A stretch of 57,994 nt of DNA from Candidatus Moranbacteria bacterium RIFOXYB1_FULL_43_19 (GCA_001784875.1 MFSH01000007.1:1-57994); one strand, 5' to 3'; shown: positions 1-57,994, numbered from the stretch's first letter. Notes: generated by a model from the letters alone, not told the origin. Made by a program: numbers and translations.

Positions 1-90
1 AACCTTAATTGTTAGCTATCTCCAAGGTTAGATTTTAAATGATAAATCGAATAGAAGGAAACTTAGGTTTTGGATGATTTACTGCGTTGT

Positions 91-119
91 TTGACATTGT
101 GCTTCGTATGTGCCATATT
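91..119 (+). promoter_or_regulatory. sigma70-like promoter of orphan operon
   Basis: TTGACA (91-96), 17-nt spacer, TGc-CATATT (114-119), upstream of ORF 174. Confidence 0.6.
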
Positions 120-173
120 GTAATGCTAGAGTTTTTTGAAAATTAGCAATCAAATTTTCCAAGGGGGAAACAT

Positions 174-653
174 ATGATACCGAAAGATCAAGCTTTTCTA
201 CAAAAGGTCAGAGCCTTTATGGCGCAGATCCAACCCTATTACTATGAGTTTGCCGCGGAGATCGAGACGTGGCATTTGGGCCCGGGCGTCTTTGCATTTA
301 TGGCTCGTTACATGGAGTCCGGCGGGATTCTCCTTAATCCGGGGATTGATGAGGCGGGGAATATCATGCTTGATATTTTCTCCGGGAGAACCGATATCAC
401 CCGCGAGTGCTTCAAGCCTGATATCCCGATAGAAAGACATCGCCTCGACGTCGGTTTCCTGCCCTTTCTCCTTGAGAGAGGATCCAAGGATTCCTGGTGG
501 AAAAAAGATCCGCAGTGGAGCTTCGCGAATGGCCAACAAGCAATGGAAGTTGTCCGGGGAATAATCGTCCCCCCATTTGCGCTCTTCGACAAACCGCACT
601 TCATCAATCCTTCACTGCCTCGTGTGGTATATTTTGGGCCGAACTATCAATGA
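174..653 (+). CDS. hypothetical protein
   Basis: 159-aa ORF preceded by AAGGGGG SD; no recognisable motif. Confidence 0.7.
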   Translation: MIPKDQAFLQKVRAFMAQIQPYYYEFAAEIETWHLGPGVFAFMARYMESGGILLNPGIDEAGNIMLDIFSGRTDITRECFKPDIPIERHRLDVGFLPFLLERGSKDSWWKKDPQWSFANGQQAMEVVRGIIVPPFALFDKPHFINPSLPRVVYFGPNYQ

Positions 654-682
654 GCTTCAAATAAAGGTAAGGAGAATAGAAG

Positions 683-1202
683 ATGACAAGATACACGGAA
701 ATGACTGCAAAGGAAGGAAGGAAGGAAGGAAGGAAGGAAGGAAGGAAGGAAGGAAGGAAGGAAGTTCCTGCCGAATGTCTGGAACCTGTTTTTCAAACCT
801 TTTACAGAAGCGAATTTCTTCGTCGAACCATGGGAAAACTGTGAGCTCGCCGACTGTGCCGATTTCCGAATGGATTCGGATGAAGTTTTTTTCTTCGTCA
901 CCGACGAAGGACTGATTAATTTCCTGAAAGAGGTTAAAGGAGAGCTTTGTCTCTTCGGCGCCTACAATCAGATCAATGTGTGTCAGATGAGGGCGCGGGG
1001 CCACGTCGCACTCGCAGAGGGGCATTCCGAAATCGAGCGGATCAGGAAGCGCCTACGCGACAGGATTGAATCCAGGGTGGGAGCACCGGTTCACAGGCTC
1101 AGCGAGAAGGAGGCCAAAGAGCGGTGTGTCATTCTTGAAAACGGTCTGCTGTTCCGATTCCTCGTCAGTTCCTACGCATACAGCATGTACGAACGTAGCT
1201 AA
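683..1202 (+). pseudogene. hypothetical protein frameshifted by a (GGAA)13 tract, possibly phase-variable
   Basis: AAGGAG SD then ATG at 683; that frame stops at 842-844. The frame of ORF 870-1202 is open back into the repeat, and losing one GGAA unit joins the two. Confidence 0.55.
712..763 (+). repeat. tetranucleotide microsatellite (GGAA)13
   Basis: Read directly from the sequence. Confidence 0.95.
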
Positions 1203-1232
1203 AAATTTACGCGCTAAAAGGAGGCAGAAGTC

Positions 1233-1397
1233 GTGATAATCTTGATGAAAACGTCGGAAGGGTTTGTTTGGATGCCGATTCGCCGTTGCACGATATGCGG
1301 CCAGGAAAACCCCGACCAACTGAAAAAATGCATCGAGCAAAAGGAAAAGGGGCTCGCAGAATTTCTGAAAAATGGGGGAGAATTGAGAGCCGCATAA
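1233..1397 (+). CDS. small hypothetical protein (54 aa, CxxC)
   Basis: AAGGAGG SD, GTG start, translates as VIILMKTSEGFVWMPIRRCTICGQ...RAA*; below the ORF-track size cutoff. Confidence 0.55.
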   Translation: MIILMKTSEGFVWMPIRRCTICGQENPDQLKKCIEQKEKGLAEFLKNGGELRAA

Positions 1398-1416
1398 ATC
1401 TCAAGGAGGTGATCAC

Positions 1417-1800
1417 ATGGACTTTCGTCCACGAGTATTGGCAGTAGGGATGAACCTGCTCAAAGAGGAGGTTATGGATGAGGGACTAGTGCAAAGTCTG
1501 GAGAACATAACCATTGGTCATCTGAACGGGTGTACGCACATGGGTCTCCGAGGGGAAAATATTGTCTTCAACTTTTCGGTTGATCCTTCCGTCATGACGC
1601 CCGAGATCCCCGTCGTCTTCCGCATCAGTCTCCTGCCGTCCTGTCGGACAGACCTCACGAGGCTCGAAAGGGATGTCGTTGCGACCAAAATCGAGCGCGA
1701 CTTCCATCGCATTCTTTACAAGAGGCCGAATATTCTGGTTTTAGTGGAATGTCTAGGGGCCAAGCAGGTCGGAATGTCGGTTCCTGAAGAAAAGGAATAG
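1417..1800 (+). CDS. hypothetical protein
   Basis: 127-aa ORF with a perfect AAGGAGGTGA SD. Confidence 0.7.
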   Translation: MDFRPRVLAVGMNLLKEEVMDEGLVQSLENITIGHLNGCTHMGLRGENIVFNFSVDPSVMTPEIPVVFRISLLPSCRTDLTRLERDVVATKIERDFHRILYKRPNILVLVECLGAKQVGMSVPEEKE

Positions 1801-1837
1801 CAGTAATTCTGCAGGAGCTAAGAAAAAAACACTCGTC

Positions 1838-1876
1838 GGCTCACTCTGGGTAAATCCTAGGGTGAGCTATTTTTTA
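1838..1876 (+). terminator. intrinsic terminator
   Basis: gctcactctggg-taaat-cctagggtgagc stem-loop followed by a T-tract. Confidence 0.75.
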
Positions 1877-1927
1877 TTACTCAAAAATAGACTATAATAG
1901 CTTAAGTTTTAATACTTTTCTCCATTC

Positions 1928-1949
1928 CCCGAAATACAAGGTTCTGACC
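1928..1949. repeat. 22-bp direct repeat, copy 1
   Basis: cccgaaatacaaggttctgacc, identical at 3467-3488. Confidence 0.85.
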
Positions 1950-2054
1950 ACAATATCCTTGTATGATGGATCGGAAAAATGCCTTGTTTTGAGGTGTTTT
2001 TTTATTTGAAAATCTACTGTAAGATATATACAGTTAAACAAATATCTAAAGCCT

Positions 2055-3458
2055 ATGGGAATTGAAGATGAATCAAAGAAAAGCGAAACACCAATAGTCA
2101 ACGAAGTAAAGGAAGATGAGAAAGGAACGGTTAAAAAGAAAATCGATATTCTTGGTGTCGGCGAAATTGAATATACGGAAAAAACGGTGATGTTTCCGGA
2201 GAAAATTGTTCAGAAAACGGGCGGGGTGAAAGGGTATATTCGGAAGATGATTTCATGGGAAGAATTAATAAGATTTTGGGATCTTGATGAAAGTGAGTGG
2301 GAGAAAATAAAAGAAGGACAGGTTTATGATTCAAGAGAAGATTTAGAGGAAGAAAATAAACAAAAATTAGCAAGGGGTAGGATGGACTTATTGTGGGACG
2401 ACAATACTTTAGATAAACACCCTCGAAAAAAATCACTAGAAAATTTTTTAATGACCGACGGATTCAATAAAATTATTTCTGAGTTAACTAACGAGGAATT
2501 TATCAATCAGACATTTAATCATGTTGTATTAGGTCGGCGGGAAGGACAACGAGAGTTAACAAAAGAGCGCATGCTTGAAATGTTAAATACAAAGGAGCTT
2601 AATTTGCCTTTCGATTATTACGGATTATTCTATGATCTTGAGGATGATAGACTTCTTTCCAGCTACGAATTATTTGGCAAGGCGAATTTGTCAGATGATT
2701 TATTGAAAAAATATATTCTATGTTATGAAAGTGATAGACTAATAGATCACTATTATTCTAAGGGTGACAAAATTTTGGTTTATCTTAAGTCAGATGTTTC
2801 CGAGAATGATTATATTTTATTTGAAAAAGAAATTAAATATGACGAAAAAGAAGGACCGTTGTTGAGCATAAAAACCGAGAGAAATAAACATGACGATATA
2901 ATATTCCCGGACTTTGCTTTGTCAGAAGAAGAAAAGAAATTGATTATTGGTAAATTAGAAAAATGTAAGAATGTTTATTATTATTCAAGTTATGGTTTAA
3001 ATCTTACAAATCAACAGGAGTTTTGGAGGGGTTATCATTTTCATGGTAAATATAATGCAAATGGGATAAGTCCTAATAATATTGTCCTTGGTTTTAAGTT
3101 TGATACCCGAAATTCCGTTTTGCGAGATTATTGCACGAAAATTCTTAATTTGGTGAAAGAACAAAAGGCGAGAAAAAGCGAAAAGGATTCATATTATTAT
3201 CGAAAAAATTCAAGAGATAAAGATGCTCGAAGTCTTGCCATTAATACAGTGAAAAGTTTAGTGGAACCAATGAGAGAATGGAAAGGACAAAAGGTTTCTG
3301 CGACAGGGCGTATCGGCAACAGTCTCGAGCGAGGAGAGCATCCATACTTGCCAATAGTTGTGAATCATCCCAACCTTCCTGAACTTCGTTGGTGCCATGC
3401 AGATTATGCAGCTATTCCGACAAAAAACGGCTATAACATTATAGAAATGATAACTTAG
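2055..3458 (+). CDS. hypothetical protein (AT-rich, charged)
   Basis: 467-aa ORF, visibly lower GC than neighbours, no recognised domain. Confidence 0.8.
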   Translation: MGIEDESKKSETPIVNEVKEDEKGTVKKKIDILGVGEIEYTEKTVMFPEKIVQKTGGVKGYIRKMISWEELIRFWDLDESEWEKIKEGQVYDSREDLEEENKQKLARGRMDLLWDDNTLDKHPRKKSLENFLMTDGFNKIISELTNEEFINQTFNHVVLGRREGQRELTKERMLEMLNTKELNLPFDYYGLFYDLEDDRLLSSYELFGKANLSDDLLKKYILCYESDRLIDHYYSKGDKILVYLKSDVSENDYILFEKEIKYDEKEGPLLSIKTERNKHDDIIFPDFALSEEEKKLIIGKLEKCKNVYYYSSYGLNLTNQQEFWRGYHFHGKYNANGISPNNIVLGFKFDTRNSVLRDYCTKILNLVKEQKARKSEKDSYYYRKNSRDKDARSLAINTVKSLVEPMREWKGQKVSATGRIGNSLERGEHPYLPIVVNHPNLPELRWCHADYAAIPTKNGYNIIEMIT

Positions 3459-3466
3459 GAGTATTT

Positions 3467-3488
3467 CCCGAAATACAAGGTTCTGACC
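3467..3488. repeat. 22-bp direct repeat, copy 2
   Basis: Identical to 1928-1949. Confidence 0.85.
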
Positions 3489-3663
3489 CTCATATGTTGA
3501 TATTATATTCCCGCAAAACGCCTGAAATACGGCGGTTTTTGTTTGGCTTTTTCTTTTTTCAAAAACATTGTATATTATAAAGCCAGGATGAAGACGCCTG
3601 ATTTACGAAAAACCAGGATAATATCCACTACAACTAGTTGTAGTGGAAAAATTGATAATTTTT

Positions 3664-4599
3664 ATGCGTTTTTATTTCAAAATATTCCTATTGGCAGTAG
3701 TTGCGGCGATACTGCTCTATTTCTTTTGGCCGTTTGGAAAGCGGAATTTTGACCGAGATATGGCTTTTGCGGTGGAATTTTCCGACAATGGAATGAATTT
3801 CGAGGCCAGCGCGGACAAAGAAACAGTCGGTGAATTTCTTGAAGAAACGGGCATCGAACTTGGAGAAAAGGATTTTGTTTTCCCCTCACCGGAAGCGAAA
3901 ATTTTTCCCGGAAGCCGAATAATCATCCGCCGCGCCTTGCCAATTGCAATCGCCGTTGACAACCAAAAAATAAGTCTCGACACACTCGGAACGACAGTCC
4001 GAGACGCGATAAACGAGGCCGATGTTGTTCTTTCCCACGCTGACAAAGTCAGTCCCGAAATCAATACTTTGTTGAAACCGAATCTCGACATCGTCGTCAC
4101 AAGAATAAATTTCGAAGAGGTGAAAATTGAAGAAGCTATCCCTTTCCAAACGGTTGAAAAAGAAGACAAGACAGTCCTATGGCGCAAGCGCGAAACCAAG
4201 CAAAAGGGAGAAAAAGGCATCCGGGAAAAAACTTATAAAATCACCTATACCAACGGCAAAGAAACCAACCGGCAATTGCTGGGAAGCAAAATCACGAAAA
4301 CACCCGTTTCCCAAATCGAAGTCGTCGGGACAAAAATCATTGTCGGAAAAACCCAGACGGGAGCAGCAACCTGGTATGTCTTTGGCGACGACCTCACTTG
4401 CGCGAGCCTTGATTTTGCTCGCGGAAAATACCTCCGCGTCACGAACCGCGCCAACGGGAAATCAGTTATCGTCCAGGTGAATGACTCGGGACCATACGGC
4501 AAAGGCCGCATCATCGACCTCAACAAAAAAGCTTTTCAGAAAATCGGCGATATCGGCGCGGGGGTGATCAATGTGAAGGTAGAAGAGATTTTAAATTGA
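3664..4599 (+). CDS. YabE/RpfB-like cell-wall protein (DUF348 x2 + G5 + RlpA-like DPBB domain)
   Basis: N-terminal TM helix; TVGEFL/TVRDAI ubiquitin-like repeats; G5 segment KQKGEKG...VGTK; C-terminal ATWY...VNDSGP...RIIDL; upstream of rsmA as for yabE/rpfB. Confidence 0.85.
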   Translation: MRFYFKIFLLAVVAAILLYFFWPFGKRNFDRDMAFAVEFSDNGMNFEASADKETVGEFLEETGIELGEKDFVFPSPEAKIFPGSRIIIRRALPIAIAVDNQKISLDTLGTTVRDAINEADVVLSHADKVSPEINTLLKPNLDIVVTRINFEEVKIEEAIPFQTVEKEDKTVLWRKRETKQKGEKGIREKTYKITYTNGKETNRQLLGSKITKTPVSQIEVVGTKIIVGKTQTGAATWYVFGDDLTCASLDFARGKYLRVTNRANGKSVIVQVNDSGPYGKGRIIDLNKKAFQKIGDIGAGVINVKVEEILN

Positions 4600-4608
4600 C
4601 AGCTACGC

Positions 4609-4712
4609 TGTCATACCGAGCGAAGCCGAGGGATCTTTGCTAATAATCCAGTAGCTAGTTATTTGCTCATACACGCAGATTCCTCCGCTCGCTTTGCTCG
4701 GTCGGAATGACA
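4609..4712. repeat. REP/RPE-like palindromic hairpin element
   Basis: tgtcataccgagcgaagccgagggatct ... agattcctccgctcgctttgctcggtcggaatgaca; complementary arms with TGTCAT/ATGACA ends. Confidence 0.7.
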
Positions 4713-4721
4713 AAAAATAAT

Positions 4722-5552
4722 ATGATTCCTAAAAAATCACTTGGTCAAAATTTTCTGATTAATGAAGAAATTGCCGAAAACATTGCGGATTCGGCTGATT
4801 TGTCAGGCAGAGACAACGTCCTTGAGATTGGTCCGGGAAAGGGAATTCTTACGAAATATCTTGCCCAGAAAGCAGAGAATGTTTTGGCGCTGGAAATTGA
4901 CTTTAATCTGGCCAAGAAACTGGACGGTGAAAATTATAAAAATACAAAAATCATCAAAGGGGATATTTTGAAAATAAATCTGCCGAAATTGATCGAGGAG
5001 AATCATTTCAAAAATTACAAAGTCGTTGCCAATCTTCCATATTACATCACTTCCAAAATAATCCGCCTGTTTCTCGAGACAAAATATCCGCCGAGCGAGA
5101 TGATTTTGATGGTTCAAAAGGAAGTCGGAGAGAGAATCATTGCCCTTGATAGAAAAGAAAGCATCCTGTCCATATCCGTGAAATTTTATGCCGATCCGGA
5201 AATTTTATTCTTCGTATCGAGGAAAAACTTCGACCCCGCGCCAGAGGTTGATTCAGCGGTCATAAAAATAACAAGAAAGAAAAAAATTCCAGATATTTAC
5301 CCTGTTAAATCCCGCGGAGCGGGGTCCCGCCAAAGCGGGACATTTAACAGGGTGAAGTTTTTCTCTCTCGTCCGCGCCGGATTTTCTTCAAAAAGAAAAA
5401 CGCTCGCGAACAATTTGTCCGCGAGTTTTTCCATTCCGAAAGTTGAGCTTTCGAAAGAATTGAAAAAGACCAACCTTGAGCCGGGAGTGCGGGCAGAGAG
5501 ACTGGAAGTGGAGGATTGGGTTAGGCTGTATAATATTTTTAACAGTTGGTAA
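4722..5552 (+). CDS. rsmA: 16S rRNA m6,2A dimethyltransferase KsgA/RsmA, with a 19-aa in-frame insertion
   Basis: PKKSLGQNFL, LEIGPGKG, VANLPYYIT, FDPAPEVDSA motifs. Confidence 0.97.
   Translation: MIPKKSLGQNFLINEEIAENIADSADLSGRDNVLEIGPGKGILTKYLAQKAENVLALEIDFNLAKKLDGENYKNTKIIKGDILKINLPKLIEENHFKNYKVVANLPYYITSKIIRLFLETKYPPSEMILMVQKEVGERIIALDRKESILSISVKFYADPEILFFVSRKNFDPAPEVDSAVIKITRKKKIPDIYPVKSRGAGSRQSGTFNRVKFFSLVRAGFSSKRKTLANNLSASFSIPKVELSKELKKTNLEPGVRAERLEVEDWVRLYNIFNSW
5298..5354. mobile_element. 57-bp in-frame hairpin mini-element in rsmA
   Basis: accctgttaaat...atttaacagggt perfect inverted repeat with two inner hairpins; encodes YPVKSRGAGSRQSGTFNRV. Confidence 0.75.
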
Positions 5553-5562
5553 TGATGATTAA

Positions 5563-5690
5563 TGGCAGTGAGTAACAAGGCAGTGAGCAGTGAGATTGGC
5601 AGTGGGTCATTAGTAGTGAGATTTTCGCTATACCTTAATTAAAAAACTCACAGCCAAAGACCAATGACCTGTCCCACAGCCAATAACCAT
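5563..5690 (+). repeat. family-B heptad inverted-arm element, empty copy
   Basis: gtaacaaggcagtgagcagtgagattggcagtgggtcattagt ... actcacagccaaagaccaatgacctgtcccacagcc; very similar to 14938-15076 and to the flanks of 7412-7792. Confidence 0.85.
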
Positions 5691-5692
5691 TT

Positions 5693-7360
5693 TTACCTAA
5701 GACTAAAACGAACCAAGGGCCAAAAAAGAAAGTAGGTCATTAAAGCAACGTATAAAAACAAAATGCCAAATACAAAAATATGCACCCTCCGGGCGCTTAT
5801 TTTTTTGTTCTGGAGAATCCAAAAGGAAACCGCGCCCAAAATCATAGCCGGAAAAAACAAAATCTTGGCGTTGAGCCAAACGACGCTCAAAGCGTAGGCG
5901 ATGAATATGCCAAGGCCAATAGAAAACCTTGCCCAGGTTTCGCCGAGCAGGACGGGAATTGTCCAAATCCCGTATTTTTTATCACTCTCGATGTCTTTGA
6001 GGTCCTTGATGGGGAGAGAAATCATGAAAGCGATGATGAGCAGCCAAAAAACCTTGGAGGGAAGCAGCGAAATGTCCTGGTTGTCAGCCAAAAGAATAAA
6101 ACCGCCCGAAAACAAGAGAACGAGAGCCAGAGCCGAAAGAAAACCAGCCACAATCGGGAATCTTTTGAGTCGGAAGGGCCAGCAGGAATACACCCAGCCA
6201 ATAACTTGATAGACGAGGATCAAAAGAAGAAATTTCACTCCGACCGTGAGAGACAGAACAAGGGATAAAAGAAAGCTGGCCAGAAAATAATGCTGGTATT
6301 CACCAGTTGAGACCTCGCCGGTCGCCGTCGGCCTATTTTTATTAGTGATTTTATCAATATCAAGGTCGACAATATCATTAAGGAACACTGAGGCCAGCCA
6401 AGCAAAAACCGCCGCGAGAATGAGATTGGAAAGGGCGAAAAAGGAGAAGATGTTGTCAGCCAGAGGCTGACCCCGCAAATCTGGGATATTTGCAGGGAAA
6501 TAAAAAGCGCCCAGTCCCGCGCCGAAAAGCACCAGACCGGCGTGAATCAGAATTTGGATCCAGCGAATGTTTTTCAAAACTGCGAAAAATTTTTCTTTGC
6601 TGAAAAAATAGAATAATGCGATGGCAGCGAAAACAACCAGAAACGCATAAATCAAATTCATCTTGGCGTTGAGCGCGTTCAGGATTTCGGTCCCCGAATA
6701 TGAGAAATAATGGATCGGGGAAAGAAAAAGTCCGGCCACATCAAGCCCTTCGATTTGAAACATGCTTTTTTGGGGCGCCAAAAAAAGAAAAGTGAGCCAG
6801 GAAGGAAACGACCCGAAAAGAAAAAGAATTGCGTAAGAAAGAAATCCTCCCAGAAACGCCTTCAGGGCGTTCCGGGTTTTGAGAAATATATATAAAATCA
6901 GAAAAATAACCGCCAGTGCCACCTCGATCCGGACGCCGTAAGTGATCCCAACCACCGGATCGCTCCCGAAAAAGGTGAGAAACCTTTTTCCGAGCCCCGC
7001 GAGGCTGTCAAAAGCGTAGAAACTCCAACAGCGCTGGGCCCCGCAAAAATATTTGTCGAGTATCGGAGGCGTGACAACCAAAAAAAATCCCCAGATCAAG
7101 AGATTCGCTATTTTTTGGAAAGATTCCCCAAGGTAAGCGCTTAAAAACAAAATCAGAAGGATTATCGAGAACAGGAAAAAGAGCCAGGCAGCCAGGAACG
7201 AACCGACAAGAAACTCGGGCGAATGGCTTTTGAGGCCGGAAATGAGATTTTCGCCCAAAACTCGCAGAGCTATGAGAGCCGAAAAAGCAAGAAGAAATTG
7301 GGGAAGAGAGAGAGGATATTCTTCAATTTTTTCCAAAATTTTTTTGGTCGTTGGTAACAT
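5693..7360 (-). CDS. UbiA-family prenyltransferase with N-terminal multi-TM extension
   Basis: NDIVDLDIDKITNKNRP and KDLKDIESDKKYGIWTIP aspartate-rich motifs; many TM helices. Confidence 0.85.
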   Translation of the reverse strand: MLPTTKKILEKIEEYPLSLPQFLLAFSALIALRVLGENLISGLKSHSPEFLVGSFLAAWLFFLFSIILLILFLSAYLGESFQKIANLLIWGFFLVVTPPILDKYFCGAQRCWSFYAFDSLAGLGKRFLTFFGSDPVVGITYGVRIEVALAVIFLILYIFLKTRNALKAFLGGFLSYAILFLFGSFPSWLTFLFLAPQKSMFQIEGLDVAGLFLSPIHYFSYSGTEILNALNAKMNLIYAFLVVFAAIALFYFFSKEKFFAVLKNIRWIQILIHAGLVLFGAGLGAFYFPANIPDLRGQPLADNIFSFFALSNLILAAVFAWLASVFLNDIVDLDIDKITNKNRPTATGEVSTGEYQHYFLASFLLSLVLSLTVGVKFLLLILVYQVIGWVYSCWPFRLKRFPIVAGFLSALALVLLFSGGFILLADNQDISLLPSKVFWLLIIAFMISLPIKDLKDIESDKKYGIWTIPVLLGETWARFSIGLGIFIAYALSVVWLNAKILFFPAMILGAVSFWILQNKKISARRVHIFVFGILFLYVALMTYFLFWPLVRFSLR

Positions 7361-7855
7361 GGCTGTGGGCAGCGGGACAAGTCATTAGCTGTGAGTCTTT
7401 GGATTTTGACTTTAGCAAAACTTGTCCCAGCTTTGTTTCAGCTTATAAATTTGTTTGCCGATTATTTCATATTCTTCAATTATCTTTTGCACGGAATCTT
7501 TGTTGACATAACCAGAATAAATATCCCTGACATGGCAAAGGCTAACAACCGTTTCATTGTCTTCCGCTAAAGCATCGTCCAAATATTTTTGAAAGCCTTT
7601 TTTCTGATGTTTTTTCCCGAACCCTTCCGCAATCAATCTCGGTATGGCTTTGGAAGATCTTCTTAATTGATCGACTAAATCAAATTTCTCTTCGGCTGGC
7701 AATTTAAACACTATTTTAGTGCAGACAATAACAGACAATTTATAAGACCGCTGATAAACTTCAAGATCCCGATAACTCCTTATTTTATTCATAAAATACC
7801 CATGACTAATGACCAAAGACCAAACCCACCGCCCACTGCCTTGTTACTCACAGCA
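7352..7855 (-). mobile_element. family-B heptad-arm cassette carrying a four-helix-bundle gene
   Basis: 5' arm gtgagtaacaaggcagtgggcggtgggtttggtctttggtcattagt; 3' arm ccaaagactcacagctaatgacttgtcccgctgcccacagccatgttacc, which contains the ATG of the ubiA-like gene. Confidence 0.75.
7412..7792 (-). CDS. four-helix-bundle protein (TIGR02436 / 23S rRNA-IVP / Avd-like)
   Basis: SYRDLEVYQ...LPAEEKFDLVDQLRRSSKAIPRLIAEG signature. Confidence 0.92.
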   Translation of the reverse strand: MNKIRSYRDLEVYQRSYKLSVIVCTKIVFKLPAEEKFDLVDQLRRSSKAIPRLIAEGFGKKHQKKGFQKYLDDALAEDNETVVSLCHVRDIYSGYVNKDSVQKIIEEYEIIGKQIYKLKQSWDKFC

Positions 7856-7926
7856 TATATTTAAACCTTACCAACAAAACCCCAATTTATCAACACCCTT
7901 AAAGCTTTGTTGACAGCAAAAAATTA

Positions 7927-7935
7927 TGGTATAAT
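7927..7935 (+). promoter_or_regulatory. extended -10 promoter for the T4SS-like operon
   Basis: TGGTATAAT with TTGTTG/TTGACA upstream; TTATCAACA DnaA-box-like site at ~7887. Confidence 0.55.
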
Positions 7936-8029
7936 TTTTGTATATTTACCCCGTCAGAAATTTGGCAAAAAATGAATCGGCGGGGGAGTTTTGCTGCAGA
8001 TATAAAACTAAATTAACCAAAACAAAAAT

Positions 8030-9166
8030 ATGATTTCAAACCGTCTCAAAAGAGCGAATAAGGCAAAAATTCTCGCGACGGGAATCGCCACTCTGGCTGT
8101 GTTTTTCTGGACGCTTTTTGCCGTTGCCGAAAACAAAAACAGTAACTCTCTTTTCCTTGACTCCGACCAGGACGGGCTTACCGACCAGGAAGAGCGAATG
8201 ATCGGCACCGATCCGCAAAACATTGACACGGACGGCGACGGATACTCCGACGGGAAAGAGGTTTCGAGCGGCTACAATCCCCTGAAGCCGGCTCCCGGCG
8301 ACCAGGTGGTGGCTGGAGCCGATCTTTCCGTCGGACAAAGCGGGAGCGGAGAGACCGCTGCCCCCAAAAACCCGCTGACTTCCTCCGGAGCAGTTGACCT
8401 GGCCGGACTTTCCGGCTCGGGCAGTCTTCTCGGTCTCGACAGCCCCGCTCTCACCAATGACACTTTGGCTGATCTTTCTTCCGACCCCCAAAACCCGAAT
8501 CTTACCAATGAGATGATCGGGCAACTTATGTCGCTCACCAAAACGAAAGCCGAGGGTTCTGAAGATTTCCTCAACAACCCGACTTTTTCCGCCGATGATC
8601 TTTCATCTGTAGCCCAAAATGCTCTCCAAACCACGAATATTACTGAAGAGCTTCCCGCTATCCGGGACGACGAAGTGAAGCTTCTCCCTCCCGTTGACGA
8701 CAAGAAGCTCGATCCGGAGGAGGTAAAAGAGGAGCAAAAAAAAGAGATCGAAAAATACTTGGCGTCTCTTGCTTTTGTTTTTGCCTCCAATTCACCTTTT
8801 TCAATCGACAACCCGGAAAATCTCGCTCCAAGCCTCGAGAAAGAACAGGAAAATCTTCTCACGGCTCTCACTACCGGAGACACATCCAAGATTGACGACT
8901 ATGCCCAAAAAGCCCGGACCGGAATCGAGCAGATCAAAAAAATAGAGGTGCCCTATGTTCTCGAAGACCTCCATAAGTCAGCATTGCAACTCGCGATATA
9001 CACTCTTGACCTTAAAGACAAAGCTGTTGTTGACCCCAATGATCCCTTGAAAAGCCTGGCCGCTTTCAGTTCAATCCGAGCGGTGGGGGATGCGGCCATG
9101 AAACTCGGCCAGGAGATGCAATCAGTCGCTGAACAGTATGGAATCAGCTTTATAAATTTTCCCTAA
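8030..9166 (+). CDS. exported protein with DxDxDG (TSP3-like) calcium-binding repeats
   Basis: N-terminal TM helix; DSDQDGLTDQEE...GTDP...DTDGDGYSDGKEV. Confidence 0.85.
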   Translation: MISNRLKRANKAKILATGIATLAVFFWTLFAVAENKNSNSLFLDSDQDGLTDQEERMIGTDPQNIDTDGDGYSDGKEVSSGYNPLKPAPGDQVVAGADLSVGQSGSGETAAPKNPLTSSGAVDLAGLSGSGSLLGLDSPALTNDTLADLSSDPQNPNLTNEMIGQLMSLTKTKAEGSEDFLNNPTFSADDLSSVAQNALQTTNITEELPAIRDDEVKLLPPVDDKKLDPEEVKEEQKKEIEKYLASLAFVFASNSPFSIDNPENLAPSLEKEQENLLTALTTGDTSKIDDYAQKARTGIEQIKKIEVPYVLEDLHKSALQLAIYTLDLKDKAVVDPNDPLKSLAAFSSIRAVGDAAMKLGQEMQSVAEQYGISFINFP

Positions 9167-9173
9167 AATATCT

Positions 9174-9656
9174 GAAACCCTAAGCACTAAGCACTAAGCA
9201 CTAAATCCTAAATAATATCAAATGACCGAAATTCAAAGTTCAAGACGCGGATATGACCTCGAAGACAGAACTTTGAAATTTGCTAAAGAAGTTAGATTTT
9301 TCGTCAGAAAGCTACCCAGGACAATTTCAAATATTGAGGATGGTAAACAATTAGTCAGAGCTTCCGGATCCATAGGAGCAAATTATATAGAAGCAAACGA
9401 AGCGTTGAGTAAAAAAGATTTTGTGATGAGGATAAAAATTTGCCGGAAAGAAGCCAAAGAAAGCTGTTACTGGCTAAGCCTAATCTTCACTAATGAAAAA
9501 GTTGAATTAGACAATGAGAGAAATAGCCTTATAAAAGAAGCTTCGGAACTCACAAGAATATTTGGATCAATAGTTGAAAAATCAAAATAGTTTTGAGGAT
9601 TAAAACATTTGGATTTCGAAATTATTTTGGATTTAGATATTAGAATTTAGGATTTG
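9174..9656 (+). mobile_element. family-A heptad-arm cassette carrying a four-helix-bundle gene
   Basis: 5' arm aaccctaagcactaagcactaagcactaaatcctaaataatatcaaatgacc; 3' arm tttggatttcgaaattattttggatttagatattagaatttaggattt; imperfectly complementary. Confidence 0.75.
9222..9590 (+). CDS. four-helix-bundle protein (TIGR02436)
   Basis: YDLEDRTLKFA...QLVRASGSIGANYIEANEALSKKDF...KEAKESCYWL signature. Confidence 0.93.
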   Translation: MTEIQSSRRGYDLEDRTLKFAKEVRFFVRKLPRTISNIEDGKQLVRASGSIGANYIEANEALSKKDFVMRIKICRKEAKESCYWLSLIFTNEKVELDNERNSLIKEASELTRIFGSIVEKSK

Positions 9657-9668
9657 AAAAACAAAAAT

Positions 9669-10685
9669 ATGTTCAAAAAAATCACTGCGACAATTCTCCT
9701 CCTGGCGCTTTTAGGCCTCGCAATGCCGCGTCCGGCCCGGGCTGACGCCTGGGGAACAAATCTGGCCGCCGCCATCGAAGGCGTGACTCTCACCAAAATG
9801 CTCGACACGATTGAGAAAACAATGGTCGCCAATCTCAAGATCATGGCCATTCGGATCATCCAGGGAAGGCTTCAGGTGCTTCTCACCGGATCCTGCGGCG
9901 CCTATTGCATCGGCGGCTCGTCAGGATTCATCACCGACTGGCAGGACTATATTTTCGGCTCGGCCCAGCGCACAGCCGAAAACACCGTCAACACTTTTTT
10001 CAACGGGATGCGAAGCGGTGTCGGCTCGGGCATGGAGCGGGTCGTGAATAATGCCCAAAAGAGACTTGACGCCGAAGTCTTGAGTACAAAGAAGCCAAAT
10101 CTTCAGAATTATGTCAGCGAAGGAAAAGTTGAATATATTTTCGATCCGACAAAATCAGTAAATAATCGTTGGATCGCCTTTCGTAAAAGTTTCGAGCCAC
10201 AAAATGATGAAGGATATATAGCATTGGGGGGATATACAAAAATGATGGAAGCCTTTCGCCAACAAGAAGAGCTCCGAAAAACAAAGGCCACCTCCTACCA
10301 AGGCTTCACGGGAACGGAGAAAAAACCTTCCCAAGCGGGAAAATACGGTCCAATGGGATATGGCTCTGAAAACGAAGGCTACGAATCAGTTTCTGAAGAA
10401 GGACTCACCTCCCTCCCCGGATCAGTGACAAAAGATTTCACTTCGGAAATCTCTCTTATGGGAGTGAAAATGATTGAATTCGCCCGATCCATTCCGGAAG
10501 TGGTTGCCAATATGGTTGCCCAGACGATTACCAGCCTCATCAACTACGGCATACGCCAGGTGACAGATCCGATTGACAACGCCGTCATCAACGTCCGCAA
10601 CAAAGTCGGAACGAGCATTAACCAAACCCAGAGCGATATCCAGTCAGGGATGAGAGAGTCCATTTATTTCAATAAGAAGCAATAA
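9669..10685 (+). CDS. secreted hypothetical protein, T4SS-cluster associated
   Basis: Signal peptide ending PRPARA; helical; immediately upstream of the VirB6-like gene. Confidence 0.8.
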   Translation: MFKKITATILLLALLGLAMPRPARADAWGTNLAAAIEGVTLTKMLDTIEKTMVANLKIMAIRIIQGRLQVLLTGSCGAYCIGGSSGFITDWQDYIFGSAQRTAENTVNTFFNGMRSGVGSGMERVVNNAQKRLDAEVLSTKKPNLQNYVSEGKVEYIFDPTKSVNNRWIAFRKSFEPQNDEGYIALGGYTKMMEAFRQQEELRKTKATSYQGFTGTEKKPSQAGKYGPMGYGSENEGYESVSEEGLTSLPGSVTKDFTSEISLMGVKMIEFARSIPEVVANMVAQTITSLINYGIRQVTDPIDNAVINVRNKVGTSINQTQSDIQSGMRESIYFNKKQ

Positions 10686-10731
10686 ACATGCTCTGCATTT
10701 TTCTTCAAAATCCGCGCTTAAAAAACCCTTA

Positions 10732-12942
10732 GTGAGCAAAAATAATCTCAAAAAAAATAAAATAATTCGCTTCGCTGTCATTTTTGTCTTAGCGCTTTTT
10801 TTCTTTTGCGGTAAACTAGAAATAAACATCATAAAATATAGCGGCTCTGATCCAACTCCGACAAAATATCGTATTCAGCTCTTTCAAAGCTCCCGAGCTC
10901 AGGAGTCAGCATTGCCAACGGGGGGCAGTCCTTTAATGGATACCTACCTAGAACAAACAAAAAATTCGCCCGGCATATGGGAAAGGATGATATCCGGAGG
11001 AATCATATTGGTCCTTGGAGGCATCCAGCTTGTTTGTGCATGGCTTGTGAATATCGCCGCCTATCTTTTGAATTCGATGCTTAGTCCAAGTCTCTATAAT
11101 TTTACTAGCGAACCTATTATCACGACTGGTTGGGCCGCAGTACGTGATGTTTGCAATCTTTTTTTTCTGCTCATTCTTCTTTTTATCGCTTTTTGTACTA
11201 TCCTCCAAATTGAAAAATACCACGCCAAAAAAACTCTTTTAACTTTCATTCTGATGGCCCTTCTCGTCAATTTCTCAAAACCCATCGCCATCTTCATCTT
11301 CGACGGCTCCCAGCTTCTTATGAACTTTTTTCTAGCAAAAATATCATCCGCCAGTGGCGGAGACTATGCGTCAAAAATTGCCGATATATCAGAAATTACT
11401 AAGATCTTTGGTAAATATAATTATGGATTTACAAAGGCGGAGGTTAACAGTTATCAGCTGGTTGCCAAATATATTTTCGCGATTATATTTCTATTTATGT
11501 TTGGCATAGCTCTACTTGTCATGGCCCTTTATCTTCTCATTCGAATAATTGCTCTCTGGCTTTTGATTATTGTGTCTCCTTTCGCCTTTCTATTCAATGC
11601 CGTTCCGGATTTCAAGAAAATATCCTCTGATTGGTGGGATGCTCTTTTCAAATATTCCTATGTTGGTCCATCAATAGCCTTTTTCTTATGGCTTTCTACT
11701 TTTCTTGCTACCTCTAGTATGAAGTCAAGTATAGAGAAATCGAGCCCTGGATCAAGCCAGGGTGATCCTCTTTTTACTACGGTAATTGCGGCTATTCTGC
11801 CTTATCTGGTCGTTCTTGTTTTTCTCTATGCCGCCATCATCATCTCCCAAAAATTCGGCATTGCTTTTGCCGGCGCTATCACCAGCCGGGCGAACAAGGC
11901 CTTGTCCTTCTTCCCGCGTAAAGGCTGGCAGGGAACGAAATATGCAGCGAGGGGCGCAGCGAAATGGGGGGAGAGAAAATTTCTTATGCCAGGCGGAAAA
12001 GAGGGTGGCTGGAATTTGAGCCCGCGGTCTTGGGTTCAGGGGTGGAAAGAAAGAGCTGCTGAAGTTGACCGAAGAGCGCTTTCGCAAGCCACCGCAGACT
12101 CACGCGACAAGCTGGGAGGATTTTTCAAAGACGGAAAAAATCCCAATTATCACCGGGAACTGGCTTACGCCCAGCTGGAAGGGGAAAAAAGGAAAGAGCT
12201 TGAAAGTATTTCCACGGAATCTAATCGTATGATTGATGAAATCAAAAAAATAGAGGCTAAAAAAGCGCAAGGAAAGACTCTTACCAAAGAAGAACAAGCT
12301 TCTGTCACTGCGGCGCTCAAAATAATATTCGATAACAATGATCAAGATGATTTCATGTTGGATGGAAGAGGCAAAAAAGACTTTGACCCATTCGAACTAA
12401 GGGAAGAGCTCAGAAAAACGCTTACTGGCATAGGGTTATCGGAGGAAGAATCCGCCAGACACGCCTACCATATGCAAAATACCGCCCTAATGCGCGGAAA
12501 TCTCGGTCATTTTGGTATGGCCTCCTTCAAGAATGGCAAATACTCTTTTAATAATGATGAACAACAACTAGCCAAAATTCTTGGAAAATACGGAACGATG
12601 GAATCCCAACAAAAAGCAAAAATTTTACACAGAAATGCGCTTATGCGAGAGGGTAGGGTATTGGCTGGTGAAACAAATCCGATCACTGGCGAGATTGCCA
12701 GTGATTATCAGCGCATATTCACTGAGATGCACAAGGTTGGAAGAGCTTTAGCCGCCGCCACAAACAAAGCCGAATTAGAACAATTGAACAGGGCCCGAGG
12801 AGATACTTTGGCCGCTGTTGGAAAATCGAAACATCTGATCGACGAGCAGGTTGATATCATAGAATCTCCGCAAGTAGCTGCGAAAATAAAAGAATTCACC
12901 AAAAGAATGGAAGATCTCCAATTTAAGGGAAATAAAAAATGA
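10732..12942 (+). CDS. VirB6/TrbL-like polytopic membrane protein with charged C-terminal tail
   Basis: GWAAVRDVCNLFF, LIRIIALWLLIIVSPFAF and WWDALFKY motifs typical of CPR VirB6; context with prgI and virB4. Confidence 0.75.
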   Translation: MSKNNLKKNKIIRFAVIFVLALFFFCGKLEINIIKYSGSDPTPTKYRIQLFQSSRAQESALPTGGSPLMDTYLEQTKNSPGIWERMISGGIILVLGGIQLVCAWLVNIAAYLLNSMLSPSLYNFTSEPIITTGWAAVRDVCNLFFLLILLFIAFCTILQIEKYHAKKTLLTFILMALLVNFSKPIAIFIFDGSQLLMNFFLAKISSASGGDYASKIADISEITKIFGKYNYGFTKAEVNSYQLVAKYIFAIIFLFMFGIALLVMALYLLIRIIALWLLIIVSPFAFLFNAVPDFKKISSDWWDALFKYSYVGPSIAFFLWLSTFLATSSMKSSIEKSSPGSSQGDPLFTTVIAAILPYLVVLVFLYAAIIISQKFGIAFAGAITSRANKALSFFPRKGWQGTKYAARGAAKWGERKFLMPGGKEGGWNLSPRSWVQGWKERAAEVDRRALSQATADSRDKLGGFFKDGKNPNYHRELAYAQLEGEKRKELESISTESNRMIDEIKKIEAKKAQGKTLTKEEQASVTAALKIIFDNNDQDDFMLDGRGKKDFDPFELREELRKTLTGIGLSEEESARHAYHMQNTALMRGNLGHFGMASFKNGKYSFNNDEQQLAKILGKYGTMESQQKAKILHRNALMREGRVLAGETNPITGEIASDYQRIFTEMHKVGRALAAATNKAELEQLNRARGDTLAAVGKSKHLIDEQVDIIESPQVAAKIKEFTKRMEDLQFKGNKK

Positions 12943-14357
12943 ACAACCTCAATCCCCAAAATAAATTTGAAAATTTTCACGGGCTTCCGGATCCGGAATG
13001 TGCTCTTATCATTGAACGCTATCTCCTCCAGGCGATTGAAAGCGACGTTTATATAGAATGGGAAATAGTCACCAAATTTTTGGAAGCTCCCTATGAAATG
13101 CGTGAGGCAATGAGCAAGCTTTTCAACGCCTCCCTCCGAAGAAATCTCCAGTCAATTGGCAACCTTACCATAAGTAGCTGGCTCAATAAGTATCTTAACA
13201 GATTTGCAAATATCGAGCGCTCTGCAACTTCATTTTTTGAGTTTGTTATGAATGACCCGGACGCAAAAGAATTATCCGCAACCGAAAAAATAAAACTTAT
13301 GCGGGTTTTGAGAATGTATGATTATCTTTTCGTCACTCCCATTTTTGATCTTGAAGATCCGCCGGCCGAAGCTCTGCTTCAATTTCCGATGTACCTAAAT
13401 CAAAATATAGCTGAGATCCAAGCTGAAATATCTTCTCTCGGGTTCAGAGACTCTGCCACCCCACAAGAAATATCGGAAAAACTTCAGCTTAAAGAAGCCT
13501 TGAGGCAATATCCAAAAATCGGAGAGCAGACAATCAGTTCAGCGCCGCTCAACATCAAGATTTTTGACCGTCCCGTTCGGCCTTCGATCCGAAATTGGCT
13601 CTACGATTACACTTCCCAGCTGGGCCAGGAGCCCCACGATTCAATGCAAAGAACCAATTTCCTTTTCCGGTCAGAGAACACGAAGAATTTGAGCTCGACC
13701 GAGAGGGAAAAATTGGGTATAATACTGAAGTCATTCGATGAAAACACGCCTCTTCCGATTGACACGGAGAACAACGAAGTTGTATTTGAAAATCTCGGGG
13801 CGCAGAAACTATCTGGCGGAGGGTATGACTCAGAACATATAACTCCGGTCTCTTACCAAAATCTGGCGGAAGAGTCATTTATCCAGGCTTATCCTAGGAT
13901 CGGCTCAGAGCCAACCGTCCGGCCCAGGCCTGTTCAGAATAATTTTGTCATGACTTTCCAGCCGCCAGAGACGAGGCCACCCATTTCGCCACAACCGGTC
14001 CAAACACAAAAACCAGATACAAAATACGAAATACGAGATACGAATAAAATCCAGTTCGTGAACCCATATCCAGCGCCGGAAACTCATAAAATGTCGTCAG
14101 TCAAACCAGAAATGGCCGGCGAGGCTCCCGTGAAGCTCAAGGGGTTTTCAGAGGGCGTTTTGAAACTAGCTGCTTCACCAACTGTGAAACAGACACAATT
14201 CTCAAAACCGAAGACGCCAACCCCTGCTAAACAGCCATGGTCCTATGCCCCAAGTCACCCCAAAAACATCATTTACCCTCATTACGGATCCGGCAGAGAA
14301 AGGAAACCGGATCCGAAGGTTGAGGGAAACATTGTTGATCTATCAGGAGAGAAATAA
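12939..14357 (+). CDS. hypothetical protein with Pro-rich C-terminus
   Basis: 472-aa ORF coupled to the previous gene by an ATGA overlap; ends GNIVDLSGEK. Confidence 0.8.
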   Translation: MNNLNPQNKFENFHGLPDPECALIIERYLLQAIESDVYIEWEIVTKFLEAPYEMREAMSKLFNASLRRNLQSIGNLTISSWLNKYLNRFANIERSATSFFEFVMNDPDAKELSATEKIKLMRVLRMYDYLFVTPIFDLEDPPAEALLQFPMYLNQNIAEIQAEISSLGFRDSATPQEISEKLQLKEALRQYPKIGEQTISSAPLNIKIFDRPVRPSIRNWLYDYTSQLGQEPHDSMQRTNFLFRSENTKNLSSTEREKLGIILKSFDENTPLPIDTENNEVVFENLGAQKLSGGGYDSEHITPVSYQNLAEESFIQAYPRIGSEPTVRPRPVQNNFVMTFQPPETRPPISPQPVQTQKPDTKYEIRDTNKIQFVNPYPAPETHKMSSVKPEMAGEAPVKLKGFSEGVLKLAASPTVKQTQFSKPKTPTPAKQPWSYAPSHPKNIIYPHYGSGRERKPDPKVEGNIVDLSGEK

Positions 14358-14358
14358 T

Positions 14359-14493
14359 TTGAAACCCTAAGCACTAAATCCTAAACTCTAAACAATACCA
14401 AATGACCAAAATTAAAAATTCAAAAAGTTTTTGACATTTGTATTTTGAGTTTTGGATTTATTTAGGATTTAGGAATTAGAATTTAGGATTTGA
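14359..14493 (+). repeat. family-A heptad inverted-arm element, empty copy
   Basis: gaaaccctaagcactaaatcctaaactctaaacaataccaaatgacc ... ggatttatttaggatttaggaattagaatttaggatttg; ends just before the ATG at 14498. Confidence 0.85.
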
Positions 14494-14497
14494 AACC

Positions 14498-14914
14498 ATG
14501 CATGCCAATGTCCCCCAATTTATAGAGATGGAAGACAAGATCGCTTTCGGACTTACCTCGAAGCAGCTTTTGTGGATGGGCGGAATGGCCGCCTGCCTCA
14601 TTGTCCTTTATAGCGTCGTTGAGCGCCAGATTTTTCTTTTCGTCGCCATTCCCATCATAATCATTTTCGGAACTTTCACTTTTTACCGCCCGCAGGGAAT
14701 ATCCTTTTTGGCTTTTTTCGGTTTCATGATCCAGTATTTCACCCGCCCCAAAAAATATATCTGGAAAAGAGTGTACGAAAAGAACGGATCAGCTTTCGCC
14801 AAGTCCCTCCAGGAAGCCCAGAAAAGAAAATCCGCCCCCGCGGCACAGGTGAAAATATTTCCCAGCCGGAGCCAGCTCAAGAAAGTCGCCTGGGTGCTGG
14901 ACACGAAGAAATAG
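14498..14914 (+). CDS. prgI: PrgI-family (VirB3-like) protein
   Basis: VPQFIEMEDKIAFGLTSKQL, two TM helices, PKKYIW. Confidence 0.85.
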   Translation: MHANVPQFIEMEDKIAFGLTSKQLLWMGGMAACLIVLYSVVERQIFLFVAIPIIIIFGTFTFYRPQGISFLAFFGFMIQYFTRPKKYIWKRVYEKNGSAFAKSLQEAQKRKSAPAAQVKIFPSRSQLKKVAWVLDTKK

Positions 14915-14937
14915 TTATTGATTACGGTGTTTAACAG

Positions 14938-15076
14938 AGGTGGGCAACAGGGCAATGAGCAATGAGATTGGCAGTGGGTCATTAGTAGTGGGATTTTCGC
15001 TATACTTTAATCTAAAAAACTCACAGCCAAAGACCCAAGACTTGTCCCACAGCCCACAGCCTTGTAACCAAAGACT
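14938..15076 (+). repeat. family-B heptad inverted-arm element, empty copy
   Basis: Very similar to 5563-5690, including the spacer gattttcgctatac. Confidence 0.85.
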
Positions 15077-15085
15077 AAAAATATC

Positions 15086-15781
15086 ATGGAAAGCCTACAC
15101 TCCAAAAATTTAACCAAAAACGAAGCCCTTGGGAAATCGACCCAGGAGTTTGTTGATATCGCCGAAATCAAAGACGGAGTGGTTATTCTCAAAAACAACT
15201 CCCTCCGGGCAGTGCTTATGGTATCTTCTATTAATTTTGACTTGAAATCTACCCAGGAGCAGGAGGCTATCGTCGCCGCCTACCAGGGTTTTTTGAATTC
15301 TCTTGATTTCCCGCTCCAGATCATCATCAGCACCCGGAAGTTGGACATCAGCCCCTATATAGAATTGCTAACCGAACAAGAACGTATTCAGGAAAATGAT
15401 CTGCTTCGCTTCCAGATCAGTGAATACCGCGGTTTCATCAAAAACCTGGTCGGCACAGCCAATATCATGACCAAAACTTTCTATATCGTTGTTCCGTTCG
15501 CCCTCACCGAAGGAAAAAAAGGAGGATTTCTAGAAAAAATGAAAATTGCTCTCAATCCCAAGCAGGCCAAAATCGAGCGGGAAATGGAATTTGAAAATTA
15601 CAAAAGCCAGCTTTGGCAAAGAGTGGACCATATCACAGCCGGACTTTCCGGGACCGGAATAAAGATCGCCCCCCTGGGGACGGAAGAGCTTGTCGAGCTT
15701 TTCTACAACGCCTATAACCCGAAAGTGACCGAATCGGCAGAAAAAATAGAAACGGAGAAGCTGGAGATGGGGAGAATTTAA
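15086..15781 (+). CDS. TraC/VirB4 N-terminal-like T4SS protein
   Basis: STQEFVDIAEIKDGVVILK...SINFDLKS..EQEAIV.AY..FLNSLDFPLQI; lies between prgI and virB4. Confidence 0.8.
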   Translation: MESLHSKNLTKNEALGKSTQEFVDIAEIKDGVVILKNNSLRAVLMVSSINFDLKSTQEQEAIVAAYQGFLNSLDFPLQIIISTRKLDISPYIELLTEQERIQENDLLRFQISEYRGFIKNLVGTANIMTKTFYIVVPFALTEGKKGGFLEKMKIALNPKQAKIEREMEFENYKSQLWQRVDHITAGLSGTGIKIAPLGTEELVELFYNAYNPKVTESAEKIETEKLEMGRI

Positions 15782-15790
15782 AATATATCC

Positions 15791-15907
15791 GTGGGTAACA
15801 AGGTCATTGGCAGTGAGCCTGGCTGTGGGTCATAAGTCTCTGGATATTTTCCAAGGACCCAAGACCAATGACCTGTCCCACAGCCCAAAACCTAGTTACC
15901 AATGACT
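15791..15907 (+). repeat. family-B heptad inverted-arm element, empty copy
   Basis: gtgggtaacaaggtcattggcagtgagcctggctgtgggtca ... gaccaatgacctgtcccacagcccaaaacctagttacc. Confidence 0.8.
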
Positions 15908-15916
15908 TAAACATAA

Positions 15917-17743
15917 ATGTTAGATTTTCTCAAAAACAAAAAAGGGGAGAAAAAGAAACCGGAGGAGCTTTTTACCGAAGGCGCTGACGCGGAAAAAATT
16001 TTCCGAGAAGGCCTCGCCACCGTCACCGACCTCATTGCTCCATCGGCTCTTGATATTGGATCGAATTTCATCCAGGTTGGGGAGACTTTCGCCAAGACGA
16101 TCTTTGTGACCACTTATCCGCGATACCTCCACACGGCCTGGTTTTCACCGATCATCAATCTCGATGTCCCGATGGATATCGCCATGTCCATTTATCCCGT
16201 GGAAAGCGTCAACGTGATGAAAAGCCTCCGGCGCCGGATCACCCAGGTGGAGTCGGAAATCCATCTTGAAGCCGAAGCCGGAAAAGTCCGCGATCCGGCT
16301 CTCGAAACGGCGCTTCAGGACATTGAACAGCTTCGCGACCAGCTCCAGCAGGGAACGGAACGCTTTTTCCGATTCGGTCTTTATCTCACGATCTATGGCG
16401 CAAGCAAAGCCGAAGTTGAAAAATCAGCCCAGTTCATCGAATCCCTCCTGGAGTCAAGGCTGACCTACGTCAAAGAGGCCGTTTTTCGTTCCGAACAGGG
16501 ATTTGTTTCCACTTTGCCGCTGGCCAACGACGAACTGAACGTGAACAACAACATGAACAGCCAGCCGCTTTCGACCACTTTCCCTTTTGTCTCTTCGGAC
16601 CTTTCTTCTTCGCGGGGGGTCCTTTATGGCATCAATCGCCACAACAACAGCCTGGTCCTTTTCGACCGATTTGACATGGAAAATGCCAACATGGTTATTT
16701 TCGCCAAGTCCGGCGCGGGAAAAAGCTATGCCGTGAAGCTCGAAATTCTCCGTTCTCTCATGTTCGGAACGGATGTGATTGTCATTGATCCGGAAAATGA
16801 ATACCAATTTCTTTGTGAAGCGGTTGGCGGAAGTTTCATAAATATTTCTCTCACTTCCAACTATCACCTCAATCCTTTCGACCTTCCTAATCTCGGAGAG
16901 GGCGAGGATTTGAGAGATGTTCTCCGGAGCAACATTGCGAGCCTTCTGGGACTTCTGCATATCATGCTCGGAAACATCACTCCCGAAGAAGATTCCATTC
17001 TTGACCGGGCGATCAGCGAAACCTACGCCATAAAAGACATCACTTTAGACAGCAGTATCCGCATTTTTCCGCGCGATCAGATTCCAACCATGTCCGATCT
17101 TTATGAAGTTCTCCGGAACATGGAGGGCGGGGAAGACCTGGCAACGCGCCTTGAAAAATATACCCAGGGAATTTTTTCCGGTTTTCTCAACAACCAAAGC
17201 AACATCAGCCTTGAAAATCAGATGGTCGTCTTCAATATCCGCGATATGGAAGAGGAACTGCGTCCGGTGGCGATGTATGTCGTTTTGCATTTCATTTGGA
17301 ATGAAATCCGCTCCAAACTCAAAAAAAGGATGGTCGTCGTTGATGAGGCTTGGGTGATGATGCAGCACGAGGACGCCGGGTCTTTCATGTTTTCAATCGC
17401 CAAGCGCTGCCGAAAATATTTTGCCGGCCTCACGACCATCACTCAGGACATCTCTGATTTTCTTGCCTCCCGCTACGGAAAACCGATCGTTACCAACTCA
17501 TCAATCCAGCTCCTTCTTAAGCAGTCTCCGGCAGCAATTGACGTCATCGGCGATACTTTCTATCTCACCGACCAGGAGAAATTCATGCTCCTTGAATGCA
17601 ACGTCGGAGAAGGAATATTTTTCGCCGGCACGAAGCACGTGGCTATCCAGGTGGTGGCCTCCTATTCGGAGGATCAGCTCGTGACCACCAACCCCGAGCA
17701 AATTCTCCAGAGAAAAGAGGAAGCAAAAGAGAAAGCAAGCTGA
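15917..17743 (+). CDS. virB4: VirB4-like type IV secretion ATPase
   Basis: Walker A AKSGAGKS, IDPENEY, Walker B VVVDEAW, RKY...TQD. Confidence 0.92.
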   Translation: MLDFLKNKKGEKKKPEELFTEGADAEKIFREGLATVTDLIAPSALDIGSNFIQVGETFAKTIFVTTYPRYLHTAWFSPIINLDVPMDIAMSIYPVESVNVMKSLRRRITQVESEIHLEAEAGKVRDPALETALQDIEQLRDQLQQGTERFFRFGLYLTIYGASKAEVEKSAQFIESLLESRLTYVKEAVFRSEQGFVSTLPLANDELNVNNNMNSQPLSTTFPFVSSDLSSSRGVLYGINRHNNSLVLFDRFDMENANMVIFAKSGAGKSYAVKLEILRSLMFGTDVIVIDPENEYQFLCEAVGGSFINISLTSNYHLNPFDLPNLGEGEDLRDVLRSNIASLLGLLHIMLGNITPEEDSILDRAISETYAIKDITLDSSIRIFPRDQIPTMSDLYEVLRNMEGGEDLATRLEKYTQGIFSGFLNNQSNISLENQMVVFNIRDMEEELRPVAMYVVLHFIWNEIRSKLKKRMVVVDEAWVMMQHEDAGSFMFSIAKRCRKYFAGLTTITQDISDFLASRYGKPIVTNSSIQLLLKQSPAAIDVIGDTFYLTDQEKFMLLECNVGEGIFFAGTKHVAIQVVASYSEDQLVTTNPEQILQRKEEAKEKAS

Positions 17744-17783
17744 TTTCTTTCTTATCAACAAACAATTTATAAACGTCCGGTTT

Positions 17784-18620
17784 ATGCCCTCAGAATCTTA
17801 TCCCAACCAAAAACATTACTCCGGTTCTAATCAGGATGATAAATTTGAAGGACACGATCCTTCAAATAATCCGTTTTCCTTTAAACACCCTTGGGATGAT
17901 GCGATGTTTTTAAATTATTCAGATAAAGAAAAACATGCAATAAAAAATGCAACAGGTCCAAATAATTTATGGAAGGCATTCGATGAAAGACTTAATTCTC
18001 CAAATGCACTTGATTTCGAAAGAAACGCAAGAAGTGAAAATTTGAGGGTGAATCATCCGCAGAGCGGAAATTATGTCTCGTCCCAACATCAATCCGATGT
18101 TGGAAATATGCTGAACCAGCAAAGACGGCAAGAAAACAGCGCAAGCGGATCCGGACAGGCGCAAAGCGTCTCTCCCAACGTACAAAATCTAGCCAAGGAA
18201 GCGGCAAAAAGTCCGCAATCAGCCGGAAAAAAAGCTGCTAAACTGGTTTTCAGCGTGTTCCGGCAAATCAGGGCCCAGGACTGGCCCTATCTCTGCCTTC
18301 TTTTACCCCTCTCTCTTTTGAAAGATATATTCGACATCGCTTTTGCGGCTATCCCGGGGGTAGGAATCGTAATTTCCTTCATCGGCACAGTTCTCCTCAC
18401 AATTTTTACAGCCGTTTGCCTCATCCTCATCGGAGAAAAAGTAATGTCGCGAAAAAGCGGAAAATACATCGCCGGTCTTTCAGTCGAATTCATCACAGAA
18501 GCCCTTCCGGCCATTGGTTGGCTGCCCCTCGCTTTCATTGAAACACTCGTGATTTATGGCTTTGTCCTTTGTGACCGAGCCGCTGCGCCCCAACCGGAAG
18601 GCGCAGAAGCATCGGCTTAG
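17784..18620 (+). CDS. hypothetical membrane protein
   Basis: Polar N-terminus, C-terminal hydrophobic hairpins (KDIFD...IPGVG, EALPAIGWLP). Confidence 0.75.
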   Translation: MPSESYPNQKHYSGSNQDDKFEGHDPSNNPFSFKHPWDDAMFLNYSDKEKHAIKNATGPNNLWKAFDERLNSPNALDFERNARSENLRVNHPQSGNYVSSQHQSDVGNMLNQQRRQENSASGSGQAQSVSPNVQNLAKEAAKSPQSAGKKAAKLVFSVFRQIRAQDWPYLCLLLPLSLLKDIFDIAFAAIPGVGIVISFIGTVLLTIFTAVCLILIGEKVMSRKSGKYIAGLSVEFITEALPAIGWLPLAFIETLVIYGFVLCDRAAAPQPEGAEASA

Positions 18621-18696
18621 TCCGAGCCCGAATACGCCGACGGCTATTCACAGCAGAAAGCAGCCTGAGAGAAAAAATTTTTATCAATAAACAAAA

Positions 18697-18810
18697 ATGA
18701 ATCCCGTACCACAGGCTTACGCATGTGGAATCAAAAAAAATTACTCTTCGGGATTTCAAATACAGTATTCTATGGATTTTCATCCATAGTCTCCTGTGGT
18801 ACAGGATGAA
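18697..18810. mobile_element. hairpin mini-element flanked by an ATGAA direct repeat
   Basis: ATGAA-tcccgtaccacagg ... cctgtggtacagg-ATGAA; the right copy provides the ATG at 18806. Confidence 0.7.
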
Positions 18811-19486
18811 CATAAACCTCAAAACTCTATCCCCGAAAAACCATTTCCTAAAAAAGCACCAGCGCGAAATTCTGATCGGTTTTTGCGCTCTTCTGATCCT
18901 TCTTGTCAGATTCATTTTCCCAGCCAATTTGAGCGGGGAGGTTTTCTGGATGGTTTTGACACTATTTTTCATTTTCCCTTTTCTCGTTGTCCGTTTTGTC
19001 CTCAAAGAAAATTCGAAAGATTTTGGGATGAAATTTGGAAACATTCGAAACGGCATTCTTTTCGCTGCAATTCTTTTCTTTATCCTCGCTGCTGCCAGCT
19101 ATTTCATCGTTTCAAAAGGAGCTTGGCGCAACCAGCTTCTTCTCCCTTCCGGAATTGCCAGAAGCTTTTGGTATTTCCTCTGGTTTGAGCTTCTCATTGC
19201 CCTTCCTATCCATTTTTTCTGGGAATTTTTCTTCCGGGGCTTCGTTCAGCTGGGGCTTGAAAAAAAATTGGGGATATTTTCTCTTTTTCTTCAGGGGCTT
19301 CTCCAAACCTTGCTCGCCGTCAGGAGCCCGCGGCCAATGATTTTTCTTGTTCTGGCATCCTCGCTCCTTGCTGGCTTTGTCGTATATAAAAGCCGGTCAA
19401 TATACTATTCCGCCGCGGCTATGTGGCTCGTTTCTCTGGGCTTGGATATAATACTCATAAGATACATAAATTTTGGAGGCTTATAA
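18806..19486 (+). CDS. CPBP/Abi (CAAX protease-like) membrane protein, degenerate motifs
   Basis: WEFFFRGFVQ and KSRSIYYS motifs; the conserved His residues appear absent. Confidence 0.7.
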   Translation: MNINLKTLSPKNHFLKKHQREILIGFCALLILLVRFIFPANLSGEVFWMVLTLFFIFPFLVVRFVLKENSKDFGMKFGNIRNGILFAAILFFILAAASYFIVSKGAWRNQLLLPSGIARSFWYFLWFELLIALPIHFFWEFFFRGFVQLGLEKKLGIFSLFLQGLLQTLLAVRSPRPMIFLVLASSLLAGFVVYKSRSIYYSAAAMWLVSLGLDIILIRYINFGGL

Positions 19487-19500
19487 GCACACTAAACATT

Positions 19501-22500
19501 ATGAAAACGAAAAGAAACAAAAAATTATTTTCCGCCCTAACTGCATTTTTTCTTATTGTATTTAATGTTTTCTCGTTCAATCCAAAAGCCGCTCAAGCAT
19601 TTTCCTGTTATCTTCCGGGTATTTGCAACGTTGATGTAGCCGAGGAAACCGACAACGCCCTGAACCAAACCCTGACTCGCACGGATGATATTTTCAGTTC
19701 CGTTGAAGAAAGGTACGGCTTTTCCAAAGACATTTGGCGAGTGGCTCAGCGCAAAGAAACTGCCCCTCGGGTGGAATTATTTTTTGATAACACCAACCCA
19801 AAGCCCGGTGAAAAAGTGACGGCCCATGCCATGCCTGAATTTTTCAAAAACGACCCGCAAAACCTTTACTACACCTGGTACCTGATTCATACCGATGATG
19901 GAACGCCCCAAGCCGCTAAAAACTCTATTGGTTCCGGAAAAAGGGAAGCCGCCAAAATTATGGCTCGGGGAGACTATGACCCCGAATTGGACGGACAAAA
20001 TTATGCTGATTCCAACAATGACCCTGATCAGGATGGCTGGCCAATGATTGATGACAGCTACGACGAGGATGCGGTTGCTGCCCCGATGGGAGGCGCGGAC
20101 GGAGTTGGAGGACTTGGGAACGGCAGTGAAAACACGGATCCAGGCCTTTCAGAGTATTGCGGAACGCACCCCACATCTGCCAATTGCAGCCTATACACAA
20201 CGACAAGTAGCTTCGATTTATATTATCGCTTCAACGGGACTCAATCCAACATATATTGCAACAGCTGCTCGTCTCAAAGCCTTCCTTGGGGAACACTTTC
20301 TTCCAACAATGAGTGCTGTTATCTGATTTCAAATCCGGGAGACCCTACTCTTATAAGCTACGACAGCGGGATAAATTATTGCCCAAGTTTCTACAACGCG
20401 GCTTATGAAAGCTGTTTTGATTATGCCTCGCTTCAAGCGACCAACGAAGGCGTGATCAACGCTTGTCTTGACAGCGAATATGCGACCTGCGAGGACTCCT
20501 ATGAAGATATTCATTCCGGCAGCGACAATGTGTCCCAAGGAGAATCAACCAGCTCATTTTCCCGCTGTTACAAACACAAATTCGGAACCAACGCTGGGGC
20601 ATCCGGATTTAGAGGTTTTGAAGGTTCTAGCAACACTTATGGAAATGATGACACCGGCTTGGATTATGACGTTTCCTGCAGACATAAATGGGAAAGCGCT
20701 CCAACCACCGGTTCAAACGGATGCACTAGCGATGATTGCGCCAGCGGATCGGGAAGGTTTCCTAATGGAGAAGAAAAGTACTGGAGGACTGACCCGAATG
20801 ATCCCGACACAGATGGTGACGGATTCAATGATGAAGCTGATGTTATTGGATTGGGACAGCAAGATTTTACCTGGACCTACCAAGCCGGAGATCGAGTTGG
20901 CGTAACTGTTGAAGGAACCTCGATGATTCCAACTGATGAGCAAAATGCTTATTATAAAATAATGTGGGGCTATCTTGATGTATGCGACTCGACAAAAGCT
21001 AAGCTTCTAAATGATGATTTGTGTGATGGATCCAGCGATTACGGTTTCGGCTTTTTAGCCACAATGTCCCCGAACGAGCAGGAAAACGAAAAACTGAAAC
21101 TTTCTCTTTCTTATTCTCCTGATAATCCCGTGGCTGATCCAAGCGGTGAAAACAGCGAGAATATTGAGGACGACGGAAGCATTCTCAACGCCGACCAAAT
21201 TTCAGTCACTTCTTCCCTCGATAATACCCAATACAATCCAAATCTTCTTTACTACACTTGGCAAATTCAGAGAGGCGACCCCGTAACTGACGATTGGGGA
21301 AGCGCCTTGGACATCGGCGACAATTTTGACACGACTTCCAGCTCCTCCGGGCTGGGGTTAACCGACTTTAGCTTCACTCCCAAAAAAGAAGCCCTGACAA
21401 CCTCAGATAATGGTATTATATACTTCAAAGTCACTGCCACTGCAGCCCAAGCGTCGGGTGTTGAAATAAACCGAGGAAGGTCAAGCGTAGTTGTACCAGT
21501 CAACAAAAATGGAGTTCGGATTGATCTTTATAAGGTCAACGTGTCCGGCGGAGAAGCAACCCTGGGAGAAAAAATATGCACGGAAGGTCTCTATGCCGCT
21601 CTTTGTCCGGCTGTTAAGGGCCAGATGCTCGCCGCTAAAATTTCAGGAAGCCGTTACAACGCCACGAACAGCGAATTTTCCTGGCAAACCAATGGAAACG
21701 TTCTCAATACGCCGACAAATGTCTCTGAATATTTCGATGGGTGGTCGAGCACGACTGTCTTTTTCCCAATCACCAGGGAGCAACAACAACTCGAGGAGGT
21801 TTCGGTCACGGTGACTCCTACGGATAAGCTCGAACCAGTGAAAGCTGGCCGGCTAATCACGGTGGTTGAACCGGTCGCCCTTGTCCGTTCGTCTGATACG
21901 AACACTGCCTGGCCAAAAACCCAGATCGTGCAGAGCGGCTCAACCAAAAATTCATATCAAACGGTAAACAATCTCAACATGCTGGAAACTTTTCCCGGCT
22001 CAGATGTTTCCCTTTACCTCGATTTTGTTCCCGATTATCTTCTGGCTGATGATGAAAACACCACGGTCGACTGGCAAATCGGCGGGATAAGCATCAATGA
22101 CGAAGCTTTTGATGAAACATACGGCGATCTCAATGTGCTCACGGTTGAAGGAACAGACCTTCTTTTCACCGCACCTGAAACTGTCGGCGCCTATTATGAC
22201 ATTTCAGTTAATCTCAAAAAATACTGGTCCCAGGAGGAAGCAGATATCATGTCCAGCGTTTGGGGCATAGTTCCACGACCGCTGGAAAGCGATAGGGGCA
22301 TTACAATCACAACCGTTGAAAAACCGGCTGTTGACGCAACTTCCTTAAACAGCCCGACTCAGCTCCTGGCTGCCGTTGGAACCCACCTGCCACATTACGT
22401 AATGTATAATCTTCGCTTGGCGCTTACTCTTCTGGTCATGGTTTTCACAAGCTTCTGGTTTTATGCCCTAATCCAAAAATTTACAAATTATGAAGAAAAA

Positions 22501-22503
22501 TAG
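19501..22503 (+). CDS. large Cys-rich surface protein with DxDxDG motifs and C-terminal membrane anchor
   Basis: Signal peptide (..AAQA), TDPNDPDTDGDGFND, many Cys, C-terminal TM helix. Confidence 0.85.
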   Translation: MKTKRNKKLFSALTAFFLIVFNVFSFNPKAAQAFSCYLPGICNVDVAEETDNALNQTLTRTDDIFSSVEERYGFSKDIWRVAQRKETAPRVELFFDNTNPKPGEKVTAHAMPEFFKNDPQNLYYTWYLIHTDDGTPQAAKNSIGSGKREAAKIMARGDYDPELDGQNYADSNNDPDQDGWPMIDDSYDEDAVAAPMGGADGVGGLGNGSENTDPGLSEYCGTHPTSANCSLYTTTSSFDLYYRFNGTQSNIYCNSCSSQSLPWGTLSSNNECCYLISNPGDPTLISYDSGINYCPSFYNAAYESCFDYASLQATNEGVINACLDSEYATCEDSYEDIHSGSDNVSQGESTSSFSRCYKHKFGTNAGASGFRGFEGSSNTYGNDDTGLDYDVSCRHKWESAPTTGSNGCTSDDCASGSGRFPNGEEKYWRTDPNDPDTDGDGFNDEADVIGLGQQDFTWTYQAGDRVGVTVEGTSMIPTDEQNAYYKIMWGYLDVCDSTKAKLLNDDLCDGSSDYGFGFLATMSPNEQENEKLKLSLSYSPDNPVADPSGENSENIEDDGSILNADQISVTSSLDNTQYNPNLLYYTWQIQRGDPVTDDWGSALDIGDNFDTTSSSSGLGLTDFSFTPKKEALTTSDNGIIYFKVTATAAQASGVEINRGRSSVVVPVNKNGVRIDLYKVNVSGGEATLGEKICTEGLYAALCPAVKGQMLAAKISGSRYNATNSEFSWQTNGNVLNTPTNVSEYFDGWSSTTVFFPITREQQQLEEVSVTVTPTDKLEPVKAGRLITVVEPVALVRSSDTNTAWPKTQIVQSGSTKNSYQTVNNLNMLETFPGSDVSLYLDFVPDYLLADDENTTVDWQIGGISINDEAFDETYGDLNVLTVEGTDLLFTAPETVGAYYDISVNLKKYWSQEEADIMSSVWGIVPRPLESDRGITITTVEKPAVDATSLNSPTQLLAAVGTHLPHYVMYNLRLALTLLVMVFTSFWFYALIQKFTNYEEK

Positions 22504-22948
22504 ACCTCATACCAAAAACTTGCGCCTATGCCTTTGCGATCATCCCCTGGCCAAAATCACCGGGCGCTTTGTGGTATTGGGAAAAAAAATATTTCTTTAC
22601 GTAATAGTCTGTCTTTTTATCCTTGTCAATTTTGGATCACCCGCTTTAGCCCAATACAAAAACCAGGAAAAAATTCCGGGTGCCTCCCAGCAACAATCGG
22701 ATTTTGTCCCGTATATTAAAGACATTATCGGTTTTGGTTATGCAACCATTGGTATTCTAGCCATGTTTATGCTCTGCATAGGAGCTTATCAATACTTGAT
22801 GGCTGCCGGCAATATCGGCAAAGTAGAAAGTGCTCGGAACACAATTGGCTCGGCTATTTTTGGTCTTGTTCTTGGGCTTCTTTCCTGGATAATCCTTTCC
22901 AAAATCCACCCGGATTTGGTTTCTTTCAAGGCTATCTCGGGAGGTTGA
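22490..22948 (+). CDS. VirB2-like T4SS pilin, with a 27-aa insertion in the signal peptide
   Basis: IGAYQYLMAAGN...ARNTIGSAIFGLVLGLLSWIIL..IHPDL pilin signature. Confidence 0.85.
   Translation: MKKNRPHTKNLRLCLCDHPLAKITGRFVVLGKKIFLYVIVCLFILVNFGSPALAQYKNQEKIPGASQQQSDFVPYIKDIIGFGYATIGILAMFMLCIGAYQYLMAAGNIGKVESARNTIGSAIFGLVLGLLSWIILSKIHPDLVSFKAISGG
22502..22582. mobile_element. 81-bp in-frame hairpin mini-element
   Basis: cctcataccaaaa ... tttgtggtattggg; removing it restores an MKKNKKIFLY signal peptide. Confidence 0.55.
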
Positions 22949-22980
22949 TAAAGGGGGATCTTTTTGCAAAAAAATCTAGA

Positions 22981-23868
22981 ATGAGGGAAACAAAAAACAA
23001 AAAAACAATTCTGCTGGCGCTCGCTATTTTTTTTATGAGTATTTTCATTCTTCAGCCGGTTTTCGCTGATGTCAATCTCTATTCCAACCAGCAGATGATT
23101 CCCGGAGCGACTGAAAAAACCTGCGACATATCCACCTATATCCAGCAGATCATCGGCTTTGGCTACGCGACCATCGGAATCCTGACCATGTTCATGCTCG
23201 GCATCGGCGCTTTTCAGTATATTATGTCTATCGGAAATACAGCCAAGATGACCAGCGCCAAAAATACGGTCAACTATGCCATTCTCGGCCTCGTTCTCGG
23301 GCTTCTCTCCTGGATAATCCTCTACACCATCAACCCCAATCTCGTGAAAGTCAGCCTCGGCGAAACGGTCCCGTGCACGATTACCACCAGCACGACTACA
23401 ACCACAAACGGAAAATATGATGCCATTTCTCTTAAAAAATCGGTTAAAGAGCGGATTAAAGCCTACTGCAACATCATTCAAGAAGCTGCTGGAAAATATG
23501 GAGTTCCTGAATATCTGATAATGGCTATCATTGACCAGGAAAGCCGGGGAATTTACAACGCCCAAAGTCCTGCTGGCGCCACTGGCCTGATGCAACTTAT
23601 GCCTGGGACGGCAAATGATCTTGGAGTCACGGACCGGACAGACCCATACCAAAATATTATGGGAGGGACAAAGCACTTGGCTTGGTTGCACAAAACGTAT
23701 GGAAACGGCAACTGGGAACGAACGCTCATCGCCTATAACTGGGGGCAAGGTAATCTGACAAAAAAATATGATAAGAACGGCTGGCTTCCAAATGAAACAA
23801 AAAACTATATACCAAGTGTTTTGGGAAAAGCCGAATCTTATAAAAACGATGGTTGTTCAACTAATTGA
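22981..23868 (+). CDS. VirB2-like pilin fused to an SLT lytic transglycosylase
   Basis: Pilin motif, TTTTT linker, then AIIDQES, AGATGLMQLMPGTA, AYNWG and ETKNY SLT motifs. Confidence 0.9.
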   Translation: MRETKNKKTILLALAIFFMSIFILQPVFADVNLYSNQQMIPGATEKTCDISTYIQQIIGFGYATIGILTMFMLGIGAFQYIMSIGNTAKMTSAKNTVNYAILGLVLGLLSWIILYTINPNLVKVSLGETVPCTITTSTTTTTNGKYDAISLKKSVKERIKAYCNIIQEAAGKYGVPEYLIMAIIDQESRGIYNAQSPAGATGLMQLMPGTANDLGVTDRTDPYQNIMGGTKHLAWLHKTYGNGNWERTLIAYNWGQGNLTKKYDKNGWLPNETKNYIPSVLGKAESYKNDGCSTN

Positions 23869-23892
23869 TGGTCTACGTTTAAAAATAAAATT

Positions 23893-24441
23893 ATGCCTGG
23901 TGTATTGAAAAAATTTTCTTTTATTGTTTTTATCTCCCTGGCGATTTTTGCCATTGCGCTGGGCTTGATTTTTTTCATGTCAAAAAAAGGTGAAAATATC
24001 CCCGATAAACAAGTTTCCAATGAAGCCGATCAACTCATTCCGCTTCCTCCTTCTTCCTATTCTTCCGAATGGGCAAAAAAGAAACAGGAAAACAAATATC
24101 AGCCTTACAAATTAGAACAATATTCCTATGATATCCTCAAAGAAAATCCGGACGTCGTCAATCAAGTAAAGGAACTGCTGAAAAGTTTTTCGACTTCTAA
24201 AATGGCAGTATCAACTCCAGCCGCGAATATGAAGTTGAGCGACGGACGGGAAGTGCTCCTTCTCTTCGGATGCGAAGAACATAATTGCGGCGGAACGGGA
24301 ATTGTTATCGCCTATGACAAAACCAATTCCAAGGCTTATCTTCTCTCCGAAAACACCAGAACTGAAGAAGAATACAAAATTTTGGGGAATCCTGACGAAG
24401 AAATCCGGAACTTGCTTGTGGATTACTATTATAATGAATAA
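23893..24441 (+). CDS. membrane-anchored Ivy-like (lysozyme/lytic transglycosylase inhibitor) protein
   Basis: N-terminal TM helix; GCEEHNCGGTGIVIAYD resembles the Ivy CKPHDC loop and following beta-strand. Confidence 0.6.
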   Translation: MPGVLKKFSFIVFISLAIFAIALGLIFFMSKKGENIPDKQVSNEADQLIPLPPSSYSSEWAKKKQENKYQPYKLEQYSYDILKENPDVVNQVKELLKSFSTSKMAVSTPAANMKLSDGREVLLLFGCEEHNCGGTGIVIAYDKTNSKAYLLSENTRTEEEYKILGNPDEEIRNLLVDYYYNE

Positions 24442-24461
24442 AAAAACACTTTTTTACCCGA

Positions 24462-25628
24462 ATGACTAAAAAAATATTTGCCATATCGACTCTTCTTCTT
24501 GTGCTTGTAACCGGGTCTATTTTTGCCTACAATTTCCTTTTTAAGAAACCGGACTCTCAAGATAGCGGGGACGAAACGGCTAAAACCAGTGAAGAAGGGC
24601 AACTCAAAGAGACAAAACCAAGCCAAATAGCGGGTGGAGAAAAAGCTTCCATTCAGGCTCTTTCCGAGGAGTCGGTTTTCGGGGCAACTCTTTCGCCCGA
24701 TGGCGGCTATCTATATGTTTTTCTCGCCGAAAACGGACAGCTCAACCAAATCGATCTTTCCGGAAAACTGGAAAAGGTCATCTCTACCGAAAAATTCCAA
24801 AATATCAAAAATGTCATTTGGAATAAGCCTAGAAACAAGGCCATTATCAAAACCGAGCCCAGCCCGGGCACAGTAAAATTCCTTTATTTCGACATTTCCG
24901 GAAAAAAAGTTTCCGTTCTCAAGGAAAATATTGATTCTGTCACCTGGTCAAATTTGGGTGACAAGATCATCTACACGCATTATGACCCTAAAACCCAAAA
25001 AAGAACTGTGAATATAGCCGATCCTAATGGAAGCAATTGGAAAGTTATTGCTGAAATCGGGTATCGTAGCGCTGAAGTGGCTCCCGTGCCCGGGTCATCT
25101 GACCTTTCTTTCTGGCCCATTCCTAATGCTTTCACCGCTGCTTCTCTGGTCTCCGTTTCTTTCGGGGGAGAAAACCAAAAAGAAATTCTCAAGGATCGCT
25201 ATGGAGCGGATTTTCTCTGGGCGCCAAACGGCACCCGCGCCGCCATGAGCGCATCGGACCAAAAGGGCGGCCACAAAATTGATCTTCTCGTTATGAACCG
25301 GCAGGGAGGCGAAGTCCAGTCTCTTATGCTTCCGACTTTTGCTTCGAAGTGCGCCTGGTCGTCCGACTCGAAATATTTGTATTGCGCTATGCCAGGAAAC
25401 ATTCCTGATTCGGCGATTCTTCCCAACGACTGGCAGGAAGGCAAAATAGCTCCTTCGGATACTTTTTGGAAAGTTGACGCTTCCAACGGGAAAAGAGAGA
25501 GACTGGTTGACCCGGAAAAAATCGGCGGCACTTACGACGCGCTGAATCCCTTCCTTTCTTCAGACGAAAAATCGCTCTTCTTTGTTTCGAAAAGCGATGG
25601 AAAACTTTATAGGCTGACATTAAATTAG
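24462..25628 (+). CDS. TolB-like beta-propeller membrane-anchored protein
   Basis: N-terminal TM helix; repeated SPDG/WSNLG/WAPNG/WSSD blades. Confidence 0.8.
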   Translation: MTKKIFAISTLLLVLVTGSIFAYNFLFKKPDSQDSGDETAKTSEEGQLKETKPSQIAGGEKASIQALSEESVFGATLSPDGGYLYVFLAENGQLNQIDLSGKLEKVISTEKFQNIKNVIWNKPRNKAIIKTEPSPGTVKFLYFDISGKKVSVLKENIDSVTWSNLGDKIIYTHYDPKTQKRTVNIADPNGSNWKVIAEIGYRSAEVAPVPGSSDLSFWPIPNAFTAASLVSVSFGGENQKEILKDRYGADFLWAPNGTRAAMSASDQKGGHKIDLLVMNRQGGEVQSLMLPTFASKCAWSSDSKYLYCAMPGNIPDSAILPNDWQEGKIAPSDTFWKVDASNGKRERLVDPEKIGGTYDALNPFLSSDEKSLFFVSKSDGKLYRLTLN

Positions 25629-26977
25629 TTTTTTTCTAATCGTTTTTCCGCTAAAAATAAATTTACCGCCACTATCGTCCAAAAAATCACCGCCATATCG
25701 TTTCTCCAGTAGGTCGTATCAACGAGACCGTGAATGAGAAAATAAAGAATTATCGCAAGAAATATAGATCCATAAAAATCGCGGGCCCCTTCACCAAAAT
25801 TATTTTTTTCAGACGGGCTTTCCTGGGTCTGTTTTTTTGTTTTATGGACCAGGGCATTATGGTGTTCACTAATTTTGGTGAGTGGGTAAATTTTTTTGTT
25901 ATCTTTGAAAAACAACCAAACTACCCAAAAAAATCCAGCGAGACCCGCGAGTCCCGACTCAAGCCAAAAGGCAAGATACAAATTGTGGGGCTGGGGAACT
26001 GCCCATTCAAGATAAGGCGGAAAATATTTTTGGTATTCCAGGTATTTTTCTTGGAAATTTCCCGGACCGATCCCCAAAACAGGATTTTTCTCAATCATCA
26101 GCCCGGCTGATTTCCAGATCATTTCTCGCGACGCCAGAGACGAGCGCTCGCCAAGTTTTTTTATGTTTTCGAATTTTCCGAAGCTCGCAGCGGCTATAAA
26201 GATTATTAAAATTATAATGGTTATAGCCAGATATTTTATCGGCCATAATTTCCTATATTTAAGCCAAAATACGATCATTAGCACAAGACCAATCGCCAGC
26301 CATGCCCCATAAGATTTTGTAAGATAAAGGTTGAATGAAATTAATAGCATCCCTACGATTGCAAAATATTTTTCCCAAAGCTCGGCTTTTTTTCCAAAGC
26401 TCGGCTTTTCTCTTGCCCCGACTAAGTCGGGGCAATTCATCAAAGCCAAGCTTTCGCCGAACTTTATCAGCCCGATCAAGAACGCCGGCGCTAGGAACAT
26501 CGCCAGCTGGTTAGGCGAGTCGAAAAATATTCGGAGGCGCCCGTCATAGGCCAAAAGCCCAAACAGCCAATAATATATTCCTTCAATCGCCGTGAAAGCG
26601 CCCGAGGCAAAAAGAACAACGAATACTCTGTCCAGCAGTTTTTCATCTTTTTTGAGATTATTGTATAAAATAACCGCGAAAATTATCGGAAGAACAAACC
26701 AGCCCTTGAGAATGCCGAGGCCAACGTAGTAATTCTTGTTAATTAATATAGATAATATTAACCCAGTGATAATTAGCGCTGTTGGTATTGCGTATTGCGT
26801 ATAGCGTATTGCGTATTTTATTTCTTTATTCGAAAACCAAACAAGAAAGAGCGCGATTACCAAAATTTCAACCAAGCTCAAAGAAATCCAATCGTGTTTG
26901 AACTTTATAAAATAAAAAGGAAGGAAAAACAAAGTTGAGAGGATCAGAATTTGTTGTGAACGTTTTATCAATGACAT
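25625..26977 (-). CDS. O-antigen ligase (Wzy_C) family protein with in-frame repeat insertions
   Basis: SPNQLAMFL, TKSYGAW, REMIW...GIGPGNF...PHNLYL, HGLVD. Confidence 0.88.
   Translation of the reverse strand: MSLIKRSQQILILSTLFFLPFYFIKFKHDWISLSLVEILVIALFLVWFSNKEIKYAIRYTQYAIPTALIITGLILSILINKNYYVGLGILKGWFVLPIIFAVILYNNLKKDEKLLDRVFVVLFASGAFTAIEGIYYWLFGLLAYDGRLRIFFDSPNQLAMFLAPAFLIGLIKFGESLALMNCPDLVGAREKPSFGKKAELWEKYFAIVGMLLISFNLYLTKSYGAWLAIGLVLMIVFWLKYRKLWPIKYLAITIIILIIFIAAASFGKFENIKKLGERSSLASREMIWKSAGLMIEKNPVLGIGPGNFQEKYLEYQKYFPPYLEWAVPQPHNLYLAFWLESGLAGLAGFFWVVWLFFKDNKKIYPLTKISEHHNALVHKTKKQTQESPSEKNNFGEGARDFYGSIFLAIILYFLIHGLVDTTYWRNDMAVIFWTIVAVNLFLAEKRLEKN
25784..25888. mobile_element. 105-bp in-frame hairpin mini-element
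   Basis: ccccttcaccaaaatta ... taattttggtgagtggg; encodes YPLTKI...NFGEGA. Confidence 0.65.
26375..26454. repeat. nested REP-like hairpins inside CDS
   Basis: ccaaagctcggctttt x2, perfect hairpin ttgccccgactaagtcggggcaa, closing arm aaagccaagcttt. Confidence 0.65.
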
Positions 26978-27026
26978 ATAATGCAAGAGATTTTAGTTTT
27001 ACATTGTCGCTTTTCGCTTTTAGTTT

Positions 27027-28322
27027 TTAATTTTTAGTTTTAGCGCAAAACCGCTTTACCATTTTTGGCTCAGAGGATTGAGACACTCCTATAGCTAAAA
27101 TAACCAGGAGCATCACCATCACCTGCGGCGACCAGATCGACGTGTCGAAAATTCCGTGGACGAGAAAATATACCAGCCCCGAGGCAATCCCTAGATTCAG
27201 GATATTTTTTGATGCAATGTTTCGCCAAAGACTGACCAGAATCAGCGAGAGAAAAACAAGCCCGTTCAAAATTCCCGTCTCTGCCGATATATCGAGAAAT
27301 GTGTTGTGGGCGTAAATTGACGATCTCTCTCCCGAAATTGGATCCACGTATGAGGCATAGCTGCCCATACCAATTCCCAAGAGGGGATAATCCCTCACTA
27401 CTCCCACCGCTTGCTCCCAATTCTTCAGCCGCTGCGCGTTGGAGCCCTCTTTCAAATTGAAAGCCGACGCCAACCGATTTCGCGCCGTCCCCGGAAAAAT
27501 GACAGCCGATAAAATAATCAGCCCGGCAGCCACGGCTGCAAATTTAACAAGTTCTTTTGATCTTGAAAGATGGGCAACCAGAAAAAACAAGCTTCCTGCG
27601 GCCGCTCCGAGATAAGCCCCCCTTGAAAAGGAAAAAAATATTCCAAAAAACATAAGGACTACAGCTGCCAACGCCAGAGCTTTCCACTTTCGTTTTTTTT
27701 CCCAAGCGAAATATCCTATCCCGACGAAGAAACACAGACTAACGAAAAAAGAAAACATGTGAGGATCGGGGAAGAATCCAAAAGCTCTCATCCAGGTATT
27801 CCCGGAAATATTCACCAGCCAGCTCGGGTTTCCAGCAACTAGCTTCCCGAAAGAATTTCCCAAAAAAAACGGAGCCATTTTTTTCCAAATTGCGACCGTC
27901 GAATCGAGCCCCGCTAAAAAGGGGAACAGGAACTGCGCGATTCCAACTGCAGCTGCCAATGATCCGCTTGCCCATATTGTTTTTATCATTTTTATCCTAA
28001 ATTTCGCATCCCGCGCCAGATCAGCAGCTACAAAATAAATTGGAAAAATTGAGAGCAGGTACAGAATTTTTCTTATTCCTTTATCAGGATCTAGCCCGGC
28101 CCAAAGCGAAAACGATGATAGGAACAAAAAAGAAATCAGCAGCCAAGTTTCCGATCTGTTGGCTATCCAGATTCTTTTGCGGGCGAGGCCGCTTGAGATC
28201 CAAAGTAAAAAAATAGCCGGTACCAGAATCCGGGTTGTGGCTAAATCAATGTTATCGCCGACATTGAGCGCAAACTGAAGAGGAAGAAGAAATATTATTA
28301 TTATAAAAAAAATTTGAATCAT
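27027..28322 (-). CDS. O-antigen ligase family protein
   Basis: RAFGFFPDPH, SFSRGAY, GIGMG...AHNTFL, HGIFD; ATG at 28322 overlaps the GT2 stop. Confidence 0.88.
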   Translation of the reverse strand: MIQIFFIIIIFLLPLQFALNVGDNIDLATTRILVPAIFLLWISSGLARKRIWIANRSETWLLISFLFLSSFSLWAGLDPDKGIRKILYLLSIFPIYFVAADLARDAKFRIKMIKTIWASGSLAAAVGIAQFLFPFLAGLDSTVAIWKKMAPFFLGNSFGKLVAGNPSWLVNISGNTWMRAFGFFPDPHMFSFFVSLCFFVGIGYFAWEKKRKWKALALAAVVLMFFGIFFSFSRGAYLGAAAGSLFFLVAHLSRSKELVKFAAVAAGLIILSAVIFPGTARNRLASAFNLKEGSNAQRLKNWEQAVGVVRDYPLLGIGMGSYASYVDPISGERSSIYAHNTFLDISAETGILNGLVFLSLILVSLWRNIASKNILNLGIASGLVYFLVHGIFDTSIWSPQVMVMLLVILAIGVSQSSEPKMVKRFCAKTKN

Positions 28323-29107
28323 CCTAGCCATACATTTTTTATATAGAATGGAAATCTTGCCGCCTTCACAATCCAGCCCCAAGGCGACCCGAAATTCTTT
28401 TTTATGTAGTAGCTTTGCGAATTATAATAATATTTTTTCTTTTTCCGTTTGCCTGAAAAGCTCTGCCCGCTTTTGTGGAAAATTTTCGCCTCCGGGCAAA
28501 CAGCGATTTTCCATCCTCTTTTTTTAGCCTGGAGACAAAGATCTACATCTTCAAAATACATGAAGTAATTTTCATCAAATCCGCCAAGCTCTGAAAACAA
28601 ACTCCTTCTTATCATCATCGCTCCGCCGCTTACCCAATCCGTTTCAAAGTATTTTTGCCTGTCTGATTTTTCCTTTTCGCGAAAAATTTTTGTTCTGATC
28701 GTCGAGAGTGGAGTCTTCCGAAATCCGAAATGTTCTTCGTCTGAAATTCTGCCATCCTCAACATGGATAGGGCCGACTATTCCAATTTTTTCATCGGCTG
28801 AAAAAACTTCCATTATTTTTTCAACTGTTCCTGGAAAAAGTTTCGTGTCCGGGTTGAGAAAAAGAATATATTTTCCTTTGGATTTTTTGAAACCAAGGTT
28901 ATGGGCTTTTCCAAACCCTATATTTTCTTTTTTTTCGATTATTTCGACCTTGAATCCATCCAAAAAATTACCTAGTTCCTCTTTATCATTGTTGACAACA
29001 ACAATCTGGGCGTTTTCGATACCATGAACGTTTTTCTGTATCGACTGGAGGCAGGTCATAAGGTTGCCGCGGCTGTTGTAGTTTACGATTTGGATAGTAA
29101 GAAACAT
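28319..29107 (-). CDS. GT2 glycosyltransferase (WbbL-like)
   Basis: IVNYN, NIGFGKAHN, LFLNPDT, GGFDENYFMYFEDVDLC. Confidence 0.92.
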   Translation of the reverse strand: MFLTIQIVNYNSRGNLMTCLQSIQKNVHGIENAQIVVVNNDKEELGNFLDGFKVEIIEKKENIGFGKAHNLGFKKSKGKYILFLNPDTKLFPGTVEKIMEVFSADEKIGIVGPIHVEDGRISDEEHFGFRKTPLSTIRTKIFREKEKSDRQKYFETDWVSGGAMMIRRSLFSELGGFDENYFMYFEDVDLCLQAKKRGWKIAVCPEAKIFHKSGQSFSGKRKKKKYYYNSQSYYIKKNFGSPWGWIVKAARFPFYIKNVWLG

Positions 29108-29115
29108 TTTTTGAA

Positions 29116-29158
29116 CCTAAGATACTATCTTAGGAGCGTCCTGAGATAGCATCTTAGG
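29116..29158. repeat. tandem 19-bp palindromes
   Basis: cctaagatactatcttagg-agcgt-cctgagatagcatcttagg. Confidence 0.7.
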
Positions 29159-29161
29159 AAT

Positions 29162-30610
29162 TTACGCCATTGGCTCGTACTCCTGCAACTCCGGACCCCT
29201 TCGGCTGATGAGACTCAAAACTTCGCTGGTACTGACCGCCCGAAAAATCCAAAGAAACACAAAATAGAGAGCGACACTTGCCACCGCCCGCACTAAAAAA
29301 TTAAGATCCGAAAAAATATACAAAAATCCTCCCATCATGAGTCCCGAAAAGGAAATGGCGAACAATTTTTCAAAAGAAGGCGTGTACTTGAGTAGTCTCC
29401 AGCAGGCCACTCCGGAAAGAATGGCCACTAGGAATTCCGTGAGACTTGATGCCACTGCCGCGCCCTTGTAGGAAAACCGCGGAATCAGGAAAAGGTTCAG
29501 GGTGATGTTGAAAACGGCGCAAAAAAGCAAAATGGCAATCAGTTTTTTCTGCTGATTTCCGGCAATTATCACATTGGTGAAAAAGTTCCCAAAAAATATG
29601 AAGGCCATGGCAAAAGCCAATATTTTGAGAACTAGCACCGAATCTTCGTATCCTGACCCGCCGATAAGGCCAATAATATTTTTAGCGAAAAAGACCGCTC
29701 CAATCACCAGCGGCACAGCCAGAATCAAAAAAACCTTGAAGGTTTTGTCGGCTACTCTTTCAAATTTTTTCCTTTCGTGAAAAATATAGCGAGACATTAT
29801 CGGCATAACCAGCCCCACAAACATCGCCGGAAAAAAGGCTACGTTTTCAACCACTTTGTAAGCCGCGCTATAAATTCCTACATCGGCGTTTGTTTTGAGA
29901 ATTGAAAGAAGAATCGTGTCCAGCTTGAAATAGGCAAAAATAATAATCGCTGAAATTCCAACGGGATACGATTCTTTCAAAAATTTTTTCCAAGCCTGCA
30001 CGTCAAAGCGAAGGGAAAAAGCAATATATTTTTTCGAGAAAAGATAGATGACGGCAAAGCTCGCCAACATATTGAAAAGTAGCGAACTTACGATGGCTAA
30101 AAACCCAAAATCGCTCTTGACTGCCAGCACGACTATGGTCAGCTGGACTACCTTTCCAATGAATTCCCCGATGGCCACCTTGTCCATGGCCAGTCTTTTC
30201 TGAAAAAGGCCGATTAGGACTGAATATCCCGAAGCAAAAAAATAGGCCGAAGCGGCAATTACCACTCCGACTTTCACGCCTCCGGAATAGGGGAAAAAAA
30301 GAATGAAAAGGGGAGAAGCCAGAAGAATAAAAAAAGAAACGGCCAGCCGGATAGCAAAAACATTCCCGAGAATATTTCTTTCATCACTTTCCGGCCTTGA
30401 TATTTCCCGCGTCGAAATGGCATAAAGCCCAAGATCAGCGATAGCTGAAAAAAAAGCAAAAAAAGCGAGAACAGTAGAATAATCCCCAAAGCCTTCTTTG
30501 CCTAAATAGCGGGTGATGAATCCGATACTGACAAGTGCCAAAACAGTGCCGAGAATTTTAGCTCCGGAAGTGAAAACAGCGTTGTAGGCAATGCGACGAG
30601 GAAGAGACAT
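29162..30610 (-). CDS. Wzx-type polysaccharide flippase
   Basis: RYLGKEGFGDYS, DLGL, DTILLS...VGIYSAA, LIPRFSYKGAAVA. Confidence 0.92.
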   Translation of the reverse strand: MSLPRRIAYNAVFTSGAKILGTVLALVSIGFITRYLGKEGFGDYSTVLAFFAFFSAIADLGLYAISTREISRPESDERNILGNVFAIRLAVSFFILLASPLFILFFPYSGGVKVGVVIAASAYFFASGYSVLIGLFQKRLAMDKVAIGEFIGKVVQLTIVVLAVKSDFGFLAIVSSLLFNMLASFAVIYLFSKKYIAFSLRFDVQAWKKFLKESYPVGISAIIIFAYFKLDTILLSILKTNADVGIYSAAYKVVENVAFFPAMFVGLVMPIMSRYIFHERKKFERVADKTFKVFLILAVPLVIGAVFFAKNIIGLIGGSGYEDSVLVLKILAFAMAFIFFGNFFTNVIIAGNQQKKLIAILLFCAVFNITLNLFLIPRFSYKGAAVASSLTEFLVAILSGVACWRLLKYTPSFEKLFAISFSGLMMGGFLYIFSDLNFLVRAVASVALYFVFLWIFRAVSTSEVLSLISRRGPELQEYEPMA

Positions 30611-30616
30611 AAAAGA

Positions 30617-30747
30617 AAAATCCTAATTTCTAAATACTAAATCCTAAAAAATATCAAAATTAAAAATTCAAATGACCAAACTTTCGGGTTTTTAATTTCG
30701 GTAATTTGAGTTTGTCTAGGATTTAGTGCTTAGGATTTTGGATTTCT
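30617..30747 (-). repeat. family-A heptad inverted-arm element, empty copy
   Basis: Minus strand: aaatccaaaatcctaagcactaaatcctagac ... ttaggatttagtatttagaaattaggattt, ending just before the flippase ATG. Confidence 0.85.
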
Positions 30748-30763
30748 GGCTAGCGAGAAACCG

Positions 30764-31267
30764 CTATGTTTGCTCAAAAACACTCTGCTCTTCCAAAGAG
30801 CCGACTGGTTTTACCACAACCTTTCTCTCGTCTCCTTCTCCGATGCTTTCTGTTTGCACTTCGTCATTCTCGGCTAAAGCCAAATGGATGATTCTCCGTT
30901 CATAGGCGGTCATCGGCCGCAAAACCGCCGGGCGCTTGTCGTTTATAGCTTGCTGGGCCATGTTCTTTGCCAAATCTTCGAGAGAGCCGACCTTACTTTT
31001 GTTATAGTCATTCACATCCACTGAAAATTTCAGCTTTTCTTCTGTTTTTTTTCGAGCCATTGCCCGAAGGATATGCTGAAGGGCCCGCAGATTCACCCCA
31101 TATTGGCCAATGAGAATATCTGACTCGCGCAGGCTGATATTGAAGACCAGGCTTTCTCCGCTTGGATCTGCTTCTTCCCCTATTCCCAGCGTAAAGTCAG
31201 AAAAAGTCATTTTTTCAAGTGTCTCTTTTATGAGATTTTTGAGCATTTCCACGTTTTCCGGCTTCAT
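30764..31267 (-). CDS. jag: Jag/KhpB RNA-binding protein (KH + R3H)
   Basis: LIGQYGVNLRALQH, PMTAYERRIIH, SIGEG; follows yidC. Confidence 0.9.
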   Translation of the reverse strand: MKPENVEMLKNLIKETLEKMTFSDFTLGIGEEADPSGESLVFNISLRESDILIGQYGVNLRALQHILRAMARKKTEEKLKFSVDVNDYNKSKVGSLEDLAKNMAQQAINDKRPAVLRPMTAYERRIIHLALAENDEVQTESIGEGDERKVVVKPVGSLEEQSVFEQT

Positions 31268-31283
31268 AATGATTTTACTAAGG

Positions 31284-32006
31284 CTACTTATCTTGAGCCG
31301 GAACCGGCTCTGGCTTTTTCATTGTTAGATACTGCTGGACAATAGCGAAAAGAGTGTTTACGACCCAGTAAAGAGCTAGACCTGCCGGAAACTTCATGCC
31401 GATAAAGAGAGTGAGCAACGGGCCGAGATATAGCATTTGCTGGTTCATAATTGAGGAAAAATCGCCTTTTTTTGCCGGCGCTGGGTTTTTGGTCATCATC
31501 ATTTTGGTCTGGACAAATTGTCCGGCTGCCGCAATGACGGCCAGAACTATGTTGGGCTTTGCGAGATCAAGTATCTTGAAAAAATTCACATTTATGCTGC
31601 TTGGGCAAGAAACGAAAGCGTAAAGATCATTGCAGGCTGAATCGAAGTTTATCCCGGCGATAAAAGCCCGGTAAAGCGCGATAAAAAAAATGATTTGGAC
31701 AACCAGCGGCAGACATCCGGAAGCCGGATTCACTTTTTTTTCTTTGTAAAATTCCATCAGCGCCCGTCCCTGTTTTTCCTTGTCGCCTTTATGCTTGTCC
31801 TGTAGTTTTTTGATTTCCGGCTGGAGATCCTGGAGCTTTTTCTGCGATTCTATCTGCTTTTTTGAAATGGGATAAAGAAGAAAACGGACAACTATAGTCA
31901 GCAAAATAATGGCCACGCCCAAATCATGGCCCGGAATAACGTTGTAAAGCAAAATCAGCGCATTATAGATCGGCTGGTATATGAAAGAATGAAAGATTTG
32001 ACTCAT
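31284..32006 (-). CDS. yidC: membrane protein insertase YidC
   Basis: AIILLTIVVR..LYP, NPASGCLP, PAGLALYW. Confidence 0.95.
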   Translation of the reverse strand: MSQIFHSFIYQPIYNALILLYNVIPGHDLGVAIILLTIVVRFLLYPISKKQIESQKKLQDLQPEIKKLQDKHKGDKEKQGRALMEFYKEKKVNPASGCLPLVVQIIFFIALYRAFIAGINFDSACNDLYAFVSCPSSINVNFFKILDLAKPNIVLAVIAAAGQFVQTKMMMTKNPAPAKKGDFSSIMNQQMLYLGPLLTLFIGMKFPAGLALYWVVNTLFAIVQQYLTMKKPEPVPAQDK

Positions 32007-32350
32007 TTAAGTAATTTCGCCCGCGTAAGCAGATCCTCCAATTTCTCTTTTATAAGCGAATAACTCATCTGCTTGTATGGGAACTTGGAATTAACCAAAA
32101 ATATAATTTGATAGCCTCTTTTTATTTTCCCCAAAAGAGGTCTTACTGCTTCCCGCATCCATCTTTTTACTCTATTCCTCTCTGATGATTTTTTGGAATA
32201 CTTCAGGCCTACTGAAAATCCAATTTTGAGTTCACCGGCCCCGGCTTCATCATATTTCATTATCAAGGCTTCATTTGATACTGTCTTTCCCTGCCGAAAA
32301 GCCTTGCTAAAGTTTTTTTTGTTTTTCAGCCTGAATCTTGCTGTGAGCAT
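32003..32350 (-). CDS. rnpA: RNase P protein component
   Basis: RLKNKKNF, GFSVG.KYSKKSSERNRVKRWMRE. Confidence 0.93.
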   Translation of the reverse strand: MLTARFRLKNKKNFSKAFRQGKTVSNEALIMKYDEAGAGELKIGFSVGLKYSKKSSERNRVKRWMREAVRPLLGKIKRGYQIIFLVNSKFPYKQMSYSLIKEKLEDLLTRAKLLK

Positions 32351-32452
32351 TTACCCGGTAGCACAACCTTGCTTTTACCTAAAGGCGAAAGAGGTTGCGT
32401 GCTAAAAATTATGTTAGTCGCCCCCCCCGGCACAACTTTTCTGAAAGTTGTA

Positions 32453-32596
32453 TTACCGGGTTGCCACACTTAGTTTCTTGCGGCCTTTTTTGCGCCTCCG
32501 AGCCAAAACTGCCCGGCCGTCTTTGGTTCTCATTCTTTTCCGAAATCCATGTCTTTTCATCCTTTTTCTCTTTTTTGGCTGGTAAGTCCTTTTCAT
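32453..32596 (-). CDS. rpmH: 50S ribosomal protein L34
   Basis: Manual translation [47 protein letters not shown]. Confidence 0.97.
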
Positions 32597-32699
32597 TTTA
32601 GTTGTTTTTCTCTTAATCTATTATTCACTTTTGAAAGTTTAGCAATTAAAAAGGCTTTGGTCAACGCGGCAAACAGCGTCTTGATTTTTTCACGCTACT

Positions 32700-32776
32700 C
32701 CGCTAACATTTCAACAGGTTATCAACATAATTATCAACACATTCCCACTTTTCTTTATTTTCTTTGTGCTATAATT
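32700..32776. promoter_or_regulatory. DnaA boxes and dnaA promoter (oriC part 1)
   Basis: TTATCAACA at 32719 and 32731, TTTCAACA at ~32710, TGCTATAAT extended -10. Confidence 0.7.
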
Positions 32777-32799
32777 AGGGGACTCAATTTCTTCAAACA

Positions 32800-34191
32800 A
32801 TGAATAACAATGAAATTTGGCAGGCCGTATTGGGAGAAGTAGAGCTGGATGTTTCACCAGCCAGTTTTACTACTTGGTTTAGGAATACTTCCATAATCGA
32901 ATTTGAAAATGACTCTGTCGTAGTAAGTGTCCCCAATGGCTTTGCTAAAGAGTGGCTGGAAAACAAATACAACCAGTTTATACTAAAAGCTATAAAAAAT
33001 TTCCGGGATAATATTCGAAAGGTCCGCTGTATCGTTTCCGCAAAAAATATCTCGAAAGCCTCTAAGGTCTCCGAAAAAGAAATTGATTCTGTCCTTAGTA
33101 GAGAGGTGGGCTTGGTGGACCTTCGGAGCGCGGAAGCACCTGACCAGCGGTCAGAGGGAGGGCATATCGGCCTGAATCACCGCTATGCCTTTGAAAATTT
33201 CATTGTGGGATCAAATAACGAATTGGCTCATGCGGCTTGCCTGGCGGTTTCAAAAAATTCCGGCCGGGTGTACAATCCTCTCTTTATTTATGGGGGGGTG
33301 GGTCTTGGCAAAACTCATCTTCTGCAGTCGGTGGCCAATTCAATTTTGGCCCAAGATCCCAAAAAAAAGATTATCTATTCCACAGCTGAATTTTTCACTA
33401 ATCGCTATATTGATATGGTGAAAAACCAGCAAGCCCGAGAATTCAAGGCCTCATACCTCGACACGGATCTTCTCATTATAGACGACATCCAGTTCATAGC
33501 CGGAAAAGAAAAAACTCAGGAGGAATTTTTTCATATTTTCAATACCCTTTACCAGCTGAATAAGCAAATTATCCTGTCAAGCGACCGGCCGCCAAAGGCC
33601 ATTGCCACTCTGGAAGATCGCCTCAGATCGCGCTTCGAAGGCGGAATGATCGCCGATGTGACCCGTCCGGACCTTGAAACAAGGATCGCTATCCTGCAAT
33701 ATAAGGCTGCCCAAAAAGACTTTGAAATAGAAAATGAGGTGCTTCATTATATTGCTTCAAATATTCAAAACAATATCAGGGAGCTTGAGGGAGCCTTGAG
33801 CCGGATAATTGTTACCTGCGAGTTGAAAAATGCCGAGCCCACCCTAAGCTACGTAAAAAAAACCCTGTCCGACATTATTCATTCCGGAAGGAAGAAGGGG
33901 ATCGGATTTAAGCAGGTTATTGAGGCTGTCTCTGATTTTTACGACATAAACTCCCAGGAGCTCGTGAATCGATCGAGGCGCAAAGATATTGTGAAGCCCC
34001 GACAAGTAGCGATGTTTCTTATGAGGGAAGAGCTTCGAGCCTCCTTTCCGGGCATCGGCGAACAGCTGGGAGGAAGGGATCATTCTACAGCTATGCATGC
34101 CTACGAAAAAATTAGCCGAGGGATTGAACAAGATGAGGTGTTGGAGCAGGAATTAAATAATATCAAAAGCAAGATGTACAGCAACATCTGA
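32800..34191 (+). CDS. dnaA: chromosomal replication initiator DnaA
   Basis: YNPLFIYGGVGLGKTHL, LLIIDDIQF, RELEGAL, GGRDHST. Confidence 0.99.
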   Translation: MNNNEIWQAVLGEVELDVSPASFTTWFRNTSIIEFENDSVVVSVPNGFAKEWLENKYNQFILKAIKNFRDNIRKVRCIVSAKNISKASKVSEKEIDSVLSREVGLVDLRSAEAPDQRSEGGHIGLNHRYAFENFIVGSNNELAHAACLAVSKNSGRVYNPLFIYGGVGLGKTHLLQSVANSILAQDPKKKIIYSTAEFFTNRYIDMVKNQQAREFKASYLDTDLLIIDDIQFIAGKEKTQEEFFHIFNTLYQLNKQIILSSDRPPKAIATLEDRLRSRFEGGMIADVTRPDLETRIAILQYKAAQKDFEIENEVLHYIASNIQNNIRELEGALSRIIVTCELKNAEPTLSYVKKTLSDIIHSGRKKGIGFKQVIEAVSDFYDINSQELVNRSRRKDIVKPRQVAMFLMREELRASFPGIGEQLGGRDHSTAMHAYEKISRGIEQDEVLEQELNNIKSKMYSNI

Positions 34192-34473
34192 AAATCCGGC
34201 TAAAAGTGGGGATAAGGTGGGGAAAAACGCCAAATAACATCTTTTTCTGTTGATGTTTAAGTGGAAGAAACGGTTGATTAAATCGGGAAAAACACTGCAA
34301 ATGGACGACACGCGAAAAAATACCCATCTTATCCCCAGTTATCTCTAGCCTTATCCGCTATCTACCCAGCCAAAAATATCCTTATTTAAGCCGTTATATT
34401 GACTTAACCCCATAAACATGCATCTAATACTATAATAACTAAATAAATTTATAATTATTTATATTTCAATAAA
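34192..34473. other. probable oriC (DnaA boxes + AT-rich unwinding element)
   Basis: GTGGGGATAA, TTATCCCCA, TTATCTCTA and TTATCCGCT box-like sites, then trio-like tactataataac and an AT-rich tract before dnaN. Confidence 0.7.
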
Positions 34474-35625
34474 ATGAAATTACAAGCTCTATCGGAAAAT
34501 TTTAAAAAGGGAATACTAATTGCTGAAAAGGTAATTGGCAAAAACCTGACTCTTCCTATTTTATCAAACATTCTTTTGGAGGCAGAAAAAAGCAAGTTGA
34601 AGGTGTCAGCCACAAATCTGGAGATAGGGGTTGTTTGTTTTCTTCGAGCAAAAATTGAAAAAGAGGGCAAAGTCGCGGTCCCGGGCAGAATTATCGGGAG
34701 CTATCTAAATAATATTTCCGAAGGAGCAAAAATGGGCGTAGAGACAAAAAATCAAACCCTTTATTTAACTAGTGAGGGAAACCGGGCGGCGATAAAGGGT
34801 GTTGACGCAAAAGATTTTCCGATTATTCCCAAACCACAATCTGAACCCCTGTTTGAGGTGGAGAGCGCTGTTTTCCAAAAAAACGCAGCAAAAGTGATTG
34901 GCTCCGCCGCTGTTTCAGAGACAAGACAGGAATTAACGGGAGTCTATTTTGGCTTTGAAAGGGATAGTTTTGTTTTGGCAGCCACGGATAGTTTTCGGCT
35001 GGCAGAAGCTAATATAAAAATGGGCAAGGGCGATACGGGTACCGGCTATCAGAAATTTATAGCCAAAAATCCTTCCATCATTGTTCCGGCCAGAACCTTA
35101 CAGGAGGTGATAAGAAGTATTGGCGATGAAAGCAGCAAAATGAAAATTTATATCGGCGAAAGCCAGATATTTTTCGAGGTTGATGACACAATATTTGTCT
35201 CGAGACTCATCGATGGGAAATACCCGGAGTACAAGCAAGTAATACCCAAGGATTTTTCTTCCGGCGTTTTTGTAAATCGGGAAAGTTTGGCCAAAGCAGT
35301 CCGGACGGCCAGTATTTTTTCGGATAGCAAAAGCCGAGAAGTAAAACTTCTCATAAAGGGGGATAGCAATAAAATGAAAATCGAATCCCAGTCAGTCGAA
35401 ACTGGTGAAAACACAGCTGAAGTTTCTTGTCAAAGCCAAGCTAAAGGAGAAAGCTCAATAGCCTTTAACAATCGTTATCTCATAGATGCCCTTAGCTCCT
35501 TTTCAAGCGAAACCATCTATATTGGGTTCAATGATAGTTTTGGGCCGGTGGTTTTTCGGGAAGTCTTAGAAAAAGATAAGCCGGAAGATAACCATCTTCA
35601 CATCGTGATGCCAATCCGGAGCTAG
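34474..35625 (+). CDS. dnaN: DNA polymerase III beta clamp
   Basis: LPILSNILL, ATNLE, ATDSFRLA, SRLIDGKYPEY, VMPIR. Confidence 0.98.
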   Translation: MKLQALSENFKKGILIAEKVIGKNLTLPILSNILLEAEKSKLKVSATNLEIGVVCFLRAKIEKEGKVAVPGRIIGSYLNNISEGAKMGVETKNQTLYLTSEGNRAAIKGVDAKDFPIIPKPQSEPLFEVESAVFQKNAAKVIGSAAVSETRQELTGVYFGFERDSFVLAATDSFRLAEANIKMGKGDTGTGYQKFIAKNPSIIVPARTLQEVIRSIGDESSKMKIYIGESQIFFEVDDTIFVSRLIDGKYPEYKQVIPKDFSSGVFVNRESLAKAVRTASIFSDSKSREVKLLIKGDSNKMKIESQSVETGENTAEVSCQSQAKGESSIAFNNRYLIDALSSFSSETIYIGFNDSFGPVVFREVLEKDKPEDNHLHIVMPIRS

Positions 35626-35694
35626 AAGAGGGTTTGGCTTTGAGGAGTTGCGAGCTTTAGTAAGCGAGGAAAAAGTCGAATTTTTGGCAATACA

Positions 35695-35985
35695 ATGAAG
35701 CCAATCGCCTATTTATTAGACAAAAAAAAGAGCCTTAGGAATCACAGGAGAGAAGTTGATCAAAAATCCATCGAGAGCGTTTTTTTTAAGGTGTTGGAAA
35801 AAGAGCTGCCAAACATTGGACGGGCGGATGTCCCCTATTTCGAAGTCAAGGATAAAAAAACAATATATTGTAAAACAGCTCACCCGGCAATTTCCAGTGA
35901 AATTTGGAGGAAGAAAGAGAAGATAAAAAAAGAGATCAATAAATTTTTCGGAAGCGAAAGCATCAGCGATATAAAAGTAAAATAA
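35695..35985 (+). CDS. dciA: DciA (DUF721)-like protein
   Basis: Follows dnaN; HPAISSEIW.KKEKIKKEINK...ISDI pattern. Confidence 0.6.
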   Translation: MKPIAYLLDKKKSLRNHRREVDQKSIESVFFKVLEKELPNIGRADVPYFEVKDKKTIYCKTAHPAISSEIWRKKEKIKKEINKFFGSESISDIKVK

Positions 35986-36016
35986 AAATTTCCCGGACAT
36001 CTGTCCGGGAAATTTT
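35985..36016. terminator. bidirectional terminator
   Basis: aaaatttcccggaca-tc-tgtccgggaaatttt perfect inverted repeat between convergent genes. Confidence 0.75.
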
Positions 36017-36041
36017 ATAGACGCTTCAAAATAGTATACTA

Positions 36042-38276
36042 TTAAAAATCGCTTGATTTGCACTCTTCCAAATCATCTTGGACATCAAGTTCTTTTTTTT
36101 CTGCCCATTTCTGGACACCTTTTTCCCAGGCGCTAAACTGAGGATCTTTTTGGGGCTGTTTTGGGATTTCGCCGCGCGGATTGTCTTTGTCAACCCAGTA
36201 AAGGATTGAGTGGGCGGCAAAGAAGCTTTTCCCCCTTTTCTTTTTGTCGCTTGGGCACTTGTCATTGGCGAGGCAATATTTCCCATCTTTTATTTTGCAA
36301 ACGGTTACCTCTTTTTCCTCGCCTTGGACTGTTCCATCAAGAACCGCTTTTCCAACTTTTTCATCTTTCGCTTCCGGAAAACGTTCAATAGCCATGTTAG
36401 AAAGCGCTTTGTCCATAAACTCCCTCCAAATCGGTGCGGCGACAAACACACCGTCGGCGCCAGCCGTCATTGGGGCGTTGTCGTTGTTTCCTACCCAGAC
36501 GCCAGCGACAAGGTTCGGCGCATAGCCAACTGTCCAGGCATCCCGCCACTCGTTTGTTGTGCCTGTTTTCACTGCTACCGGTCGGCTATCGAAACGGAGA
36601 GGACTATTTGATCCAAAAACGGAGGAGCGCAAGCTATTGTCAGAAAGGATAGAATCGATTTTTGCGCAGATTTCCGTGTCGAGCACTTTTTCGCCGGAAG
36701 AGTTTTTATACTCATCTAAAACATTTCCCTGGGAGTCGGTGATTTTAAGAATAGCTGTCTTGTCGTGTCGGACTCCTCCGGTAGCAAAGGTTCCAAAAGC
36801 GCCCACATGGTCGATGAGCTTCACCTCTCCTCCGCCAAGGACAAGAGCCAGCCCGTACCGGCTCGGGTTCTTGAGGGTGGTGATCCCCATTGATTGGGCA
36901 GTATTAATTGCGTTTTGAACACCGGCCAGGTAAAGTGTTTTCACTGCAGGGATATTAAGCGAGCGGGCAAGAGCCTCTTTCATTTTCACCGGGCCGCTGA
37001 ATTTGTTTGAGTAGTTTTGAGGAGTATACGGCTGGTCTTTCGTCCCGAAATTTGTTTCGACGTCGAAAATAGTCGTGTTGGGCGTGTAGCCCTTTTTAAA
37101 AGCTGTTGCGTAAACATAGGGCTTGAAGGATGAACCTGGCTGGCGATCGCGGATAGTCACGTTTACGTTTCCATCGATGGATTTATCAAAATAATCACGC
37201 GAGCCGACCATAGCCAGAATTTGTCCCGTTTTGGGATCAATAGCGACAAGAGCCGCGTTCGATGCTCGGTATTTGGCATTGCTTGCTACTCCTTTTTTCA
37301 CCGCCTCGTCCGCCATCTGCTGCTTGTTCCAGTCAAGGGTAGTATAAACTTTCATTCCGCCCTCCTCCACCTGTTGCTCGCCATATTTATTCACCAAAAG
37401 GTCTTTCACATACATAACAAAATGAGGCGCCTGGATACTCTCCTGGAAAGGACGGATTTCTGAAATTATATCAACTTTTTTGGCCCCTTCCGCTTCTTCG
37501 CTGGTTATGTAGCCAAGTTTTTCCAGCTGATCGATGACGTATTTCTGCCGGCCCTCAAGTTCATCGGTGTTTGTCCCGTAGGGGGAATAGTAGGTCGGCG
37601 CTTTCGGGAGAGAAGCAAGAAGCGCTGCCTCAGCAAGGGTGAGATTTTTGGCGTCTTTTCCAAAAAAAGTCTGGGCCGCAGCTTGGACTCCGTAGGCGTT
37701 GGATCCGTACGGAATTTCATTGAGGTACATCTCAAGAATCTCATCTTTCGAAAATCTTTGTTCAAGTTCGACGGCGAGGATAACTTCTTTCACTTTCCGG
37801 GTAAAAGTTTGTTCCGGAGTGAGCACCGTATTTTTGATGAGCTGCTGGGTGATGGTGGAGCCTCCCTGGCTGACGTGGCGGCCGATAAGGTCATAAATCG
37901 CGGCTCGAGCGATAGATTTGAAATAAATTCCGTGATGCTGATAGAAACTCTGGTCTTCAGCAGAAAGGGTAGCGGCCTTGATTACCTCGCCCATATCTTT
38001 TATGGAAATAGCGGTGCGCTTTTCCTCACCGTGGATCTCATAGAGAAGATGGTCTCCCGTGCGGTCGTATATTTTGGTGGATTCAACCACCTGCCTTTTA
38101 TTAAGTTTCCCGGGACTCGGGAGGTCTTTCGCGTAATAGGCAAAAACGCCGATGGCGAAAAGAAGCCCGGCCACAAAGCACCAGACAAAAAATTTGAAAA
38201 TCCGCCACAGCCATTTGCGCTTCTTTTTTGGCTTTTTCAGGGCGTTTTTCGTGTTATCGACGAGTTCGTTTTTCAT
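36042..38276 (-). CDS. class A penicillin-binding protein (PBP1A family)
   Basis: AEDQSFYQH, QGGSTITQQL, RKVKE; transpeptidase motifs SSFK, SLN, KTG. Confidence 0.95.
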   Translation of the reverse strand: MKNELVDNTKNALKKPKKKRKWLWRIFKFFVWCFVAGLLFAIGVFAYYAKDLPSPGKLNKRQVVESTKIYDRTGDHLLYEIHGEEKRTAISIKDMGEVIKAATLSAEDQSFYQHHGIYFKSIARAAIYDLIGRHVSQGGSTITQQLIKNTVLTPEQTFTRKVKEVILAVELEQRFSKDEILEMYLNEIPYGSNAYGVQAAAQTFFGKDAKNLTLAEAALLASLPKAPTYYSPYGTNTDELEGRQKYVIDQLEKLGYITSEEAEGAKKVDIISEIRPFQESIQAPHFVMYVKDLLVNKYGEQQVEEGGMKVYTTLDWNKQQMADEAVKKGVASNAKYRASNAALVAIDPKTGQILAMVGSRDYFDKSIDGNVNVTIRDRQPGSSFKPYVYATAFKKGYTPNTTIFDVETNFGTKDQPYTPQNYSNKFSGPVKMKEALARSLNIPAVKTLYLAGVQNAINTAQSMGITTLKNPSRYGLALVLGGGEVKLIDHVGAFGTFATGGVRHDKTAILKITDSQGNVLDEYKNSSGEKVLDTEICAKIDSILSDNSLRSSVFGSNSPLRFDSRPVAVKTGTTNEWRDAWTVGYAPNLVAGVWVGNNDNAPMTAGADGVFVAAPIWREFMDKALSNMAIERFPEAKDEKVGKAVLDGTVQGEEKEVTVCKIKDGKYCLANDKCPSDKKKRGKSFFAAHSILYWVDKDNPRGEIPKQPQKDPQFSAWEKGVQKWAEKKELDVQDDLEECKSSDF

Positions 38277-38302
38277 TGGGGTATATTATGAAATTGGCAA
38301 AT

Positions 38303-39439
38303 TTATTTCCCGGCTTCCAAAAAAGCCAGGTAATTTTCGGAATTAACGATTTCAATTTTGGAGCCGGGATAGATCTTGGAAAAATCTCGCGCAATCCTGG
38401 TTGCTTTTTTTGAAAACTTGAATTCAAACCCGAAAAGTTTCCCTTCCCGCTCCTCGATCCAGTCGACTTCTTTTTGGTCCCATGTCCGCCAGAAGTAATT
38501 ATTGGCGGAAATTTTTCGGTATTCCTGCGCTTTGAGTCTTTCCGCCGCGAGAAAATTTTCCCAGAGCTTCCCGACGTCATCGCGCAGTTCCAGATCGTTG
38601 AAATTGGAAATAACGGCGTTTCTGATTCCGGTGTCAAAAAAATAATATTTGCTTTTTTTGGTTATTTCTTTCCGGAGGTTTTTTGAAAATCCCCGCAAGC
38701 TGAAAATAACAAAAGATTTCTCCAAAAGATCAAGATACCGCCCCACCGTTTTGTAGTCCAGCGCCAGTTTTTCTCCCAATTCCGTGAGAGAGACTTCACT
38801 TCCGATTTGGAATGCCAGAAGGCGCAAAAGATCAAGCAGAATTTTCGACCCTTTCACTTTTTCCAGCTCCAGAATATCCTTGAGCAGATAAGAATTCACG
38901 ATTTCCTCCAGCGCCCCTTTTTTCTCTTGGCGGGTTTTGGCGGTGACAGCTTCGGGGTATCCTCCGAAAACAAGCCATTCCGGCAGGCGCTCTTTGATCT
39001 CATGAGGATTATAAATTTCGGAAAGCTCGATCTGGGAAAGAGGGAAGAGAGTGAGCGTTCGTTTTCTTCCGGTGAGCGGCTCCCCGATTTGGCCGGCCAG
39101 CTCAAAAGAAGATGATCCAGTGGCGATGACCTTGATTCCGGGAACCTGGTCCACGATTATTTTCAGCCCCTGTCCGACGTTGGGAATCCTTTGGGCTTCG
39201 TCAACGGCCAGCAATTCATAGCCGGAAACATACTCGGTTATTTTGGAAAAATCCTGCGAGTTCAGAATTTCCTGGGTTTTCAGGCTGTCTCCCGAATCCA
39301 GCTTGTATTTCAATTTTGTCCTGGCCAAAAAGCTTTTGAGAAGGGTGGTTTTTCCGGCTTGGCGGGAGCCATAAATAACCAGAACCTTGTTCGGCTTGAG
39401 GTATTTTTCCAGATTTTGATAAAAACGGGGCAGTTTCAT
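38303..39439 (-). CDS. AAA_14/DUF4143 ATPase
   Basis: GSRQAGKT, DEAQ, ATGSS, GGYPE, KYYFFDTG, C-terminal EVDW...FEFK. Confidence 0.9.
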   Translation of the reverse strand: MKLPRFYQNLEKYLKPNKVLVIYGSRQAGKTTLLKSFLARTKLKYKLDSGDSLKTQEILNSQDFSKITEYVSGYELLAVDEAQRIPNVGQGLKIIVDQVPGIKVIATGSSSFELAGQIGEPLTGRKRTLTLFPLSQIELSEIYNPHEIKERLPEWLVFGGYPEAVTAKTRQEKKGALEEIVNSYLLKDILELEKVKGSKILLDLLRLLAFQIGSEVSLTELGEKLALDYKTVGRYLDLLEKSFVIFSLRGFSKNLRKEITKKSKYYFFDTGIRNAVISNFNDLELRDDVGKLWENFLAAERLKAQEYRKISANNYFWRTWDQKEVDWIEEREGKLFGFEFKFSKKATRIARDFSKIYPGSKIEIVNSENYLAFLEAGK

Positions 39440-39525
39440 GCTTTCGTTATATACCCAATCCTTGAAATTGTCAAATTACGAGGATTCGAAATACTGCAAA
39501 TAAGGATATTCGCCTGTGGCTGTCC

Positions 39526-39657
39526 CTACTTCTTTGGCTTTTTCAGGGCGTTTTTCGTATTATCGACGAGTTCGTTTTTCATGCTTGCTTGTCCCACACC
39601 ACAAGAAGTAGGCATTAATTTGTGGTGTGGGGTTTATTACGAAGTTGGCAAGTTTAT
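39526..39657 (-). pseudogene. duplicated 5' end of the PBP gene (18 codons + upstream) with a hairpin insert
   Basis: Near-identical to 38222-38306; reads MKNELVDNTKNALKKPKK*. Confidence 0.8.
39587..39636. mobile_element. hairpin mini-element
   Basis: gcttgtcccacaccacaa ... ttgtggtgtggggttta; left end matches the ribE insertion. Confidence 0.7.
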
Positions 39658-39695
39658 ATTTTCTGCCAATTTTTCACTTATGTCAACATTCTACA

Positions 39696-41033
39696 CTATT
39701 TTTCCAGATTCTCTAAATCTTCATCATTTATTGCTAGTTGTTCAAGGAGCCAAATGTGCCTTGGATTCGTTGGGTCATATTTGCCTATCGAAAATTTTAT
39801 TTCTGCGCCTGGCCTTTCTTTTAGTAATTGCCACACACCAATATTTCCCTCTCTGTAAACCATATCCCTTGAAAGACATGCGCCAGGAGTTTTGCAAGTT
39901 GTCCCTCGAAAAATTCTGACACAATCATTCCAGGCATCATTTTTTGATGTTTCGAGCGCGCTAACCTTTTCTTTTTTTGATCTGATAAAATAATAGTCCT
40001 TTAAAATTTCAAATACCTGGCGAAAATCCCTCTTTTTACCGTCCATTCCTCGAGCTAAGGAAATGGCAAAATGGTAGTCCAATCCGCGAAAGCTCTTTAC
40101 TCCCTTTATTTTTTGCTCCCGATACGTGGCAATCCCTTCCTCGCCTTTCGGCGACCTGTCAAGTCCCAAAGCAAGCAATTTAAGCTTTGAGCGTTCTCCT
40201 TTTTCCCTTTGCAAGACATGCGTTCCAAGCTCATGCTCCATCAGCGCCAGTAAGTCTGAATGCTTTAGCTTTCTTGTTGAAGGTATGTTTACGACTCTCT
40301 TATGCTGGCTGACGCTAAGATTGGTAATTTTGCCTTCTTTTTCGACAACCACTTTCCATCCAGCTAACTGAAATTTTTGCAAATACTCTTCGAAAGCAGA
40401 CTTTATTTCTTCGGCCGAATATACTTTTTCATCTCCAAAGGATTTTGCCTCTGGCAGGTTGAACTCCTCGGGCCTTATCGTGTTTTCATTGTTCATCAAA
40501 ACTTCGAACAATTCCGCGTTGAGTCGTTTTGCTGCAGAAGAAATCTCTGGATCAGGGTCAGATATTTTCTGGTCGATGACCTCTTTTATTTGATAAATTG
40601 TATGTTGATAAAACTCGCTATCCGGTTTTCCGTAAATGAAGTTTGAATATCTTGCAAATCTTCGATCATCGCCATCACGCGCGGCTTTCAACATGCGCAC
40701 TACAGCAAGTTGTTCGTTGACACGAGTGCGATAAGATTCTCTAACCGCCAGATTCTTTTCTTGGGAAAGAATGTTTCCTCTCAACAATAAGAGTCTTTGC
40801 TCCTTCTGATCAAAGTCGAAGTTTCCCAGGTCAGGGAAATCGAGGGACGGGTTTTCAATTTCTCCTGAAAGAAATTTATTTTTTTGCTGACTGCGGATTT
40901 CTTTCTTTCCGGATAAATATTCAAAATCCATAAAGGCTCCCACGCTTTTGAATCTTTTATACCACATGTCATCAAACGCACCCGGAATATTTTCCGGCTT
41001 TTCGCGATGTGCTAGAGTTTCAAATTTGTTCAT
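39696..41033 (-). CDS. DUF1704 (MATCAP-like) metallo-carboxypeptidase
   Basis: HELGTH...EEGIA, RIFRG, RDMVYREG, GK motifs. Confidence 0.8.
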   Translation of the reverse strand: MNKFETLAHREKPENIPGAFDDMWYKRFKSVGAFMDFEYLSGKKEIRSQQKNKFLSGEIENPSLDFPDLGNFDFDQKEQRLLLLRGNILSQEKNLAVRESYRTRVNEQLAVVRMLKAARDGDDRRFARYSNFIYGKPDSEFYQHTIYQIKEVIDQKISDPDPEISSAAKRLNAELFEVLMNNENTIRPEEFNLPEAKSFGDEKVYSAEEIKSAFEEYLQKFQLAGWKVVVEKEGKITNLSVSQHKRVVNIPSTRKLKHSDLLALMEHELGTHVLQREKGERSKLKLLALGLDRSPKGEEGIATYREQKIKGVKSFRGLDYHFAISLARGMDGKKRDFRQVFEILKDYYFIRSKKEKVSALETSKNDAWNDCVRIFRGTTCKTPGACLSRDMVYREGNIGVWQLLKERPGAEIKFSIGKYDPTNPRHIWLLEQLAINDEDLENLEK

Positions 41034-41649
41034 AGGTGATCAAATCAAAGCGCCGGATTATATTTTTGAATTGCCGGCTTTTTAGTATTTCTTGTTCAAC
41101 TTCCCGCTGTTTATTGTAACTGGCGGTTGCTTTCGGGTCGAAATAACCGGGATGGCATAGCAGTTCGATTGTCCGGCTCTTTGCACTTTTCAAATCCTTG
41201 AATAATTTTGCTTTTCTGTCTGGATGCCAGCTGATGAATTGATCAGGGGTTTTTATTCCCGCCTCCCGCATTATTTTTCGATCGTCGGAAGATGTTGATC
41301 GAACCGGCAATTCGTATTTTTTTGCGATTTTGAGAACTTTTGAAAAATTGCTGGGAAGCAGGTGATAATATTTATGCCCGTCGAGGTGAGAAGGAAATCG
41401 CCCGAATAATTTGCTGAATACTTTTATTTGCTGCTCCATTTCCTCCGCCGGTGTTTCGAGAGAGAGTTCTAGATGAAGACCGATAGAAACATGTTTTTGC
41501 TCTAATAAGTCTTTCGGCTTTATAAATTCCCGCTTTATCATCACTGTTGTGCTGGTCACGATTCCCTTTCCAATCAATTCCAAAATTCCTCCGTTAAATT
41601 TTTTTGACAGGCCGTAATCGTCCGCGTTAATAATTAATTTTCTTTTCAT
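41020..41649 (-). CDS. YdjC/ChbG-family deacetylase
   Basis: INADDYG, GLHL, PSHLDGH, ELLCHPG. Confidence 0.9.
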   Translation of the reverse strand: MKRKLIINADDYGLSKKFNGGILELIGKGIVTSTTVMIKREFIKPKDLLEQKHVSIGLHLELSLETPAEEMEQQIKVFSKLFGRFPSHLDGHKYYHLLPSNFSKVLKIAKKYELPVRSTSSDDRKIMREAGIKTPDQFISWHPDRKAKLFKDLKSAKSRTIELLCHPGYFDPKATASYNKQREVEQEILKSRQFKNIIRRFDLITYEQI

Positions 41650-42551
41650 ATCTTATTCTTTAGTAGGTTTACAATTTCCCTGGCGACATTTATTTTCGGA
41701 TGGACTTCCTCAAATCCTTCGAAGCAGGGGAACAGGTTTATCTCAATCACAAGATAGCCTTTTTTAATCTTAAAGACATCTATTCCGGCTAAGTCTAATC
41801 CAATCTTTTTACAAATAGATTCAGCAAATCTTTCCATAGCGGGTTCAATGAACTTTTCTATGCGTCCTCCGAGGCTAAAATTATTTTTCCAATTTCCTTT
41901 ATTGGCGGTTCGTTTCATTATGCCCAGAGATTTGCCCTTGCAGACAATGATTCTATAATCACAAGTATTTTCAATAAAGGGCTGGAAGATCAAGTTTTTA
42001 GATCTTCTATTTTTCAAGATAGATCCTAACCCCGCTTGGTCATCAACTCGATAAACCCCGCGTCCCATCCCAGTATCACTCTCTTTAATTACTAAAGGAT
42101 AATGTAGCCCCAAAACGTTAAGCTTTTCAACAATTTTTTTTATGGAATTATCGACAAAATGCATTGTTGGAATGGTCGGAATATTGTTGAGGGTGAAGAT
42201 CTGGGATTGATTAAACTTATCATTGTAAGGGTATTTGATAAAAAATTTACCGTTTGCCACGGGTATGTTCTTTTCCAGGAGGTATGTTGTCAAAAAATGC
42301 AGTTCGTTTGTTATATAAAAAAACAACCTCTTGTCTCTTTCTAATATGCTATAACAAGGCGAGTCGAAGAAAGCGGCTGTATATTTTTTTGTTTCAATTA
42401 ATTTTGTGCTGTTTATAATAGTATTCAGTCCGAAAGCTAAATCGCTCCAGCCGATAAAATCGGATTTGATCCTCAGCCTTTTCAGCTCTTGGCGCATTCT
42501 CTTTATTGTATGATCTTTTCTGTTGACGCCGATTAGCAGTATGCTCTGCAT
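41646..42551 (-). CDS. RimK-like ATP-grasp ligase
   Basis: NDKF, YPLVIK...GMGRGV, FQPFI, DYRI, NFSLGG, GIDV, EIN. Confidence 0.88.
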   Translation of the reverse strand: MQSILLIGVNRKDHTIKRMRQELKRLRIKSDFIGWSDLAFGLNTIINSTKLIETKKYTAAFFDSPCYSILERDKRLFFYITNELHFLTTYLLEKNIPVANGKFFIKYPYNDKFNQSQIFTLNNIPTIPTMHFVDNSIKKIVEKLNVLGLHYPLVIKESDTGMGRGVYRVDDQAGLGSILKNRRSKNLIFQPFIENTCDYRIIVCKGKSLGIMKRTANKGNWKNNFSLGGRIEKFIEPAMERFAESICKKIGLDLAGIDVFKIKKGYLVIEINLFPCFEGFEEVHPKINVAREIVNLLKNKI

Positions 42552-42554
42552 AGG

Positions 42555-43505
42555 CTATAATTTTTTAAATATTTTTATTAATTCTTCATACATTTTTTGC
42601 ATCAGTAACTCTTTCCCTGGATGTATCAATAATCCGGGCATAGAGTTTAGTTCTACTATCCATGGACGATTGTGTCTGTCGAACATAAAGTCAATCGAAT
42701 ACACGCAGGGATTAAATGTGCGGAAAAGGTGGTTGGCAAAAGAGATTATTGGGCACAGTGATTTTGGAATATTTTCAGTTGGAATGGCAGTGAGTGTGCC
42801 GCCTTGTGATAAATTAGATAAATAACTGTCCTTGCGAGGTTCTCTTATGTGAGAATAGATAATTTTGTTATCCACGATGACAACTCTCAAGTCGTGCGTG
42901 TTTTTGTTCAGCCCAGGGACCCCTCTTGACGAGTCTATAAACTCCTGGACTATATAATTTTTCCCGACCCTAATTTTGCTTTTTGAAATAGCTGATTCAG
43001 CTTTCAAGATCTGCACATCTTTCCCTTCGCTTTCGTCAAGCGGCTTGATAACAACCATCCTTGTCTTTATTTTCAGAATTGTGTTCTCTAGGTCGCTCTT
43101 GCTGGATATGAGCCAGGATTTTTTTGTCCATTCTTTGAATAAAAGACTAATTGTTAATTTGTTGTCTATCAGCTGGGTAAACAGCAAATTATTTATGAAG
43201 CGGAAGTTTTTCGAAATAACCTCTTTTTTATAATAGACCTCTGCTGATGAAGGGGTTTTATCATATATAAAGTCAGGGCTACATCGATAGGATCTTGCCC
43301 ATCCCCTTTTTCTATCAAACGCCCACGCGAACTTAAACACTTTTTTTTTGTAGTCATACCATTCATAGGAAGCGCGATACATTTTTATGCCGTTATCTTC
43401 GCACAAAGAATACATCCTTTCATAGGACTGGCGCGCGATTTTTTTCTGGAAGGGGTTTTTTCTTTTCCAGTTACTTTTTCCGAAAAGAATAAGAACTTTC
43501 TTCAT
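42555..43505 (-). CDS. ATP-grasp ligase (YheC/D-like)
   Basis: DNK, VIKP...EGKDV, VQEFIDS, HDLR, NLSQGG, SIDF, ELNSMPG. Confidence 0.85.
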   Translation of the reverse strand: MKKVLILFGKSNWKRKNPFQKKIARQSYERMYSLCEDNGIKMYRASYEWYDYKKKVFKFAWAFDRKRGWARSYRCSPDFIYDKTPSSAEVYYKKEVISKNFRFINNLLFTQLIDNKLTISLLFKEWTKKSWLISSKSDLENTILKIKTRMVVIKPLDESEGKDVQILKAESAISKSKIRVGKNYIVQEFIDSSRGVPGLNKNTHDLRVVIVDNKIIYSHIREPRKDSYLSNLSQGGTLTAIPTENIPKSLCPIISFANHLFRTFNPCVYSIDFMFDRHNRPWIVELNSMPGLLIHPGKELLMQKMYEELIKIFKKL

Positions 43506-43507
43506 GA

Positions 43508-44431
43508 TTATTTCAGAAAAAAATTAATAACGCGGGTATAGAAATATTCCCTGTAGTCCAATTCTTCCTCGTCGATCGTGATGCCCGGCCGAGAGTTCAT
43601 CTCCAGAATCCAAGGCTTTTGGTCGTTATCGAAAATAAAATCGATAGAGTATAATTTCTTTCCGTAAGGAGATAATTTTTTTGAAATATAGCGCGTGATC
43701 GCAAATATTTTTTTTGGTATTTTGGAAGCAGGAAGAGGGGTCAGGGATCCGCCTTGGGAATAATTAGCTATCAACTTTCCTTCCTTTGGGGTTCTGATGT
43801 AGGAATAAAATGGCTTTCCGTTTTTTGTGAGAAATACTCTAAGATCATGCGGTCCGTCTACTATTCCAGGGATGCCTTTTTCGGCAGAAATAAACTCCTG
43901 GGCAATAAAAGGATATTTGATAGGCTTTATTTTATTTTTGGGATAAACCTTTATTCCCTTTCCTCCTGATCCGAAAAGGGGCTTTAGCAACACGAGATTG
44001 CTTTTTATTTTTTTAATTTTTACCAAATCTTTTTTTCGATTTATCAAAACAGTTCTGGGAGAAAACTCTGGAAATTTCCTATGGGTCATCCATTTATTGC
44101 TCAAAAGACGACTCAGCTTTAGGCTATTTATGAAGGTGAAGTCTCTTTCAATTTTTTGCCGGATGGCGTGTAAGCGCTTGCTGACCACGAGAGGACTCTT
44201 GTCATAAATTATATCCGGGACGATGTTTTTCCCCCATTGCCAGTTACCTTTTTTATGAAATTCAGCTTTTGCGAATAAGCGTTTTTGCGGATCGTAAGCT
44301 CCGATAGGGGCTCTGAAAAATTCAACCCCTTTTTTCTCTGCAAATGAATAAAGGTCGGCAAATTGTCGTCGACTTTTGCGTGACAACCCTATTCGCCCTG
44401 TCTTATCGAATAATATTAGAACTTTTTTCAT
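43508..44431 (-). CDS. ATP-grasp ligase (YheC/D-like), paralog of 42555-43505
   Basis: NKW, LKP..GSGGKGI, QEFI, HDLR, NYSQGG, EMNSRPG. Confidence 0.85.
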   Translation of the reverse strand: MKKVLILFDKTGRIGLSRKSRRQFADLYSFAEKKGVEFFRAPIGAYDPQKRLFAKAEFHKKGNWQWGKNIVPDIIYDKSPLVVSKRLHAIRQKIERDFTFINSLKLSRLLSNKWMTHRKFPEFSPRTVLINRKKDLVKIKKIKSNLVLLKPLFGSGGKGIKVYPKNKIKPIKYPFIAQEFISAEKGIPGIVDGPHDLRVFLTKNGKPFYSYIRTPKEGKLIANYSQGGSLTPLPASKIPKKIFAITRYISKKLSPYGKKLYSIDFIFDNDQKPWILEMNSRPGITIDEEELDYREYFYTRVINFFLK

Positions 44432-45837
44432 TATTTCACTTCAATTAAAAATTTCTTAAGGTCGCGTTTCCCGATTATCATGGGATATTTGAGGTTTTTC
44501 CGGTCTACTAAATTTATTTTTGAGAGTATTCTCTCCTCGTCCATTTCAAATTCAACTTTCACCACCGGGCGAATTGAATTTCCGCTGGCGGAAAAGATGA
44601 TGGCGACATCTTCAAGATCCGGAATTGAATCCTTGTATTTTTCCAGAAGATCTTTTTTGATTGAATTCTCGTTTTCTGGGGCCAGTTTATATTGCGACAA
44701 ATCAATTGCAGAAAATTTGTTGATTATTTCCTCATAGCCCAGTTGCTTTGCAATTTCGATGTCAATTGATGATGACTGGGCTCCCGTGTCGATTTTTGCC
44801 TCAACCTTGATTTCCTTTTCATTTTTCCCGATCAGTTTTATCTTTTCCACTGTTCCGATTATTTTCTTTCCCGAAATCCCCTCAATTTCATCTTCAATTT
44901 CTCCGCCAAAGAGATTCATACCGACCGCCACACCCTTTTCAGCCGTTTTTATTTTGAGGTCTTCAACCCGGCGCAGGCGCCCGAGGAGTCCGTCGGTATT
45001 CGCGATTTGAATGGAAAGCCCTGGGCGGGCGTTGAGCTCCAAAAATACCGGTCCCCGGTCGCGGTCGATGGCGACGTCGGCACCCAAAAATCCAAGGCCG
45101 GAAATCTCTTGGGCCCGAACAGCCATCCGGAGCATATCTTTCCAGTAGGGAATTCTGATTCCGGAGAGAAGAAGGCGAGTTCCTGGTATGTATTCGATCA
45201 TCCTGCCTTTTCCGAGCACCGATGTTGTTGTCACTCCTGTCGCCATATCAATCCCGACTCCAATAGCCCCCTGCTGAAGGTTGGCTTTTCCGTCTGATTC
45301 GCGGGTCGGCAGACGCAGCATTGCCATCACGGGCACCTTGTTGTACACGATTATCCGGATGTCGGGAATGCCTTTGAAGGCATAAGGCTTGAAGAGTTTG
45401 AGGAGCTTGAGGCGCTCTTCAAAAAAGGCTACATCCGGAACGCCTGCCAGGGAAAAACTGCCGTCTAAGATATTTCTCGCGTGTGTCTTTATGTCATCCG
45501 CCGTCACGATTGACCCGTCAGCCTTGATCCAAGTATTTTCGAGATGCTTCTTTTTTCCGTAAACGACCAGAATTCCCTCGCCGCCAAATCCGCGGTTCGG
45601 TTTCAAAACAAAACTTTCCGGAAGAAGGCTCCAATCAAAATTTTCGAGTTCTTCGAAACTTTTTATCTTCGCTATAAGTTTCGGGACGGGAAGCTCGGCT
45701 TTTGCGAGAAATTTTTTGCTCAAGAGCTTGTCATCCGCCAGTTTTTTTGCTCGGCGAAGATTGTTCGGACGGATAAACCGAAGATTGCGGGCGTTCATTC
45801 CCAATATATTTCGTCGAGCCTTGAAATATGAAATCAT
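44431..45837 (-). CDS. alpha-L-glutamate ligase-like ATP-grasp fused to a retropepsin-like (RimK-associated) protease
   Basis: LGMNARN, DDKL, AMLRLPT..SDGKANL.QG, ELNARPGLSIQ; C-terminal AKIDTGA...DR..LKYPMIIG. Confidence 0.88.
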   Translation of the reverse strand: MISYFKARRNILGMNARNLRFIRPNNLRRAKKLADDKLLSKKFLAKAELPVPKLIAKIKSFEELENFDWSLLPESFVLKPNRGFGGEGILVVYGKKKHLENTWIKADGSIVTADDIKTHARNILDGSFSLAGVPDVAFFEERLKLLKLFKPYAFKGIPDIRIIVYNKVPVMAMLRLPTRESDGKANLQQGAIGVGIDMATGVTTTSVLGKGRMIEYIPGTRLLLSGIRIPYWKDMLRMAVRAQEISGLGFLGADVAIDRDRGPVFLELNARPGLSIQIANTDGLLGRLRRVEDLKIKTAEKGVAVGMNLFGGEIEDEIEGISGKKIIGTVEKIKLIGKNEKEIKVEAKIDTGAQSSSIDIEIAKQLGYEEIINKFSAIDLSQYKLAPENENSIKKDLLEKYKDSIPDLEDVAIIFSASGNSIRPVVKVEFEMDEERILSKINLVDRKNLKYPMIIGKRDLKKFLIEVK

Positions 45838-46487
45838 TTAGGTTTGATAATTTGGCGAAAGCGCAAATATTCGGAAAGGCGAAGCCCTGTCCACTTGCCG
45901 AGAAAAATGTTTATTGGGATTGTCAGAAGGCTCATCCAGGGATAACTCAAAATCATTTTGATAAGCTGGGGCCAGCTGGCGATATAGTAGCCGATGACGG
46001 AAATGAAAAGTGTTTCCAATGAGAGAATAATAGCGGCCCGGTTTCCTTTTTCGATTTGAACAGTGATGAATTTTTCCACCAGGGTGATCATTATGAGAAT
46101 AGGAAAAATTGAGACACTGGCGAGGCCTGTCCGGTTCCAGGTTCCGCCGATAAAAAGCAAAAAAAGAATCGAAAAACCAACGATGGTGATCATAATGGCC
46201 ACCCTTGGAAGATAAAGGAGCCTCGCTTTTTTAAGGAGATAGCGGGTAATTGTGCCAACCAAGATGACGGTAACGAAGATTGTGATGCCGTATTTTATTT
46301 CATTGGTCGCCAGAAAGGCAAAAGTTATGATGGCCGGTGTATAGATGCCAAAAGCCTTGATGCCGATGACTTGCCGGAAAAAGGCGATCATAGTGACGAT
46401 AATAGGCAGAATCAAAACCAAAACCAACGTGTCGAGAGGCACCCCGTTGGCAGCAGCCAGGGTAATGAACGAATTTATGTTTTCCAT
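45834..46487 (-). CDS. 7TM membrane protein (7TM_transglut / PgsC-like)
   Basis: FRQVIGIKAFGIYTP, LLYLPR, FPILIM, GKWTGLRLSEYLRF. Confidence 0.8.
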   Translation of the reverse strand: MENINSFITLAAANGVPLDTLVLVLILPIIVTMIAFFRQVIGIKAFGIYTPAIITFAFLATNEIKYGITIFVTVILVGTITRYLLKKARLLYLPRVAIMITIVGFSILFLLFIGGTWNRTGLASVSIFPILIMITLVEKFITVQIEKGNRAAIILSLETLFISVIGYYIASWPQLIKMILSYPWMSLLTIPINIFLGKWTGLRLSEYLRFRQIIKPK

Positions 46488-46562
46488 GTGGTTTTTGCTT
46501 AAATTTAGGTTAAAGACTAACTAAAAAATACCGCTTTTTAGCGGTGTTGTCAATGGATTTTC

Positions 46563-46645
46563 GAGTAACCCGTAACACGAAACATGACTCACGATTGGAA
46601 GATTTATCCTTTAGTGTGTCGTGTTATGAGCATCGTGTGTCGAGA
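46563..46645 (-). repeat. family-C heptad inverted-arm element, empty copy overlapping the ruvC 3' end
   Basis: Minus strand: ctcgacacacgatgctcataacacgacac ... gtgagtcatgtttcgtgttacgggttactcga. Confidence 0.75.
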
Positions 46646-47140
46646 ATTGAGATGACATATCGCAATTGCCACTGCGTCGGCAGCGTCATCTGGCTTTGGA
46701 GCACACTTGAGCTTCAAAATATTCTTTACCATAATTTGAATTTGTTTTTTTTCGGCCCGGCCGTATCCAGTGAGAGCCTGTTTTACCTGAAGAGGGGTAT
46801 AGTTTGAAAGAGGAACTCCGTTCTTCTTTATCTCATATAAGATAACCCCGCGGGCTTGGGCGACCGTAACCGCAGTCTTCAAGTTTTTGAAAAAGAAAAG
46901 ATCTTCAATGGCGGCTTCATCGGGTTTGAATTTTTTGACGAGCGATTGAATGTCGCGTCCAATTTCAACCAGCCGCTCCGCATCAGAGTTAATTTTCGAA
47001 GTGTTGATACATCCGCAAGCCACCAGCCGCGGATTTTTTTTGTTTTCTTCAACCACGGCCCAGCCGGTCGTGGCCGTGCCGGGATCAACTCCCATAACAC
47101 GAAACCCGTAACATGACTCGCGAGAGGACTTATTTTTCAT
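46604..47140 (-). CDS. ruvC: Holliday junction resolvase RuvC
   Basis: GVDPGTATTGW, AIEDLFF.KN, QARGV, PLQVKQ..TGYGRA.K, PDDAADA.AIA. Confidence 0.96.
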   Translation of the reverse strand: MKNKSSRESCYGFRVMGVDPGTATTGWAVVEENKKNPRLVACGCINTSKINSDAERLVEIGRDIQSLVKKFKPDEAAIEDLFFFKNLKTAVTVAQARGVILYEIKKNGVPLSNYTPLQVKQALTGYGRAEKKQIQIMVKNILKLKCAPKPDDAADAVAIAICHLNSRHTMLITRHTKG

Positions 47141-47514
47141 TTCTTATAATGCCAAAGAGCATGGCGCCTATTTCGTCGGCCAGATTCAAGGCTTTTTTAT
47201 AATCGTCATTTGATAAATATTTTTCGACTAGGGCAAAATGGAGAAGATATTTTAATTCCTTTAAAGATGCATAAGAAATTCTAAAAAAGTTTTGCTTAGA
47301 TTTTTCCCTATATCTAGCGAATCCCTCGATGTAATTCAAGATAATGGATAAAGCCGCTCGTCGAATTTGTGAAGTAACTCCGTAAAGTTCTTCTCGAGGG
47401 AATTCTCTTGTGATTTTATAAACGAAGTGGACATAATCATCCATTATCTTTCTAAGTTTTTTATGAAATAGTTCTTCCATTTGTGTGTCGAGTTACGTGT
47501 TACGAGATGCGTGA
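47094..47514 (-). mobile_element. family-C heptad-arm cassette carrying a four-helix-bundle gene
   Basis: 5' arm tcacgcatctcgtaacacgtaactcgacac; 3' arm cgagtcatgttacgggtttcgtgtta; inserted in the yebC-ruvC junction. Confidence 0.75.
47130..47480 (-). CDS. four-helix-bundle protein (TIGR02436)
   Basis: FPREELYGVTSQIRRAALSIILNYIEG...ISYASLKE. Confidence 0.93.
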   Translation of the reverse strand: MEELFHKKLRKIMDDYVHFVYKITREFPREELYGVTSQIRRAALSIILNYIEGFARYREKSKQNFFRISYASLKELKYLLHFALVEKYLSNDDYKKALNLADEIGAMLFGIIRNEK

Positions 47515-48231
47515 CTAAAGATTATCATATATTTCTTGAACATCATCCAATTCATCCAATTTTTCCAGAAGTTTTTCATAATCAATTTTTGTTTCCATGT
47601 CAATTTGAATCGAAGAAAGGGGCATAAACATCAGCCCGGCATTGTCGATTCGGATGCCTTTTTGCTCCAGATTTTCCTTGATTTCTTTGAGATCGCGCGG
47701 GTCGGTGAAGATTTGTAAAACCTCGCCCTGAAAAACAGTATCTGTCGCTCCAGAGTCAATAGCCTTGAGTTCGATATCGTTGGCGTTGTCTTTATTCGTT
47801 GTCACATATATCACGCCTATATTTTTGAACAGATATTGCAAGCTTCCGGACGATGCCATTTTGCCGCCTGACTTCTCAATTATATTCCGTATTTCTCCGA
47901 GAGTCCGATTTTTGTTGTCTGTTGCCGTTTTGATGAGCATAGCAATGTTCCCTGGAGCAATAGCTTCATAAACAACCTCCTCAATCGCGGCCGCATCCTT
48001 GAGTTCGCCGATCCCGCGCTTTATCGCCCGGTCAATATTGTCTTTGGGCATGTTCACCGCCCGCGCCTGGTCAATAGCGAGGCGCAGCTTGAAATTCGTC
48101 GCTGGATCTCCCCCGCCATCTTTCGCGGCGAGCGTCACGAGCCGCGCGACCTTCGTGAAAACCGAAGCGCGTTTGGCATCTTGGATTGCTTTTTTGTGCT
48201 TGATTCCCGCGAAATGTGAGTGTCCGGACAT
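47515..48231 (-). CDS. yebC: YebC/PmpR-family protein
   Basis: MSGHSHFAGIKHKK, GGDPATN, NMPKDNI, TDNKNRT, DDVQEIYDN. Confidence 0.96.
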   Translation of the reverse strand: MSGHSHFAGIKHKKAIQDAKRASVFTKVARLVTLAAKDGGGDPATNFKLRLAIDQARAVNMPKDNIDRAIKRGIGELKDAAAIEEVVYEAIAPGNIAMLIKTATDNKNRTLGEIRNIIEKSGGKMASSGSLQYLFKNIGVIYVTTNKDNANDIELKAIDSGATDTVFQGEVLQIFTDPRDLKEIKENLEQKGIRIDNAGLMFMPLSSIQIDMETKIDYEKLLEKLDELDDVQEIYDNL

Positions 48232-48310
48232 ACAATATAAATGATTGATTTATTAGCCGTTTGCCTTTACTCTATATAGTAGGAGGATTAAGGAATTATT
48301 TCAAATATAT

Positions 48311-49192
48311 ATGGAAAAATTAGACGATTTCCAAAAATTTGGTGGCGAGGAAGGAGTTTTAAATCTAGAGGTGGCCGATGAATATCAGGAGAAGAGAATT
48401 GAAATTGTTGAAGATATCCGTGATAAATATCAAATCCTGCTAATTTCCCTTCAAACGGAAGCGAACAAACTAATGGGACTTCCGGACGATCAGGAAATGT
48501 TTAGCAAGGCCTTGGGTTTGCCAAAAGGGTCAAAAAGTTTTACGACAAAATATTTATTGGACAGAAGCGACCAATTGCCAGATACGGTTGAAGAAGCAGG
48601 AGTTATAATTGGGGGTGCAGCGGCTTCAGTGTATGAAGATGAGCCCTGGATAAGAAAATTGGAAGAATTCATTCGTATAATGCTTCAGAAAAAAGTCCCC
48701 ATATTAGGGGTTTGTTTTGGTCATCAAGTGGTTGCTCAATCTCTAGGCGGAAAAGTTGAAAAAAATCCCTTAGGAAGGGAATTTGGAACTATAAACATCG
48801 ATTTGAACGAAGAGGGCGCAGCAGACAGACTGTTTGAGCAGGTGCCAAAAAAATTTGTATCCTCAACCAGTCATCAGGATATTGTGACAGGTCTGCCGGA
48901 GCTGGAAAGAGTAACGGTTTTAGCGAGAACTGACATGGATCCTTATGACGCGCTGGCGATCGGAGACAGCATCCGGACGGTTCAATTTCATCCTGAAATC
49001 ACAACGGAACTTTTAACTAAAGTAGCGGAATTCAGAAAAGCCGCGCTTGCAGAGCAAGGATATTTTAAAGATGAGGAAGGATTTAAAGAATTTGTTAAAA
49101 ATTTAAAAGATGATCCGGAAGCGCGAAAAGTATTGTCAAATTTTGTAAGAAATTTTGTCATTGAATATCATCTAAAAAAACACGGCGTATGA
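48311..49192 (+). CDS. class I glutamine amidotransferase-like protein
   Basis: LGVCFGHQ nucleophile elbow, SHQD, QFHPE. Confidence 0.88.
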   Translation: MEKLDDFQKFGGEEGVLNLEVADEYQEKRIEIVEDIRDKYQILLISLQTEANKLMGLPDDQEMFSKALGLPKGSKSFTTKYLLDRSDQLPDTVEEAGVIIGGAAASVYEDEPWIRKLEEFIRIMLQKKVPILGVCFGHQVVAQSLGGKVEKNPLGREFGTINIDLNEEGAADRLFEQVPKKFVSSTSHQDIVTGLPELERVTVLARTDMDPYDALAIGDSIRTVQFHPEITTELLTKVAEFRKAALAEQGYFKDEEGFKEFVKNLKDDPEARKVLSNFVRNFVIEYHLKKHGV

Positions 49193-49386
49193 GCAAGCAA
49201 GAATTTTTGAAAAATATAAAAAGTCTGTTGCCCGAATCCGAAGTATTTCCGGAAGATATAAAAGAAATGCTTTCGAAAAGCTTGGGCTCTTTAACTAATG
49301 GCCAACTGGAATTACTCACAAAAATACTGAAGGAGGAAAAAGAAAAGGTCGACGCCTTGAGGAAAAAGTTTGGCGTTAAGAGCTAA
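49189..49386 (+). CDS. small hypothetical protein
   Basis: 65-aa helical ORF coupled to the previous gene by an ATGA overlap. Confidence 0.65.
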   Translation: MSKQEFLKNIKSLLPESEVFPEDIKEMLSKSLGSLTNGQLELLTKILKEEKEKVDALRKKFGVKS

Positions 49387-49404
49387 GAATTAAATGCAAT
49401 TTCC

Positions 49405-49578
49405 ATGAAAAGAAAAACGCTTAAAGAAATTGAAAAATATATAATCGGCAATGAAAATTTGCCCGAGTATTTCAAATATCTCGCGCAAGAAAAAAGAAAA
49501 AAAGGAAAGACATCAGAATATTGGTTTCGGAAGACTTACGAAACGTTAATTCGACTAGAAAAATATTTTAAGCCATGA
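49405..49578 (+). CDS. small hypothetical protein (57 aa)
   Basis: MKRKTLKEIEKYI...RLEKYFKP*; ATGA overlap with 49575. Confidence 0.5.
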   Translation: MKRKTLKEIEKYIIGNENLPEYFKYLAQEKRKKGKTSEYWFRKTYETLIRLEKYFKP

Positions 49579-50996
49579 GAGAAGCGGGAACAAAAGATCT
49601 GACAAATTTTGAAAAACGCTTGGTTGGTCTTGAGTTTGAAAACCAGATTATTGGCGATAATCTGCGCCCGATAACATTTGAGAGGATGCAAAAAGTCTGG
49701 AAAGATTTCGAAAAATTAGGCTGGAAAATTAATACGGATCCTGTTCTGAGAGTTATCGGTAGTCTTGATAAAAACTTTGGTAACGGCAATGTTAATTTAT
49801 CTTCCGACTCTGCGGCGGGGAATTTGGAAAGAGCCTTTCCTCCCGTTCAAAATTTAGGTGAAGCAGAGAAGCTCTTAAGCAAAGTTCATGCTGATGCGCT
49901 GAAAGTTTTGGGAAAAAACAAATTGCGTATGCTGGGAACCGGATTACAACCCGGTATTTTTTCAAGTCCAAAGAAGATGAGGACGAAAAATACCATATAT
50001 CTCGCTTTGGAGAAAATGGGAGCAAGCGATTATTTTGATAACGCCATGATGATGGCAAACAGCGCCCATCAAGCAGGAATCAGCTTGAGAATCGAAGAAG
50101 TTATTGACGTTACAAACGAGTTGACGAAGGTTACCGGTTTGATTGTGTCTCTTTTCGCTAACTCATGTATCCAGAGTTGGAAATTATTGCCCTGGCAAGA
50201 GTGGAGAATGATTTGCTGGGACTTGAGATTCATCGGGGCTGAGCCAGGCTTTTATAAATTAACGGGATTTCCCCCGAAGCCGTTTAAATCACTTACTGAT
50301 TATTTCAAATATTACTGGGACCTTCCCCACATGATACTCCCACCAACAAGAGAAGAAGTATGGTGTGTGCCCGTAAAGAAAATAAATTACTTTGGATATT
50401 TCAGCGGTAAAGAATTTGAAGCAAGAAGTCTATTGGGGAAAAGGACAAAACTAGAACCATCCGTAAAAGATATTAATTTAGCCATGATTTCAATGTGGCC
50501 ACACGCGAAACCCCATCTTGTTATTGATTCTGAACAAGCAACTGTTTCCGATTTTATGGAAAATTTGCGAAAAAACACGCTGGAGAAATATCTCAAAGGC
50601 AAATTGCTAAATTGTTATATGGAATATCGTGGTGCGGCAGCTTCCCCACCAAATGAAGAAATGGCACTTCCGGCTTTTGTTCTTGGTCTTGTAGAAAATA
50701 TCAGCGAAGTCAAAAAATTTACAAAACAATACTCTTGGAATGAGTGGAAGGAATTAGTTTATAAAGCGTCTGTTTATGGGATGGATATAAAAATAAACGG
50801 AAAAAGTATTTATGGTTTGCTGAAGAAATTATTGGAGATTGCGGAAGAGGGCCTCAACGGAAGAAAAATGAATGAAGCAAAATATTTGAAAGTCCCCTGG
50901 AAGAGATTGGCAAATAAAGAAAACCCAGCTAGCCAATCAGCATTAGCTTTCAAAAAAAGTAAAAAAGATTTTTTGAAACTTATTACATATAAATGA
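49575..50996 (+). CDS. glutamate--cysteine ligase (GCS2)-like amidoligase
   Basis: VGLEFE, GNLE, GLQP, SAHQ, LFANS, R..CW, MEYRG motifs. Confidence 0.7.
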   Translation: MREAGTKDLTNFEKRLVGLEFENQIIGDNLRPITFERMQKVWKDFEKLGWKINTDPVLRVIGSLDKNFGNGNVNLSSDSAAGNLERAFPPVQNLGEAEKLLSKVHADALKVLGKNKLRMLGTGLQPGIFSSPKKMRTKNTIYLALEKMGASDYFDNAMMMANSAHQAGISLRIEEVIDVTNELTKVTGLIVSLFANSCIQSWKLLPWQEWRMICWDLRFIGAEPGFYKLTGFPPKPFKSLTDYFKYYWDLPHMILPPTREEVWCVPVKKINYFGYFSGKEFEARSLLGKRTKLEPSVKDINLAMISMWPHAKPHLVIDSEQATVSDFMENLRKNTLEKYLKGKLLNCYMEYRGAAASPPNEEMALPAFVLGLVENISEVKKFTKQYSWNEWKELVYKASVYGMDIKINGKSIYGLLKKLLEIAEEGLNGRKMNEAKYLKVPWKRLANKENPASQSALAFKKSKKDFLKLITYK

Positions 50997-51322
50997 AAGT
51001 CTTTGGAAAGGTGAAAAAAGGCGAGGGGAAAGGAGCGAAGTTGGGGTTTCCGACGGTTAATGTTGAATTAGAAGAAAAAACGAGAAACGGGGTTTATGCA
51101 GGTTCCGCAAAATTAGGTGATAAAAATTATAAAGCTGGAATTTTTGTCAATCTGGACGGAAAATTGTTAGAAGCACATCTCGTTGGATTTTCGGGAGATT
51201 TATATGGTGAAGAGATTGAGATAAAGATTGGGAAGAAGATTAGAAACGTAATGAAATTCAAAAGCGAGGAAGAGTTGGAAAGGCAGATAAAAAAAGATAT
51301 AAGTATAATTTCCAATTTCTAA
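50993..51322 (+). CDS. ribF: monofunctional riboflavin kinase
   Basis: G.V.KG.G.G.KLGFPTVN, GVY, EAHL..FSGDLYG, R..MKF; no FAD synthetase domain. Confidence 0.88.
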   Translation: MKVFGKVKKGEGKGAKLGFPTVNVELEEKTRNGVYAGSAKLGDKNYKAGIFVNLDGKLLEAHLVGFSGDLYGEEIEIKIGKKIRNVMKFKSEEELERQIKKDISIISNF

Positions 51323-51396
51323 TTCCCAATTTCCAATGAAAATCCAAATCGCTAATGTCAAAATTTAAAATTTTGATATTGGATATTAGAAATTTA
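51306..51396 (+). repeat. family-A-related heptad inverted-arm element, degenerate empty copy
   Basis: aatttccaatttctaattcccaatttccaa ... ttgatattggatattagaaatt; ends at the ribE ATG. Confidence 0.65.
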
Positions 51397-51397
51397 A

Positions 51398-52075
51398 ATG
51401 TCTATGTTTACGGGGATTGTAAAGAAAGTTTCTAAAGTTGAAAAAAAAACTTGGCAAAGGGGAAGTCTTTTTGTTGAGATAAAAATTCCAAAGGGATGGA
51501 AAACAAAAATAGGAGAAAGTATTTCTGTTAACGGTGTTTGTTCAACAGTCAAAAAAGTTTGCAAAAATAGTTTCACAGTTGAATACATGCCGGAGACCAT
51601 TGAGAAAACAACAGTCGGTAGTTTTAGAAAAGGGCAAGACATAAATTTAGAGCGAAGTTTGTGTGTCGGGGATCTCATGCACGGGCACATTGTGCAGGGG
51701 CACGTGGATTGCGTGGGAAAAATTATTGAAATAAAAAAAGTGAAAGAATCATTAGTGATAAAAATAAAAGTACCGAAAGAATTTATGAAATTTATGGCTC
51801 CGAAGGGGTCGGTTTCTGTTGATGGCATCAGTCTGACCATTGTAGATTCGAAAAAAGACTGGCTTGTCCCGCATCATAATTTCAGTAAAAATAAGAATTC
51901 CAAGAATAATGCGAGAAAATTTGGTGCGGGATTTACGGTCTCGCTCGTGAGCCATACGCTTGAAAATACGAATCTGGGAAAAATAAAAGTGGGAGAAAAG
52001 GTGAATATTGAGACTGACGCAATCGCGAAATATATTTTTAATATTTTAAAAAATACCGGACATGCTAAATGCTAA
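51398..52075 (+). CDS. ribE: riboflavin synthase with a 23-aa in-frame insertion
   Basis: MFTGIV, GESISVNGVCST, INLER, GHIVQGHVD, KGSVSVDGISLT, VNIETD. Confidence 0.95.
   Translation: MSMFTGIVKKVSKVEKKTWQRGSLFVEIKIPKGWKTKIGESISVNGVCSTVKKVCKNSFTVEYMPETIEKTTVGSFRKGQDINLERSLCVGDLMHGHIVQGHVDCVGKIIEIKKVKESLVIKIKVPKEFMKFMAPKGSVSVDGISLTIVDSKKDWLVPHHNFSKNKNSKNNARKFGAGFTVSLVSHTLENTNLGKIKVGEKVNIETDAIAKYIFNILKNTGHAKC
51863..51931. mobile_element. 69-bp in-frame hairpin mini-element
   Basis: cttgtcccgcatcataattt ... aaatttggtgcggga; removing it restores DW|FTVSL. Confidence 0.7.
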
Positions 52076-52517
52076 AAAAGGGCACTCGAAAAAAATTGAC
52101 GGGTCAAAACTGAAAATTGGCATCGTTGTTTCAAAGTTTAATGACAATATCACCAAGCCTATGTTTGATGGTTCGCTGGAAACTCTCAAGGAAAATAAAG
52201 TTAAAGTGGAAAATATAAAAACTGTCTGGGTTCCGGGGTCGTTTGAAATTCCGCTGGCTTGCCAGAGACTCGCCGAAACGAAAAAATTTGACGCTCTAGT
52301 GGCGATTGGGTGTGTGATCAAAGGCGAAACGGATCATTTCTATTATATTTGCAATGAAGTTTCGCGGGGAACAATGGATGTAATGCTGAAATTCGATATT
52401 CCCATAGGATTCGGGGTGCTCACGACTCAAAACCTGAAACAAGCCCGAGTCCGCTCCCGCGGAAAAGAAAACAAAGGCCGCGAAGCCGCCGAAGCGGCGC
52501 TTGCAGTGGTAGATTAA
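52062..52517 (+). CDS. ribH: 6,7-dimethyl-8-ribityllumazine synthase
   Basis: IVVSKFN, VPGSFEIP, GCVIKGETDHF, PIGFGVLT, NKGREAA. Confidence 0.97.
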   Translation: MLNAKKGHSKKIDGSKLKIGIVVSKFNDNITKPMFDGSLETLKENKVKVENIKTVWVPGSFEIPLACQRLAETKKFDALVAIGCVIKGETDHFYYICNEVSRGTMDVMLKFDIPIGFGVLTTQNLKQARVRSRGKENKGREAAEAALAVVD

Positions 52518-52587
52518 AGGAAAATTTAGTGGAAGTGGACGCAGATCGTAGTATAATCAAGATAATAAAAAGGAAAAAATAGTGTCA

Positions 52588-53505
52588 ATGGAAAAAGAAA
52601 AAAATCTTGATAGCAAGGAAAAAGTGACTTTGAGAGTTATTGTTTTCCGGCATGGGCCGAAATTGAGCGCGGCGGGAGAAAAAAATGCGAAGGCCGCGTA
52701 TTTTGATGATTCAGTCAGACAAGGCTTTGAAAAGTTGGATGCCAAAGATGGGATTGGGCTTGCGAGAGTAGCCACAAGCCCGGTACAAAGAGCTGTGGAT
52801 ACAGCGAATATTACTCGGAACGAATTGAGTGGCACGAGCCATCGGACCAAAGAATATATCAGAAAAGATGAAAAACTTGAAGTGCCATTTCAACCGCTCG
52901 AAGACGCCAAAGAAAAAAAGTTCGCAGCGGATCTTGGCAGGATTGTCGCTATGCAAAAAGAAATGCAGCCGATATTCGTGGAAGAAATAGAAAAGAATCA
53001 TCCTGAACTTCATGGAGAAACAAAAGAAGCTGAAATCAGAAACAGAATTGATATGGCGGTTTTGTCCGAAATGTTTGATGAAGAAAATTATCCGCTTTCT
53101 GCCAGGCGCTTTGAAACGACCTGCAGCGAGCTTGCAGATATTTTTGCAAAGCGCTATTTGGGATTTAGCAATCATCTGAATTTATTGGACAGGCAAAAAG
53201 AAGCCGGAGGCAAACAGCCCGTCGGCGAGCCGTATCTCCAGATTGATGTGACGCATTCATTCCCGGTGATGACATTTCTCAAAAAATATTTGGTTTTTGA
53301 AGACGGTAAGCAAGCTGAAGCCATGGACTCCCGGGAGTTTTTTGAAAGAACAGGCGGAATAATCAGAGAATCGGGATCATTCGAGATGGATTTTATAAAT
53401 TCCAGTCCGCCGAAGATAAAAGTGAAAGGAGAATTTGAGCCGGGGAAAAAATTTGAGGGATTAATTGATTTAGAAAAAATGAAACATGGCCAAGAAAAAA
53501 AATAG
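52588..53505 (+). CDS. histidine phosphatase superfamily protein
   Basis: FRHG, TSP..RA.DTA, VTH motifs. Confidence 0.7.
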   Translation: MEKEKNLDSKEKVTLRVIVFRHGPKLSAAGEKNAKAAYFDDSVRQGFEKLDAKDGIGLARVATSPVQRAVDTANITRNELSGTSHRTKEYIRKDEKLEVPFQPLEDAKEKKFAADLGRIVAMQKEMQPIFVEEIEKNHPELHGETKEAEIRNRIDMAVLSEMFDEENYPLSARRFETTCSELADIFAKRYLGFSNHLNLLDRQKEAGGKQPVGEPYLQIDVTHSFPVMTFLKKYLVFEDGKQAEAMDSREFFERTGGIIRESGSFEMDFINSSPPKIKVKGEFEPGKKFEGLIDLEKMKHGQEKK

Positions 53506-55066
53506 CAAAAAAATAAACTGGTTCTGGGCGCATCGGAGAAATGCCAGTCTCCATCATTTCAGTTTTCTTATGCACGGTATGAAAGGCAGGGGCTGGTCGC
53601 CGGCGGTAAATTTTTGGTTTGATAACCAAATTGTCATTGGAGTGCCGGGAAAGAGTTGCTACGTTTTTTATGATAAAAACCAACTTTCAAGCAGGGATAA
53701 ATATAAAGATATACAAAAAAGCATTGATAGCAATCCCAATTTTACCAAAGATTTCGAAAGGAGAACAAGTGAAATATTTGGTGCGGTATTTTTCAAATGC
53801 ATGGAAATTGATCAGGATAACTTATCCTTGTTGTCAAATCAGGAACTTAAAAAATTATACGACGGATTTATTGAGACGATGATGGCTTGTCCACTCATAA
53901 CGGTTCAACTTTGGGGAATTGAAGCGTGCTTTGATGAAAAATGGCGGATAATCAAATTTTTGAGAAAACGTCTGGAAGAACTCAAAAAAGAAAATGAATT
54001 TCAGGTCTATAAAGAGAATCTTTCAATAAACACAGGGGAAACAGTTGCTTTCACGGAAAAGAAGAATTTCTATCAGGTTGCTGTGGAGCTTTATAAAAAT
54101 AAAAAAACAAAAGAGTTGTTTGAAAAAGAAAGCAAAGGAGGCATTTCAGAAAAACTAAAAAAATATAAACGAGAAAATATATTGTTTGAAAAGCATACTC
54201 AAAAATATGAGTGGATTAATACGGAATATGTGAGTGGGGGTTGGTCTAGAGAGAAGTGGATTGAGTTGTTCAAGCAGGCTATTGTGGCTAAGCAAACACC
54301 AGAAAAAAAGCTAAAAGAAATTCTCGGTAATTTTTCAGAGCTTAACTCGCAAAGGAAAAAAATTATTGCAGAGCTGAAGCCGCCAAAAGATGTCGCGCAT
54401 GCGCTTGATGCTCTTTCCGAACTCATCGCTCAGAGAGACTGGGCAAAGGGATATTTTACAAAGGCTCTCCTTAGCTATAATAATCTTCTTGATGAAATAT
54501 CAAAGAGATTCGGAATAACCCGAAGTGATATTTTGTATTGTTCGTATCAAGAAGTTGAAGATTTCTTTAGGAGCGGGAAAATAATTTCAAAAAAAGAGAT
54601 TGCCGACAGGCAAAAAAACGGATTTGGAATTGTCATAAAGAGAGGAGAAATGAACATCGTTTCTGGAAAGAAAAATATAGAAACACTGATTAAAAAAGAA
54701 AATATCAGCGAACCTTTCAAGAAATATGCCAATATTTACGAATTCAGGGGCCTGGCTGCCTCCAGAGGAAAAATCAAGGGAATTGCCAGGGTTCTCGAAG
54801 ACGCCTCGGGAATTTCGGGATTCAAAGACGGAGAAATTATTGTCACCTATATGACCACCATCGAATTCACTCCGGTGTTCAGAAAGGCTGCGGCCGTGGT
54901 CACTGACGAAGGGGGCATGTCTTGTCACGCGGCAATCGTGAGTCGAGAATTCAAAATACCTTGCATCGTTGGCACCAAAATCGCAACTCGAGTTTTAAAG
55001 ACGGGAGATGAGATTGAAGTGGATGCGGATAAAGGAGTTGTGAAAATTTTGAAAAAAGCAAAATGA
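53486..55066 (+). CDS. PEP-utilising enzyme with C-terminal phospho-His swivel domain
   Basis: GLAASRG...TDEGGMSCHAAIVSREFKIPCIVGT...VDADKG. Confidence 0.88.
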   Translation: MAKKKNSKKINWFWAHRRNASLHHFSFLMHGMKGRGWSPAVNFWFDNQIVIGVPGKSCYVFYDKNQLSSRDKYKDIQKSIDSNPNFTKDFERRTSEIFGAVFFKCMEIDQDNLSLLSNQELKKLYDGFIETMMACPLITVQLWGIEACFDEKWRIIKFLRKRLEELKKENEFQVYKENLSINTGETVAFTEKKNFYQVAVELYKNKKTKELFEKESKGGISEKLKKYKRENILFEKHTQKYEWINTEYVSGGWSREKWIELFKQAIVAKQTPEKKLKEILGNFSELNSQRKKIIAELKPPKDVAHALDALSELIAQRDWAKGYFTKALLSYNNLLDEISKRFGITRSDILYCSYQEVEDFFRSGKIISKKEIADRQKNGFGIVIKRGEMNIVSGKKNIETLIKKENISEPFKKYANIYEFRGLAASRGKIKGIARVLEDASGISGFKDGEIIVTYMTTIEFTPVFRKAAAVVTDEGGMSCHAAIVSREFKIPCIVGTKIATRVLKTGDEIEVDADKGVVKILKKAK

Positions 55067-55067
55067 T

Positions 55068-56072
55068 ATGATCACAAAAACATTCAAAGAAATCTCAAAA
55101 AAAGATGTCGGGATTGCCGGTGGGAAGGGAGCATCGTTGGGTGAGATGACCAGTGTAGGGATTCCGGTGCCGCCGGGATTTGTTATTCTTGCTGAAGCCT
55201 TTGACCGGTTTTTGGAAGAAACGGATTTGGGGGTCGATATCGTTTCCCTTCTCAAAAAAATAAATTACAAGGATCTCAATTCAGTTGATCGGGCGTCGCA
55301 CGAAATTCGGGATATGATTCACGATGTCCCCATGCCGAAAGACCTCGCCAAATTATTTTTAAACGAATTTAAAAAACTAAAGGCCCCGTACGTCGCGGTT
55401 CGCAGCAGCGCAACGGCTGAAGATTCGGCGGTCGCTTCCTGGGCGGGGGAGCTGGAAACCTATCTCAACACCACCGAAAAAAATATTTTTGAAAACATCA
55501 AAAAATGCTGGTCTTCACTTTTCACGCAAAGAGCTTTGTTTTACGCCTTTGAAAAAGGAGTATTTTTAAAAAAACACCAGCAAAAAATCCGGGCTGGCAC
55601 ATCTAAAATTAAAGACTCTTACCCGGTGAGCGTGGCAGTAGTCGTCCAAAAAATGATCCAGTCGGAGATATCAGGAATTTGTTTCACGGTGCATCCAGTC
55701 ACGCAGGATCGAAACCAAATGGTTATCGAAGCCGGATATGGGCTTGGAGAAGCAATCGTTTCCGGTCAGATAACGCCAGACACCTATGTCGTTGCCAAAC
55801 GAGACTGGAGCATTGCTGACATCAATTTTTCCAAACAAACGCGGATGATTGTCAAAAATAAGAGAGGGGGAGTGGAATGGAAACCAGTACCGAAGAAAAA
55901 ACAAAATCAGCAGAAGCTGAATGGGCGTCAAATTATTGGTCTTGCCAAACTTTGCGATCACCTCGAAAAACACTATAAGCATCCGCAAGACATCGAATGG
56001 GCACTTGAGAAAGGCAAATTCTATATCACGCAAAGTAGGCCGATAACGACGTTAAATTCACGTAACACATAA
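55068..56072 (+). CDS. PEP synthase/PPDK N-terminal ATP-binding domain protein
   Basis: GGKGASLGEM, VPPGF, AVRSSATAEDS, GLGEAIVSG, PQDIEW, QSRPIT. Confidence 0.92.
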   Translation: MITKTFKEISKKDVGIAGGKGASLGEMTSVGIPVPPGFVILAEAFDRFLEETDLGVDIVSLLKKINYKDLNSVDRASHEIRDMIHDVPMPKDLAKLFLNEFKKLKAPYVAVRSSATAEDSAVASWAGELETYLNTTEKNIFENIKKCWSSLFTQRALFYAFEKGVFLKKHQQKIRAGTSKIKDSYPVSVAVVVQKMIQSEISGICFTVHPVTQDRNQMVIEAGYGLGEAIVSGQITPDTYVVAKRDWSIADINFSKQTRMIVKNKRGGVEWKPVPKKKQNQQKLNGRQIIGLAKLCDHLEKHYKHPQDIEWALEKGKFYITQSRPITTLNSRNT

Positions 56073-56095
56073 CGCGAAACACGCAACAAAGAAGA

Positions 56096-57994
56096 TTATA
56101 TATTGGCAAAAAGCAATGGGGAGTTATTTATGGGGCAATAGTTTTTTTCTCTTGGTTGATAACCCAGCAAGCCGAAAAATTTGAAAAAAATAAATTTATC
56201 CTCGGAGGTGTATAAGGTTAATTTTGGAGCAAAATCTGTTTGATTTTCATCCATTGCGCCAAGAATCTCTCCGTCATCATTCGAATTATTCTCCTCATTT
56301 TCAGCATTATTAGAATCTTCTTTGGAGGGCTCTTCTTTTTTCGGAGAATTATCCGATGGGGTGATCCATTGCCACTCTCCATCGATTTTCACATAAGCTT
56401 CTTCCTCAGCAATCTTCTCCTTCGAGTATTCAACCTCGTCGATAATATTTTCGTCGGGAGAGAGAAGACGCACCTTCCCGGCTTTGTTATTGAGGGAAAA
56501 TTTAGACGCTGCTCGGGTGATTGTTTTTATTTCTCCTGGGGCCAAAGTTATCCCAGCGCCTATTGAGTGATTATACATTTTATCCTCCGATCCGGTCGCG
56601 ATTTTCCAGTCCTCAAGATTAACTTCCCCCCCCGAGTTGTTTTTTGCGTCAATGGTTTCTCCCTCCGAATCATTTCCGGCGGGGTTGGGAATGATTTTCA
56701 CGATCTCGAGATCGGGCAAGGGATAGTTTTTCACTGTTAGGACAAAACTTTTTTCAACTGTCTGGGAAACGTCGCAGACTGAAAGCATCACGGTGTATTT
56801 TCCGGTGCCTTGATATCTGTGCGAGGCTTTTGCGAGGTAACTCTTTTTTCCGTCGCCAAAATCCCAGACGTACTTCAGCTTTTTTGTTTCTTTGTCTTTG
56901 GCCTTGGCGGAAAATTTCGTATAAATATCTTTATAGGTATTTTTCGGCTTATTGATTTTTACTGTCGGAGCCGAGTCGAATTTATTTTTTTCTCCGGGAG
57001 TGAGGTATCTGCTCCATCGCCAGCCTTTTCCATCGAAATTATATGAAGAATTCTTTTGGGATTTTTCATATGAAACGCTGGAGACGACTTTTCCTTCAGG
57101 ATTATATAAATATACAGACTCGTTAGAATTATTAAGCGCGATTTTGGATTCGGGGCGGTAAACTGCCAGATATCCGCCAGGTTTAATTTCAATATGTTCC
57201 TTAAAAACATGCTTTCCTGATTTTGAAGCGTCGCCAATCATCCAGCCATTCAAATCAGCCGGACCGCTTTCACCGCTGGCGATTTCAATATACTCGCCAT
57301 TTGAATCTTTTTTGGGATTGGGAAAGATTTCGTTGAGATATATGTTTTCAGCCGGAGACTGACCTTCTCCGGAAATGGTGTCGGATGCGCTTTCGTCGGA
57401 ATCTGAAGGCGTGATGGCGTTTTCCTCCCCGGGAGTAGTGGTCAATGTCCACTGCCAGTTTTCTTTGCCGAAAGAATATGAAAAATCTTTCTGGGCTTTT
57501 TCGAAATTTTGGCTATCTAGTGCTTCATTTTTTGAGCCCCCGTCTTTTCCCAAGAGATATACCGTATCGGAATCATTATTTAAATAAAGATTTCCCCCTA
57601 AAAATATATATTCTCCCGGATCCAGAATTGAATTTTCTGGAAATTCTTTCTTGTGGCCGGCTTCATCCATTATTTTCCAGCCGGAAACATCCACACAGCT
57701 TTCTCCGGTATTTATGACTTCAACAAATTCTTCTCCACTGGCTGGATATGGAAAAATTTCATTGAGATTTATGTTTGGTGATTCCGAAACGCAGGAGCCC
57801 GATGCATCCGAAAAAGCATCTTCAATATCTCCAACATCTTCAATATCTGCCGGTGATTCTCCGTCATCTAAATCCGAAAGTTCTTCATTGTTGCTTCCGG
57901 CAAAACTGCTGTTTTGAGGTGAGGGAGAGTTAGATATTGAAAAATCAGCTGCATTGTCATCCGTGTCTATGAAATTTGTTCTGCATAGGCTCTG
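56096..57994 (-). CDS. multi lamin-tail-domain (LTD) + PKD surface protein, 5'-partial
   Basis: NEIFPNP...EYIEI, LNN..DTV.L, TPG.EN repeats; WDFGDG PKD motif; frame stays open to the window end. Confidence 0.85.
   Translation of the reverse strand, partial: QSLCRTNFIDTDDNAADFSISNSPSPQNSSFAGSNNEELSDLDDGESPADIEDVGDIEDAFSDASGSCVSESPNINLNEIFPYPASGEEFVEVINTGESCVDVSGWKIMDEAGHKKEFPENSILDPGEYIFLGGNLYLNNDSDTVYLLGKDGGSKNEALDSQNFEKAQKDFSYSFGKENWQWTLTTTPGEENAITPSDSDESASDTISGEGQSPAENIYLNEIFPNPKKDSNGEYIEIASGESGPADLNGWMIGDASKSGKHVFKEHIEIKPGGYLAVYRPESKIALNNSNESVYLYNPEGKVVSSVSYEKSQKNSSYNFDGKGWRWSRYLTPGEKNKFDSAPTVKINKPKNTYKDIYTKFSAKAKDKETKKLKYVWDFGDGKKSYLAKASHRYQGTGKYTVMLSVCDVSQTVEKSFVLTVKNYPLPDLEIVKIIPNPAGNDSEGETIDAKNNSGGEVNLEDWKIATGSEDKMYNHSIGAGITLAPGEIKTITRAASKFSLNNKAGKVRLLSPDENIIDEVEYSKEKIAEEEAYVKIDGEWQWITPSDNSPKKEEPSKEDSNNAENEENNSNDDGEILGAMDENQTDFAPKLTLYTSEDKFIFFKFFGLLGYQPREKNYCPINNSPLLFANI

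Follow-up and report, generated by a model that had tools for sequence, protein, structure and literature searches.

Several described systems share parts with the elements reported here. The closest in architecture are the 23S rRNA IVSs, found in Coxiella and also represented by the S23p ORFs of the Leptospira, Brucella, and Xanthomonas type. The Coxiella IVS is described as carrying an S23p ORF and an inverted-repeat stem that is cut internally by RNase III, with tandem heptameric repeats near the start codon whose copy number varies among strains, and as a long-suspected mobile element whose ORF serves mobility (PMC4990558). The same source describes a Xanthomonas member of the protein family as a pentameric toroid (PMC4990558). 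Insertions with this IVS ORF have been reported from the rRNA genes of CPR bacteria (PMC11270868), and in an Azospirillum 23S rRNA insertion that holds an ORF of the family we observed heptads 3' of the ORF. The elements described below share with these IVSs a PF05635 protein and an ORF enclosed in a terminal-inverted-repeat stem loop; they differ in lying between protein-coding cistrons, in sharing one genome with dozens of gene-less derivatives, and in that RNase III excision is, for them, only predicted.

Cyanobacterial STRR are likewise tandem 7-bp repeats that form hairpins between cistrons, such as hupS-hupL, where roles in transcript stability or translation coupling have been proposed (PMC2670836). 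No tie between STRR and a protein was found in the literature searched. Vioque reportedly described, in 1997, an STRR inside an RNase P RNA gene. STRR come from (heterocystous) cyanobacteria, whereas the host here is a CPR groundwater bacterium. Four-helix-bundle loci on plasmids of Pseudanabaena (lag-7 identity 1.0 on both sides) and Nostoc PCC 7120 (lag-7 identity 0.83 downstream) are accompanied by heptad arrays as well, but these are direct, not inverted as in the elements described here.

MITE-like hairpin repeats that are co-transcribed with genes include Correia/NEMIS, ERIC, and similar families. Like the gene-less copies here, they are ~100 to 150 nt long, have terminal inverted repeats, are dispersed between genes in either orientation, and form hairpins in mRNA. 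REP/REPIN sequences, associated with RAYT (Y1) transposases, are also palindromic intergenic repeats. The Avd protein of DGRs, from a homologous four-helix-bundle fold family, is basic and pentameric and binds both nucleic acid and a reverse transcriptase.

Gene-bearing and gene-less copies in the window

The window, i.e., the whole stretch of 57,994 nucleotides analyzed, contains all three of the TIGR02436/PF05635 genes that a profile search identified in the 1.0-Mb genome (G000; 23 contigs). All three exceeded the curated cut-offs of both models (24 bits for TIGR02436 and 33.8 bits for PF05635). Each gene lies in the loop of a hairpin with 7-nt periodic arms, the inverted arms being located where a sequence-only reading had placed them. 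In both MFE and centroid folds, the two arms of 3/3 cassettes pair with each other and so enclose the ORF, with modest z-scores for the whole cassettes (-1.8, -2.15, and -2.27). Every cassette sits between protein-coding genes, none in a 23S/16S rRNA helix, and the gene is co-oriented with its downstream neighbor in all three, again as proposed. The labels given to neighboring genes (yebC, ruvC, PrgI, TraC/VirB4-like) were upheld. A scan of the window against Rfam gave no match.

On the plus strand, the family A cassette runs from a 5' arm of CTAAGCA/CTAAATC heptads (9174-9221, beginning just past the upstream stop and extending to the ATG; heptad array 9164-9224) through the gene (9222-9590) to a 3' arm of GATTTAG-type heptads (9591-9656) that reaches the start of the next gene. 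The encoded protein has 122 aa and a pI of 9.3, and belongs to subtype II (ANYxEA motif; TIGR02436 72.6 bits, PF05635 50.8 bits). Families B and C are on the minus strand. In the sense of the gene, family B consists of a 5' arm (7793-7855, heptad array 7801-7840), a gene (7412-7792) encoding 126 aa from ATG or 134 aa from an upstream TTG (pI 9.2; TIGR02436 65.3 bits, PF05635 75.7 bits), and a 3' arm (7352-7411) adjoining the start of a UbiA-family gene (5693-7360). The family C 5' arm, of CGTAACA-type heptads (47481-47514), directly follows yebC, and its 3' arm (47094-47129) overlaps the ruvC start region. The gene between them (47130-47480) encodes a 116-aa protein of subtype Ib (NYIEG; TIGR02436 94.2 bits, PF05635 94.6 bits) that also matches bAvd, PF22296, at 47.5 bits (cut-off 40). 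This gene has a syntenic copy in another genus that is 78% identical, and the yebC/ruvC cassette is syntenic across genera at 78-82% identity.

The sole ORF of the gene-bearing form thus encodes a four-helix-bundle protein of 116-126 aa. Across 75 family proteins, a Q..R...S...N..E motif and a second E are strongly conserved (Q 1.0, R 0.93, S 0.99, N 0.99, E 0.99, second E 1.0), and the proteins are basic (median pI 9.5, net charge +7). A profile of the subtype Ia relatives matches 2GSC (E 3.7e-27) and 2RLD, the nearest solved relatives, which have five chains each; by analogy, the protein is probably a pentamer.

The gene-less copies reported at gene junctions also fold as long imperfect hairpins. 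Two belong to family A: one at 14358-14495, between the ORF at 12939-14357 and prgI, which retains a remnant of the gene's first codons (z -4.9), and one at 30614-30747, between an R3H-domain gene and a polysaccharide-synthesis gene (z -4.95). A third, at 51306-51396 between riboflavin kinase and lumazine-binding genes (z -3.6), had been assigned to family A, but it is built of AATTTCC/CTAATTT units of another subfamily and its BLAST partners are not family A copies. The family B hairpins lie at 5553-5692, between the convergent genes for rRNA adenine dimethylase and a UbiA-family protein; at 14938-15076, between prgI and the ORF at 15086-15781, a junction that is gene-bearing in the congener G001; and at 15791-15907, before the TraC/VirB4-like ATPase. 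As sense RNA they are weak (z -1.8, -1.3, and -3.3, respectively), the antisense strand being more stable. The family C hairpin (46563-46645, z -1.76) occupies the ruvC 3' end, and its inner part extends over the final codons of ruvC, whose frame stops at 46604. A family C-type half-arm at 56058-56088 is a heptad array with no partner and, consistent with its description as a half-arm, does not fold alone (z -0.45). The array search found further heptad arrays in the window at 13999-14051, 26775-26832, and 26995-27042.

Filled and empty forms are homologous, as had been proposed. Fifteen family A copies (7 in one orientation, 8 in the other) align over their full length, with a common uncompensated block and a remnant of the gene start, and on this alignment the family A empties are best read as internal-deletion copies of the gene-bearing form. 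Compensatory change, which the sequence-only reading had looked to as a check on pairing, was not significant within family A (4 double changes, matched in 65/300 shuffles).

Abundance, position, and turnover of the hairpins

The earlier observation was confirmed, and the pattern proved wider than reported. Across G000 (1005 kb) we found 218 heptad arrays and 42 strict hairpins, versus 4 and 0 in a block-shuffled genome. Folding of 563 intergenic regions yielded 163 hairpins of at least 25 bp. Of these, 63 cleared a periodicity threshold, compared with 2.1% of random windows. Lag 7 was the peak in 59 of these 63, far above chance, so the genome holds at least 59 lag-7 hairpins. The arrays fall into many unit families. 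The largest, of GTAT/ATAC type, comprises roughly 45 arrays but no gene-bearing copy in G000, and the idea of one private arm family for each of three proteins did not survive.

Periodic hairpins were concentrated between co-oriented genes (57/63, versus 398/569 of intergenic regions of at least 50 nt), beginning at the upstream stop (median -1) and stopping 11 nt (median) short of the following gene's start, although these position counts rest on crude longest-ORF gene calls. Arrays of 4-5 units made up 64 of 82 5' arms, and in 27 hairpins the 5' arm carried the heptad core, with no hairpin having it the other way round. Hairpin stability showed no strand asymmetry (sense 31 versus antisense 25, p=0.56), which fits a DNA-level element equally with an RNA one. 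On inspection of the ends, the arms were too degenerate for exact ends to be set, and no target-site duplication could be defined.

Orthologous junctions in two congeners were filled, empty, absent, or occupied by another family; the first three states had been anticipated by the sequence-only reading, and replacement came in addition. At the five element-bearing junctions of G000 (J1, J3, J6, J7, and J8), the congeners had another family, the filled form (J7 in G001), or nothing (J3 in G001, a 30-nt spacer where other congeners have an element). J6, J7, and J8 were occupied in 3/3 congeners, with differing sequences.

Heptad arms and proteins among relatives

Among relatives' genes with usable flanks (n = 76, with one locus counted twice), flanks were inverted (z>=4) in 41, versus 12 of 268 control ORFs, and heptad-periodic on both sides in 32, versus 5 of 268; five of the 76 cassettes had direct rather than inverted repeats. 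For 77 further loci from many CPR lineages, lag 7 was best upstream in 55 and downstream in 57, and the flanks were inverted in 45. Heptad arms were observed close beside the ORF across at least 150 cassettes from many CPR lineages, and proteins 55-72% identical were scattered over very distant CPR lineages.

Arm similarity tracked protein similarity (Mantel 0/500), in line with the proposal that arm family co-segregates with protein clade. Similar arms accompanied 7/7 protein pairs of at least 80% identity and ~1% of pairs below 45%. The subtype followed the heptad core, using cores picked after viewing the data: G[TA]A[TG] occurred 8.2 times per element in subtype Ia versus 1.2 and 1.0 in the other subtypes, [CT]AAA 7.2 times in subtype II versus 1.9, and AACA 4.0 times in subtype Ib versus 0.5. 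Because the genomes are kin, such counts overstate independence. Ranked among 107, an element's own 3' arm took first place in 21 cases and one of the top five places in 51, and the match between the two arms of one element was better than that between arms of homologous elements. These results show that a protein lineage is inherited along with its heptad core and that the two arms co-evolve.

Arrays and genes also co-occurred across genomes. In two genomes with 0 genes, the 592 kb sampled contained no arrays (G034, 400 kb; G030, 192 kb). G023, of the same genus as G034 and with 5 genes, had 8 arrays in 400 kb, and two genomes with 13 genes each had 26 arrays in 158 kb (G007) and 13 in 66.5 kb (G033), on contigs partly chosen for holding genes. 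Three arrays were detected in 96 kb of G013, in which no gene was found and which is only 90% complete. This co-occurrence is confounded, because Y1-transposase-like genes correlate in the same way (present in 2/7 TIGR02436-negative genomes).

Competing explanations and a proposed element

The hairpins could be RNA punctuation that benefits the host, kept by selection as intercistronic stabilizers, processing sites, translation couplers, or terminators, with the four-helix genes as lodgers or a dispensable regulator. The occupation of J6, J7, and J8 in all three congeners despite differing sequences would suit such a role, as would the exact filling of stop-to-start spacers, the enrichment within operons, the synteny of some cassettes across genera (e.g., yebC/ruvC), and the functions proposed for STRR in PMC2670836. 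We nevertheless judge it unlikely, given that G034 lacks arrays in the 400 kb sampled while its congener G023 has them, that copies sit in either orientation, that J3 in G001 is a bare spacer, that the proteins recur at 55-72% identity in very distant CPR lineages, and that the same kind of cassette is found elsewhere in rRNA genes and cas operons. Overall, this distribution is more suggestive of a selfish element than of a conserved regulator. Chance folding of AT-rich, low-complexity spacers deserves next to no credence: the spacers are AT-rich and the whole-cassette z-scores modest, but the block-shuffled genome refutes such an artifact, the lag-7 peak is specific, fifteen copies align full-length, and GC-richer family B copies exist.

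That no recombinase is seen held for the window, as stated, and for the window only: G000 as a whole encodes 7 proteins like Y1/HUH transposases, along with 2 reverse transcriptases. The hairpins might act at the DNA level, in REP/REPIN fashion, as single-stranded substrates of Y1/HUH (IS200/RAYT-like) transposases, with the four-helix gene as cargo or as an accessory DNA-binding factor. That G000 has 7 Y1_Tnp-like ORFs, of ~220 aa, that Y1 is present in 27/34 TIGR02436-positive versus 2/7 negative genomes (41 genomes), and that the empties are indifferent to orientation and free of RNA strand bias all agree with this account. We consider it improbable, since each Y1 gene is flanked by short, perfect, non-heptad palindromes of its own, the usual RAYT-REP layout, and the heptad hairpins are not systematically beside Y1 genes; moreover, no Y1 match was found in 7 TIGR02436-positive genomes, including G027 (6 genes) and G040 (5 genes), while G014 and G029 have Y1 but no four-helix-bundle gene, and the heptad core follows the four-helix protein subtype. 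The reverse transcriptases are of the DGR type; template and variable repeats are recognizable at them, but Avd genes are missing from their surroundings, so that the three genes could be plain Avd accessory proteins of these two DGRs, with the flanking repeats irrelevant. Although the family C protein scores above the threshold of Pfam bAvd, it reaches only 44.7 bits against the NCBIfam equivalog NF033474 (cut-off 80; this protein only). The genes, all on contig C7, have no reverse transcriptase, template, or variable repeat beside them, the two enzymes being encoded on C11 and C13. Moreover, 12/34 TIGR02436-positive genomes lack a reverse transcriptase, G024 and G030 encode one without having a TIGR02436 gene, and a 1-Mb genome can hold up to 13 TIGR02436 genes. 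With the arms also left unexplained, we regard this as very improbable.

We favor, with a probability of roughly 0.55, a selfish palindromic element of the IVS/STRR type, with a basic, probably pentameric protein that acts on the heptad arms of its own element. The hairpins and cassettes would then be members of a single class of heptad-periodic palindromes located in the spacers between cistrons. In its complete form (5' arm, PF05635/TIGR02436 gene, 3' arm), the element would have the architecture of an ORF-bearing 23S rRNA IVS placed in mRNA operons. The gene-less hairpins would be internal-deletion derivatives, as MITEs are of transposons. Consistent with this, short dispersed copies have inverted ends homologous to those of a longer parent; unlike the parents of MITEs, this parent has no transposase and carries a small, non-enzymatic-looking protein, and its arms are heptad arrays rather than unique terminal repeats.

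Such an element would be transcribed within the host operon, where pairing of its arms is predicted to give a segmented stem, ~30 bp long when the gene is present and 50-60 bp long in gene-less copies. Host RNase III, which G000 encodes, may cut this stem, separating the cistrons and releasing the ORF RNA, so that the insertion would be tolerated. The small basic protein would bind the arrays that belong to its lineage, which typically have 4-5 heptads per arm, and thereby control its own expression or processing, or else aid the persistence or copying of the element. Because the cassette is without a recombinase, movement of the DNA would need a trans factor or recombination between arrays. 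The earlier interpretation, a protein with a cognate structured site that spreads among cistron junctions or controls mRNA processing or translation there, is thus partly supported; that the elements exert such control over processing or translation is purely what we infer. These results suggest that the protein and the repeats belong to one little-understood genetic element, with a layout previously seen only inside ribosomal RNA genes.

Cassettes and gene-less hairpins in the window

The genome of Candidatus Moranbacteria bacterium RIFOXYB1_FULL_43_19 (G000; 1,005,247 bp, 23 contigs, 43% G+C), whose contig C7 corresponds in full to the window, contains three four-helix-bundle genes that pass the curated TIGR02436 and PF05635 cut-offs. 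A whole-genome profile search placed all three in the window and none elsewhere. They belong to families A (9222-9590, forward strand), B (7412-7792, reverse strand) and C (47130-47480, reverse strand), named for the 7-nt (heptad) unit types of their inverted arms. The gene neighbours agreed with those stated in the sequence-only reading: yebC and ruvC flank the family C gene, and the genes and gene-less (empty) copies of families A and B are found near those for a UbiA-family protein, a TSP3-repeat protein, PrgI and a TraC/VirB4-like ATPase.

The imperfect inverted arms described for each gene were borne out, with 5′ and 3′ arms pairing across the ORF in both MFE and centroid folds. The listed empty copies also folded as long hairpins, with a strength that varied by family. 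Family A empties were strong folders (z = −4.9, −4.95, and −3.6, the third value being that of copy 51306-51396, which had been assigned to family A and proved to carry a different unit subfamily). Family B empties were weak as sense RNA (z = −1.8, −1.3, and −3.3) and more stable as antisense, and the family C empty had a fold z of −1.76. The family C half-arm was partnerless, as claimed, and gave no fold. An Rfam search of the whole window returned zero matches. Among the contigs from four DNA runs, one in X7 skips 9165-9740; it may be from a relative and was excluded from the evidence, and the contigs from these runs were mostly other loci or organisms sharing family A arms.

At 46604-46645, one arm of the gene-less family C hairpin doubles as the last ~13 codons of ruvC; the element appears to provide the protein’s end and its stop codon. 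An ATAC-type heptad array (13999-14051) lies within the 3′ part of ORF 12939-14357, ~300 nt ahead of the stop; either it has been absorbed into the coding sequence or the frame is over-extended. ORF 25625-26986 has a GTAT-type array (26775-26832) near its 5′ end; the T-rich array in the junction next after that ORF (26995-27042) forms no obvious hairpin pair with the GTAT-type one. The stretch at 7861-8029, 5′ of gene 8030-9166, is promoter-like, with a TTGACA-type followed by a TATAAT-type box, and is conserved in G000 and its congeners G001 and G002. The G000 family B cassette sits on the far side of this stretch, ahead of the divergent UbiA-family gene.

Heptad arrays across the genome and its congeners

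The original description of three unit families proved too narrow: BLAST searches with the arms matched most contigs, and the consensus units formed many families. A detector independent of gene calls identified 218 lag-7 arrays in the genome versus 4 in a block-shuffled genome, and 42 strict hairpins versus 0. The largest unit family was of the GTAT/ATAC type (roughly 45 arrays), followed by the family A type (~40) and the family C type (~23); family B units were poorly detected, and plain counts were used here instead of single-linkage clustering, which merged all heptad consensus sequences into one cluster. Only three arrays carried a TIGR02436 gene.

Folding of 563 intergenic regions, delimited by crude ORF calls, gave a simple hairpin of at least 25 bp in 163. 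Short-period arms were present in 63 of these, at a threshold passed by 2.1% of random windows, and lag 7 was the peak in 59 of the 63. The periodic hairpins lay mostly between co-oriented genes (57), with 4 in divergent and 2 in convergent spacers; the corresponding numbers for all spacers of at least 50 nt were 398, 95, and 76. They ran from the stop codon of the upstream gene (median −1) to a median of 11 nt 5′ of the next start, with no Shine-Dalgarno sequence evident between hairpin end and start. Of the 57 5′ arms of co-oriented hairpins, 23 had stops in all three frames in their first 35 nt; the proportion was 19% after shuffling of the arms, and in the other spacers it was 43 of 341. 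Because seven is not a multiple of three, an arm with a stop triplet in its core presents it in every frame, and we took these stops to be a by-product of the period and set them aside.

Two further genes, ruvA (C23:3677-4335) and a prepilin-like gene (C9:41530-42253), are bracketed by GTAT/ATAC arrays of opposite polarity. Each has the 3′-arm type array upstream and the 5′-arm type downstream, and apparently lies between two half-elements; the upstream array of the prepilin-like gene extends into its leader codons.

Gene identity between G000 and its two congeners is ~47-94% at the amino acid level, and the filled, empty and absent polymorphism proposed for orthologous junctions was present among the three genomes, together with replacement by another family. 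At junction 8030|9654, G000 has the gene-bearing family A cassette, G001 a plain 30-nt spacer, and G002 a family B-type empty hairpin. The prgI|15086 junction holds a family B empty in G000, a TIGR02436 gene with arms of another unit type in G001, and an empty of a third type in G002. Junctions 12939|prgI and 15086|traC are occupied in all three, with different families in G001 and G002. Filled, empty, absent, and replaced states therefore all occur. G002 additionally carries one element in near-identical copies at three adjacent junctions.

The gene-less hairpins are descended from gene-bearing ones. Once each is set in its intrinsic orientation, 15 family A copies align end to end (~130 nt), and the inner part of the empties retains a vestige of the family A gene’s opening codons. 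All 15 have one common block, never compensated on the opposite arm, and relative to the flanking genes 7 copies run one way and 8 the other. Across G000 hairpins the core motif was in the 5′ arm in 27 cases and in the 3′ arm in 0, the same polarity as in gene-bearing cassettes. Hairpin stability had no strand asymmetry (sense more stable in 31 versus antisense in 25 of 57; p = 0.56). The compensatory pairing proposed between arms was not above chance within family A, where double changes amounted to 4 cells, a value reached by 65 of 300 shuffles. Orthologues of the family C cassette were matched in 5 of the 19 genomes of the family, too few for a covariation test.

Arm architecture and its link to the protein

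TIGR02436 matches were found in 34 of 41 related genomes, with a maximum of 13 per ~1-Mb genome. Flanks were compared for 76 genes (~26 genomes; one locus entered twice) and 268 control ORFs, with arm pairing scored by local alignment against shuffles, as RNA.duplexfold with mononucleotide shuffles was a poor statistic. Inverted flanks (z ≥ 4) were observed for 41 of the 76 genes versus 12 of the controls, and heptad periodicity on both flanks for 32 versus 5; five genes had direct instead of inverted repeats. A search with the profile of one protein subtype brought up 80 loci (55-72% identity) that belong to widely separated CPR groups, apart from a few in bins with other labels. The 77 with usable flanks had a best lag of 7 in 55 cases upstream and 57 downstream, and were inverted in 45. 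Arrays adjoin start and stop codons, with 4-5 units on 64 of 82 5′ sides and 45 of 66 3′ sides.

Six loci outside CPR were inspected. Inverted heptad arms enclose a gene on a Riemerella plasmid (z = 12.3), an Azospirillum copy lies within 23S rRNA and has heptads on the 3′ side of its ORF, a 7-nt array lies downstream of a Nostoc copy, and a Calothrix copy has no heptad array. Perfect 7-nt tandem arrays in direct orientation stand on both sides of a Pseudanabaena plasmid gene (L252) between cas6 and cas4, and the inverted arms of a Picosynechococcus plasmid gene (L248), located between cas10 and cmr3, have a period of 8. In these two loci, four-helix-bundle genes sit inside CRISPR-cas operons, and short repeat arrays occupy the spacers on both sides. 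The architecture is common to CPR operons, a Bacteroidota plasmid, rRNA insertions, and two cas operons on cyanobacterial plasmids.

Arm family had been proposed to co-segregate with protein clade; arm similarity did increase with protein identity (Spearman 0.23; Mantel 0/500). Arms were shared by 7 of 7 protein pairs at ≥80% identity, 33% of pairs at 60-80%, and ~1% below 45%. Three motif-defined protein subtypes (Ia, Ib, and II) correspond to three different heptad cores, which were picked after the data had been seen. Among 107 subtype Ia elements, an element’s own 3′ arm ranked first as a complement of its 5′ arm in 21 and in the top five in 51 (median rank, 6; mean score, 25.1 for own versus 14.8 for other arms). 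Flanking genes, in flanks often only ~250 nt long, were homologous in 7 of 12 protein pairs with at least 75% identity, a sign of stable residence across genera; two further pairs had a weak match on one side, and three, including a pair 94% identical, had no match. The proteins (n = 75) are small and basic, with a median length of 123 aa, a median pI of 9.5, and a median net charge of +7. A Q..R...S...N..E motif and a second E are almost invariant, and the nearest solved structures by sequence, 2GSC and 2RLD, have five chains each.

Genes and arrays were also compared between genomes. Neither was found in G034 (400 kb) or G030 (192 kb), and G013 (90% complete) had no gene and 3 arrays in 96 kb. 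G023, a congener of G034, had 5 genes and 8 arrays in 400 kb, and G000 had 3 and 218 in 1005 kb. The counts for G007 (13 and 26 in 158 kb) and G033 (13 and 13 in 66.5 kb) came from contigs chosen in part for holding TIGR02436 genes. Co-occurrence across genomes, the tracking of cores with subtypes, and arm co-evolution together make a concrete and testable link between the protein and its cognate 7-nt array.

Candidate partners and the nature of the element

G000 has one RNase III gene and two other kinds of gene that might act on the elements in trans. Two reverse transcriptases of the diversity-generating retroelement (DGR) type, with template and variable repeats visible, lie outside the window (C11:9326-11967 and C13:33475-36144); in both, the target gene is 5′ of the reverse transcriptase and its C-terminal stretch is repeated in the template copy with asparagine-rich changes. 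No gene for Avd, the accessory four-helix protein of DGRs, adjoins either of them. Reverse transcriptase is absent from 12 of the 34 TIGR02436-positive genomes and present in 2 of the 7 negative ones, so a DGR role cannot account for the family. The second kind comprises seven paralogous Y1/HUH transposase-like ORFs of 213-235 aa (C2:40864-41529, C17:38707-39369, C19:1144-1785, C1:16009-16695, C17:7537-8229, C17:46017-46724, and C18:41811-42485). Each has a short perfect non-heptad palindrome (~22 nt) on both sides; these palindromes are RAYT/REP-like and distinct from the heptad hairpins. Y1 genes are common in the order (29 of 41 genomes: 27 of the 34 with TIGR02436 and 2 of the 7 without), and they may therefore have a DNA-level role for the heptad elements.

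The protein family of 23S rRNA intervening sequences (IVS) is very widespread and has been without an assigned function since its IVS ORFs were first reported in the early 1990s (1993 papers cited in PMC4990558), and the STRR repeats that serve cyanobacterial fingerprinting are equally unexplained. The same paper, on the Coxiella IVS, places the S23p ORF in the loop of a terminal-inverted-repeat stem, with three to four tandem heptameric repeats, whose copy number differs among strains, 5′ of the start codon; RNase III cuts inside the stem, and an old hypothesis has the ORF serving element mobility (PMC4990558). All four features seem to match the present cassettes, in which the cleavage is presumed. 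A survey reports this ORF in 16S and 23S rRNA insertions of CPR (PMC11270868), and a Nostoc paper describes STRR as usually 7-bp repeats, able to form intercistronic hairpins and of unknown function (PMC2670836). In searches of an open-access subset of the literature we found no link of four-helix-bundle/S23p genes to STRR or intergenic heptad hairpins, and no report of intergenic heptad hairpins in CPR genomes.

The observation is real, statistically solid, and broader than first reported. Its best-supported reading is a selfish palindromic element of the IVS/STRR type, with gene-bearing and gene-less forms and a protein acting on its own heptad arms. The protein would bind those arms, RNase III would cleave them, and the mode of movement is likewise presumed. 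The element resembles known kinds and is not a wholly new kind. A wider joint reading is tentative, with a probability of about 0.3 as a whole: PF05635 proteins would be heptad-repeat-binding pentamers (about one 7-nt unit per subunit, 4-5 units per arm) forming, with their arrays, a self-perpetuating class of element across bacterial phyla; 23S IVS ORFs, cyanobacterial STRR, and stand-alone Avd-like genes would be one phenomenon; and at least a tenth of operon junctions would be punctuated in some CPR.

The finding connects three unexplained phenomena and renders them testable. If the protein binds the repeats, this would be a novel type of element, mobile or self-maintaining and without its own recombinase, and would hint at the ancestral activity of the DGR protein Avd. 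It would also mean that certain genomes among the smallest in bacteria accommodate 60-100 structured insertions within their operons, a tolerance that bears on mRNA processing and translation in those genomes.
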